Source: Gaiellaceae bacterium
GTDB lineage: Bacteria; Actinomycetota; Thermoleophilia; Gaiellales; Gaiellaceae
Assembly (NCBI GenBank): GCA_035698005.1
Contig: DASSCD010000166.1
Location: 1-29,333 of the forward strand
DNA length: 29,333 nt
Direction: 5' to 3'
Part shown: positions 1 to 29,333 of the stretch, one piece after another
How the letters are laid out: every line of letters begins with the position of its first letter
How positions within the stretch are numbered: position 1 is the stretch's first letter
The notes under the pieces: generated by a model
Told to the model about the DNA's origin: nothing
Seen by the model: the letters and a program-made list of their open reading frames with translations, nothing else
Databases searched by the model: none
Position numbers and translations under genes: made by a program

Positions 1-1
1 G

Positions 2-382
2 TTCGCAGGAGCCGTAACGGGCATCACCGGAATGGTGGCCGCCATCGTGATCATCGCTTCGGCGGATTCCGAAGGTGCAACAGCAGATCCCGTCGTGACC
101 AGGGCGGTGGCGAGTGCCTCGGCCGGGCCGTTTCTGGTCGCAGCGATGGGGTTCGCAGCTTGCCTTGGAGCTGCCGGGCTCGTCACGCTTCGCACCGGTG
201 TCTTCGCTCGGTGGACTGGCATCGTGGCGCTGATCGGGGCGGTTTCATTCCTGGTGACGTTCGTCGCGGTTCTCGACGGCCTCGGTGAGGACAGCTACTT
301 CGGCTTCGGCTTCTTTCCCGGTGTACTCGCGCTCGTGATCTGGTCGATCTCTACGAGCATCGCGAGCTACCGCGCACACTGA
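2..382 (+). CDS. Multi-pass membrane protein, 5'-truncated by the window edge
   Basis: Frame is open from base 2 (FAGAVTGITGMVAAIV...) to TGA at 380-382, with about four hydrophobic segments. No family recognised with certainty. Confidence 0.6.
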   Translation, partial: FAGAVTGITGMVAAIVIIASADSEGATADPVVTRAVASASAGPFLVAAMGFAACLGAAGLVTLRTGVFARWTGIVALIGAVSFLVTFVAVLDGLGEDSYFGFGFFPGVLALVIWSISTSIASYRAH

Positions 383-569
383 CGACGACAGCGTCTTAGC
401 CCCGCCCTTCGGCTGCCACGGGCCGCCGAGTCAGCCACAGACCCATGAGTCCAGGCCAACACCTTCGCGCCGACCGCTTCGAACCCGCTCTGCGTCTGGG
501 GTCGAACGCTACCAGTGTTGCCCGACAAGGCACCGGGTCCGGTGGAAAGGCGGAGCCTGGAAACGGCGA

Positions 570-642
570 TGGAGCGTACCGGGATCGAACCGGTGACCTC
601 CGGCTTGCAAAGCCGGCGCTCTCCCAGCTGAGCTAACGCCCC
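570..642 (-). tRNA. tRNA-Ala (anticodon UGC); CCA end not encoded
   Basis: Reverse complement reads GGGGCGTTAGCTCAGCTGGGAGAGCGCCGGCTTTGCAAGCCGGAGGTCACCGGTTCGATCCCGGTACGCTCCA (73 nt). Anticodon stem CCGGC/GCCGG encloses loop TTTGCAA; T-loop is GTTCGAT. Confidence 0.97.
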
Positions 643-652
643 GAGCGGGTCA

Positions 653-658
653 AGTGTA
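653..658 (-). promoter_or_regulatory. Putative -10 box of the tRNA-Ala promoter
   Basis: TACACT (TANNNT) lies 10 nt upstream of the tRNA 5' end on the minus strand. Confidence 0.4.
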
Positions 659-703
659 GGCGGTCACTCGGTTGGCCGGAGACCCGCGAACGCCTCCGAG
701 GCG

Positions 704-862
704 CTACTCCGGCGGAACGCGCAGCTGCCGCTCGTCCTCCATGCGCTGGATCCGGAGCCCCTCGCGACCGGTGCGGGTGAAGAGGTAGACGCCGAAGGCG
801 AAGCACACCCAGAGCACGCCTGCTCCGACGAGAAGCGCCGCGATCCCGATCATCGTCTCCAT
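704..862 (-). CDS. Small single-TM hypothetical protein (52 aa)
   Basis: METMIGIAALLVGAGVLWVCFAFGVYLFTRTGREGLRIQRMEDERQLRVPPE. AGGAGG ribosome-binding site lies 7 nt before the ATG at 862. Confidence 0.55.
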   Translation of the reverse strand: METMIGIAALLVGAGVLWVCFAFGVYLFTRTGREGLRIQRMEDERQLRVPPE

Positions 863-887
863 CACTGCACCTCCTGGTGGGCGGACG

Positions 888-1559
888 TCACGAATTCGGC
901 GGCGAGCTGCGCACGCCCTTCTGCGCGAGGTTGCGGAGGCCGCCGTCGAAGGTGCTCTCGCCTGCCTCCCGGGTCTCGCGCTCGAGTCGGCGAAGACGCT
1001 CGTCGAGCTCGTCGAGGGCGGCGCGGTCGAGATCGTGCCCCGCGCTCTTCGCGCCCGCCCGGCGACGCTCGAGCAACTCGGCCTCGCGGCGCGCGAGATC
1101 GTCGCTCTGCGCGGCGAGTTCGGCCTGGCTGCGCGCGAAGGCCTTCTCGGCCTCCTGGAGCTGGACGAGCCGGGCCTCGACCTCGCGGAGCCGCTTCTGC
1201 GCGTCGGCGTCTCCTGCTCTGCGGGCGAGCTCCGCCTCCTCCTGGACGATCGCGCGCTCCCGCGCGGCAAGCTCCTCCTCGCGCCGGTTCAGCTCGTGCG
1301 CGCGGGCGGCCAGGCCGATCTGGGCATGCTCGAACGCACCCTCGGCGCCGGCCGGGAGCCGGCCGTCTCGCTGCGTGATCTGCGCGAGCGCGTCCGCGAG
1401 CTCGCGCTCCTTGCGCTCGACGGAGGCCACGCGCTCCCCCAGCTCACGTCGGAGCCGGCCGAGCTCCTCCTCGGCCGCTCTGCGGATCGCGCGCACGCGC
1501 TCGAACTCGGTCTCCACCGAGTCCCTGGTCGGAGCATCACGTTCGCCGAAGATGGCCAC
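888..1559 (-). CDS. Coiled-coil hypothetical protein (223 aa)
   Basis: E/R/A/L-rich heptad pattern and genome-typical codons. TATCAT -10 box lies 6 nt before the GTG (leaderless-type). Confidence 0.7.
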   Translation of the reverse strand: MAIFGERDAPTRDSVETEFERVRAIRRAAEEELGRLRRELGERVASVERKERELADALAQITQRDGRLPAGAEGAFEHAQIGLAARAHELNRREEELAARERAIVQEEAELARRAGDADAQKRLREVEARLVQLQEAEKAFARSQAELAAQSDDLARREAELLERRRAGAKSAGHDLDRAALDELDERLRRLERETREAGESTFDGGLRNLAQKGVRSSPPNS

Positions 1560-1608
1560 GCGTCGATGATATGCGCGACGCGCGCGTTCTCCTGCTTCCG
1601 CCTTACGA

Positions 1609-1848
1609 CTACGCGGCGCGCTCGAGGCGCTCTTCGGCCCGCGCCCGGCGGACGATCTCCTCGCGCTCGCCGAAGCGGAGCCGGGCCTTCTCCATGCGAA
1701 GGGACTGCCAGAGCTCCTGCAGCCGGGCGTCGATGTCCTTGATCTCGTCCTTCACCGCCGGATCGAGCCCGTCGGAGAGCCGCTGCCAGAGCTCCTGGCG
1801 CTCCTCCGAGAGCTGCTCGATCGTGTCATGGATCTGATTCGGGGTCAC
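1609..1848 (-). CDS. Small helical protein, reminiscent of the DUF2630 family (79 aa)
   Basis: IHDTIEQLSEERQELW...LQELWQSLRMEKARLRFG. AGGAG ribosome-binding site precedes the GTG. Family call is by resemblance only. Confidence 0.7.
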   Translation of the reverse strand: MTPNQIHDTIEQLSEERQELWQRLSDGLDPAVKDEIKDIDARLQELWQSLRMEKARLRFGEREEIVRRARAEERLERAA

Positions 1849-1905
1849 GACTCTCCTAACGACTCGCTCGCGACCGGAATTCCCAGGCCCAAACCCGTTG
1901 AAACC

Positions 1906-2232
1906 TCACTCGTAGCCGAGCTCGGCAATGCGTTCCTCGTCGAGGCCGAAGTAGTGCGCGAGCTCGTGCAGGACCGTGATTCGGATCTCCTCGCGCAGCT
2001 CGTCGGGGTCGTCGAAGCTCTCCTCGAGCGGGATGCGGTAGATCGAGATCTTGTCGGGGAGGAGTCCGCTCGTGTCACCCCGCTCCGGCAGCGGCACGCC
2101 GTGGTAGAGGCCGAAGAGGTCGGGGTCCTCGGGGTTCTCGTCCTCCACGACGACGGCGACGTTCTCGAGCGCGCCCGCGATGTGCGGCGGGAGCTCGTCG
2201 AGCGCGGCTCGGACCTCCTCCTCGAACGCCAC
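1906..2232 (-). CDS. Zinicin-like (minimal HEXXH) metallopeptidase
   Basis: LFGLYHGVPL...DKISIYRIP...TVLHELAHYFG carries the HExxH motif. TAGCAT -10 box lies 6 nt before the GTG. Confidence 0.9.
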   Translation of the reverse strand: MAFEEEVRAALDELPPHIAGALENVAVVVEDENPEDPDLFGLYHGVPLPERGDTSGLLPDKISIYRIPLEESFDDPDELREEIRITVLHELAHYFGLDEERIAELGYE

Positions 2233-2257
2233 GCGGGAATGCTACTCGCCGCACTAA

Positions 2258-2287
2258 CTTGCATAGGAGCGACTAAAGTTTCATAAT
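2258..2287 (+). promoter_or_regulatory. sigma-70-type promoter of hsp20 overlapped by a HAIR-like (HspR) operator
   Basis: TTGCAT (2259-2264), 17 nt, CATAAT (2282-2287). CTTGCAT-N7-ACTAAAG (2258-2278) compares with the HAIR consensus CTTGAGT-N7-ACTCAAG. Confidence 0.7.
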
Positions 2288-2323
2288 GGAAGAGCAAACA
2301 GATCGACCAAGGAGGGAATCTCC

Positions 2324-2779
2324 ATGACGACTCTGGTTCGCTGGGAGCCGTTCCGTGAGTTGGCTTCCTTCCAGAACGAGATGAGCAGGTGGATGAACGG
2401 GCTCCTCGACGGTCCTGGCCGGGTCACCCAGAACTGGGTCCCGTCGCTGGACGTCTGGGAGACCGACTCGGAGGTCGTGTACGCGTTCGACCTTCCGGGG
2501 ATCCCGCAGGACAGGATCTCGATCGAGGTCAAGGAGGACACGCTCACGGTGACGGCCGAGCGCGAGAAGACGGAGGAGAGCTCGGAGGAGGGCTTCTACC
2601 GCTACGAGCGCCGGTATGGCACGTTCGCACGGGCGGTCGGGCTTCCTCCGGGTGTCGACCAGGACCACATCTCGGCGAGTTACGACAACGGCGTCCTCGA
2701 GATCCGCGTTCCGAAGCCCGAGGAGCAGAAGCCGCGCCGGATCGCGCTCTCGAAGACCGTCGAGTCGACGGCGAAGTGA
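2324..2779 (+). CDS. hsp20: Small heat shock protein, Hsp20/alpha-crystallin family
   Basis: N-terminal RWEPFRE, then LDVWET...DLPG...ERRYGTFARAVGLP...ASYDNGVLEIRVPK. AAGGAGG ribosome-binding site. Confidence 0.95.
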   Translation: MTTLVRWEPFRELASFQNEMSRWMNGLLDGPGRVTQNWVPSLDVWETDSEVVYAFDLPGIPQDRISIEVKEDTLTVTAEREKTEESSEEGFYRYERRYGTFARAVGLPPGVDQDHISASYDNGVLEIRVPKPEEQKPRRIALSKTVESTAK

Positions 2780-2803
2780 CGCTCGTCCAGGCGGCGTGAA
2801 CCA

Positions 2804-2826
2804 GGGGGCCGGCTCGACCGGCCCCC
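2804..2826 (+). terminator. GC hairpin after hsp20 (terminator without a U-tract)
   Basis: GGGGGCCGG-CTCGA-CCGGCCCCC forms a perfect 9-bp stem 24 nt after the hsp20 stop. Confidence 0.6.
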
Positions 2827-2855
2827 ACCGCATCGCACCTCGCTAGAGTCGGGCC

Positions 2856-3383
2856 GTGGCCTCTTTCGCGGAGACGCTGAACGAGCAGATCGGCCACGAG
2901 TTCGCCGCCTCGCAGCAGTACGTCGCGATCGCCGTCTACTACGACTCGGAGAACCTCCCGCAGCTCGCCGCGCACTTCTACCGCCAGGCGGTCGAGGAGC
3001 GCAACCACGCGATGATGATGGTGCAGTACCTGCTGGACGCGGACCGCGACGTCGCGATCCCCGGGATCGCTGCGCCGCAGACCGCGTTCGGCGACGCGGT
3101 GGCGCCCGTGTCGCTCGCGCTCGAGCAGGAGAAGCGCGTGACGGATCAGATCGTCGAGCTCGTCAAGCTCGCACGGGACGAGGGCGAGCTCGTCGGCGAG
3201 CAGTTCCTCCACTGGTTCCTACAGGAGCAGCGCGAGGAGGTCGCCTCGATGACCGAGCTGCTCGCGGTCGTCGAGCGCGGGAGGGGCAACCTGCTCCAGG
3301 TCGAGGAGCACGTCGCCCGGACGGCCGGCGGTGAGAACCCGCTCGAGGCCGGTGCGCCACCCGCCGCCGGCGGCGCGCTCTGA
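2856..3383 (+). CDS. ftnA: Non-heme ferritin
   Basis: Ferroxidase-centre pattern: HEFAASQQY, AVEERNHA, LEQEKRVT, WFLQEQREE. TAGAGT -10 box lies 6 nt before the GTG. Confidence 0.92.
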   Translation: MASFAETLNEQIGHEFAASQQYVAIAVYYDSENLPQLAAHFYRQAVEERNHAMMMVQYLLDADRDVAIPGIAAPQTAFGDAVAPVSLALEQEKRVTDQIVELVKLARDEGELVGEQFLHWFLQEQREEVASMTELLAVVERGRGNLLQVEEHVARTAGGENPLEAGAPPAAGGAL

Positions 3384-3384
3384 C

Positions 3385-3783
3385 GTGCGCGAGATCCGGC
3401 TCAGGACCGAGCGCCGGACCGAGCTCGTCGAGATCACACGCCAGGTGCGCGAGGTCGTCGCTGGCGAGCGCGGGTCGGCGGTTCTCGTGTACGTGCCGCA
3501 CACGACCGCCGGCGTCACCATCAACGAGCATGCGGATCCCGCGGTCGCCCGTGACCTCGAGTCCTCGCACGAGCGGATCGTCGACGACGGCTGGCCGTGG
3601 GAGCACGTCGAGCCGGGGGAGGAGAACGCGCCGGCGCACATCCGCGCCTCGCTCGTCGGGTCCAGCGTCGTCGTCCCGCTCGTGGGCGTGGGCTCAATCG
3701 AGCTCGGGGTCTGGCAGGGCATCTTCTTCTGCGAGTTCGACGGCCCGCGCGACCGGCAGGTCTACGTCAGCGTCCTGCAGTAG
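3385..3783 (+). CDS. yjbQ: YjbQ/UPF0047 family protein (secondary thiamine-phosphate synthase-like)
   Basis: VPHTTAGVTINE, NAPAHIRASL and LGVWQGIFFCEFDGPRDR motifs. GTG is 1 nt after the ferritin stop. Confidence 0.9.
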   Translation: MREIRLRTERRTELVEITRQVREVVAGERGSAVLVYVPHTTAGVTINEHADPAVARDLESSHERIVDDGWPWEHVEPGEENAPAHIRASLVGSSVVVPLVGVGSIELGVWQGIFFCEFDGPRDRQVYVSVLQ

Positions 3784-3827
3784 GCCAGGCCGCCCGACGC
3801 GCGTTGCCCGACTCGTAAGCTGCGTCC

Positions 3828-4727
3828 GTGATCGAAGTCGAGAGCCTCACGAAGCGGTACGGCTCGACGCTCGCCGTCGACGACCTCTCGTTCACGGTCG
3901 CCCCGGGCACGGTGACCGGGTTCCTGGGGCCGAACGGCGCCGGGAAGTCGACGACGCTGCGCGCGCTCCTCGGGCTCGTGCACCCGACCTCGGGGCGCAC
4001 CGCGGTCCTCGGCGTGCCGTACGCGGGGCTCGCCGGCGTCGCCCACCGCGTCGGTGCGGTCCTCGAGACGTTCGACGCGCATCCGGGCCGGTCGGGTCGA
4101 AATCACCTGCGCGTGCTGGCGACGGCTGCCGGGATCGCGACCTCCCGGGTCGACGAGCTGCTCGAGCTGGTCGAGCTGACCGGGGCGGCGCGTCGCCGTG
4201 CGAAGGGGTACTCCCTGGGCATGCGCCAGCGGCTCGGGCTGGCGGCCGCGCTCCTCGGCGACCCGGAGGTGCTCGTGCTCGACGAGCCCGCGAACGGGCT
4301 CGACCCGCAGGGGATCAGGTGGCTCCGCGACCTGCTGCGCTCGCTCGCTGCCGAGGGCCGGACCGTGCTCCTCTCGAGCCACGTCCTCGCCGAGATCGCG
4401 CAGACCGTGGACGAGGTCGTGATCATCCACCGTGGCCGGCTCGTCCGACAGGCGACGATGGCCGAGGTCGAGGCGATGGCGGCCGGTGAGGCCCGCGTTC
4501 GCACTCCCGAGCCTGCGCGCCTGGCCGAGGCGCTCGCCTGCTCCGGCCTCCTCTCCCATGCGATCGGCGACGGGGCGCTCGGAGTCGTGGCGCCGCCGGA
4601 GCGCGTGGGTGAGGTCGCCGCGGCGAACGGGATCGTCCTCCACGAGCTGACGACGGAGCGCGCGACCCTCGAGGAGGTCTTCCTCAGCCTGACCGACTCG
4701 GGCGCCGGCGAGGGCTCCGGCGAGTGA
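3828..4727 (+). CDS. ABC transporter ATP-binding protein (ABC-2 exporter)
   Basis: Walker A GPNGAGKST, signature YSLGMRQR, Walker B LVLDEP, H-loop SSH. Confidence 0.95.
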   Translation: MIEVESLTKRYGSTLAVDDLSFTVAPGTVTGFLGPNGAGKSTTLRALLGLVHPTSGRTAVLGVPYAGLAGVAHRVGAVLETFDAHPGRSGRNHLRVLATAAGIATSRVDELLELVELTGAARRRAKGYSLGMRQRLGLAAALLGDPEVLVLDEPANGLDPQGIRWLRDLLRSLAAEGRTVLLSSHVLAEIAQTVDEVVIIHRGRLVRQATMAEVEAMAAGEARVRTPEPARLAEALACSGLLSHAIGDGALGVVAPPERVGEVAAANGIVLHELTTERATLEEVFLSLTDSGAGEGSGE

Positions 4728-5470
4728 CAGCGCTCGTCGCAGCCGAGCTCCTCAAGTTCCGCACGACGCGCACCGCGATCGGGGTGCTCCTCGCCGCGCT
4801 CGGGCTCGTGGCGGTCGCAACCGCCGGGACCATCGGCACGGCCGAGGAGAACGCGCTCGGGACGTCGCAGCTGACGCAGGACACGGTGTCGAGCGCGCTC
4901 TTCGCCACCCTCGTCGCCTTCATCGTCGGGATCCTCTCGGTGACCGTCGAGTGGCGGCACGGGACGGTGACGAGAACGTTCCTCGTGACTCCCCGTCGCG
5001 GACGAGTGCTCGTCGCGAAGGAGATCTGGATGGCGATCTTCTCGGCAGGCCTCGCGGTGCTGGGGCTCGTCCTCGTCCTCGTCATCGCGGTGCCCTGGCT
5101 CGAGCTCAGGGACACCTCGCTCGTTCTCGATCGCGACGCTGCCTCGCTCGCTGGGCGGACGGTGCTCGCGGCGATGCTCTGGGGCACGCTCGGCGTCGGC
5201 GTCGGCGCGGTCGTCCAGAGCCAGACCCCCGCGCTCGTCGGCGCGATCCTCTGGATCCTCCTCGCCGAGGTCCTCATCGGCGCGCTGCTCGGCCTCGTCG
5301 ACCTCGAGGGCGTCGCCGACTACCTCCCGGGTCGGGCGCTGTCGGCCTTCGACGGGACGATCGAGGACGAGGGTCTCTCTCGAGCCGCCGCGGGCGCGGT
5401 CGGGCTCGGGTGGGTGGTCGGGCTCGGAGCGCTCGGCTGGCTTCGCATGTCCCGGCAGGACGTGACCTGA
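4724..5470 (+). CDS. ABC-2 transporter permease
   Basis: About six TM segments and the motif VTVEWRHGTVTRTFLVTPRR. GTGA overlap with the ATPase gene. Confidence 0.9.
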   Translation: MTALVAAELLKFRTTRTAIGVLLAALGLVAVATAGTIGTAEENALGTSQLTQDTVSSALFATLVAFIVGILSVTVEWRHGTVTRTFLVTPRRGRVLVAKEIWMAIFSAGLAVLGLVLVLVIAVPWLELRDTSLVLDRDAASLAGRTVLAAMLWGTLGVGVGAVVQSQTPALVGAILWILLAEVLIGALLGLVDLEGVADYLPGRALSAFDGTIEDEGLSRAAAGAVGLGWVVGLGALGWLRMSRQDVT

Positions 5471-5492
5471 GACCGCGGGTACGCTGGCCGCA

Positions 5493-6857
5493 ATGGCCGC
5501 GCCCGTGCGCAAGGGGGAGGAGCTCGAGCTCCGGGTCGACTCGCTCGCCTACGGCGGGAACGGCGTCGGTCGCGTGGACGGCTTCGTCGTCTTCGTCCGC
5601 GGCGGCCTCCCCGGCGACCGCGTGCGTGCGCGGGTGACGAAGACGAAGCGCGGGTTCGCCGAGGCGATCGCCGAGTCGGTCCTCGAGCCCTCGAGCGAGC
5701 GCGTCGAGGCGCCGTGCCGTCACTTCGGCGTCTGCGGCGGCTGCCGCTTCCAGGACCTCGCGTACGAGTCGCAGCTCGCCGCCAAGGAGCAGCAGGTGCG
5801 CGACGCGCTCGTCCGCATCGGGCGCATACCGGAGCCTCCGCTCGAGCCGATCGTTCCCGCCGAGTCGGTGTACGGGTACCGCAACAAGCTCGAATACTCG
5901 TTCTCGGCGGGCGAGGGCGGCCTCGAGCTCGGGTTCCATCGCGCCGGTCGCTGGGACGAGGTCGTCGACATCGAGGAGTGCCTCCTGACGACCGACCTCG
6001 GCAACGCGATCAGGCTCGCGGTACGCGGGTGGGCCCGGGAGGAGAAGCTCGAGCCGTACGACCAGGCGACCGGGAACGGCTATCTCCGCCACCTCGTCGT
6101 CCGCGAGGGCAGGAACACCGGACAGGCGCTCGTGCTGCTCGTGACCGCGCCCGGCGAGCGGTTCGAGAGCGGCTACCTCGTCGACGTCCTCCGGAGATTC
6201 CCGGAGGTGCGCTCGGTGCACTGGGCGATCAACGACACGCCCGCCGAGCGGACCAACCTCCCGTCGCTCCTGCTCTGGGGAGAGGAAGCGATCGAGGAGG
6301 AGATCCTCGGTCTCCGCTTCCGCCTGCGCCCGAGCGCCTTCCTGCAGACGAACACCGGGATGGCGGAGCGCCTCTACTCCCTCGCTCGGGAATACGCCGC
6401 GCTCACTGGGACGGAAAACGTGCTCGACCTCTACTGCGGCACCGGCACGATCGCCCTCGCGCTCGCCGGCGACAGCGCCGCGATGTGGGGGCTCGAGATC
6501 TCGGAGGAGGCGGTCGCCTGCGCGATCGAGAACGCAGAGCTGAACGGCATCGCGAATACCCATTTCTTCGCGGGCAACGTGGGGCAGACGCTCGACGAGC
6601 TGGTCGAGCGGTCCGGGAAGCCGGACGTCGTCGTCGTCGACCCGCCGCGGGCGGGACTCGCTGGGAAGGCGCTCCGGCGGACGGGCGCGCTCGGCGCAGA
6701 GCGCGTCGTCTACGTGTCCTGCAACCCGACGACGCTCGCCTCGGACGTCCAGGTCCTGCGCGACGAGTTCGGCTACGCCCTCCGCCGCTGTCGTCCGGTC
6801 GACATGTTCCCCCACACGCCGCACGTCGAGTCGGTCTCCCTCCTCGAACGTGGGTGA
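5493..6857 (+). CDS. rlmD: 23S rRNA (uracil-C5)-methyltransferase, RlmD/RumA family
   Basis: N-terminal TRAM domain, Fe-S cysteines CRHFGVCGGC, LDLYCGTG, VVDPPRAG, YVSCNP and DMFPHTPHVE. Confidence 0.95.
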   Translation: MAAPVRKGEELELRVDSLAYGGNGVGRVDGFVVFVRGGLPGDRVRARVTKTKRGFAEAIAESVLEPSSERVEAPCRHFGVCGGCRFQDLAYESQLAAKEQQVRDALVRIGRIPEPPLEPIVPAESVYGYRNKLEYSFSAGEGGLELGFHRAGRWDEVVDIEECLLTTDLGNAIRLAVRGWAREEKLEPYDQATGNGYLRHLVVREGRNTGQALVLLVTAPGERFESGYLVDVLRRFPEVRSVHWAINDTPAERTNLPSLLLWGEEAIEEEILGLRFRLRPSAFLQTNTGMAERLYSLAREYAALTGTENVLDLYCGTGTIALALAGDSAAMWGLEISEEAVACAIENAELNGIANTHFFAGNVGQTLDELVERSGKPDVVVVDPPRAGLAGKALRRTGALGAERVVYVSCNPTTLASDVQVLRDEFGYALRRCRPVDMFPHTPHVESVSLLERG

Positions 6858-6884
6858 CCGTCACCGCAGGTGACTGTCACCTGC
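6853..6884. repeat. Tandem REP-like palindromes at the convergent junction of rlmD and the membrane gene
   Basis: GGTGAC-C-GTCACC (6853-6865) is immediately followed by GCAGGTGAC-T-GTCACCTGC (6866-6884). Confidence 0.65.
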
Positions 6885-7736
6885 TTCGGTCCGCCCCCTC
6901 CACGCCGCGCGCACGTCGCGCCACAAGAGGTCCGCGTTCGGCGCGAGGAAGCCGAGGCAGACCGCCGGCAGCGCGGGTAGGCCGGGCGCGTCGTCCCAGG
7001 TCCACACGAGTGCGAGGGTGACGGAGAGAAGAGCGGTCATCGCGGCCCAGGTCCAGGGGACGCGCAGGCGGAAGCGGTCGGCGGCGGCGAGGAGGAGCGC
7101 GAAGAAGAGGATGTCCGGCGGGCCGATGTTCACGGTGGCCGTCTCGCCGGGGCTCGGGAACGCGACCGCGAGCCGTTCGAAGATGCCCGGCTGCTCCTCG
7201 ACGACGTAGCGGGTCGGCCCGGCGACGACGGACCAGATGTCGGCCCACGGTACGACGAGCGTGATCAGCGTCACCCACCACAACTCCTCGAAGAGCGTGA
7301 GGAACCAGAAGCCGACGAGCGCGTAGCAGGCGAGCTTGGCGACGTTCGCTGCCGACCCCATGTCGACCGCGGAGAGGACGAGCGCCGAGGCGCCGGCGGT
7401 CACGGCCGTGACGGCGAGGAGCCCACTCGAGCCACGGGCGAGGGGGAGCGCGAGCCAGATCGCGGCGGCGAAGAACGGGAAGACGAGCGCGCTGTGGAAG
7501 GCGACATCGACGCCCGAGGGGAGCTCCGGGAGCTTCGCCGCGACAGCGCCATAGGCGACGAGTGCCGCGAGCGAGGCGCCGAGGGCGGTGAGGCGACCGG
7601 GGCCTAGATGGTTGATCGGCAACCCCTCGCCGCGCGGCTGGTGGCCGAGACTCATCGCTGGCTGGCGCCGCCCTCCCTCGCCCGTATTCCCGATACGTGC
7701 TCGGTCGGGCGGCGTCCCCAGCTTGGTCTCGGCCAT
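6861..7736 (-). CDS. Polytopic membrane protein with presenilin/signal-peptide-peptidase-like motifs; first ~44 codons derive from the inserted 169-bp element
   Basis: About 8-9 hydrophobic segments with WADIWSV, NIGPPDILFF and a C-terminal LPALP. True start is uncertain. Confidence 0.7.
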   Translation of the reverse strand: MAETKLGTPPDRARIGNTGEGGRRQPAMSLGHQPRGEGLPINHLGPGRLTALGASLAALVAYGAVAAKLPELPSGVDVAFHSALVFPFFAAAIWLALPLARGSSGLLAVTAVTAGASALVLSAVDMGSAANVAKLACYALVGFWFLTLFEELWWVTLITLVVPWADIWSVVAGPTRYVVEEQPGIFERLAVAFPSPGETATVNIGPPDILFFALLLAAADRFRLRVPWTWAAMTALLSVTLALVWTWDDAPGLPALPAVCLGFLAPNADLLWRDVRAAWRGRTEAGDSHLR

Positions 7737-7772
7737 CCCCGCATCGACGGCGATTACCGATCAACCATCTAG
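7604..7772. mobile_element. 169-bp CTAG-bounded palindromic element (MITE-like), copy 1
   Basis: Perfect 16-bp terminal inverted repeat CTAGATGGTTGATCGG/CCGATCAACCATCTAG plus nested internal inverted repeats. Colinear with 23364-23532 (23 mismatches, no gaps, by manual alignment). Confidence 0.8.
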
Positions 7773-8350
7773 AACGGCGATTGCTCCGCCCACCAGGGGC
7801 CGAGCGCCTTGAGGGCGTTCCAGAAGCGGGTCTTCGACGGCGCGTCGTCGAGCGAGTCGTCGACGTCCGGTGTCACGAGCGCCTCGATCGTCGGCGTGAA
7901 GCGCTGCAGCGTTCCCTCCGCGCCCGCATCGACCGCGTCTGCGAGCGGGAACCGCAGCTCGTTCACGAATGCGACCGACCGCTCGCCCATGACGACGACG
8001 AGCTTCGGCTGGACGATGTGGAGCTCGCGGGTGAGCCAGCCGGCGGCGTCCGCGGGGTCCTCGGTGCCGAACTTCAGGCAGTTCGTCCCGTAGACGGCTA
8101 GCGGGTCGATCAGCAGCCGCTGGAGCGACTTCAGCACCGCTTGGCCGGCACGGCCGAAGAAGGCGACGCCTTCCTGGATCTCCGTCGGCTGCGGTGTGAA
8201 CTTCAGCAGGAAGACGTCCGCGAGCGGATGGCCGGAACCGAGCACGGGGACGCGCAGCTCGTCGCCGGCCTGTGCGAGCTCGTCGCCGAGCTCGTTGATC
8301 TCGGCGATGGCCCTCTTCAGATAGCGCTCGTAGATCTCGTCGGTTGGCAC
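7769..8350 (-). CDS. Uracil-DNA glycosylase-like fold protein with degenerate catalytic motifs
   Basis: GSGHPLADVFLL...GVAFFGRAGQAV...VYGTNCLK...ELHIVQPKLVVVMG resembles family-4 UDG. Start could also be the GTG at 8362. Confidence 0.75.
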   Translation of the reverse strand: MPTDEIYERYLKRAIAEINELGDELAQAGDELRVPVLGSGHPLADVFLLKFTPQPTEIQEGVAFFGRAGQAVLKSLQRLLIDPLAVYGTNCLKFGTEDPADAAGWLTRELHIVQPKLVVVMGERSVAFVNELRFPLADAVDAGAEGTLQRFTPTIEALVTPDVDDSLDDAPSKTRFWNALKALGPWWAEQSPF

Positions 8351-8385
8351 GGCGGCGGGCACGGAGTCGCTGGGACCTTTCTCGC

Positions 8386-10092
8386 TTAGCGGACCTTCTC
8401 CTTGACCTGGGCCACCCACTTCAGCGACTGCAGGTACGCGAGCGACTTCGGACGGCGGAGAACCTCGGCCGTGCGCAGCGAAAGGAGGAACTCCTCCGGC
8501 CCGTCGAAGCGCGGCATGCGCATCGCGCCCGTGCCGACACCCTGCAGCACGTGCGCGTCGGAACCGGCGCCCTGGAGGAGCCGGTACTTGCGCGCGAAGC
8601 GCAGCGCCTCGTCGTTGAAGGACTCGCGCAGGAGGCGGGCATTGAAGACCTCGAAGACGTCGATCTCCCCGAGGTGGCGGTGGAGCGTCGCCGGGTCCGG
8701 GATCGCATGCATGCGATCGAACGGGTGTGGAAGGTAGACGAGGCCACCCTGGTCGCGGATCGCGGCGACCGTGTCCGCGAAGGACAGGCCGCGCGGAATC
8801 TCCTCCTCGAGGAAGAGCCCGATCACCTCGCCCTGGCCGTCCGTCTTCACCTCTTCGCCCGGGATCACGATCAGGCGCCGGCCGGCCGCGTGCTCGACCG
8901 CCTCGAGCGCGCCGCCGAAGGCGTTGTGGTCGGTCACGGCGATGCCGCCGAGGCCGATCTCCTCCGCGTGGTCGACGAGGTCGGCGGCTGGAATCGAGCA
9001 GTCGTGCGACCAGTCGGTGTGCATGTGCATGTCGACGACGACCCAGTCGCGCTCTGCGAGCGGGTCGTCGACGCGCGCGCCCCGCGGCTGGCGCCGCTTG
9101 CGGGTGAGCCCGGCGTACACCTCGTCCAATTGGGCCGCGACGACGTCGAACGTCTGTGCCTCTGCACGCCTGCGTCCTTCTTCCGCGAGCCGCGAGCGCT
9201 GCACGTCGTCCTGCACGAGCGCGACGACGTCGTCCACAGTCGCGGTCGCAGCCGCGCACGCGGCGGCCTCGAGCGCGAGACGCTCCTCCCCGTCCACGGC
9301 CGGGACGAAGATCGACGCCTCGCTCAGGATCGCGGCGCGCTGCTCCGGCGTCCGGATCGACCGGACGTGCGTCCGTTGGCGGACCGCGCGCGGGATGGCG
9401 GGGCGGTAGGCGAGCGGCTTCGTGTGCAGGAGGTGGAGCTCCCAGCCCGCGAGATCGGGGAGCGAGGCGAGCAGTGCGCGCGTGGCCGCCCGGCCCGCCA
9501 TCTCCAGCTCGACGGCGATCATGTTCCGCTTCCGCCGCGGCTGATAGACGTCGGGGTCGATGCCGAGCGCCACGAGCCGGTAGTCGCCCGCGAGCCGCTC
9601 GCGTGCGGCCGCGATCGTCTGCTCCGAGGTCGCGAGCAGGGCGTCGACGCGGATGCGGAGCCGGTCCCGGCGCGACCTCCGCGCGGGGTAGCCGACTCGC
9701 TCGGGCGAGAAGAACGTAGCCGCGGTCAGCGCGTCCGCCGTCGTGAGCGCGAGGTAGGACAGGCTCGGAAGGCCGGGCTCGAACCCGTGGACGACGTCGA
9801 AGCGGCCCCGGCGGAGCGCGAGCGCGAGGTTCGCGCGAACACCGACCGGGACGCCGATGTGCGTCCGGCGCGAGATCGGGATCGACGGGCCCACCGCGAC
9901 GACCTCCCGGTCGAGCCCACGCTGGAGGGCACGACGACCGTCGAGGAGATCGCGGGCCCGGGACGACGGCGCGACGACGGTGACCTCGTGCCCGAGCACG
10001 CGGAGTGCGCGAGCCGCCCCGTCGACGTGCGCGTTCACCTCGTGCGGCTGCGACCACGCGAACGGCGTGACGAAGCAGATCCTGAGGCTCAC
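8386..10092 (-). CDS. Fusion of a PimA-like GT4 glycosyltransferase domain and a C-terminal PHP phosphoesterase
   Basis: N-terminal RICFVTPF...GHEVTVVAP...FDVVHGFEPGLPSLS. PHP metal motifs DMHMHT, TDHN, GEE, HPF and GSDAH. TAACCT -10 box lies 7 nt before the GTG. Confidence 0.88.
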   Translation of the reverse strand: MSLRICFVTPFAWSQPHEVNAHVDGAARALRVLGHEVTVVAPSSRARDLLDGRRALQRGLDREVVAVGPSIPISRRTHIGVPVGVRANLALALRRGRFDVVHGFEPGLPSLSYLALTTADALTAATFFSPERVGYPARRSRRDRLRIRVDALLATSEQTIAAARERLAGDYRLVALGIDPDVYQPRRKRNMIAVELEMAGRAATRALLASLPDLAGWELHLLHTKPLAYRPAIPRAVRQRTHVRSIRTPEQRAAILSEASIFVPAVDGEERLALEAAACAAATATVDDVVALVQDDVQRSRLAEEGRRRAEAQTFDVVAAQLDEVYAGLTRKRRQPRGARVDDPLAERDWVVVDMHMHTDWSHDCSIPAADLVDHAEEIGLGGIAVTDHNAFGGALEAVEHAAGRRLIVIPGEEVKTDGQGEVIGLFLEEEIPRGLSFADTVAAIRDQGGLVYLPHPFDRMHAIPDPATLHRHLGEIDVFEVFNARLLRESFNDEALRFARKYRLLQGAGSDAHVLQGVGTGAMRMPRFDGPEEFLLSLRTAEVLRRPKSLAYLQSLKWVAQVKEKVR

Positions 10093-10135
10093 GGTCGGGA
10101 GGTTAGCCTCCTCCTGGCTCGGCTACAGTCGACTC

Positions 10136-10339
10136 GTGGGCGGGGTGGAGATCAAGGTACGGAGGAACGGGCCGTACAAGGTCACCGGGCCCGCACGGGT
10201 GGTGGACGCCGCAGGCAACGAGATCACCTGCCCCGAAGGCGACGCGGTCGCGCTCTGCCGCTGCGGCAACTCGCGGACGAAGCCGTTCTGCGACGCGAGC
10301 CACAAGCGGGTCGGGTGGGTGGCCGACCCGCGTCGCTAG
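10136..10339 (+). CDS. CDGSH iron-sulfur domain protein (67 aa)
   Basis: NGPYKV...LCRCGNSRTKPFCDASH. TACAGT -10 box lies 6 nt before the GTG at 10136; alternative GTG at 10145. Confidence 0.9.
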   Translation: MGGVEIKVRRNGPYKVTGPARVVDAAGNEITCPEGDAVALCRCGNSRTKPFCDASHKRVGWVADPRR

Positions 10340-11040
10340 GTCGCCGCGCGGTTCGGGTTGCGGCGCAGCGCGAGGCGCTCGCCGGGAGCGAGGACGACCT
10401 CGAGCCCCTCGTTCGAGCGCGTGAGGACGAGCTGGACGTCGTCGAGCGCGGCGAGCACGCGCGCCTCCGGGTCGCTCGACTGTGCGCTACGGAATCGTTC
10501 GAGAACGGGCACGAGAAGGTAGGTCGCCCCGGTGAGGATCCAGATCACGGCGAGGGCCTTGCCCATGCTCTCCGAGGCGTTGCGGTCCCAGATCGCATAG
10601 CTGGAGAGCACAGCGGCCAGGGCTGCGAGGATGCCTGCGATCGTCGCGAGCGGCGTCAGCGACGCGGACTCAGCGAGCAGGCGCGCGGTCACTGCGATCA
10701 AAGTCGCGATCAGGAGGACCACGCCGGTCCACCCGTACCGCCAGGCATCGCCGCCACCGTCGAACACGAAGTCCCAGATCGCGTACGCGAGCAGTCCGAA
10801 GCCGAGCGGTGCGACGACGACGGCGACACGTCCGAGCAAGGCGTCGTCGCGGTCGACGAGCACGAGCCCCGAGACCAGCGTCCCTCCGGCCAGGAGGAGC
10901 GCTGCCAGCGTCGCGAGAATCCGGCCGTCCGTGTCCGAAAAGTCTCCGCGAAGCACCGCGGCGAGAGCGATCAGCGCGGCGACGACGAGCGCCGCCGCCG
11001 CGCCGATCCAGAACGTGCGCGCGAGGCGCCGGCGGGTCAC
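10336..11040 (-). CDS. Hypothetical multi-pass membrane protein (234 aa)
   Basis: [20 protein letters not shown]..., about six TM segments. GTGA overlap with the ino1 stop codon. Confidence 0.75.
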
Positions 11041-12530
11041 GCCTTCGCTGCCGCCTTCGTCTTCGCCTTGCCGACCGCGTTCTTCACGATGAAGCGCTCG
11101 ATGTCCTCGCGCGCCTCGTCGTCGCGGATCTGCTTCGGCGGCGACTTCATCAGGTATGCGCTCGGCGCCTCGAGCGCGCCCGAGATGCCGTTGTTCAAGG
11201 CCAGCTTCGCCAACCGGACGGCGTCGATGACGATCCCGGCCGAGTTCGGCGAGTCCCAGACCTCGAGCTTCAGCTCGACGTTGAGCGGCACGTCGCCGAA
11301 GGAGGAGCCCTCCATGCGGATGTACGCCCACTTGCGGTCGGTCAGCCACGGCACGTAGTCGGACGGGCCGACGTGCACGTTCCCGTCGCCGATGTCGTAG
11401 TCGAGCATCGACGTGACCGCGTTCGTCTTCGAGATCTTCTTCGATTCGAGGCGCTCGCGCTCGAGCATGTTGAGGAAGTCGGAGTTGCCGCCGACATTGA
11501 GCTGCATCGTCTTGTCGAGGTGGACGCCGCGGTCGCCGAACAGTGTCGTCAGCATGCGGTGCGTGATCGTCGCCCCGACCTGCGACTTGATGTCGTCGCC
11601 GATGATCGGGCAGCCGGCCTCCTCGAAGCGCTTGTGCCAGTACGGCTCGCGAGCGATGAAGACGGGCATGCAGTTCACCATCGCGACGCCGGCCTCGAGG
11701 ATCTGCTCCGCGTACCACTTCGTCGCAGCCTCCGAGCCGACCGGCAGGTAGTTGACGACGACGTCGGTGCCGGTCTCCTTCAGGATCCGGACGACGTCGT
11801 CGGTCGGGCCGGCCGCCTTCTCCACGACCTGCGAGAGGTACTTGCCGATGCCGTCGTGCGTCATGCCGCGCGAGACCGTGACGCCCGTCTTCGGGACGTC
11901 AGAGAACCTGATCGTGTCGTTCGGCTTCGCCCAGATCGCGTCCGCGAGGTCGACTCCGACCTTGCCCTTGACGACGTCGAACGCCGCCGTGAACTCGATG
12001 TCCGAGATGTGGTACCCGCCGAGGTCGACGTGCATGAGGCCCGGGACCGTGTCCTCGGGCTTCGCGTCCTTGTAGTACTCGACTCCCTGCAGGAGCGAGT
12101 TGGCGCAGTTGCCCACGCCGATGATGGCGACGCGCACCTTGTCCTTCGCGCGTGCGCCGTTCTTCGAGCCGTTTTGAGAAGCCATGAGCTCCCTTCCCTT
12201 GCGGTTGCTCCGCGCGGGGACGCCGAGACCGTCGGCGAGCGCGGCGAGGATGACGTCGTTCGCGTTGGAGTCGCGCCGCGACGCCTCCGCGTGGATCTCG
12301 TCCTTCAGCTCCTGCGGGACACGGAGGAATAGGACGGGGCTGCCGCCCGCGAGCACCTTGCGCCTGCGGCCGGTGGGCGTGTAGTCGAGGCCGAACTCGT
12401 CGGCGAGGATGCCGGCGGCGACGTCGTTGACGTTGGAGCCGCGGCGGGCCGTCTCGCGGACGAGCGCTCCCTTCAAGGGAGCGGGCATCCGCACCAGGAT
12501 ACCCGCCCTCTGCGTTTTGCTAGCAGTCAA
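11037..12530 (-). CDS. ino1: myo-Inositol-1-phosphate synthase with an in-frame N-terminal tandem ribbon-helix-helix region
   Basis: [54 protein letters not shown] and [11 protein letters not shown] match actinobacterial Ino1. No stop codon between the TTG at 12530 and the Ino1-like ATG at 12185. Confidence 0.93.
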
Positions 12531-12568
12531 AGTGCTAGCAGATTACCGTACGCCACCTCCGGGCGCAA
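12518..12568 (-). promoter_or_regulatory. Promoter and candidate operator of the RHH-ino1 gene
   Basis: -35 TTGCGC (12568-12563), 17 nt, -10 TAATCT (12545-12540). TGCTAGCA-N7-TGCTAGCA lies at 12518-12540. Confidence 0.65.
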
Positions 12569-12603
12569 GGACGGGCATCGCACGCATGCGGCGCTGTCTC
12601 GGC

Positions 12604-12880
12604 CTAGCGCGCGCGCAGCGCGCGGATCAGGCCCCACTTGCCCATCTCCGAGCGGCCGCGGATGTTGCGCTCCTGCGCGAGCTCGTAGAGCTGCTGGCGG
12701 ATCCGGTCCTCGAGCGAGCTGCCGGCGCGCGGCCACCGCGCCTCCTCGCCCCGCGAAGCCTGCTTGCCGAATCGCGGCGAGTGGCCTCGGGCAGATGCGC
12801 GATCGTCCTCTTGCTCTCGACGCCGACTGCGCCCGGCGGATGTTGCGCTTCGCGGCTTCCGTCTGCTCGCGTGTGGCCAT
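12604..12880 (-). pseudogene. Frameshifted small basic protein with a Rho-N-like C-terminal motif
   Basis: Three frames join into MATREQTEAAKRNIRRAQSAS / KRTIAHLPEATRRD / GKQASR...SLEDRIRQQLYELAQERNIRGRSEMGKWGLIRALRAR*. The 277 nt are 2 nt short of a 93-codon ORF. Confidence 0.75.
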
Positions 12881-12915
12881 GATGCCCTCTTCTCGTTCGT
12901 CCTTCACACCGGGCT

Positions 12916-12931
12916 GCCCGCTCTCGCGGGC
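12916..12931 (-). terminator. Short GNRA-loop hairpin after pgsA
   Basis: GCCCGC-GAGA-GCGGGC on the minus strand, 8 nt after the pgsA stop. No U-tract. Confidence 0.35.
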
Positions 12932-12939
12932 GCTCCACG

Positions 12940-13608
12940 TCAGCGCGCTTCGGCGAGCTCGCGGAGCTGGCGGCGGACGAAGAGCATCCGCTGGGTCACC
13001 GTCACCCAGACGATCGCCGCGAGCGCGTAGATCGGCCATTGCAGCCAGCCCCAGGGGGCGAGGCCGAGGCCGACGGAGATGAGGACCACCCGCTCCACGC
13101 GCGACCCGAAGCCGACGTCGCCGCGGAGGCCGAGCGACTCCGCCTTCGCCCGCGTGTAGGAGACGAGGAACGAGCCGATGACGGCGGCGAAGGTCGCGAC
13201 GAGGGCGATCTCGTTCCCGTCCCGCATGAAGGCGAGCCCGATCGCGGCGAGCATCGCGGCCTCGCCGAGGCGGTCGAACGTCGAGTCGAGGAACGCCCCG
13301 AAGACCGTGCCCTTGCTCGCCGCCCGCGCGAGGGCGCCGTCCAGGATGTCCGCGATCGACCCGACGACGAAGAGTGCGCCGCCGACCCAGAAGAAGAGCT
13401 TCTCGTTGCGGTCCTCGAACCCCACGAGCACGGCGCCCGTGAGACAGAGCGAGACGCCGGCGAGCGTGAGCATGTCGGGCGTCAGCTTCGTCTTCGCGAC
13501 GCCGCGCATCGAGCGCGCGAGGATCTCGCGCGCAGCCTGCGTGTACTCCTGCTTGACCTTGTCGAGTTGGCTGACCCGGGCCGGCTCGCGCGCGGGGTCT
13601 TCGCTCAT
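12940..13608 (-). CDS. pgsA: CDP-alcohol phosphatidyltransferase, phosphatidylinositol-phosphate synthase (PgsA1/PipS-like)
   Basis: LTPDMLT, family motif DILDGALAR...FGAFLDSTFD, and SYTRAKAESLG...RVER, which resemble mycobacterial PgsA1. ATGA overlap with the upstream gene. Confidence 0.9.
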   Translation of the reverse strand: MSEDPAREPARVSQLDKVKQEYTQAAREILARSMRGVAKTKLTPDMLTLAGVSLCLTGAVLVGFEDRNEKLFFWVGGALFVVGSIADILDGALARAASKGTVFGAFLDSTFDRLGEAAMLAAIGLAFMRDGNEIALVATFAAVIGSFLVSYTRAKAESLGLRGDVGFGSRVERVVLISVGLGLAPWGWLQWPIYALAAIVWVTVTQRMLFVRRQLRELAEAR

Positions 13609-14345
13609 GCGCGCCGGAGGCGCAGCGTGCTCACCCGGCGCAGGACGTACCCGGTCGCCAGCGCGATCGCGAAGCCGGCGACGACGTCGAGCCAGTAGTG
13701 GTTCCCGGTGGAGATCACCGCGAAGGACACCCAGATCGGCCAGGCGAACCACAGCGCCTTCGCGAAGCGTGAGCGGACGACGCCGAACATCACGATCCCG
13801 ACGATCAGCGCGTCCATCGCGTGCAGGCTCGGCATCGCCGCGTACGGGTTCGAGGCGAAGGCGATGAGGCCGCTCGAGTGGTTGACCGAGGAGTATTGGC
13901 CGAGCGTGTCGACGAAGCCCCACTCGGGGAACATCCGCGGGGGTGCCGTCGGCATGAAGACGTAGCCCACGAGCCCGACGAGGTTCGCGAAGATGAGCCA
14001 GTTCCGAAAGCCTGCGAAGCGCTCGTGGTGACGGAAGTACACCCAGAGCAGCGTGATCCCGACGACCGCGAACTGGGACAGCCAGTAGGTGTACGAGGTG
14101 AGGGTCACGAGCACCGACGACGTGTCCACGACGCGCTGCACGGCCGGCTCGAAGAGCGCGCCGACCTGGCTCTCGGTGCGGAGCACCCACTCGCCGTTGT
14201 GGAACGCGCTCGCGACGTCGCGGTCGGCCGCCCCGCGGGCGACCTGGTACACGACGTAGAAGCCCATCCAGATGACGAACTGGAAGGCGAGGTGCGCCCA
14301 GCCGCGAGGCAGGCGCCGCGGACGGTCGGCGGCGTGGCTCGTCAC
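13605..14345 (-). CDS. PAP2-superfamily membrane protein, Aur1/Ipt1 (inositol-phosphoceramide-synthase-like, PAP2_3) type
   Basis: PTAPPRMF, YAAMPSLH and GNHYWLDVVAG motifs with about six TM segments. GGAGG lies 4 nt before the GTG at 14345. Confidence 0.88.
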   Translation of the reverse strand: MTSHAADRPRRLPRGWAHLAFQFVIWMGFYVVYQVARGAADRDVASAFHNGEWVLRTESQVGALFEPAVQRVVDTSSVLVTLTSYTYWLSQFAVVGITLLWVYFRHHERFAGFRNWLIFANLVGLVGYVFMPTAPPRMFPEWGFVDTLGQYSSVNHSSGLIAFASNPYAAMPSLHAMDALIVGIVMFGVVRSRFAKALWFAWPIWVSFAVISTGNHYWLDVVAGFAIALATGYVLRRVSTLRLRRA

Positions 14346-14358
14346 GACACCTCCGATT

Positions 14359-15387
14359 CTAACGGGACGCGCCGCGGTCGCTCTCAGGTCTCGGCGCATA
14401 CGAGGTCAGCGCCCGCATGTAGTTGCCACGCTCGAACGCGGCCGGGTCCGGGCACGACGCCTGGCTGAGGCTGCCCTGCAGCTGCCGCAGGGATTCGTAC
14501 TCGCGCTCAACCATCCAGGCTTCGATACCCACGAGGAGCTCGCGCACGACACCGGGCCCGCGCCGAAGGAGCGCCGAGGCGACGAGCACGGCGTTCGCAC
14601 CCGCGAGGAGGAGCTTCAAGGCGCCCTGCCAGTCGTGCACGCCGGTCGTGCCGGCGAGATCGACCTCCACGCGACCGCGGAGGATGGCGATCCAGCGCAG
14701 GGGAAGCCTGAGCTCGACCGGGCTCGAGAGCGGGAGCCAGGGCGCGACCTCGAGCGTCTCGAGGTCGATGTCCGGCTGCAGGAAGCGGTTGAAGAGCACG
14801 AGGCCGTCGGCTCCCGCGTCCGAGAGCCGTTGCGCCATGTGCGCGAAGGCCGAGTAGAAGGGGCCGACCTTGACCGCGAGCGGGAGCGACACCGCGTCGC
14901 GGACCTGTGCGACCAGGGCGAGCGTCCGCTCCTCGACGTCCGCCGCCGAGTGCCCGGGGTCGGTCTCGACCGCGTACACGTTCAGCTCGAGCGCGTCCGC
15001 ACCGGCTTCCTCGCAGAGGCGCGCGTAGCGCACCCAGCCGCCTGCCGAGACGCCGTTCAGGCTCGCGATCACCGGGACCTCGAGCGCTGCCTTCGCCAGC
15101 GCCAGGTGCTCGAGGTAGCGCTCCGGTCCGGTGTTGTAGTCCTCGAGCTCCGGGAACCAGGTGAGCGCCTCGCCGACGCTGTGCGTCTGGTGCTCGAGCA
15201 GGTCGTGGAGGTCGATCTGCTCGTGCTCGATCTGCTCCTCGAAGAGCGAGGGCAGGACGACGGCGGCGATGCCGGCCTCCTCTAGGGCGCGGAGCGAGTC
15301 GAGGGTGCCCGTGAGCGGCGAGGCGGAGGCGACGATCGGACCGCGGAGCGGGAGGCCGAGGTAGGTGGTCGAGAGGTCGACGGTCAC
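14359..15387 (-). CDS. Dihydroorotate dehydrogenase-like flavoprotein of the type linked to PFOR
   Basis: YLGLPLRGPIVASASP, SLFEEQI, ADALELN, GLVLFNRF, ASALLRRG and FERGNYM. GTGA overlap with the PFOR stop. Confidence 0.88.
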   Translation of the reverse strand: MTVDLSTTYLGLPLRGPIVASASPLTGTLDSLRALEEAGIAAVVLPSLFEEQIEHEQIDLHDLLEHQTHSVGEALTWFPELEDYNTGPERYLEHLALAKAALEVPVIASLNGVSAGGWVRYARLCEEAGADALELNVYAVETDPGHSAADVEERTLALVAQVRDAVSLPLAVKVGPFYSAFAHMAQRLSDAGADGLVLFNRFLQPDIDLETLEVAPWLPLSSPVELRLPLRWIAILRGRVEVDLAGTTGVHDWQGALKLLLAGANAVLVASALLRRGPGVVRELLVGIEAWMVEREYESLRQLQGSLSQASCPDPAAFERGNYMRALTSYAPRPESDRGASR

Positions 15388-18300
15388 GTCGTCTCGTCCT
15401 CGGCCGCCTCGGGGTCCGCCGGCTCGTGCTCGATCTCCGCCAGCTGCTCGTACACGTGCCAGCGCTCGTCGACGTCGTGCTGGGCGAGCGCGCCGAGCTC
15501 GGCGGCCTCGTCTGGGCGCGCGCGCCGGAGCATCGCGAAGCGCGCCTCCCGCGACATGAACTCGGAGACCGGGAGCTTCGGCGGGCGCGAGTCGAGCTTG
15601 AAGGGGTGCTCGCCGGCTTGCGCGTGGCGGGGGTCGTAGCGGTAGAGCGGCCAGTAGCCGGTGTCCACCGCGAGCTTGTGCTGCTCCATCGCCTTCTTCA
15701 TCTCGATCCCGTGCGCGATGCAGTGGCTATAGGCGATGACGAGCGACGGCCCGTCGTACGCATCCGCCTCCGCGAGGGCCTTCACGGTCTGCGGGTTGTC
15801 CGCGCCCATCGCGATCTGCGCGACGTACACGTCCCCGTACGCGGAGGCGATCATTCCCAGGTCCTTCTTGCGCGTGCGCTTGCCGCCGGCGGCGAACTTC
15901 GCCACCGCGGCGCGCGGCGTCGCCTTCGAGGCCTGGCCGCCGGTGTTCGAGTACACCTCGGTGTCGAGCACGAGGACGTTCACGTTCCGGCCGGAGGCGA
16001 GCACGTGATCGAGCCCGCCGAAGCCGATGTCGTACGCCCAGCCGTCGCCGCCCACGATCCAGACCGTCCTGCGGACGAGCGCGCGCGCGACGGCCAGGAG
16101 CCGGAGCGCCTCGGGAGTCGCCAGCTCGTAACAGCGCGACTCGAGCTCGTCGACGCGGACGCGCTGCGCGGCGATGCCGGCCTCCGTCGTCTGGTCCGCA
16201 TCGAGGAGAGCCGGCGCGAGGTCGGGGGCGACCTCGGCGACGAGCGCCCTGGCCGAGGCCTCCTGCTGGTCGAGCGCAAGCCGCATGCCGAGGCCGAACT
16301 CCGCGTTGTCCTCGAAGAGGGAGTTCGACCACGCCGGCCCGCGCCCGTCGGCGTTCCGTGCCCAGGGCGTCGTCGGCAGGTTGCCTCCGTAGATCGAGGA
16401 GCACCCGGTCGCGTTCGCGACGAGCATCCGGTCACCGAACAGCTGCGTGAGGAGCTTCAGGTACGGCGTCTCGCCGCAGCCCTCGCAGGCACCCGAGTAC
16501 TCGAACAGCGGCTGGAGCATCTGGGAGCCCTTCACCGTCGCCGGCGCGACGAGCGAGCGGTCGATCTCCGGGATCCCGAGGAAGAACGCATTGCGCTCGC
16601 GCTCGACCTCGAGATGGTCGTCCTTCGGCTCGAGGTTGATCGACTTGTGCCGGACCTCCTCCTTCGAGTGGGCAGGGCAGGTCTCGACGCAGATGCCGCA
16701 GCCCGTGCAGTCCTCCGGCGCCACCTGGATCGTCATCAGCATCCCGGGCAGGTCGCGGGCCTTCCACTCCTTCGAGGGGAACCCGTCCGGAGCGCCCTCG
16801 ACCGCCTCGGGCGGGAAGACCTTCATCCGGATCGCGGCGTGCGGGCAGACGAGCGTGCACTTCGCGCAGTCGATGCAGATAGAGGGGTCCCAGATCGGGA
16901 TCTCGGGCGCGATCGAGCGCTTCTCGTACTGCGCGGTGCCGGTCGGGAACGTCCCGTCGACCGGCAGCGCGGAGACCGGCAGGCCGTCGCCGCGGCCCGC
17001 GATGATCGCGGCCGTGACGTCGCGGACGAACGCGGGCGCCTCTGCTGCCACGGGCTCGGGCCGGCTCCGCGTCGCCGAGACCACCGTGGGGATCTCGACC
17101 TCGGCAAGACCCTCGAGAGCGCGGTCGACGGCCGCGAAGTTCCGCTCGAGCACCGCCTCGCCGCGCTTGCCATAGGTCGCGCGGATCGCGCCCTTGATGG
17201 ACGCGATCGCGTCCTCTCTGGGCATGACCTCGGCGAGCGCGAAGAAGCACGTTTGCAGCACGGTGTTAACGCGCTTGCCGAGGCCGGCGTCGCGCGCGAC
17301 CCGAGAGGCGTCGACCACGAAGAAGCGAAGCTGCTTCTCGACGATCTGCTCCTGCACCTCGAGGGGCAGGTGCTCCCACACCTCGTCGGGCCCATAGGGC
17401 GCGTTGAGAAGGAATGTCGCCCTCTCGGCGGCGAGCTCCAAAACGTCGATCCGGTCGAGGAAGCCGAACTGGTGGCAGGCGACGAAGTCGGCGCGCTGTA
17501 CGAGGTACGTCGAACGGATCGGCTCCGGCCCGAAGCGGAGGTGCGAGACGGTGGTCGAGCCGGCCTTCTTCGAGTCGAGCACGAAGTACGCCTGCGCATG
17601 GAGCCCGGTGGCCTCGGCGATGATCCTGATCGAGTTCCGGTTCGCCCCCACGGTGCCGTCGGCACCGAGGCCGTAGAAGACGGCCTGACGCACCTCCTCG
17701 GGCTCCGTCCTGAACATCGGGTCGACCTCGAGCGAGAGCCCGCCGACGTCGTCGGTGATCCCGACTGTGAACCGCCTCTTCGGATCCTCCTTCGCGAGCT
17801 CGGCGAGCGCGGCGGCGGCCATCGCAGGCGTGAGCTCCTTCGAGGAGAGGCCGTAGCGGCCGCCGATCACGCGTGGCGGCTCCGCGGTCCGCTCGGCGAG
17901 CGCCGTGACGACGTCCTGGAAGAGGGGCTCGGCGAGAGCGGCCGGCTCCTTCGTGCGGTCGAGCACGGCGATCGCGGACACCGAGGCCGGCAGCGTGGCG
18001 ACGAAGGCCGCGGCATCGAACGGGCGATACAGCCGGACCTTGACGACTCCAACGCGCTCGCCGTCGTCGCACAGCCGCTCGACGGCCTCCTCGGCCGCCC
18101 CCGCGCCCGACCCCATCAGCACGAGCACGCGCTCCGCCTCGGGGTGCCCGACGTAGTCGAACAGCCGGTAGGAGCGACCGGTCCGTCTCCCGAGCCGCGC
18201 CATCTCCTCCTGGACGATCCCGGGAACGGCGTCATAGAAGGGGTTGACCGCCTCCCGCGCCTGGAAGAAGACGTCGGGGTTCTGTGCGCTTCCGCGGAGC

Positions 18301-18938
18301 ACCGGGTCGTCGGGCGAGAGCGCGCGGGCGCGGTGTGCGCGCACGAGCTCCTCGTCGAGGAGCGCTCTGACGTCGTCCTCGGACAGGCGCTCGACCGTGC
18401 TCAGCTCATGTGAGGTGCGGAAGCCGTCGAAGAAGTGGAGGAAGGGAATGCGCGCCCGCAGCGTGGCGGCATGGGCGACGAGGGCGAGGTCGTGCGCCTC
18501 CTGCACGGACGAGGAGCACAGCAGCGCGAACCCGGTCGTGCGCGCGGCCATCACGTCGGAGTGGTCGCCGAAGATCGAGAGAGCGTGGGTCGCGACGGTG
18601 CGCGCCGCGACGTGGATGACCGCGGGCGTGAGCTCGCCCGCGATCTTGAACATGTTCGGGAGCATGAGCAGGAGGCCCTGCGAGCTCGTGAAGGTCGTCG
18701 CCAGCGAGCCGGCCTGCAGCGCGCCGTGCACCGCTCCCGCGGCGCCGCCCTCGCTCTGCATCTCGACGACCTGTGGCACCGCACCCCATGCGTTGGGGAC
18801 ACCCTGTGACGACCATGCGTCGGCGAGCTCCCCCATCGGAGTCGCCGGGGTGATCGGGTAGATCGCGATCACCTCGCTCGCGCGGTACGCGACCCAGGCA
18901 GCGCCCTCGTTGCCGTCGATGATCTCGCGACCTCCCAT
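15384..18938 (-). CDS. nifJ: Pyruvate:ferredoxin (flavodoxin) oxidoreductase, NifJ-type homodimer
   Basis: IAIYPITP, EMQSEGGAAG, two ferredoxin CxxCxxCxxxCP motifs, ACEGCGETPY and the TPP motif GGDGWAYDIG. Alternative start at 18974. Confidence 0.95.
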   Translation of the reverse strand: MGGREIIDGNEGAAWVAYRASEVIAIYPITPATPMGELADAWSSQGVPNAWGAVPQVVEMQSEGGAAGAVHGALQAGSLATTFTSSQGLLLMLPNMFKIAGELTPAVIHVAARTVATHALSIFGDHSDVMAARTTGFALLCSSSVQEAHDLALVAHAATLRARIPFLHFFDGFRTSHELSTVERLSEDDVRALLDEELVRAHRARALSPDDPVLRGSAQNPDVFFQAREAVNPFYDAVPGIVQEEMARLGRRTGRSYRLFDYVGHPEAERVLVLMGSGAGAAEEAVERLCDDGERVGVVKVRLYRPFDAAAFVATLPASVSAIAVLDRTKEPAALAEPLFQDVVTALAERTAEPPRVIGGRYGLSSKELTPAMAAAALAELAKEDPKRRFTVGITDDVGGLSLEVDPMFRTEPEEVRQAVFYGLGADGTVGANRNSIRIIAEATGLHAQAYFVLDSKKAGSTTVSHLRFGPEPIRSTYLVQRADFVACHQFGFLDRIDVLELAAERATFLLNAPYGPDEVWEHLPLEVQEQIVEKQLRFFVVDASRVARDAGLGKRVNTVLQTCFFALAEVMPREDAIASIKGAIRATYGKRGEAVLERNFAAVDRALEGLAEVEIPTVVSATRSRPEPVAAEAPAFVRDVTAAIIAGRGDGLPVSALPVDGTFPTGTAQYEKRSIAPEIPIWDPSICIDCAKCTLVCPHAAIRMKVFPPEAVEGAPDGFPSKEWKARDLPGMLMTIQVAPEDCTGCGICVETCPAHSKEEVRHKSINLEPKDDHLEVERERNAFFLGIPEIDRSLVAPATVKGSQMLQPLFEYSGACEGCGETPYLKLLTQLFGDRMLVANATGCSSIYGGNLPTTPWARNADGRGPAWSNSLFEDNAEFGLGMRLALDQQEASARALVAEVAPDLAPALLDADQTTEAGIAAQRVRVDELESRCYELATPEALRLLAVARALVRRTVWIVGGDGWAYDIGFGGLDHVLASGRNVNVLVLDTEVYSNTGGQASKATPRAAVAKFAAGGKRTRKKDLGMIASAYGDVYVAQIAMGADNPQTVKALAEADAYDGPSLVIAYSHCIAHGIEMKKAMEQHKLAVDTGYWPLYRYDPRHAQAGEHPFKLDSRPPKLPVSEFMSREARFAMLRRARPDEAAELGALAQHDVDERWHVYEQLAEIEHEPADPEAAEDETT

Positions 18939-19042
18939 CGCATACAGGGTGTTCCGCGGGCCCGCCGAGGGCATCAGGGTCGACGCTGACGGCCGTTCGG
19001 GCTTCCCCGCACGCGACCCGGGCGCCGTGCGACGATGGCCCG

Positions 19043-20002
19043 GTGCAGGCTCCCGTCACCGTCGCGTGCGTCCAGGCCGAGCCGGTCGTCTTCGATCGCG
19101 AGGCAACGCTCGACAAGCTCGCCGCGCTGACGGCCGAGGCCGCCGGCAACGGCGCCGAACTCGTCGTCTTCCCGGAGACGTTCGTCTCCGTGTATCCGTC
19201 GTCGGCGTGGGCACGCGCGCTCGCCGGCTGGAACGACCCGCGCGCGAAGGCCGCGTTCGCAGCGCTTGCACGCTCCGCGGTCGAGGTCCCGGGGCCTGCC
19301 GCGGACCGCCTGGGCGCGATCGCGCGCGAGCACGGGGTCTGGCTCGTGACCGGCGTCAACGAGCTCGACCCCGCGCGGAACGCAACCGTGTACAACGCGC
19401 TCCTCTACCACGCACCCGACGGCACGCTCGCGCTGAAGCACCGGAAGCTCGTGCCGACGAACCACGAGCGGCTCGTGTGGGGGCAGGGCGACGGCGGCGG
19501 GCTGCGCGCGCTCGAGACGCCGCTCGGCCGCCTCGGAGGGCTCGTCTGCTGGGAGAACTACATGCCGCTCGCCCGCTTCGCGCTGTACGAGTCGGGGGTC
19601 GAGATCTACCTCGCCTCCACTGCGGACGACGCCGACGAGTGGCAGGCGACGCTCGTCCACATCGCCCGCGAGTCGCGCTGCTTCGTCGTCGCCCCCTGTC
19701 ACTTCCAGCGGGCATCGGCCTACCCGGCCGACTTCCCCCTCGCGGACCTGCTCGAGGGCCGCGACCTCCTCGGGCGCGGCGGCAGCGCGATCCTCGCCCC
19801 CGACGGCTCGTACCTGACCGGCCCGCTGTACGCCGAGGAGGGGATCCTGTACGCCGAGCTCGACCCCGCTCGGCTGCTCGAGGAGCGCCAGCGCTTCGAC
19901 GCGGCGGGCCACTACCACCGCCCCGACGTCCTCCGGCTCGAGGTGACGCCGACCGGATCCGCATCAGCGCCGCTGATCGAACCGCCCACGACCTCGACTT
20001 GA
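19043..20002 (+). CDS. Nitrilase (carbon-nitrogen hydrolase family)
   Basis: Glu-Lys-Cys triad in FPE, HRKLVPT and CWEN; C-terminal FDAAGHYHRPD. Confidence 0.92.
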   Translation: MQAPVTVACVQAEPVVFDREATLDKLAALTAEAAGNGAELVVFPETFVSVYPSSAWARALAGWNDPRAKAAFAALARSAVEVPGPAADRLGAIAREHGVWLVTGVNELDPARNATVYNALLYHAPDGTLALKHRKLVPTNHERLVWGQGDGGGLRALETPLGRLGGLVCWENYMPLARFALYESGVEIYLASTADDADEWQATLVHIARESRCFVVAPCHFQRASAYPADFPLADLLEGRDLLGRGGSAILAPDGSYLTGPLYAEEGILYAELDPARLLEERQRFDAAGHYHRPDVLRLEVTPTGSASAPLIEPPTTST

Positions 20003-20033
20003 GGTGATCGGCCGCCGTCGGCGATCCTGGCCC

Positions 20034-20987
20034 ATGGCGGCGCGTCACGACGCACGCATCTGGCTCGCTCTGGGGACGGTGTACGTCGTCTGGGGCTCGA
20101 CGTTCATCGCGCTCGCGATCGTCGTCCGCGACCTCCCGCCGCTCCTCGCCATGTCCGCGCGGCACGTCGTCGCCGGCGGCGTGCTCCTCGCGTTCGCGCT
20201 CCCGCGCGGCGACCGCGAGCACGACCGGATCGGCACGCGGCAGATCGGCGCCGCGCTCGTCTTCGGCGGGCTGCTCTTCGTCGTCGGGCACGGGAGTCTC
20301 GCGTGGGCGCAGCAGACCGTCCCGGCCGGCGTCGCGGCTCTCCTCATCGGCACGATCCCGATCTGGATCGTGCTCCTCGACCGCGTCTTCTTCGGGCGCC
20401 GCCTCCACGGCTCCGCGTACGCCGGGCTCGTGCTCGGCTTCGTCGGCCTCGCCTTCCTCTTCGACCCCTTCGGCGAGGGCTCGGTCGACCGCCTCGGCGC
20501 CCTCGTCATCGTGCTCAGCGCACTGAGCTGGGCGGCCGGCTCGCTGTACTCGCGCGGCGCGCCGCTGCCCCGACGGCCGCTCGTCTCCGCTGGGCTCGCC
20601 TCGCTCTGCGGCGGCGTGCTGCTGCTCGTCGCCTCGCTCGCGGTGGGCGAGCCCGGCGACGTGCATCTCTCGCAGGACGCGCTCATCGCACTCGGCTACC
20701 TCATCGTCGCCGGGAGCTTCGTCGGGTTCACCGCCTACGTCTGGCTGCTGCGCGTCGCGCCCATCTCACTCGTGGGGACCTACGCCTACATGAACCCGAT
20801 CGTCGCCGTGTTCCTGGGATGGGCGCTCCTCGGCGAGGAGGTCACCGCGCAGATGGCCGCCGCGGGCGCTGCGATCGTGCTCTCGGTCGCGTTGATCCTG
20901 CGGGCGAGCGGCTCGGCGGTCGAGCCGGGCCGCGGCCTGCTCCGCCGCCGGCGGCCGATCCCCGCCGCCGCCGAGCCCGTGGCGTAG
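20034..20987 (+). CDS. EamA/DMT transporter (YedA-like)
   Basis: LGTVYVVWGST, two EamA repeats and TYAYMNPIVAVFLG; about 10 TM segments. Confidence 0.9.
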   Translation: MAARHDARIWLALGTVYVVWGSTFIALAIVVRDLPPLLAMSARHVVAGGVLLAFALPRGDREHDRIGTRQIGAALVFGGLLFVVGHGSLAWAQQTVPAGVAALLIGTIPIWIVLLDRVFFGRRLHGSAYAGLVLGFVGLAFLFDPFGEGSVDRLGALVIVLSALSWAAGSLYSRGAPLPRRPLVSAGLASLCGGVLLLVASLAVGEPGDVHLSQDALIALGYLIVAGSFVGFTAYVWLLRVAPISLVGTYAYMNPIVAVFLGWALLGEEVTAQMAAAGAAIVLSVALILRASGSAVEPGRGLLRRRRPIPAAAEPVA

Positions 20988-20993
20988 CGCGTC

Positions 20994-21998
20994 TTAGCCG
21001 CCGATGTAGGACATCTCGACCTTGCGCAGCGCGGCCGTGTCCTCGGTGCGGAGCTCGGAGTAGCGGTCGGCGCGGCGCTCCCAGACCGCCCGGATCGCCG
21101 CGTCGAGCTCGTCGTCGCCCGCGTCGGAGCGGAGCTGCGCGCGCAGGTCGTGGCCGCGGACCGCGAACAGGCAGGTGTAGAGCTTCCCGTCGGCCGAGAG
21201 CCGCGCCCGCGTGCAGTTGCCGCAGAAGGGCTGCGTCACCGAGGCGATCACGCCGATCTCGCCCTCGCCGTCGAGGTACCGGTACCGCTCAGCGACCTCT
21301 CCGCGGTACGCGGGGTCGAGGGGCTCGAGCGGGAACTCGGCGCCGATCGTGCGCACGATCTCCGCGGCGGGGACGACGTCGTCGAGTCGCCAGCCGTTCG
21401 TCGCGCCGACGTCCATGAACTCGATGAACCGGACGACGTGACCGGTCCCGCGGAAGCGCCGCGCCATGTCCAGGACGGTCGCCTCGTTGAGCCCCCGCTT
21501 GACGACGACGTTGACCTTGACCGGAAGCCCCGCGGCGGCGGCTGCGTCGATCGCGCCGAGCACGCGGGCGACCGGGAAGTCGACGTCGTTCATCGCGCGG
21601 AACACCTCGTCGTCGAGCGAGTCGAGGCTGACGGTGACGCGCGTGAGGCCGGCCGCGGCCAGCGCCTCGGCCTTCTGCGCCAGGAGCGCGCCGTTCGTGG
21701 TCAGCGTGAGATCGAGGTCGCCGAGGGCCGCGAGCCGCGCCACCAGGAGCTCGAGGTCGCGGCGGAGCAGCGGCTCGCCCCCGGTGATCCGCAGCTTGTT
21801 CACGCCGAGCGAGACGAAGACGCGGGCCACGCGCTCGATCTCCTCGAACGTCAACAGCTCGCGGCGGGGGAGAAAGCGGTGGTCGCGCCCGAAGACCTCC
21901 TTCGGCATGCAGTACACGCAGCGGAAGTTGCAGCGGTCGGTGACCGAGATCCGCAGGTCACGGAGGGGGCGCCCGAGGGTGTCGGCGACGTGCGGCAC
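20994..21998 (-). CDS. moaA: GTP 3',8-cyclase (molybdenum cofactor biosynthesis)
   Basis: Radical SAM motif CNFRCVYC, C-terminal CGNC-x13-C and terminal YIGG. Start placed at the GTG at 21998 because the longer start at 22049 would overlap the divergent promoter. Confidence 0.95.
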
Positions 21999-22066
21999 TG
22001 CTCCGACAGGGTAGTCGGCGACGGCCCGGCTAGGATCGAGGACGTCCACGCGAAGGGAGCCCGCTC

Positions 22067-22423
22067 ATGAGCCCGATCTCGAAGTCTCTCGCGCTCGCCC
22101 TGCTCGTCTCGCTCGTCGTGGCGGCCGCCGCGGTCGCAAGGTCGTCGGCCACCGCCGTGTCGGTCACCGCCGGAAAGCCGAGCGAGTTCAGGTTCACGCT
22201 CTCGAAGAAGACGGTGCCGAAGGGAACGGTCACGTTCAGGGTCTCGAACCGCGGCACGGTCAGCCACGACTTCAAGATCGCCGGGAAGCGGACGAAGCTG
22301 ATCCCGAAGGGCAGGAGCGCGATCCTCACCGTCAAGATCCCCAAGGCCGGCAAGTACAAGTTCCTCTGCACCGTTCCCGGCCACGCGGCCGGCGGGATGA
22401 AGGGCGTCCTGACCGTCAAGTAA
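22067..22423 (+). CDS. Secreted cupredoxin (plastocyanin/azurin/auracyanin-like)
   Basis: Signal-peptide-like N-terminus; type-1 Cu ligands in SHDF...CTVPGHAAGGM. TAGGAT -10 box and AAGGGAG ribosome-binding site. Confidence 0.88.
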   Translation: MSPISKSLALALLVSLVVAAAAVARSSATAVSVTAGKPSEFRFTLSKKTVPKGTVTFRVSNRGTVSHDFKIAGKRTKLIPKGRSAILTVKIPKAGKYKFLCTVPGHAAGGMKGVLTVK

Positions 22424-22475
22424 CCGTTCCGGCTTCCTCGCGCGAGGGAGGCATGACTGCCATAGCCTCCCGCCG

Positions 22476-23375
22476 ATGCGCGGCGACGAGCGATCCTTCC
22501 TGCCGCTGCTCGCGCTCGTCGGGGTCACCGCGATCTGGGGCGTCACGTTCGTGCAGGTGCAGGACGCGCTCGCGCTGTACCCGCTCTTCGCCTTCCTCGC
22601 GGTGCGGTTCGCGATCTCGACCGCGGCCCTCGCGCCGTTCGCCTGGGGCCGGCTCGGGGAGCTGCCGCGCGAGGGATACATCGCGGGGGTCGGCGTCGGC
22701 GCGCTGCTCGCGGCCGCGTACGGCTTCCAGACCGCCGGGCTCGAGCTGACCACCGTGTCGAGCACGGGCTTCATCACCGGCCTGTACGTCGTCTTCACCC
22801 CGTTCATCGCGCTCGCGCTCTTTCGCACGCCCGTGCCGCGCGCGCTCTGGGCCGGCGTCGGCCTCGCCGTCGTCGGCCTCTTCCTGCTCTCCGGAGCCCC
22901 GGGCGGCTCCGCGACGGGCAACGCGCTCGTCCTCGCGGCGGCGCTCGCCGCCGCGCTCCAGATCGTCGCGCTCGAGCGGTTCGCGCCGCGCTACGACGTG
23001 CGCGCGCTGACGTTCCTGCAGATGGCGACGTCGTTCGTCGGCTTCCTGGCGATCGCACTCGTGCTCGGCGAGCTCGAGGTCCCGCAGGGCGGCACCGTGT
23101 GGGCTGCCTTGCTCGTGACTGGGCTCTTCGCGGGCGCGCTCGGCTTCCTGGTCGCGACCTGGGTGCAGGCCCGGACGACCGCCGCTCGCGCCGCCCTCGT
23201 CTTCACGCTCGAAGCGCCCTTCGCCGCACTTGCGGGCGTGCTGCTCGCGGACGAGGTCCTGGGCTCCGCCGGGTGGCTCGGGTGCGGCGTGATGATGGCG
23301 GGGATCCTGCTCGCCGAGCCGTTCGCCGCGAGCGCCCTGCGGCGCGTCCTGCCGCGGGGGAGGCTAGATGACTGA
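22476..23375 (+). CDS. EamA/DMT transporter; last codons and stop supplied by the 169-bp element
   Basis: AIWGVTF, FITGLYVVFTP and VFTLEAPFA motifs. TAGCCT -10 box lies 7 nt before the ATG. Confidence 0.9.
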   Translation: MRGDERSFLPLLALVGVTAIWGVTFVQVQDALALYPLFAFLAVRFAISTAALAPFAWGRLGELPREGYIAGVGVGALLAAAYGFQTAGLELTTVSSTGFITGLYVVFTPFIALALFRTPVPRALWAGVGLAVVGLFLLSGAPGGSATGNALVLAAALAAALQIVALERFAPRYDVRALTFLQMATSFVGFLAIALVLGELEVPQGGTVWAALLVTGLFAGALGFLVATWVQARTTAARAALVFTLEAPFAALAGVLLADEVLGSAGWLGCGVMMAGILLAEPFAASALRRVLPRGRLDD

Positions 23376-23532
23376 CCGTCAATCGCTCGCCGCGCGGATG
23401 GTGGCCGAGACGCATCGGCGGGCGGCGCCGCCCTCCATCGCCCGTATTCCCGATACGCGCTCGGTCGGGCCGCGTCCCCGGCTCGATCTCGGCCATCCCC
23501 GCATCGACGCCGATCACCGGTCAGTCATCTAG
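23364..23532. mobile_element. 169-bp CTAG-bounded palindromic element (MITE-like), copy 2
   Basis: Perfect 15-bp terminal inverted repeat CTAGATGACTGACCG/CGGTCAGTCATCTAG. Same length and internal stems as 7604-7772. Confidence 0.8.
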
Positions 23533-23534
23533 GC

Positions 23535-24380
23535 GTGGACGCCGTCCTCCTCGCCGTCGCGTCCGCGTTCCTGTTCGGTGCGATGACGGTCGCGATCCGG
23601 ATCGCCCTCCGCCGCGGCGCGGCTGCGGAGGTGGGAGCGCTCGCGACGGTCCTGACGGCGGTGGCGGTCACCCTGCCGTTCGCGCTCGCACAGGGCGGTC
23701 CCCTGACCGGGGTCTGGCCGTTCCTGCTCGCGGGGCTGCTGGGCCCCGGGCTCTCTCAGCTCTTCTTCACACTCGCGGTGCGCGAGGCTGGGCCGTCGCG
23801 TACCTCGGTCGTCGTCGGCACCGCTCCGCTCTTCTCCGTCGTCATCGCGGTCGTCCTCCTCGGCGAGCCGCTCCGGGCCGGCCTCGTCGCCGGGGCGCTC
23901 CTCATCGTCGGCGGCGGCGCGCTGCTCGTGAGCGAGCGCGGCCGGCCCGAGCACGTGCGCGTCGCCGGGCTCGTGCTCGCGCTCGCCGCGACCGTCGTGT
24001 TCGCGGTGCGGGACAACGTCGTCCGTTGGCTGGCGGTCGACACGGACGTGTCGCCCGGTGCGGCCGCCACGGCCACCCTCACGGCGGGAGCAGCGGTGAT
24101 CGCCGCGTACCTCCTCCTCACGCGCGCCCCGATCGAGCGTCGGTCCGCGAGCGCCTTCGCGCCCGCCGGGATCCTGTTCGGGCTCTCGTACGTGTGTCTC
24201 TTCGAGGCGTACTACCGAGGGCCGGTGACCGTCGTGTCGCCGCTCGTCGCGACCGAGTCCCTCTGGGGCGTAGCGCTGTCAGCGCTCGTACTCACGCGCT
24301 CCGAGCGGGTCGGTGCGCGCCTCGTCGCCGGCGCGTGCCTTGTCGTCGCCGGCGGTGTGCTGATCGGCGTCTTCCGGTAG
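23535..24380 (+). CDS. EamA/DMT transporter
   Basis: About 10 TM segments; GPSRTSVVVGTAPLFS and VTVVSPLVATESLW. Confidence 0.88.
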   Translation: MDAVLLAVASAFLFGAMTVAIRIALRRGAAAEVGALATVLTAVAVTLPFALAQGGPLTGVWPFLLAGLLGPGLSQLFFTLAVREAGPSRTSVVVGTAPLFSVVIAVVLLGEPLRAGLVAGALLIVGGGALLVSERGRPEHVRVAGLVLALAATVVFAVRDNVVRWLAVDTDVSPGAAATATLTAGAAVIAAYLLLTRAPIERRSASAFAPAGILFGLSYVCLFEAYYRGPVTVVSPLVATESLWGVALSALVLTRSERVGARLVAGACLVVAGGVLIGVFR

Positions 24381-24384
24381 CCGT

Positions 24385-24828
24385 CTAGCTCGAGAGCTTG
24401 CGCTCGAGGGAGTCGAGGCGCTCCTCGATGCGGCGGAGCGCGCTCAGGTGCTCGTCCGACAGGTCGTCGCGGCCTGCAAAGCGCCGCTGCGTCGACGCCA
24501 TCAGCGCGGAGGTGACGACCGCCGTCGTCAGCGAGACGGTCGTGATCCCGAAGATCATGACGATGACCGCGACGAACTTCGAGAACGGCGTCTCCGGGAT
24601 GACGTCGCCGTAGCCGACCGTGGTCACGGTCTGCGCGGCCCACCACAGCGACTCGCCGAAACTGTCGAACTCGCCGCGCGCGAAGAGGTAGACGACGAGG
24701 GCGGCACCGAGGATGATCGCCGCGGTGATCGCCGCGAGATAGGGGATGATCCGGCCCGAGAGCACGGCGCGGTTGATCCCCTCGATGCGGCGGTCGGAGA
24801 GGAACGGCACGGACCCGGGATTCGGCAT
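24385..24828 (-). CDS. Two-TM potassium channel (KcsA-like)
   Basis: LWWAAQTVTTVGYGD selectivity filter between two TM helices; C-terminal coiled coil. Confidence 0.92.
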   Translation of the reverse strand: MPNPGSVPFLSDRRIEGINRAVLSGRIIPYLAAITAAIILGAALVVYLFARGEFDSFGESLWWAAQTVTTVGYGDVIPETPFSKFVAVIVMIFGITTVSLTTAVVTSALMASTQRRFAGRDDLSDEHLSALRRIEERLDSLERKLSS

Positions 24829-24921
24829 GGCTAGAGGCGCTCCTCCGTTGCGTGATCTGCTACGGTAAGACTTAGATTTTCGATGAACGACCACTACAAG
24901 TAGCGGAAGGAGCAAGCGCGA

Positions 24922-26832
24922 ATGGCAAAGACGATCGGCATCGACCTCGGCACGACGAACTCCTGCATGGCCGTGCTCGAAGGCTCGGAGCCCACCGTCA
25001 TCCCGAACGCCGAAGGCGGGCGCACGACCCCGTCGGTGGTCGCGTTCGGCCGTGACGGCCAGCGGCTCGTTGGCGCGCCGGCCAAGCGCCAGCAGGTGAC
25101 GAACCCGCAAAACACGATCTTCTCGATCAAGCGGTTCATGGGCCGCAAGTTCGACGAGGTCTCGGAGGAGATGAAGATCGTCCCCTACGAGGTCGTCAAG
25201 GGCCCGAACGAAGACGTGCGCGTGCAGGCGGAGGGCAAGGACTACGCGCCGCCGGAGATCTCCGCGATGATTCTGCAGAAGCTCAAGCAGGACGCGGAGT
25301 CGTACCTCGGCGAGCCCGTCACGGACGCAGTCGTCACCGTTCCCGCGTACTTCAACAACGCGCAGCGCGAGGCGACGAAGGACGCCGGCAAGGTCGCCGG
25401 CCTGAACGTCCTGCGCATCATCAACGAGCCGACCGCGGCCGCGCTCGCGTACGGCCTGGACAAGGAGGGCGCGGAGCACACGATCCTCGTCTTCGACCTC
25501 GGGGGCGGCACGTTCGACGTCTCGGTGCTCGAGCTCGGCGAAGGCGTCTACCACGTGAAGGCGACGAACGGCGACAACCATCTCGGCGGGGACAACTTCG
25601 ACAAGGCGGTCGTCGACTGGATGATCGCGGAGTTCAAGCGCGACCAGGGGATCGACCTGGGGCAGGACCCGATGGCGCTGCAGCGCCTGTACGAGGCCGC
25701 CGAGAAGGCGAAGGTCGAGCTCTCGTCCACGATGACGACGCAGATCAACCTGCCGTTCATCACCGCGACGCCAGAAGGGCCGAAGCATCTCGATCTCCAG
25801 CTCACGCGGGCGAAGCTGAACGAGCTGACGCACGCGCTGCTGGAGCGGACGGTGGAGCCGACGAAGCAGGCGCTCGCCGACGCGGGGATCAATGCGGCGG
25901 ACATCGAGCACGTCGTCCTCGTGGGCGGCATGACGCGCATGCCCGCGGTCCAGGAGAAGGTGAAGGAGCTGATCGGCAAGGAGCCGCACAAGGGCGTCAA
26001 CCCGGACGAGGTCGTCGCCGTCGGCGCAGCGATTCAGGGCGGCGTCCTGAAGGGCGACGTGAAGGACGTGCTCCTGCTCGACGTGACCCCGCTCTCGCTC
26101 GGCATCGAGACGAAGGGCGGCGTGTTCACGAAGCTGATCGACCGGAACACGACGATCCCGACGCGCAAGTCGGAGGTCTTCACGACGGCCGAGGACAACC
26201 AGCCCTCGGTCGAGATCCACGTCGGCCAGGGCGAGTCCGAGATGATCGGCTTCAACAAGACGCTCGGCAAGTTCCAGCTCGTCGGCATCGCGCCGGCGCC
26301 GCGCGGGATGCCGCAGGTCGAGGTCTCGTTCGACATCGACGCAAACGGGATCATCAACGTGTCCGCGAAGGATCTCGGCACCGGGAACGAGCAGCAAATC
26401 CGCATCGAGGGCGGCTCTGGACTGAGCGAGGACGAGGTCGAGCGGATGGTGAAGGACGCCGAGTCCCACGCGGGCGAGGCACACCGGCTCCGCGAGCTCG
26501 CCGACGCCCGCAACGCCGGCGAGGCGCTCGCGTACCAGACCGAGCGCACGCTCTCGGAGCATCGCGACAAGCTCGAGGAGGCGGACGCGTCGACGATCGA
26601 GGGCCGGATCATGGAGCTCCGGCAGGCGGTCGAGGGCTCGGACGTCTCGGACATCCGGGCGAAGACGGACGCGCTGCAGCAGGCGTCCCGCTCGCTCGCG
26701 GACGCCGTCTACGCGCAGGCGTCGGCCCAGGCCGCGTCCCAGACCACGGGCAACGGGGCCGCGGCCGAGGACGAGGTCGTCGAGGACGCCGACTTCGAGG
26801 TCCTCGACGAAGAGGAAGCGACGAAGTCGTGA
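24922..26832 (+). CDS. dnaK: Molecular chaperone DnaK
   Basis: [41 protein letters not shown] and [17 protein letters not shown] ribosome-binding site. Confidence 0.99.
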
Positions 26833-27416
26833 CGCAGCGGAACGAAGGGGTGGAGTCGGTCGAGGCCGACTCCACCCAGCTCGACGACGAGCGCGTCGCC
26901 GCCCTCGAGGCCGAGCGGGACGAGTACCTCGGCCTGCTCCAGCGCGTGCAGGCCGACTTCGAGAACTACCGCAAGCGGGCGGCACGCGACCAGGAGCGCC
27001 TCGTCGCGCACGCGCACGAGCGGCTCGTCCGGGAGCTCCTTCCCGTGCTCGACGACCTCGGCCGAGCGCTGGAAGCCGCCGAGCGCCACGAGGAGGCGGC
27101 GAAGCCGCCTGTCCGTGAAAGCGGACCAGTGGAGGGGGTTCAGGGGAACCGGGAGGTTCCCCCGGCGGAGAGCGAGACGCTGAGGAGCCTGCTCGACGGC
27201 GTGAAGCTCGTCGAGCGGTCGCTTCGCGCGGCCCTCGAGAAGGAGGGCCTCGTCGAGATCGAGACGAACGGGGCGTTCGACCCGCACGTGCACGAGGCCG
27301 TGCTCGCACAGCCACGCGAGGACGCCGAGCCGGGCGCCGTCGTGGACGTCCTCCAGCGCGGGTACCGGCTCGGCGACAAGGTCGTGCGCCCGGCGCGCGT
27401 GATCGTGGCGGAGTGA
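26829..27416 (+). CDS. grpE: Nucleotide exchange factor GrpE with an internal insertion of about 28 aa
   Basis: [28 protein letters not shown] and [19 protein letters not shown] overlap with dnaK. Confidence 0.95.
27105..27191 (+). repeat. In-frame palindromic insert within grpE carrying two GNRA-capped hairpins
   Basis: GTCCGT-GAAA-GCGGAC (27111-27126) and GGGGAACC-GGGA-GGTTCCCC (27143-27162). Boundaries are approximate. Confidence 0.6.
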
Positions 27417-27423
27417 GCGGCTA

Positions 27424-28518
27424 GTGGCCACCACCCGCAGCCCGTACGAGGTGCTCGGCGTCCCGAAGACGGCGCCGGACGACGAGATCAAGAAGGCGTA
27501 CCGCAAGCTCGCGCGCGAGTACCACCCGGACCGGAACCCGGGCGACGCCGACGCCGAGGAGCGCTTCAAGGAGGTGCAGGGGGCGTACGACACGCTGTCC
27601 GATCCCGAGAAGCGCCGCGCCTACGACAGCTTCGGCACCGCGGGGCCGGGTGGTTTCCCGGGGGGCGCGGCGGGTGGCGTCAGGTTCGAGGACTTCGACC
27701 TCGGTGACCTCGGCGATCTCCTAGGGGGCATGTTCGGCGGCGGCGCGCGGCGGCAGGGCGCGCGGGCGCCGATCCGGGGTGACGACCTCGAGACGCGGGT
27801 GCGCGTCTCGTTCGAGGACTCGCTCGAGGGCGTGCAGGTGCGCGTCCCCGTCGAGGCCGAGACGGTCTGCCACGTCTGCCACGGGACGGGCGCGGAGCCC
27901 GGGACGTCGCCGATCGTGTGCCCGCAGTGCGGTGGCCGCGGCGTCGTGTCCGACTCGCAGGGTCTCTTCGCCTTCTCGCAGCCGTGCCCGCGCTGCCAGG
28001 GGAACGGCGCGATCGTCGAGAAGCCGTGCAAGAACTGTCGCGGCAGCGGCCGCGAGCGGACGACGAAGCGCTACGCCGTCAAGGTCCCGGCCGGCGCGCG
28101 GAGCGGCACGCGGATCCGGCTGAAGGGGAAGGGCGAGGCGGGCCGGAACGGAGGCCCAGCTGGGGATCTCTACGTGGTCGTCGACGTCGAGCCGTCGCCG
28201 CTCTTCGAGCGCCGCGGCGCCGATCTCGTGCTGGACGTCCCCGTCACGTACGCGGAGGCGGCGCTCGGTGCGAAGGTCGAGATCCCGACTCCCGGCGGCC
28301 CGGTCGCGCTCAAGGTCCCGGCGGGCACCGAGAGCGGGAAGCTTCTGCGCGTGAAGGGCCGCGGCGCGCCCCAGCTGAAGGGGAACGGTCGCGGGGACCT
28401 CCTCGCCCGCGTGAAGGTGACCGTCCCGGCGAAGCTGACGAAGGCCGAGAAGGAGGCGCTCGAGGGGTACCAGAAGGTCTCGCGCGAGCGCCCGCGCGAG
28501 AGGGTGTTCAGCTCGTGA
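27424..28518 (+). CDS. dnaJ: Molecular chaperone DnaJ
   Basis: J-domain with HPD, a G/F-rich linker and four CxxCxGxG zinc motifs. Confidence 0.98.
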
Positions 28519-28703
28519 CCTCGGGGAAGACCTGGTGGATCGGCGGCCTGGCCCTCGGGGTCGGGTTCGTGTTCGTCAACCTCGTGGAGCTCGCCTTCGT
28601 CGACGGCGACGCCACCCGCGACCTCGTCGGCGCCGCGCTCGGGTGCGTCATGGTCGGTGCCGCCCTCGCTCGGCTGCGTGGGTGGAAGGGGCTGCGAAGC
28701 TGA
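28515..28703 (+). CDS. Small two-TM protein (62 aa) between dnaJ and hspR
   Basis: [66 protein letters not shown] overlap with dnaJ and TGATG overlap with hspR. Confidence 0.65.
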
Positions 28704-29068
28704 TGCCCGACCGTCCCCGGTACATGATCTCCGTGGCGGCCGAGCTCGTCGGCATGCACCCGCAGACGCTGCGTCTCTACGAGGCGAAGGGCCTCGTGCA
28801 GCCGTCGCGGACCCCCGGCGGGACGCGGCTCTACTCCGACCGGGACGTCGAGCGGCTCCGGCTCGTCCAGCGCCTGACGACCGAGCTGGGGCTCAATCTC
28901 GCCGGGGTCGAGCAGGTGCTCCGGCTGCAGGACGAGCTCAGCCGCGCGTACGCGCGGATGGAGCGCATCGAGCGCGAGCTCCGAGCGGAGATCGCGGCCG
29001 TGCACCGCTCGTACAAGCGCGAGCTCGTCGTCTACTCACCGTCGCAGCACCCCGTGAGGAGGGGCTAG
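28703..29068 (+). CDS. hspR: Heat shock repressor HspR (MerR family)
   Basis: [21 protein letters not shown]...GGTRLYS...LGLNLAG; lies downstream of dnaK-grpE-dnaJ. Confidence 0.95.
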
Positions 29069-29071
29069 CTC

Positions 29072-29333
29072 ATGGACTTCCAGAAGCTGACGCTGAAGTC
29101 GCAGGAGTCGGTCGCGGCCGCGCAGGAGCTCGCGCGCCGGACGGGCAATCCCGAGCTCACGCCGGACCACCTCGCGCTCGCGCTGCTCGACCAGGAGCTC
29201 CCGCGCACGCTCGTGGATCGCTCCGGCTACGGAGCGGGCGAGCTGCGCGCGGAGGCCGAGGCGCGCCTCCGCACCCAGCCGACGATCTCCGGGGGCAACG
29301 TCCAGCCGCAGCCGTCGGCCGCGTTCGGCCGCG
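29072..29333 (+). CDS. clpB: ClpB chaperone, N-terminal part (runs off the window end)
   Basis: MDFQKLTLKSQESVAAAQELARRTGNPELTPDHLALALLDQ resembles a Clp N-domain. Starts 3 nt after the hspR stop. Confidence 0.8.
   Translation, partial: MDFQKLTLKSQESVAAAQELARRTGNPELTPDHLALALLDQELPRTLVDRSGYGAGELRAEAEARLRTQPTISGGNVQPQPSAAFGR

Follow-up and report, generated by a model that had tools for sequence, protein, structure and literature searches.

The two palindromes in the window, a 29,333-nt stretch of DNA from a Gaiellaceae bacterium, are best explained as copies of a MITE that has spread in one Gaiellaceae genus, is probably moved in trans by an IS982-type transposase, and carries a hairpin that would have been selected during spread; we put the probability of this reading at about 0.8. 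The MITE, a nonautonomous DNA transposon of uncultured soil actinobacteria, is a new family, and its unusual feature is a hairpin tip that is also present in unrelated bacteria. Each copy is a 163-bp GATG...CATC core placed between duplicated TA dinucleotides, mostly within CTAG. Both of its ends match the 20-nt left terminal repeat of an insertion sequence (IS) of about 1,005 bp from the IS982 family, and in the mechanism that we propose, the DDE transposase of that IS would be the most likely mobilizing enzyme. Resident copies decay evenly; selection would favor the hairpin and its tip during spread, perhaps because they provide a fold or a host-factor site that aids transposition, and not because individual copies benefit the host where they sit.

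The first-pass annotation had described two CTAG-bounded palindromes of equal length with compensatory changes, and our reanalysis reproduced its measurements. A gapless alignment of the two copies, A and B (Table 1), contains 23 mismatches (86.4% identity), and the perfect terminal inverted repeats span 16 bp in copy A and 15 bp in copy B. The mirrored changes between the copies involve positions 8/162, 9/161, and 13/157 of the element, and we found a fourth such pair at positions 49/121. The predicted long rod was also recovered, with RNA minimum free energies of -109.3 kcal/mol for copy A and -96.1 kcal/mol for copy B; z scores against dinucleotide shuffles of -10.7 and -6.4, respectively, place both folds far outside chance. 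The strand given for copy A is the better-folding one, which starts at its 5' end with the sequence of the partner's left end (IRL). Copies A and B share the same orientation on the window, and the genes flanking copy B are on the opposite strand.

Table 1. Coordinates of the MITE copies and neighboring genes in the window.
Feature	Position	Strand	Remark
MITE copy A	7604..7772	-	169 bp including CTAG at each end
Copy A core, GATG...CATC	7607..7769	none	163 bp; duplicated TA at 7605-7606 and 7770-7771
Copy A apical block	7677..7703	-	Most conserved part of the family; 17-nt centre at 7682-7698 has one mismatch to the motif
MITE copy B	23364..23532	-	169 bp
Copy B apical block	23437..23463	-	Exact 17-nt motif at 23442-23458
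UDG-superfamily gene	7772-8380	-	Pfam UDG match
TAG stop of UDG-superfamily gene	7769..7771	-	Inside the CTAG of the element; ORF list
Membrane-protein gene downstream of copy A	6861..7603	-	ORF list
Upstream EamA gene	22476-23375	+	Three codons added by copy B
TGA within left end of copy B	23373..23375	+	Now terminates upstream EamA gene
Downstream EamA gene	23535..24380	+	GTG start 3 nt past copy B

The element is dispersed and its insertion sites can be found empty. At least 59 full-length copies occur at different loci in 29 of 108 genomes of the genus, with 1 to 8 copies per carrying genome, and soil metagenome contigs hold about 90 more. The genome from which the window derives has a third copy (contig C45:3284-3451). 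Locus A is empty in the nearest relative, G086, and in G077, a net difference of 165 bp, and locus B is empty in G086, where the site reads ...gggagg TGAG gcgtgg...; at both loci the empty site has 4 nt where the filled site has 169. At locus B, a hypothetical CTAG pre-insertion site would have had no in-frame stop, which counts against the proposed explanation. The flanks of locus A were matched in 94 genus genomes, most of which lack the element there, and copies at orthologous loci are no more similar to each other than are random pairs. The window element had no match in a plasmid collection, and its single match among viral contigs lay in apparent coding sequence and lacked the hairpin. 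The family has terminal inverted repeats, conserved or covarying over the 59 copies, together with a target duplication, small size, no coding, dispersal, and an autonomous partner, which are the marks of a MITE. The nonautonomous MITE suggested in the first-pass annotation is therefore sustained by dispersed copies, TA duplications, empty sites, covariation, and an autonomous element whose ends match. The findings that had been named as fatal to it were two copies only, no empty sites, and insignificant covariation; instead, there are at least 59 copies, both loci are empty in relatives, and 38 double-change pairs stand against 17 in shuffled controls.

The candidate autonomous partner was found at eight metagenome loci as elements of about 1,005 bp with the 20-nt ends of the MITE; these ends lie 1,002 to 1,005 bp apart, and the elements measure 1,004 to 1,007 bp. 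Every one of them carries a single intact ORF of 299 to 326 amino acids (aa), is flanked by CTAG on both sides, and ends in (CTA)GATGG...CCATC(TAG). The transposase (P0001) matches the NCBIfam IS982 model NF033520 at 158.5 bits (E value of 2e-46), above the 130-bit cutoff; it also matches Pfam DDE_Tnp_1 (E value of 2e-13), and its best IS5 model scores 31 bits against a cutoff of 110. Described IS982 members end in a conserved 5'-AC-3', and their direct repeats vary from 0 to 7 bp (PMC7335449). The partner resembles them in its length of about 1 kb, its single ORF of about 300 to 326 aa, and its terminal repeats of about 20 nt, but departs from the 5'-AC-3' rule in all eight copies and differs from described members in its GATG...CATC ends, CTAG flanks, and TA duplication. 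It therefore looks like an apparently undescribed IS982 subgroup, pointing to a branch of the family that targets CTAG/TA and whose ends depart from the AC rule. The two MITE ends match the left end of the partner at 20/20 and 19/20 nt; beyond those 20 nt, the two elements have no sequence in common. As judged from sequence, the MITE consists of a foreign hairpin enclosed by two left ends and is not a deletion derivative.

Within the genus, the cognate IS is intact in G051, an unpublished genome, and degenerate in G024. A family search for IS982, IS630, IS5, and PIF-type transposases detected none in the genome of the window (74% complete) and none in four (G095, G086, G060, and G079) of the five copy-rich genomes that it covered; many MITE copies are orphans, with no partner transposase in their genome. 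IS982-like genes occur in 6 of 29 MITE-carrying and 9 of 79 MITE-free genomes, a link that is not significant (P = 0.22). One of the metagenome contigs with the IS has a flank that shows only weak similarity to genomes of the genus. Genome assemblies break at the partner IS.

The position of the copies suggests that the element usually inserts at the TA inside CTAG, mostly that of the stop codon of a gene. TA adjoins the core on the left in 28, on the right in 31, and on both sides in 18 of 51 copies, against a background TA frequency of 0.97%; TGA lies on both sides in 2 of 51. No matching duplication is present in 31 of the 51, presumably because it was lost by decay. Of 30 genes oriented toward a copy, every one terminates within the end of the element that it enters; for 15, the stop is the TAG of CTAG. 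The element lands on gene ends because TA makes up about 1% of dinucleotides in these genomes (about 70% G+C) and is concentrated in stop codons, and its termini hold stops in the entering frames, so that the upstream gene still terminates. At locus A, where the site is empty in relatives, the UDG-like gene stops with TGA or TAG at this position, and its 3' end is overlapped by the start of the membrane-protein gene. The insertion of copy A has severed the window's membrane-protein gene, which has no Pfam match, from this overlapping start, and an in-frame ATG at 7736 inside copy A could be a replacement. In G086, the empty site holds the TGA with which the upstream EamA gene itself terminates. 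For annotation, this means that insertions at stop codons supply new stops, add a few codons, and can cut downstream genes from overlapping starts; as a result, gene callers will mis-set the ends of nearby genes.

The 127-nt interior of the MITE is a covarying hairpin unrelated to the partner IS. In an alignment of the 59 copies, 93.3% of cells are paired, and the 38 double-change pairs compare with 17.4 ± 2.0 in shuffles (0 of 500 reached the observed number) and 13 to 19 in slid controls. Mean column conservation is 0.95 at the apex and 0.82 to 0.83 at the termini. Singleton substitutions, by comparison, number 0.72 per column at the apex and 0.63 elsewhere, and rare states show no G·U bias (35 G·U versus 31 A·C). 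Since private substitutions are evenly spread and free of such a bias, selection seems to act on spreading lineages rather than on resident copies. Counting against this explanation are 19 private double compensatory changes, which suggest that pairing was restored within single lineages. Restoration within a lineage requires unsampled sister copies or arm-to-arm repair. The use of a hairpin to a cut-and-paste element becomes a directly testable question.

The first-pass annotation had offered a structured RNA repeat as its alternative, and a version of it in which the element acts after transcription of one strand, as an intercistronic processing, stabilizing, or insulating hairpin or as a small RNA gene, with mobility secondary, would account for the strong covariation and for a tip conserved across phyla. 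One strand does fold better in 58 of 59 copies (mean of -116 versus -102 kcal/mol) and has 302 G·U versus 79 A·C cells. However, the rare states lack a G·U excess, and the tip is not depleted in private substitutions. Orientation to flanking genes is also not fixed (15 versus 10 among tandem pairs; P = 0.42): copies A and B lie in opposite senses relative to their operons, and two orthologous loci hold the element in opposite orientations. Rfam 15 gave no match on the elements at the gathering score or at an E value of ≤1, and in four soil metatranscriptomes the depth over copies A and B was ≤3 and not above that of their neighbors, a coverage too thin to exclude transcription. With no Rfam match, fixed orientation, substitution strand bias, or, in these sparse data, transcript signal, the RNA alternative is unsupported, and we consider it unlikely. 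A protein-level function fares worse. Both window copies contain the annotated 54-codon ATG-to-TAG frame, and the TAG-ATG ... TAG layout, with the ATG of the next gene adjoining or overlapping the stop in several copies (TAGATG or TGATG), would suit a real mini-gene translationally coupled to its neighbors, as proposed for mycobacterial MIRUs. Third codon positions also pair with third positions in the hairpin, but this follows from the geometry of the element. No more than 29 of the 59 copies have the frame intact, which bears out the earlier view that the constraint is structural and not coding; at least 12 are frameshifted, among them the copies of 168 or 170 nt, including the third copy of the window's own genome. 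Its residues are poorly conserved, the mismatches between copies A and B fall 9/7/7 on codon positions 1/2/3, as had been counted, and in 10 of 25 tandem settings the frame runs antisense to its neighboring genes, making a mini-gene highly improbable.

Other routes of mobility were weighed against an IS982-type partner. TA duplication within CTAG, as seen here, is the classic target of IS630, and the first-pass annotation had accordingly pointed to IS630 (Tc1/mariner-like) or IS5 elements. CTAG/YTAA duplication is also documented for the IS5-type MITEPsy1 (PMC3189936). Among the five copy-rich genomes, however, G054 alone yielded DDE_3, with dissimilar ends, and DDE_Tnp_1, whereas no genome yielded DDE_Tnp_1_2 or DDE_Tnp_4, and the sole element found with matching ends encodes a protein that scores above the IS982 cutoff. 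The IS630 or IS5 proposal was not borne out, and we regard such an origin as very unlikely. As candidates for the partner, IS630, IS5, IS427/IS1031, and PIF-type elements were rejected, being absent from the copy-rich genomes or dissimilar in their ends. We give almost no credence to a REPIN-type doublet that a RAYT/Y1 (HUH) transposase would mobilize in single-stranded form, even though the long hairpin, compensatory changes, low copy number, long persistence, and family-wide G·T-compatible positions on one strand would fit one. Y1_Tnp genes are no more frequent in element-carrying (12 of 29) than in element-free genomes (35 of 79; P = 0.83) and are missing from G095 and G086, which hold 7 and 4 copies. 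To our knowledge, REPINs make no TA duplications, whereas these are present here and a DDE-type IS with identical ends exists.

The nearest precedents for a MITE with an IS982-type partner come from a Cardinium endosymbiont, in which MITECca01/02 derive from the IS982-family ISCca4 (PMC9769881); these are not described as targeting CTAG or stop codons. Both systems are short, gene-less, and present in many copies, with IS982-family terminal inverted repeats and presumed movement in trans. MITECca01/02, however, retain IS sequence beside the left repeat and resemble deletion derivatives, whereas the Gaiellaceae MITE shares only 20 nt with its IS, has the left end copied at both of its ends, and encloses an unrelated hairpin with a conserved tip. 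The hosts also differ, being AT-rich endosymbionts in one case and GC-rich soil actinobacteria in the other.

Hairpin MITEs that target TA or CTAG include Correia/NEMIS elements of Neisseria, ERIC of enterobacteria, and RUP of pneumococcus. These and MITEPsy1 resemble the Gaiellaceae element as palindromes of 100 to 170 bp that have terminal repeats, duplicate TA or CTAG, are intergenic, often within operons, and can fold as long mRNA hairpins. They have no sequence similarity to it and a different partner family, and in the Gaiellaceae MITE it is the tip, shared across phyla, and not the ends that is best conserved. REPINs, which are reportedly associated with RAYT transposases, are similar in their long hairpins, compensatory evolution, long persistence, and low divergence of the functional core, but the Gaiellaceae MITE has no link to a Y1 transposase and has TA duplications and a DDE partner. 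The MIRUs said to occur in mycobacteria are likewise intercistronic repeats with a small frame abutting the stop and start codons of neighbors; in contrast, they are direct tandem repeats, not palindromes, and lack terminal repeats or duplications, and the frame of the Gaiellaceae MITE is not conserved. Our search found no literature report of the element motif.

The tip of the hairpin recurs letter for letter in TA/TTA-flanked elements of about 272 bp in several Proteobacteria, which have other ends. The frequency of the tip motif in 400 sampled Actinomycetota genomes is about that of chance outside the Gaiellaceae genus. No partner was found for the proteobacterial elements, with no IS982 protein above the cutoff in four metagenome-assembled genomes (MAGs), and no transposase lies beside them on Terrarubrum or Agrobacterium plasmids. 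We raise, tentatively and as something we hold to be possible but not probable, the idea that the tip (about 27 nt around GCGTATCGGGAATACGG, with copy-specific closing stems) is a portable module, kept because it is needed for spread, in TA/TNA-targeting MITEs with differing ends from Actinomycetota and several Proteobacteria. Such a module might be recognized by a host protein of wide conservation or, alternatively, might form a single-strand fold assisting DDE transposition; if real, this passenger function would be one that has not been described for MITEs of bacteria. Plasmid matches of the proteobacterial relative came from Terrarubrum and Agrobacterium only, and in a Maricaulaceae MAG a solo end adjoins an ordinary membrane-protein gene.

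The two palindromes of the window (copy A at locus A and copy B at locus B), which the first-pass annotation had proposed to be either a MITE family or a structured RNA repeat, represent a real, apparently undescribed MITE family with a candidate partner insertion sequence (IS). A gapless alignment of copies A and B shows 23 mismatches (86.4% identity), with 9, 7, and 7 of them at the first, second, and third codon positions of a 54-codon frame. Their end differences are mirrored at three pairs of element positions (8/162, 9/161, and 13/157), positions 49/121 make up a fourth mirrored pair, and each copy folds into a single rod, with RNA minimum free energies of -109.3 and -96.1 kcal/mol (z of -10.7 and -6.4) for A and B, respectively. 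The earlier description of size, gapless fit, mismatches, terminal repeats, mirrored changes, codon distribution, and rod was right on every item.

Positions of the MITE copies and of genes in the window
Feature	Position	Strand	Remarks
tRNA gene	570-642	minus	Rfam RF00005, 68.8 bits
Membrane-protein gene downstream of copy A	6861-7603	minus	6861-7736 if read from the in-phase ATG in copy A
MITE copy A	7604-7772		169 bp; perfect terminal inverted repeat of 16 bp
UDG-superfamily gene	7772-8380	minus	stop is TAG at 7769-7771
Upstream EamA gene	new stop 23373-23375		three codons gained
MITE copy B	23364-23532		169 bp; perfect terminal inverted repeat of 15 bp
Next EamA gene			start 3 nt past copy B

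The genome that carries the window is a metagenome-assembled genome (MAG) of 1.67 Mb that is 74% complete, and a third MITE copy is present on another of its contigs (C45). Among 108 genomes of the genus, a tally that counts the unpublished genome G051, 29 carry the MITE at one to eight copies each; it was not found in 16 genomes from four other families of the order. We extracted 59 full-length copies, with a mean pairwise identity of 0.83. The 19-nt end pattern matches at least 120 soil metagenome contigs, and approximately 90 further copies lie on 120 of the matching contigs, so that the family extends well beyond two copies. One genus genome, G003, holds a sister subfamily of approximately 168 bp with the same ends and another interior (L007, L011, and L013-L016), and short variants of 109 to 123 bp occur at four loci (L006, L074, L075, and L210).

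Empty orthologous sites were found for both window copies. At locus A, only 4 nt (TCAG) lie between the flanks in the nearest relatives, G086 and G077, versus 169 in the window, and at locus B, G086 has TGAG in place of the element; the net difference between filled and empty sites is 165 bp at both loci. Of 94 genus genomes with matches to the locus A flanks, the majority lack the element there, and the simpler reading is therefore that the window's lineage gained it. TA lies directly beside the conserved core, GATG...CATC, on the left in 28 of 51 copies, on the right in 31, and on both sides in 18, against a background of 0.97% of dinucleotides in the flanks; TGA borders the core on both sides in 2 of 51. 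All 30 genes called with confidence and oriented toward a copy terminate within its terminus, the stops used including the TAG of CTAG (15 genes), a TGA at offset 3 (4 genes), and a TGA ten bases in (6 genes). These data indicate that the MITE sits precisely on gene stop codons and provides a stop in their place.

Insertion of copy A has separated the membrane-protein gene below it from the overlapping start used in relatives, and an ATG at 7736 within the copy opens an in-phase frame into that gene. With the ancestral start lost, this ATG may, judging from the sequence, serve as a replacement. In six genus genomes (L080, L082, L083, L088, L099, and L100), the stop-codon junction of copy A carries a different GC-rich palindromic insert of 85 to 350 bp, which includes a common GCGGCCGCGAAGCGGCCGCCTTCAGGG-type hairpin and looks like another repeat family at the same site. 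At two orthologous loci, the MITE lies in opposite orientations in two species (L034/L066 and L036/L037), and at a third (L030/L035) the elements of two species flank one short segment from opposite sides, approximately 30 nt from each other; either re-use of the site or inversion in place could account for this.

A transposase-encoding element with the ends of the MITE was found at eight metagenome loci, where MITE-type ends stand 1,002 to 1,005 bp apart. All eight contain an intact ORF of 299 to 326 aa and are flanked by CTAG on both sides. The transposase, P0001, scored 158.5 bits on the NCBIfam IS982 model (cutoff, 130; E value, 2e-46) and 31 bits on the best IS5 model, with an E value of 2e-13 on Pfam DDE_Tnp_1. 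The MITE had been tentatively linked to IS630 or IS5; the element with matching ends instead encodes an IS982-type protein. IS630, IS5, IS427/IS1031, and PIF-type movers were rejected because copy-rich genomes hold no such transposase or because the ends differ, as were Y1/RAYT genes, present in 12 of 29 genomes with the MITE versus 35 of 79 without it (P = 0.83). Described IS982 elements are approximately 1 kb long and have AC at their ends and direct repeats that vary in length (PMC7335449), whereas the partner IS lacks AC ends. An IS982-derived MITE is already known from Cardinium (PMC9769881).

Against the left end of the partner IS, one MITE end is identical at 20 of 20 nt and the other at 19 of 20. 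Beyond the ends, no sequence common to the two was found, and the motif of the tip, the apical block of the MITE hairpin, is missing from the IS. The match to the left end only, with the remainder unlike the IS, indicates that the MITE is built of two left ends around a foreign hairpin and is not a deletion derivative. This architecture and the IS982-type candidate partner are new. Together, the many copies, empty sites, TA flanks, and a candidate partner with the same ends uphold the MITE reading. IS982-like proteins (38 to 69% identity) occur in 15 of the 108 genus genomes, and cognate ends within the genus in G051 (intact) and G024 (degenerate, at a contig end), so that an intact cognate IS in the genus is claimed on the basis of the unpublished genome. 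Across genus genomes, carriage of the MITE was not significantly linked to that of IS982-like genes (P = 0.22), and many copies look like orphans. G014 and G046 carry a second IS982-like subfamily, with approximately 38% amino acid identity to P0001 (L330, 1427-2409; L331, 536-1517); it is also CTAG-bounded, but its ends differ (CTAGAGGCTTGATG...).

The 54-codon frame is intact from ATG to terminal stop in just 29 of the 59 copies and shifted in at least 12, the third copy of the window's own genome among them, which bears out the argument that the constraint is structural rather than coding. In the alignment of the 59 copies (A2), 93.3% of cells are paired. Covariation is significant, with 38 of 70 pairs changed on both sides versus 17.4 ± 2.0 in shuffles (0 of 500 as high) and 13 to 19 with slid partners. 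The structured-RNA alternative fared less well. The better-folding strand is the reverse complement of the window's plus strand in 58 of 59 copies (mean, -116 versus -102 kcal/mol), and on it G·U cells number 302 versus 79 A·C cells, an asymmetry due largely to a handful of G·U positions common to the whole family; for states in three or fewer copies, the counts are 35 versus 31. Relative to tandem flanking genes, 15 copies are oriented one way and 10 the other (P = 0.42), counts that do not support survival mainly in one orientation, and an Rfam 15 scan of the elements gave no match at the gathering score and none at an E value of ≤1. Given the near-equal rare states and the mixed orientations, we do not regard strand-specific RNA selection as demonstrated.

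Of the 59 copies, nine separate divergent genes and one a convergent pair; TA-containing promoter boxes might be the reason. In four soil metatranscriptomes, copies A and B have a depth of ≤3, equal to that of their neighbors at this thin coverage. The sole high-depth stretch of 6900-24400 in these data is 10988-12155 (47 to 205 versus ≤36 elsewhere), probably a sum over many organisms.

The family is ordinary in kind; what is unusual is that conservation peaks in a passenger hairpin tip, which is common to elements of other phyla. Mean column identity is 0.95 in the tip versus 0.82 to 0.83 in the termini. Singleton substitutions are no less frequent in the tip (0.72 per column) than outside it (0.63), and resident copies therefore decay evenly; conservation and compensatory changes would belong to the lineages that kept spreading. 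To account for the 19 private double compensatory changes, sister copies outside the sample, or else a repair from arm to arm, would be needed. A new observation is that recent substitutions show no strand bias and do not spare the tip.

An exact 19-mer from the tip occurs in 44 stretches of a species-level genome collection, including records from Gaiellaceae and related actinobacterial MAGs, six stretches of one alphaproteobacterial MAG, a Maricaulaceae MAG (five copies by 17-mer search), a Bordetella-labelled MAG, and a gammaproteobacterial MAG. The tip 17-mer is also present in the cultured Terrarubrum flagellatum, where it lies between genes for PTS IIB and IIC on a plasmid. The common block of approximately 21 columns is invariant in 13 sequences from six lineages, and the closing stems vary yet pair. 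Across 400 sampled Actinomycetota genomes, occurrences of the motif outside the genus are about as frequent as chance predicts, a sporadic spread as expected for horizontal movement. The gammaproteobacterial copy (approximately 173 bp, preceded by CTAG) is broken off by the contig end. In the alphaproteobacterial, Maricaulaceae, Bordetella-labelled, and Terrarubrum cases, the tip is housed in an element of approximately 272 bp, with its own terminal repeats of approximately 20 to 30 nt, unlike those of the MITE, and TA/TTA flanks where still recognizable; a partner for the proteobacterial elements was looked for and not found. These elements (L130, 1213-1488; L152, 2945-3217) have two internal hairpins, the second tip being an inverted, diverged version of the motif. 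Two nested-insertion variants of the 272-bp element are present in the alphaproteobacterial MAG.

Follow-up and report, generated by a model that had tools for sequence, protein, structure and literature searches.

The 29,333-nt window analysed here (contig DASSCD010000166.1 of a Gaiellaceae bacterium MAG, GCA_035698005.1) carries a conserved block of genes by which soil Gaiellaceae make the membrane lipid phosphatidylinositol (PI), and this block includes an Aur1-like membrane enzyme, PAP2_3, although the genus shows no pathway to ceramide. We tentatively favour a function for PAP2_3 as an Aur1-type phosphoinositol transferase that uses a non-ceramide acceptor. The original prediction had described an inositol-lipid gene cluster leading to an inositol-phosphate-decorated lipid or glycan, and we infer, as it did, that such a molecule would be the product.

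All genes named in that prediction were found, on the strands and essentially at the coordinates it had given. On the minus strand, the gene for the 246-aa PAP2_3 (13605-14345; PF14378) precedes that of a 222-aa PIP synthase, a CDP-alcohol phosphatidyltransferase (12940-13608; PF01066), whose ATG overlaps the PAP2_3 stop codon as ATGA. These are followed on the same strand by myo-inositol-3-phosphate synthase Ino1 with an N-terminal RHH-like extension (11037-12530; TIGR03450), which a GTGA overlap joins to a family-less 6-TM ORF (10336-11040). Both of the predicted couplings were read directly in the sequence. An alternative upstream ATG for PAP2_3, at 14399, would give 264 aa; public gene calls favour the 246-aa start. 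Beyond a divergent CDGSH iron-sulfur protein gene (10145-10339, plus strand, 64 aa; PF09360) lies, again on the minus strand, a pseudo-PimA (GT4)::PHP phosphoesterase fusion (8386-10092; Pfam GT4 N-domain, PHP and PHP_C).

Comparison with other genomes showed that adjacent PAP2_3, PIP synthase and Ino1 genes occur in the same order in about 55 Gaiellales species genomes, an arrangement far beyond chance, and the genes are a conserved inositol-lipid cluster, as had been proposed. The -4 overlap between PAP2_3 and PIP synthase was present in 21 of 67 loci, and a single Thermoleophilia clade takes in all 57 synthase-linked PAP2_3 copies (SH-aLRT 98). This linkage is ancestral for the whole clade and persists though flanking genes vary. 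The suggested neighbourhood analysis across Thermoleophilia found the genes for PIP synthase, Ino1, (GT4)PHP and a UDG family-4-like protein adjacent in 13 of the 14 other genomes; PHP orthologues were likewise present in 13 of 14, beside Ino1 in every case.

The remaining neighbours differ in how they are conserved. No family match was found for the 6-TM ORF, whose look-alikes are hypothetical proteins; since homologues occur in only two close relatives among about 100 loci, it is neither a conserved cluster member nor a conserved accessory. The CDGSH gene (PF09360, E 6e-20) is a passenger inserted at this point, and homologous ORFs recur in five close relatives. The UDG-like gene (7769-8344, minus strand; PF03167, 31 bits) lies downstream of the PHP gene and is conserved there class-wide. 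Next to it, a presenilin/SPP-like polytopic membrane protein gene (6861-7736, minus strand) is by synteny a conserved neighbour in Gaiellales; its AF2 model (pLDDT 87) gave presenilin-1 and SPPL2a as top Foldseek matches, and the protein is probably unrelated to the lipid pathway.

The two enzymes that would supply PI-phosphate (PIP) were identified by homology. The best NCBIfam models for the PIP synthase were AIP/PIP synthases (131 and 127 bits), the 127 bits for the PIPSynth model lying under its cut-off of 170. Its best PDB match was Mycobacterium tuberculosis PgsA1 (6h53, E 5e-24), followed by the PIP synthases 6wm5 and 5d91, and the DGxxAR...G...D...D motif of CDP-alcohol phosphotransferases is readable in the translation. 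Residues 132-481 of Ino1 matched TIGR03450 (E 1e-164), which upholds the Ino1 half of the predicted RHH-Ino1 protein; the N-terminal extension, about 120 aa in a tandem RHH-like arrangement and confined to part of Gaiellaceae (present or absent among relatives), gave only a weak Pfam RHH_1 match (E 0.17).

Pfam, a PDB profile search and the predicted fold all mark PAP2_3 as Aur1/IPC-synthase-like, in line with the original assignment. It matched PF14378 over profile positions 2-187 of 190 (E 9e-41; 140.2 bits, cut-off 27), and its only significant PDB profile match was Aur1, whose PSLH and HHYFVD pair with PSLH and NHYWLD of PAP2_3. The catalytic triad H175/H216/D220 thereby aligns to H255/H294/D298 of Aur1, a triad established by mutation (PMC13133130). 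In an alignment of 85 sequences, H175 and H216 are invariant, D220 is conserved in at least 90%, and the motifs PTAPPR, NPYAAMPSLH and TGNH are invariant. The AF2 model (pLDDT 92.6) gave VIA Z values of 18.7 and 18.5 for Aur1, 16.2 for LpxE and 14.4 for Bacillus subtilis PgpB, so that the predicted fold would favour Aur1 by a modest margin, with the similarity to LpxE and PgpB only slightly lower; the top four AFDB Swiss-Prot models were BT_1522 and three fungal Aur1 proteins. Six TM helices were predicted, with 15 Lys/Arg on inner loops and termini versus 5 on outer loops; the motifs are all on the predicted outer side, to which the active site is expected to open.

Like yeast Aur1 (PDB 9vj3, 9vj4, 9ivc), PAP2_3 combines a PAP2/LPT core fold with an H-H-D triad in PSLH and HYxxD motifs, a site that is predicted to point away from the cytoplasm, and neither a C1 Lys nor a C3 Arg. 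Unlike yeast Aur1, it has six TM helices without the two extra N-terminal ones, no known Kei1 partner and no ceramide substrate available to it, and an Arg replaces the Trp of the PAAPPW motif. This Arg of PTAPPR, invariant or nearly so, stands where PAP2 phosphatases have their C1 Arg. Two elements of PAP2 phosphomonoesterases, the C1 Lys and the C3 Ser-Arg, were not found: of the full KX6RP / PSGH / SRX5HX3D set present in PgpB, PAP2_3 retains no more than the Arg at the C1 position, the His of C2 and the His-Asp of C3, with no Lys seven residues ahead of R137 and no Ser-Arg ahead of H216.

The fusion protein consists of a GT4 pseudo-PimA part (residues ~1-340) and a PHP phosphoesterase (residues ~350-568). 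Its best PDB match was the PimA N-domain (E 2e-8), to which the likeness to PimA is limited. Across 28 aligned orthologues the PimA donor motifs are lost: P-H-E/D stands in for the GG loop, an invariant Phe replaces the H118 equivalent, and EX7E has no conserved first Glu. EX7E is decayed in other orders too. The predicted PimA-like-PHP fusion is thus present, and its PimA-like domain is, judged by these residues, a decayed pseudo-glycosyltransferase. In the same 28 sequences the PHP metal ligands H356, H358, D388, H389, E413, H456, D512 and H514 are invariant. Since the sugar-donor motifs are lost and the metal site is invariant, we rank the fusion above PAP2_3 as a candidate PIP phosphatase.

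We consider the locus a possible Thermoleophilia form of the bacterial two-step PI pathway, extended by a further downstream reaction. By homology, Ino1 provides inositol-3-phosphate, and the PIP synthase, a homologue of PgsA1, couples this to CDP-diacylglycerol at the cytoplasmic face, giving PIP. The cytoplasmic pseudo-PimA::PHP protein most likely strips the phosphate to yield PI, and its decayed PimA domain would be the part that attaches to the membrane and to the PI head group. PAP2_3, co-translated with the PIP synthase, would then most likely act at the outer face as Aur1 and BT_1522 do: the C3 His would attack the phosphodiester of flipped PI, diacylglycerol would be released, and phosphoinositol would be passed to an acceptor hydroxyl. 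Because no ceramide pathway is present, this acceptor would have to be another envelope lipid or a glycan. Points against a transferase are that no serine palmitoyltransferase was found in the four genomes searched, a score of 33.7 bits against the cut-off of 480 for the BT_1522 equivalog (NCBIfam NF052609, PI-dihydroceramide synthase), and a fold similarity to the phosphatases LpxE and PgpB that is only a little lower than that to Aur1.

The main rival, which we regard as a good deal less probable, is that PAP2_3 is the PIP phosphatase, an alternative raised in the original prediction, or else belongs to a redundant pair of such enzymes; as an integral-membrane protein it would hydrolyse the 3-phosphate of PIP in a PgpB-like manner. 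The tight coupling of its gene to that of the PIP synthase would suit this, as would the fact that the PgpB proteins of Escherichia coli (4px7, 5jwy) and B. subtilis (5jki), structural neighbours that share the superfamily fold and the outward site (predicted here), are PAP2 enzymes which dephosphorylate the analogous PGP; by analogy, PAP2_3 would share with them a substrate whose phosphorylated head group comes from a CDP-alcohol phosphatidyltransferase. The C1-like Arg, in contrast to the Trp of Aur1, would fit phosphomonoester binding. In addition, a search of four near-complete genomes from the genus found no PgpA, the literature searched assigns no actinobacterial PIP phosphatase, and genome G171 has five PAP2_3 paralogues and no PHP orthologue, as expected if the two were alternative phosphatases. 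Set against this are the incomplete phosphomonoesterase motifs, the phosphodiester transferases as nearest relatives by profile and fold, and a predicted outer-face site for a lipid made on the inner face. Homologues of PAP2_3 occur in just 18 of 201 sampled Actinomycetota, versus 148 of 201 for PIP synthase. Moreover, genome G070 (100% complete) keeps PIP synthase, Ino1 and the fusion with zero PF14378 members, which argues that PI synthesis is independent of PAP2_3; two further genomes had weak PF14378 matches only. The homologous neighbour in Bacteroides is dispensable for PI synthesis, and the PHP fusion, tied to PIP synthase and Ino1 class-wide and thus more widely than PAP2_3, is a better-linked candidate in the same locus, which weakens the phosphatase proposal.

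It is unlikely that PAP2_3 acts on a lipid unrelated to inositol (by transfer of another head group, or on polyprenyl or diacylglycerol pyrophosphate), its place beside the PIP synthase being inherited gene order. This would account for the many paralogues and outgroup members that lack the linkage, found in Streptomyces, in Chloroflexota and on another contig of the same genome, and for the UDG-like and presenilin-like genes, which are syntenic too and have no obvious role in the pathway; the public annotation reads merely 'phosphatase PAP2 family protein'. It is at odds with a linkage that is ancestral in the Thermoleophilia clade and outlasted changes in flanking genes, with the frequent stop/start overlaps, and with the independent occurrence of the same pairing in Bacteroides, where it serves inositol-lipid transfer. 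In addition, each of the 17 sampled actinobacterial genomes that have a PAP2_3 homologue also has PIP synthase, which is weak evidence as these cover only 8 families. Finally, in spite of the shared Pfam family, triad and closest folds, it is highly improbable that PAP2_3 makes inositol-phosphorylceramide or its dihydroceramide counterpart, as the fungal and Bacteroides enzymes do. The equivalog score is low, and no serine palmitoyltransferase was found in four near-complete genomes from the genus (models 224-325 bits, cut-offs 500-670), whose one conserved alpha-oxoamine synthase is a Kbl (464 bits against a cut-off of 460), so that PAP2_3 would not strictly count as an IPC synthase.

The closest known system is the Bacteroides inositol-lipid cluster BT_1521-BT_1526. 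In B. thetaiotaomicron the Aur1-like BT_1522 adjoins the PIP synthase BT_1523 (Heaver et al. 2022, PMC9246714), and its deletion abolishes PI-dihydroceramide and leaves PI unchanged, the PIP phosphatase being a separate enzyme (PMC9246714). Both clusters hold a MIPS, a PIP synthase with an Aur1-like PAP2_3 gene adjoining it, and a separate PIP phosphatase (a candidate here). An LPG-synthase-TM-like association also recurs: BT_1521 stands beside BT_1522 in Bacteroides, and an LPG_synthase_TM (MprF flippase-like) domain is fused to PAP2_3 paralogues in Gaiellales. The phosphatase is PgpA-like in Bacteroides, whereas the candidate here is a PHP domain fused to a pseudo-PimA; Bacteroides makes dihydroceramide as acceptor, whereas Gaiellaceae show no serine palmitoyltransferase; and PAP2_3 is only ~24% identical to BT_1522, far under the equivalog cut-off.

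The mycobacterial pgsA1-patA-pimA operon (Rv2612c-Rv2610c) likewise has a PgsA1-type PIP synthase with a PimA-related gene nearby and makes PI via PIP. Unlike in that operon, no PatA-type PF03279 member was found in the window, in the MAG as a whole or in the four near-complete genomes searched from its genus, in a search with a positive Corynebacterium control, which agrees with the predicted lack of a PatA-like gene. Unlike mycobacterial PimA, the homologue here has lost the motifs for donor binding and carries a fused PHP domain; ino1, elsewhere in mycobacteria, is inside the locus here, and the PAP2_3 gene precedes the synthase gene. The description of an Aur1-like gene in place of the usual acyltransferase is apt as to position only; the Aur1-like gene beside the PIP synthase gene in Bacteroides is the closer precedent. 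The phosphatase fusion, for its part, could supply a step of PI synthesis that is not yet assigned in actinobacteria.

The inositol-lipid genes of the window, which is C166, a contig from a MAG of 74% completeness, were examined by ORF listing and Pfam/NCBIfam scans, and every gene listed in the original prediction was recovered. PAP2_3 (13605-14345, minus strand; PF14378, E 9e-41) appears in its 246-aa form in public gene calls. Its stop codon shares ATGA with the ATG start of the next gene (12940-13608, minus strand), which encodes a CDP-alcohol phosphatidyltransferase whose best solved relatives are M. tuberculosis PgsA1 and other phosphatidylinositol-phosphate (PIP) synthases, and which we call PIPS. 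The ino1 gene (11037-12530, minus strand) matches TIGR03450 (E 1e-164) over residues 132-481 of its product; ahead of this lies an N-terminal extension of ~120 aa with two RHH-like repeats (weak Pfam backing; RHH_1, E 0.17), a feature limited to part of the Gaiellaceae. The ino1 stop is overlapped, through GTGA, by the GTG of an ORF with six transmembrane (TM) segments. A CDGSH gene (10145-10339; PF09360, E 6e-20) on the strand opposite to the ino1 cluster is followed by a 568-aa GT4::PHP fusion (8386-10092, minus strand) made up of a GT4 N-domain, PHP and PHP_C. No acyltransferase was found anywhere in the window, and the lack of a PatA-like gene noted earlier extends to the whole MAG and to four near-complete genomes of the genus, in which PF03279 was not found. 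Scanning 7600-14600 for promoters and terminators yielded nothing.

Two further features were observed around the start of ino1. Between it and the PIPS gene lies a small ORF (12604-12879, minus strand) that begins MATREQTEAAKRNIRRAQ and ends LYELAQERNIRGRSEMGKWGLIRALRAR; reading through it seems to take two frame changes, and its C-terminal piece has a weak Rho_N match (E 0.014). Since many relatives have only ~90 nt at this position, the ORF looks inserted and maybe broken, or is an assembly error. In addition, the palindrome TGCTAGCA occurs twice, 15 nt apart, at 12518-12540, on either side of the TTG at which RHH-extended ino1 starts, and this pair could be a candidate operator for the fused RHH region.

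Conservation was assessed by tblastn searches with the window proteins in 20 loci surrounding PAP2_3 homologues of relatives, in 80 public loci, and in 14 loci surrounding PIPS from other families of Thermoleophilia. The order PAP2_3-PIPS-Ino1, with the genes adjacent, recurs in ~55 Gaiellales species genomes, followed, often beyond a variable insert, by GT4::PHP, then a UDG-like gene and then one for a membrane protein. PIPS, Ino1, (GT4)PHP and UDG are also adjacent in 13 of the 14 non-Gaiellales Thermoleophilia, and PAP2_3 is directly upstream in four of these 14. This is a genuine, conserved cluster. Some Gaiellales families have PHP as a separate gene that carries no GT4 domain. The PAP2_3 stop and PIPS start overlap by 4 nt in 21 of 67 loci and by 20 nt in seven more, and most of the others lie within 50 nt. 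In a maximum-likelihood tree all 57 PIPS-linked PAP2_3 copies and 10 unlinked paralogues form a single clade of Thermoleophilia (SH-aLRT 98). Outside it fall homologues from Streptomyces, Chloroflexota and Thermomicrobia, which show no PIPS linkage. A search for recurrent partners of the unlinked homologues in Streptomyces and Chloroflexota gave nothing informative, the neighbours being an AAA protein and an aminotransferase.

The surroundings of this core vary. Inserts between ino1 and GT4::PHP differ among relatives, with the CDGSH gene alone recurring. The 6-TM protein had been put forward as a candidate accessory or transporter; we rejected it as a conserved one because a homologue recurs in just two close relatives. 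Its look-alikes in the Atlas are all hypothetical proteins, and a GPI2 match (E 0.039) is not significant. Downstream, almost every Thermoleophilia locus examined has a UDG family-4-like gene after PHP (7769-8344, minus strand, in the window), a pairing for which there is no obvious functional reason. The conserved membrane protein beyond it (6861-7736, minus strand) has a presenilin/SPP fold, with presenilin-1 and SPPL2a as best Foldseek matches (22-24% identity); an alignment of residues 70-291 shows no variation at D97, G136, D139 or the LPALP motif, and its first ~70 residues in the window are not kept in relatives. Upstream of PAP2_3, at 14359-18974 (minus strand), lie a dihydroorotate-dehydrogenase-like gene (PRK07565, 450 bits) and a 1196-aa ORF, judged from its translation alone to be a putative pyruvate:ferredoxin oxidoreductase; this pair precedes the cluster in just one other locus (L040).

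The Ino1 and PIP synthase core represents ordinary actinobacterial phosphatidylinositol (PI) synthesis. What is unusual is an Aur1-like enzyme without ceramide and a pseudo-PimA::PHP fusion. For PAP2_3, a profile search of the PDB built on 16 homologues returned yeast Aur1 (9vj3, 9ivc) as its only match (E ~0.002). PSLH of PAP2_3 aligned with PSLH of Aur1 and NHYWLD with HHYFVD, so that the His-containing SLH and NHY...D motifs are, as first suggested, shared with the motifs that bear the Aur1 triad. Any single mutation in this triad (H255/H294/D298) abolishes inositol-phosphorylceramide (IPC) synthesis (PMC13133130). The corresponding H175 and H216 are invariant among 85 sequences and D220 nearly so. 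The AlphaFold model (pLDDT 92.6) gave VIA-align Z scores of 18.7 and 18.5 with Aur1, 16.2 with LpxE, 14.4 with B. subtilis PgpB and 13.6 with SMSr, and its top four matches among Swiss-Prot AFDB models were the Bacteroides PI-dihydroceramide synthase BT_1522 (24% identity) and three fungal Aur1 proteins. Two elements of PAP2 phosphomonoesterases are missing from PAP2_3, the Lys of C1 and the Ser-Arg of C3; at a C1-like position the Arg of its PTAPPR motif is invariant or nearly so, and Aur1 has Trp there. Hydropathy, the model helices and the positive-inside rule (15 Lys/Arg on the inner side vs 5 on the outer) indicate six TM helices and place both termini on the inner side, and all three motifs are predicted by this model to face outward.

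These features are consistent with PAP2_3 being a putative PI-dependent phosphoinositol transferase acting on a non-ceramide acceptor, an assignment we make tentatively and at slightly less than even chances. All 17 sampled genomes with a PAP2_3 homologue have PIPS as well, a co-occurrence that gives weak support for a PI-dependent role because it covers eight families only. That the protein is instead a PgpB-like PIP phosphatase seems rather unlikely: of the 201 Actinomycetota sampled, 148 have PIPS but just 18 a PAP2_3 homologue (E <= 1e-12). (These phylum tallies count the unpublished genomes G041, G088, G128 and G160, and no individual claim rests on these four.) Moreover, the 100% complete genome G070 has PIPS and Ino1 and zero PF14378 members, and genomes G100 and G115 show weak PF14378 matches only. 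In G070 the start of the GT4 gene lies at the end of the PIPS-Ino1 contig, with the PHP orthologue on another contig. Deletion of the homologue BT_1522, next to the PIP synthase gene in Bacteroides, also leaves PI unchanged, the phosphatase there being the PgpA-like BT_1525 (PMC9246714). A function unrelated to inositol lipids is quite improbable in our judgement. That PAP2_3 is a true IPC synthase is extremely doubtful, as the sole conserved alpha-oxoamine synthase of the genus is Kbl (464 bits vs a cut-off of 460; the only other find, a weak BioF-like gene, comes from a single genome, and a ceramide route was rejected on these grounds), three serine palmitoyltransferase models reach 224-325 bits vs cut-offs of 500-670, and the BT_1522 equivalog model reaches 33.7 bits vs 480.

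We next consider the step from PIP to PI. The best PDB match of the GT4::PHP N-domain is PimA (2gej, 4n9w; E 2e-8), limited to PimA residues 1-119. In PimA, it is the N-domain that binds PI and attaches to the membrane. The 28 GT4::PHP orthologues aligned have P-H-E/D instead of the Gly-Gly donor loop and an invariant Phe at the position of PimA H118, and they do not conserve the first EX7E Glu (EX7E has decayed in other orders too); every PHP metal ligand is invariant. A decayed PimA joined to an intact phosphatase fits a PIP phosphatase, and we infer that GT4::PHP is a candidate for this activity. As it has no TM segment, its expected place of action is the cytoplasmic side, which is also the side of PIP synthesis. 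PHP-domain orthologues (>=48% identity; open frames mostly of at least 640 aa) are confined to the class, in 13 of 14 genomes, and remote stand-alone homologues outside it do not adjoin PIPS. A PgpA-type enzyme as in Bacteroides was rejected, with no PF04608 member found in the genus. In the literature searched, the PIP-to-PI enzyme was named only in Bacteroides, with no actinobacterial assignment; nothing usable was found on PAP2_3/PF14378, a mycobacterial PIP phosphatase or Gaiella polar lipids, and inositol lipids are not a topic of the genome paper on Gaiella occulta.

Among described systems, the Bacteroides cluster BT_1521-1526 comes closest, not the mycobacterial pgsA1-patA-pimA operon. 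In Bacteroides the LPG-synthase-like BT_1521 flanks BT_1522 (PMC9246714), and in Gaiellales an LPG_synthase_TM domain (an MprF flippase-type module) is fused to PAP2_3 paralogues of ~40% identity (L081:7944-9683, L083:7833-9716, L020:8643-10526). LPG_synthase_TM is expanded to 8-9 genes per near-complete genome of the genus (G006, G011, G004, G012), and G011 has two of its copies no more than 5 kb from a weak PAP2_3-like match. In a further PAP2_3 paralogue (L078:7146-8747) the fusion partner is an isochorismatase domain. The MAG of the window itself has a second, divergent PAP2_3 gene (locus L114 on contig C203, 1205-2125, plus strand), which converges on, and abuts, a canonical PAP2 (PF01569) gene (2122-2745, minus strand). 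Other Thermoleophilia families (f8 and f11) have, just upstream of PAP2_3-PIPS, genes for an alpha/beta hydrolase and for a membrane protein of 530-640 aa without a Pfam family (L126:5164-7901, L128:10492-13139, L130:10343-11938). Language-model look-alikes of the latter in the Atlas belong to the GT-C families PTPS_related, YfhO and PMT_2 (scores 0.90-0.93), a lead to a GT-C-like protein. The window locus, a Gaiellaceae example with RHH-extended Ino1, is without the GT-C-like and hydrolase genes, and one of five genomes of its genus has a homologue of the membrane protein, sited elsewhere. The LPG_synthase_TM, GT-C-like and hydrolase associations fit an outer-leaflet inositol-lipid or glycolipid pathway, without being proof for this genome. 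Returning to phosphoinositol transfer, it is possible, and we say so with some reserve, that Thermoleophilia, being without ceramide, use an outer-face Aur1-type enzyme to pass phosphoinositol from PI to a non-sphingolipid acceptor (a glycolipid, lipoglycan or other envelope molecule), in some orders with an upstream GT-C-like glycosyltransferase and an alpha/beta hydrolase.

The locus provides two concrete candidates testable in E. coli, a species without inositol lipids of its own: the pseudo-PimA::PHP fusion and the Aur1-family enzyme. The fusion is a candidate for the actinobacterial PIP-to-PI step, though its orthologues are confined to this class. If PAP2_3 transfers phosphoinositol, the Aur1/BT_1522 reaction would be extended to a new class of acceptor. 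Thermoleophilia, Gaiellaceae included, belong to the most abundant actinobacteria of soil and have barely been cultured, and should transfer at the outer face hold true, these abundant soil bacteria would carry undescribed envelope molecules decorated with inositol phosphate.

Follow-up and report, generated by a model that had tools for sequence, protein, structure and literature searches.

A tandem ribbon–helix–helix module fused to inositol-3-phosphate synthase in Gaiellaceae: a probable self-repressing enzyme

Can a metabolic enzyme repress its own gene by means of a DNA-binding module built into its N-terminus? This question is raised by an ino1-like gene on a 29,333-nucleotide stretch of Gaiellaceae DNA (the window), which comes from a fragmented metagenome-assembled genome (MAG; 205 contigs, 74% complete). 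The gene occupies 11037–12530 on the minus strand, with 497 codons, a TTG start at 12530–12528 and an in-frame stop 4 codons upstream. An earlier note on this DNA had described it as Ino1 preceded by two similar ribbon–helix–helix (RHH) repeats, and its reading of the ORF proved accurate: exactly 115 stop-free codons lie ahead of the Ino1-like Met (ATG 12185–12183), both repeats are present at residues 11–48 and 67–104 (16/38 identity, 42%, ungapped, E 2e-9), and the Shine–Dalgarno (SD)-like run AAGGGAAGGGAG sits at 12200–12189, 3 nt from the internal ATG. The features of the ORF and its downstream neighbor are as follows.

12528–12530, minus strand: TTG start of the long form, in the 7-nt spacer between two candidate operator boxes, 9 nt past the −10 element, without SD
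12393–12509, minus strand: RHH repeat 1, residues 8–46 (AF2: strand 8–14, helices 17–30 and 34–45)
12336–12392, minus strand: inter-repeat linker, residues 47–65
12225–12335, minus strand: RHH repeat 2, residues 66–102 (AF2: strand 66–72, helices 73–85 and 90–102)
12186–12224, minus strand: flexible tether, residues 103–115, including AAGGGAAGGGAG at 12189–12200
12183–12185, minus strand: internal ATG (Met116), where canonical Ino1 begins and the short form is proposed to begin
11037–12182, minus strand: inositol-3-phosphate synthase domain, residues 117–497 plus the stop codon
10339–11040, minus strand: downstream membrane-protein gene, whose GTG overlaps the ino1 stop (GTGA)

The enzyme part is complete. 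The last 382 residues of the protein match Mycobacterium tuberculosis Ino1 along their whole length (1GR0 residues 7–366, E 4e-149, approximately 60% identity), an enzyme that carries no N-terminal DNA-binding extension. The N-terminus of 1GR0 aligns at the internal Met, thus identifying this residue as the canonical Ino1 start. PF01658 matches the domain (E 8e-36) and 1GR0 is also the top Foldseek match. The mycothiol-type INO1 equivalog model TIGR03450 scored 547.5 bits, under its cut-off of 638, and the protein is therefore named an Ino1-family enzyme and not specifically the mycothiol equivalog; the neighboring genes point to inositol lipids. Among aligned orthologues the Rossmann motif GVGNCA is invariant, as is Met116 (33/33), and ino1 is single-copy in each genome. 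A Pfam search of the downstream membrane protein returned no match. The overlap of its GTG with the ino1 stop codon indicates that the two genes are probably co-transcribed.

AF2 predicted that the N-terminal region folds as beta-alpha-alpha twice, with pLDDT values of 86–94 for both repeats when an alignment was supplied and 85–89 for repeat 1 from the single sequence; residues 110–125 fell below 50 with the alignment. In several genera the tether extends just 4–5 residues beyond the last helix. The model contains only two strands, both assigned E, which must therefore pair with each other, and its best PDB matches in Foldseek (approximately 95–105 columns) are the single-chain RHH dimers F TraY, AvtR and single-chain Arc (pArc). 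Sequence comparison was less direct. The HMM search of residues 1–115 that the earlier note had suggested gave a divided result: the window's own N-terminus matched RHH_1 at E 0.13, below the cut-off, whereas its orthologues matched Pfam families including HicB (28/35, best 8.5e-12), Arc (23/35, 1.7e-9) and RHH_1 (15/35). YlcI/YnfO_N also matched the repeat 2 region below the cut-off (E 6e-4), and the PHROG Arc-like repressor matched the N-terminus at E 8.5e-5. A PDB search with the window's N-terminal sequence alone gave nothing meaningful, and the orthologue profile was required for matches to Mnt (0.003) and AmrZ (0.006). Given the weak RHH_1 match, the RHH assignment needed both the orthologues and structure prediction, which together bear out the RHH-like character of each repeat. 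The two strands are near-identical (xLVRMP and xLLRMP, with an invariant Arg in each), and V13, R14, N35, D36, L69, R70 and N91 are invariant across 35 genera while their codons vary. RHH domains bind DNA as dimers, and the tandem pair is predicted to form a single-chain pseudo-dimer, in agreement with the earlier note; strand pairing in the AF2 model and the TraY, AvtR and Arc matches both point to this arrangement. A precedent is F TraY, a monomer that carries an entire RHH dimer fold (PMC12117103).

A search for the same fusion in other genomes found the RHH module in frame with ino1 in 92 of 120 Gaiellaceae genomes (68/89 genera), which excludes the assembly error that the earlier note had allowed for. 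The module was found in none of 248 genomes from 11 families of other Thermoleophilia. An open frame of approximately 500 aa is present in 20/24 genus genomes, and the frame holds in 39/40 sampled genera. Frame breaks affect six of the 71 genus loci, all in one MAG set (isolates named MFD...); in assemblies outside that set every disruption is a contig end. The reading frame across the junction is kept in approximately 70 genera while RHH identity has fallen to 36%. Judged by these comparisons, the fusion is genuine and old, and purifying selection acts on it. Approximately one quarter of the family's genomes have an unfused ino1 without operator boxes, which indicates that the arrangement is dispensable. 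The genome collection used contains more than 89 genera of Gaiellaceae, and the genomes studied here are mostly soil MAGs.

The N-terminus evolves much as the enzyme does (dN/dS 0.20 vs 0.17). Values of 0.12–0.30 were obtained for every N-terminal segment, codons 2–12 included, with 0.12 for RHH repeat 1; dS is unusually low in repeat 2 (0.275) compared with repeat 1 (0.84). Indels in this region are in-frame only in the alignment of relatives, and the pattern of substitution argues that the N-terminus is coding and under purifying selection. Metatranscriptome contigs identical to the window span the RHH part and bridge the junction, with the reservation that they are unstranded and could include carried-over DNA. 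RNA depth in these contigs is zero immediately upstream of the boxes and steps 4–13-fold at the junction, a step that is confounded by cross-mapping of conserved Ino1 from relatives. An internal promoter for the short form was considered but is not claimed here, given this confounded step and the absence of a TAnnnT-like element in repeat 2 by eye.

Two starts are apparent in the fused ORF. At the upstream position, the codon is TTG in 67/71 genus loci and ATG in 4/71 (locus L089 is an example with ATG in place of TTG), and it is never a non-start codon; in distant orthologues an ATG precedes the first strand. This start has no SD, and the −10 element lies 9–12 nt upstream of it across genera. 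The internal ATG is preceded at 4–6 nt by a GAAAGGA-type SD in nearly all 40 genera, although the encoded amino acids vary, and unfused relatives begin at the Met116-equivalent ATG with an SD of like kind. The ancestral ino1 SD and ATG survive within the fused ORF. TTG is a poor leaderless start, and the long form might therefore be very rare. Databases hold more than 600 fused proteins annotated just as inositol-3-phosphate synthase and starting at Met15, a start that would remove the first beta-strand, which pairs with strand 2 in the models.

If the module binds DNA, its target may lie in the gene's own promoter. The following elements were recognized there and in the linker.

12563–12568, minus strand: possible −35 TTGCGC, 17 nt upstream of the −10 element, read from the sequence
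12540–12545, minus strand: −10 element TAATCT (actinobacterial TAnnnT); box 1 begins at its final T
12533–12540, no strand: candidate operator box 1, the 8-bp palindrome TGCTAGCA
12518–12525, no strand: candidate operator box 2, TGCTAGCA, its centre 15 bp from that of box 1
12345–12352, in the linker: degenerate third box, which reads TGCTCGCG

TAnnnT occurs at the exact −10 position in all 71 genus loci with the double box and in most family loci, and sequence conservation among relatives starts exactly at this element; we infer that TAATCT acts as the promoter −10. A scan for E. coli-type promoters and terminators returned nothing, leaving conservation as the sole basis of this call, and the −35-like TTGCGC is not conserved in the alignment of relatives. 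The double box, TGCTAGCA-N7-TGCTAGCA, overlaps the −10 element and brackets the TTG start, so that the stretch 12500–12570, proposed earlier for EMSA, holds a conserved double palindrome. In other genera the palindrome pair has the variants TGCTATCA/TGATAGCA. Among the genus relatives, 57/71 have an intact third box (TGCTAGCA, which uses the rare codons CTA and GCA). Across 40/40 fused loci, 75 boxes fall within −130 to +30 of the start (11.6 per kb), compared with 0.09 per kb in the remainder of those loci, and boxes are absent from 8/8 unfused ino1 loci of Gaiellaceae. Indirect hints that the predicted beta-ribbon may read specific DNA sequence are the invariant Arg of each strand and the palindromic boxes that accompany the module. 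Inverted repeats resembling TGCTAT..ATAGCA lie ahead of ino1 at two of the unfused loci. The 1.67 Mb genome contains three copies of TGCTAGCA, two at the ino1 start and one in glmM, at its 3′ end and ahead of glmS; this lone copy may be a chance occurrence. The perfect double box is found once per genome, both in the window's own genome and in five near-complete genomes, which rules out a wider regulon marked by it. With a spacing of 15 bp, neighboring sites face nearly opposite sides of the helix, in contrast to the operators of Arc and MetJ. An RNA hairpin or palindrome over the ILVRM codons (12485–12502), which seemed compensatory in one relative, was rejected: informative pairs were paired in just 44–72% of cases over 107 distinct sequences, and the stem results mostly from the Gly/Ser-Ile...Met-Pro codons and is present in a stand-alone homologue too. 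An Rfam search gave nothing relevant.

A mechanism is proposed where the gene encodes an autoregulated trigger enzyme, with tandem-RHH module, tether and complete Ino1 in one frame, a reading that we favor with reasonable though far from full confidence. The computational checks that the earlier note had named as able to refute its interpretation all came out in its favor. An RHH module at the front of the enzyme, together with matching palindromic boxes on its own promoter, makes it probable that the fused enzyme represses its own gene. Each RHH pseudo-dimer would bind one palindromic box, and the Ino1 tetramer would gather two to four modules for cooperative binding of two to three boxes. 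Occupied boxes would occlude the −10 element and the transcription start, thereby repressing the gene's own transcription and that of the overlapping downstream gene. The mRNA would be leaderless or nearly so, in which case the long form would start inefficiently at a 5′-proximal TTG, ATG or GTG without SD, while the bulk of the enzyme would come from the SD-led internal ATG, in a short form able to mix into the same tetramers. The rare long form would then be both regulator and enzyme and the abundant short form enzyme only, and repressor levels would follow enzyme levels, so that entry into inositol-lipid synthesis would be under homeostatic control. A bolder version, which we regard as a speculation much more apt to be wrong than right, makes the Ino1 tetramer a self-titrating, metabolite-sensing repressor, a heterotetramer of long and short subunits from one nearly leaderless mRNA, where the number of RHH arms per tetramer and the NAD(H)/glucose-6-phosphate-dependent ordering of the core set box occupancy. 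The module itself probably originated in a mobile element, as a tandem-RHH cassette that regulated itself; this cassette would have inserted between a CDP-alcohol phosphatidyltransferase gene and ino1 and then lost its stop codon. Stand-alone tandem-RHH homologues of 110–135 aa share a PFGGG tail that some fusions keep; at the one stand-alone locus that could be read (L129, phage-like context with RusA), no TGCTAGCA pair was found upstream.

Other explanations were weighed against this proposal. In so fragmented a MAG, a chimera or a stop codon lost through faulty assembly or sequencing might be suspected, but such an artefact has already been refuted by identical architecture in hundreds of independent assemblies and samples; 14 soil and rhizosphere DNA runs also contain 82–92% of the sampled words of the stretch, and the probability of an artefact is negligible. 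It is very improbable that the 115 upstream codons are untranslated, or translated from Met15 only, and represent a 5′ leader or non-functional remnant. The placement of more than 600 homologue starts at Met15 by gene callers and the TTG without SD are in line with such a leader, yet low dN/dS extends through all N-terminal segments down to codons 2–12, V13 and R14 are invariant despite synonymous codon changes, TTG and ATG interchange at one position, distant orthologues have an ATG ahead of the first strand, and a Met15 start would delete that strand.

The remaining alternatives accept a functional module. The fusion could merely deliver a repressor, with the long chain cut in the tether or enzymatically irrelevant and without regulatory meaning beyond co-expression; the free tandem RHH would then be a TraY/Arc-type autorepressor, and all active Ino1 would come from the internal start. 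The stand-alone homologues with their shared PFGGG tail, the predicted disorder of the tether and the strong conservation of the internal SD and ATG are consistent with this. If the fused state were unimportant, however, stops and frameshifts should be common, whereas the frame is free of stops in approximately 70 genera at RHH identities down to 36%, and tethers of 4–5 residues in several genera leave little space for a processing site, so that we consider mere delivery unlikely. We give somewhat less credence again to the idea that the boxes serve a different regulator or act just as promoter elements, with the RHH serving other DNA sites, nucleoid tethering or a protein contact. The extra TGCTAGCA by glmM and glmS and the inverted repeats at two unfused loci could be cited in its favor, but boxes and module co-occur strictly (40/40 fused vs 0/8 unfused loci), palindromic 8-mers fit a pseudo-symmetric RHH with near-identical strands, and one double box per genome is what a dedicated autoregulator would be expected to have.

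The self-repression proposed here has its closest parallel in PutA, the archetype of a trigger enzyme that represses itself, which in E. coli and Salmonella joins an N-terminal RHH to proline dehydrogenase and P5C dehydrogenase. As in PutA, the Gaiellaceae protein places an N-terminal RHH on a metabolic enzyme and has candidate operators in its own control region; the predicted DNA-binding and the catalytic domain share one ORF, one of the marks of a trigger enzyme, in 68 genera, and RNA contigs bridge the junction. The enzyme and pathway are different, however, and PutA has one RHH per chain and must dimerize, whereas the Gaiellaceae chain holds two repeats that together would make up the DNA-reading unit. 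The Gaiellaceae gene also differs in keeping an internal SD and ATG, from which an enzyme-only isoform is expected, and it shows nothing that evidently corresponds to the PutA switch (proline-driven reduction and membrane binding). F TraY, a relaxosome accessory factor, AvtR, an archaeal-virus regulator, and engineered single-chain Arc resemble the module in forming a complete pseudo-dimer from two beta-alpha-alpha repeats per chain, but these are small stand-alone DNA-binding proteins that are not fused to an enzyme and share 15–25% identity with the module. NikR, a metal sensor, combines RHH with a tetrameric metal-binding domain; its tetrameric core, flexibly connected RHH units and two operator half-sites more than one helical turn apart are similar to the proposed fusion, but this core is a regulatory metal sensor and not an enzyme, the RHH forms between chains and there is no second isoform. 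In Actinobacteria, transcription of ino1 for inositol-derived lipids is known to have a dedicated regulator in IpsA, the LacI-type protein of Corynebacterium and Mycobacterium (PMC3899939), which is separate from the enzyme, whereas the proposed Gaiellaceae regulator is of the RHH class and part of the enzyme itself.

The earlier note's impression that the fusion had not been described holds for the literature, where a search for RHH with inositol-phosphate synthase found no paper describing it and the paper on the Gaiella occulta genome is silent on ino1; the proteins themselves are not new, as more than 600 are already in databases, with the architecture unannotated. Their annotation can now be corrected, since a start at Met15 loses the first predicted DNA-reading strand. 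To our knowledge, enzymes with RHH domains are limited to essentially one textbook example, PutA. If the proposal is true, the Gaiellaceae protein would add another case of independent origin and different design, in which a double RHH in one chain is mounted on a tetrameric enzyme scaffold and an internal start yields an enzyme-only isoform, and its predicted operator of approximately 23 bp is clear enough for direct tests. We know of no previous study of gene regulation in Gaiellaceae, and the gene in question stands at the committed step of inositol-lipid synthesis in this family. Here a housekeeping gene seems to have gained control from a mobile-type tandem-RHH cassette inserted before ino1 and read through, and if the metabolite-sensing reading were also true, a mobile-element repressor cassette would have become an allosteric flux sensor for inositol-lipid synthesis.

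The RHH-ino1 reading frame joins a predicted ribbon-helix-helix (RHH) module to residues 116-497, which constitute a complete inositol-3-phosphate synthase (Ino1; PF01658, E 8e-36). Because these residues align end to end with M. tuberculosis Ino1 (1GR0 residues 7-366, E 4e-149), Met116 corresponds to the normal Ino1 N-terminus. The 115 codons without a stop that the earlier note placed before this methionine are present, as is the SD-like run before the internal ATG, and its two similar repeats align over 38 residues with 42% identity, no gaps and E 2e-9.

Features of RHH-ino1 and its surroundings
8389-10092, minus strand: single ORF with GT4 glycosyltransferase and PHP phosphoesterase domains
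10339-11040, minus strand: predicted membrane protein, 234 aa; its GTG overlaps the ino1 stop (GTGA)
11037-12530, minus strand: RHH-ino1 ORF, 497 codons
12185-12183, minus strand: internal ATG, codon of Met116
12200-12189, minus strand: purine run AAGGGAAGGGAG, read from the sequence
12352-12345: degenerate third box TGCTCGCG
12525-12518: candidate box 2, TGCTAGCA
12530-12528, minus strand: TTG start codon of the long form; in-frame stop four codons before
12540-12533: candidate box 1, TGCTAGCA
12545-12540, minus strand: -10-like hexamer, conserved TAnnnT
12604-12903, minus strand: small ORF whose end helix resembles the Rho N-terminal domain (Rho_N E 0.085, very weak)
Residues 8-14 and 66-72: RHH strands (AlphaFold2)
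Residues 17-30, 34-45, 73-85 and 90-102: RHH helices (AlphaFold2)

The codons ahead of Met116 are very probably translated and encode a tandem RHH region. Pairwise dN/dS among 11 orthologues of the genus is 0.20 for codons 2-115, 0.30 for codons 2-12, 0.12 for the first repeat (RHH1), 0.18 for the second (RHH2) and 0.17 for the enzyme part, the last value being slightly inflated by a locus (L005) that is frameshifted late in Ino1. Leader indels keep the frame, and V13, R14, N35, D36, R55, L69, R70, P72 and N91 are invariant over 35 genera while their codons vary. The RHH-type strand and helix pattern that the earlier note gave for both repeats was borne out by AlphaFold2, which predicts beta-alpha-alpha twice (pLDDT ~85-90 from a single sequence, 86-94 with an alignment) and disorder at residues 110-125 (pLDDT <50). 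Among PDB folds the module is best matched by F-plasmid TraY chains, AvtR and permuted single-chain Arc; the F TraY monomer by itself holds an entire RHH dimer fold (PMC12117103). The HMM check on residues 1-115 divided: the window's own sequence falls under the Pfam thresholds, whereas orthologues match HicB (28/35), Arc (23/35), RHH_1 (15/35), RHH_10 and FitA-like RHH, and a profile built from them matches Mnt and AmrZ in the PDB. No PDB chain spans both the RHH and Ino1 parts.

A lost stop codon or an assembly error could produce such a frame in one genome, and the same fusion was therefore sought in others. It is in frame in 92 of 120 genomes and 68 of 89 genera of Gaiellaceae (88 of 116 genomes without G081, G150, G153 and G156, which are flagged unpublished). 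The N-terminal 115 residues are present in 20 of 24 genomes of the genus, almost always in an open frame of ~500 aa, and 39 of 40 sampled genera carry the RHH part in a single frame with the Ino1 Rossmann motif GVGNCA, at RHH identities down to ~36%. Frame breaks affect 6 of 71 genus-level loci, all within one MAG set (isolates named MFD...), and disruptions outside those assemblies are contig ends in every case. A single ino1, the fused copy, is present in each of five genus genomes, of which four are ≥92% complete. Judged from these genomes, the fusion is no artefact and is not private to the window's genome, and we regard the fusion and its tandem RHH as real with very little doubt. About a quarter of the family's genomes have a normal, unfused ino1 immediately after the CDP-alcohol phosphatidyltransferase gene (unpublished G068 was excluded from this analysis), and a window-based query of 248 genomes, drawn from 11 other Thermoleophilia families, did not find the module. 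More than 600 such proteins (~480 aa) are already in public collections, named only inositol-3-phosphate synthase, annotated only with PF01658 and with the start called at Met15; the sequences are in databases but unrecognised and mis-started.

The surroundings are an inositol-lipid neighbourhood, with the same-strand order PAP2_3 protein, CDP-alcohol phosphatidyltransferase, small ORF, RHH-ino1, membrane protein and GT4-PHP fusion. The small ORF lies between the transferase gene and RHH-ino1 in the window's lineage and in loci L004-L006; most other genera have the transferase gene immediately before the candidate operator, with a box in its 3' end. The membrane protein, which has no Pfam match, is probably translationally coupled to ino1 because of the overlapping stop codon, and the GT4-PHP protein may unite a mannosyltransferase with a phosphatase of the phosphatidylinositol-phosphate route. 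When representative proteins were searched exhaustively, the module fell into a family whose members are stand-alone tandem-RHH proteins 110-135 aa long, many of them with a PFGGG tail; the only readable context of one is phage-like, with RusA, and VPFGGG still immediately precedes Met116 in several fused genera. Metagenomic P0102 and P0020 comprise a 577-aa protein with tandem RHH and PFGGG tail at its C-terminus and a doubled, four-repeat 245-aa protein, so the module has been joined to other partners elsewhere. The simplest history would be that an autoregulated tandem-RHH cassette, bringing its own promoter and operator, inserted before ino1 and then lost its stop codon.

Conservation in the upstream alignments begins sharply at TAnnnT, followed by TGCTAGCA-N7-TGCTAGCA, and sequence farther upstream is unrelated between species. 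The genome (1.67 Mb) contains three TGCTAGCA boxes where base composition would predict ~11, and two of the three are at RHH-ino1. The perfect double box is present a single time, always at RHH-ino1, in this genome and in each of five congeneric genomes that are near-complete. Across 40 loci from 40 genera, all 40 have TG[CA]TA[GT]CA boxes within -130 to +30 of the start (75 boxes, 11.6 per kb, versus 0.09 per kb in the rest of those loci). Many genera have a third box 40-60 bp upstream, inside the 3' end of the gene ahead; in 57 of 71 loci of the window's genus a third box lies within the coding linker, where it uses the rare codons CTA and GCA. Eight unfused ino1 loci of the family (~4 kb each) lack a box of this type. 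Boxes and module thus co-occur, although genomes of relatives do not count as independent samples. The sole other TGCTAGCA is on contig C47 of the same genome (1287-1294), outside the window. It falls within the final codons of a gene resembling phosphoglucosamine mutase, with a glmS-like start ~95 nt downstream, and may be chance or a second target. Two unfused loci from other Gaiellaceae genera, L130 and L132, have TGCTAT-ATAGCA-type inverted repeats upstream of ino1 (TGCTATATAGCA; TGCTAT-N11-ATAGCA) that look like box half-sites; the RHH module was not found in those genomes.

Of 71 genus loci, 67 have TTG and 4 have ATG as the codon in the box spacer, and none has a non-start codon; other genera have ATG, GTG or TTG in the corresponding position, 9-12 nt downstream of TAnnnT and without an SD. 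From this arrangement we infer that the mRNA lacks a leader or nearly so and that the long form is initiated inefficiently. The Met15 start of gene callers would remove strand 1 and is contradicted by conserved codons 2-14. Met116 is invariant in aligned orthologues, and a GAAAGGA-type SD precedes it in nearly all 40 genera despite differing encoded amino acids; in unfused relatives the same SD and ATG are the sole ino1 start. Retention of this SD for so long inside a variable linker argues that internal initiation is under selection, from which we infer an abundant enzyme-only short form, and two isoforms are quite likely made. Codons 66-104 of RHH2 (12225-12335) have an unusually low dS in the genus (0.275 versus 0.84 for RHH1 and 0.67 for Ino1), which suggests that something at the nucleotide level, for instance mRNA structure or an internal promoter, adds constraint just ahead of the internal SD; no TAnnnT motif was seen there. 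A palindrome or hairpin covers the Gly-Ile-Leu-Val-Arg-Met-Pro codons (12485-12502; GCATCCTG..CAGGATGC in relatives), often with the rare Arg codon AGG; its covariation is weak over 107 sequences, and stand-alone homologue L129 has the same feature.

Contigs of four soil metatranscriptomes were mapped onto 10300-13100. Window-identical RNA contigs lie inside the RHH part (12297-12432) and across the junction (12116-12264), and none of the four runs has coverage at 12556-12649, which is weakly consistent with a transcript starting near the boxes and running through both parts, the contigs being unstranded and possibly including carried-over DNA. The large depth drop at the junction is confounded by conserved Ino1 sequence of other organisms.

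IpsA is a separate known regulator of ino1 in Corynebacteriales (PMC3899939). Full-text searches pairing RHH with either enzyme name found no paper. The nearest functional analogue is PutA, an RHH-enzyme autorepressor, and TraY and AvtR are the nearest structural analogues of the module; NikR has a similar overall plan, a tetrameric core with RHH arms. Ino1 is tetrameric in solved homologues. A mechanism is proposed where each pseudo-symmetric module, with strands xLVRMP and xLLRMP and an invariant Arg in each, would read one palindromic box, and the Ino1 tetramer would provide oligomerization such that two to four modules occupy two to three boxes. Sensing of a metabolite, possibly NAD(H), glucose-6-phosphate or an inositol phosphate, is a doubtful addition. 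Autoregulation through the boxes is probable: since the -10 element and the start lie under them, binding would repress transcription of RHH-ino1 and of the overlapping downstream gene, and because both forms would come from one mRNA, the repressor level would follow that of the enzyme.
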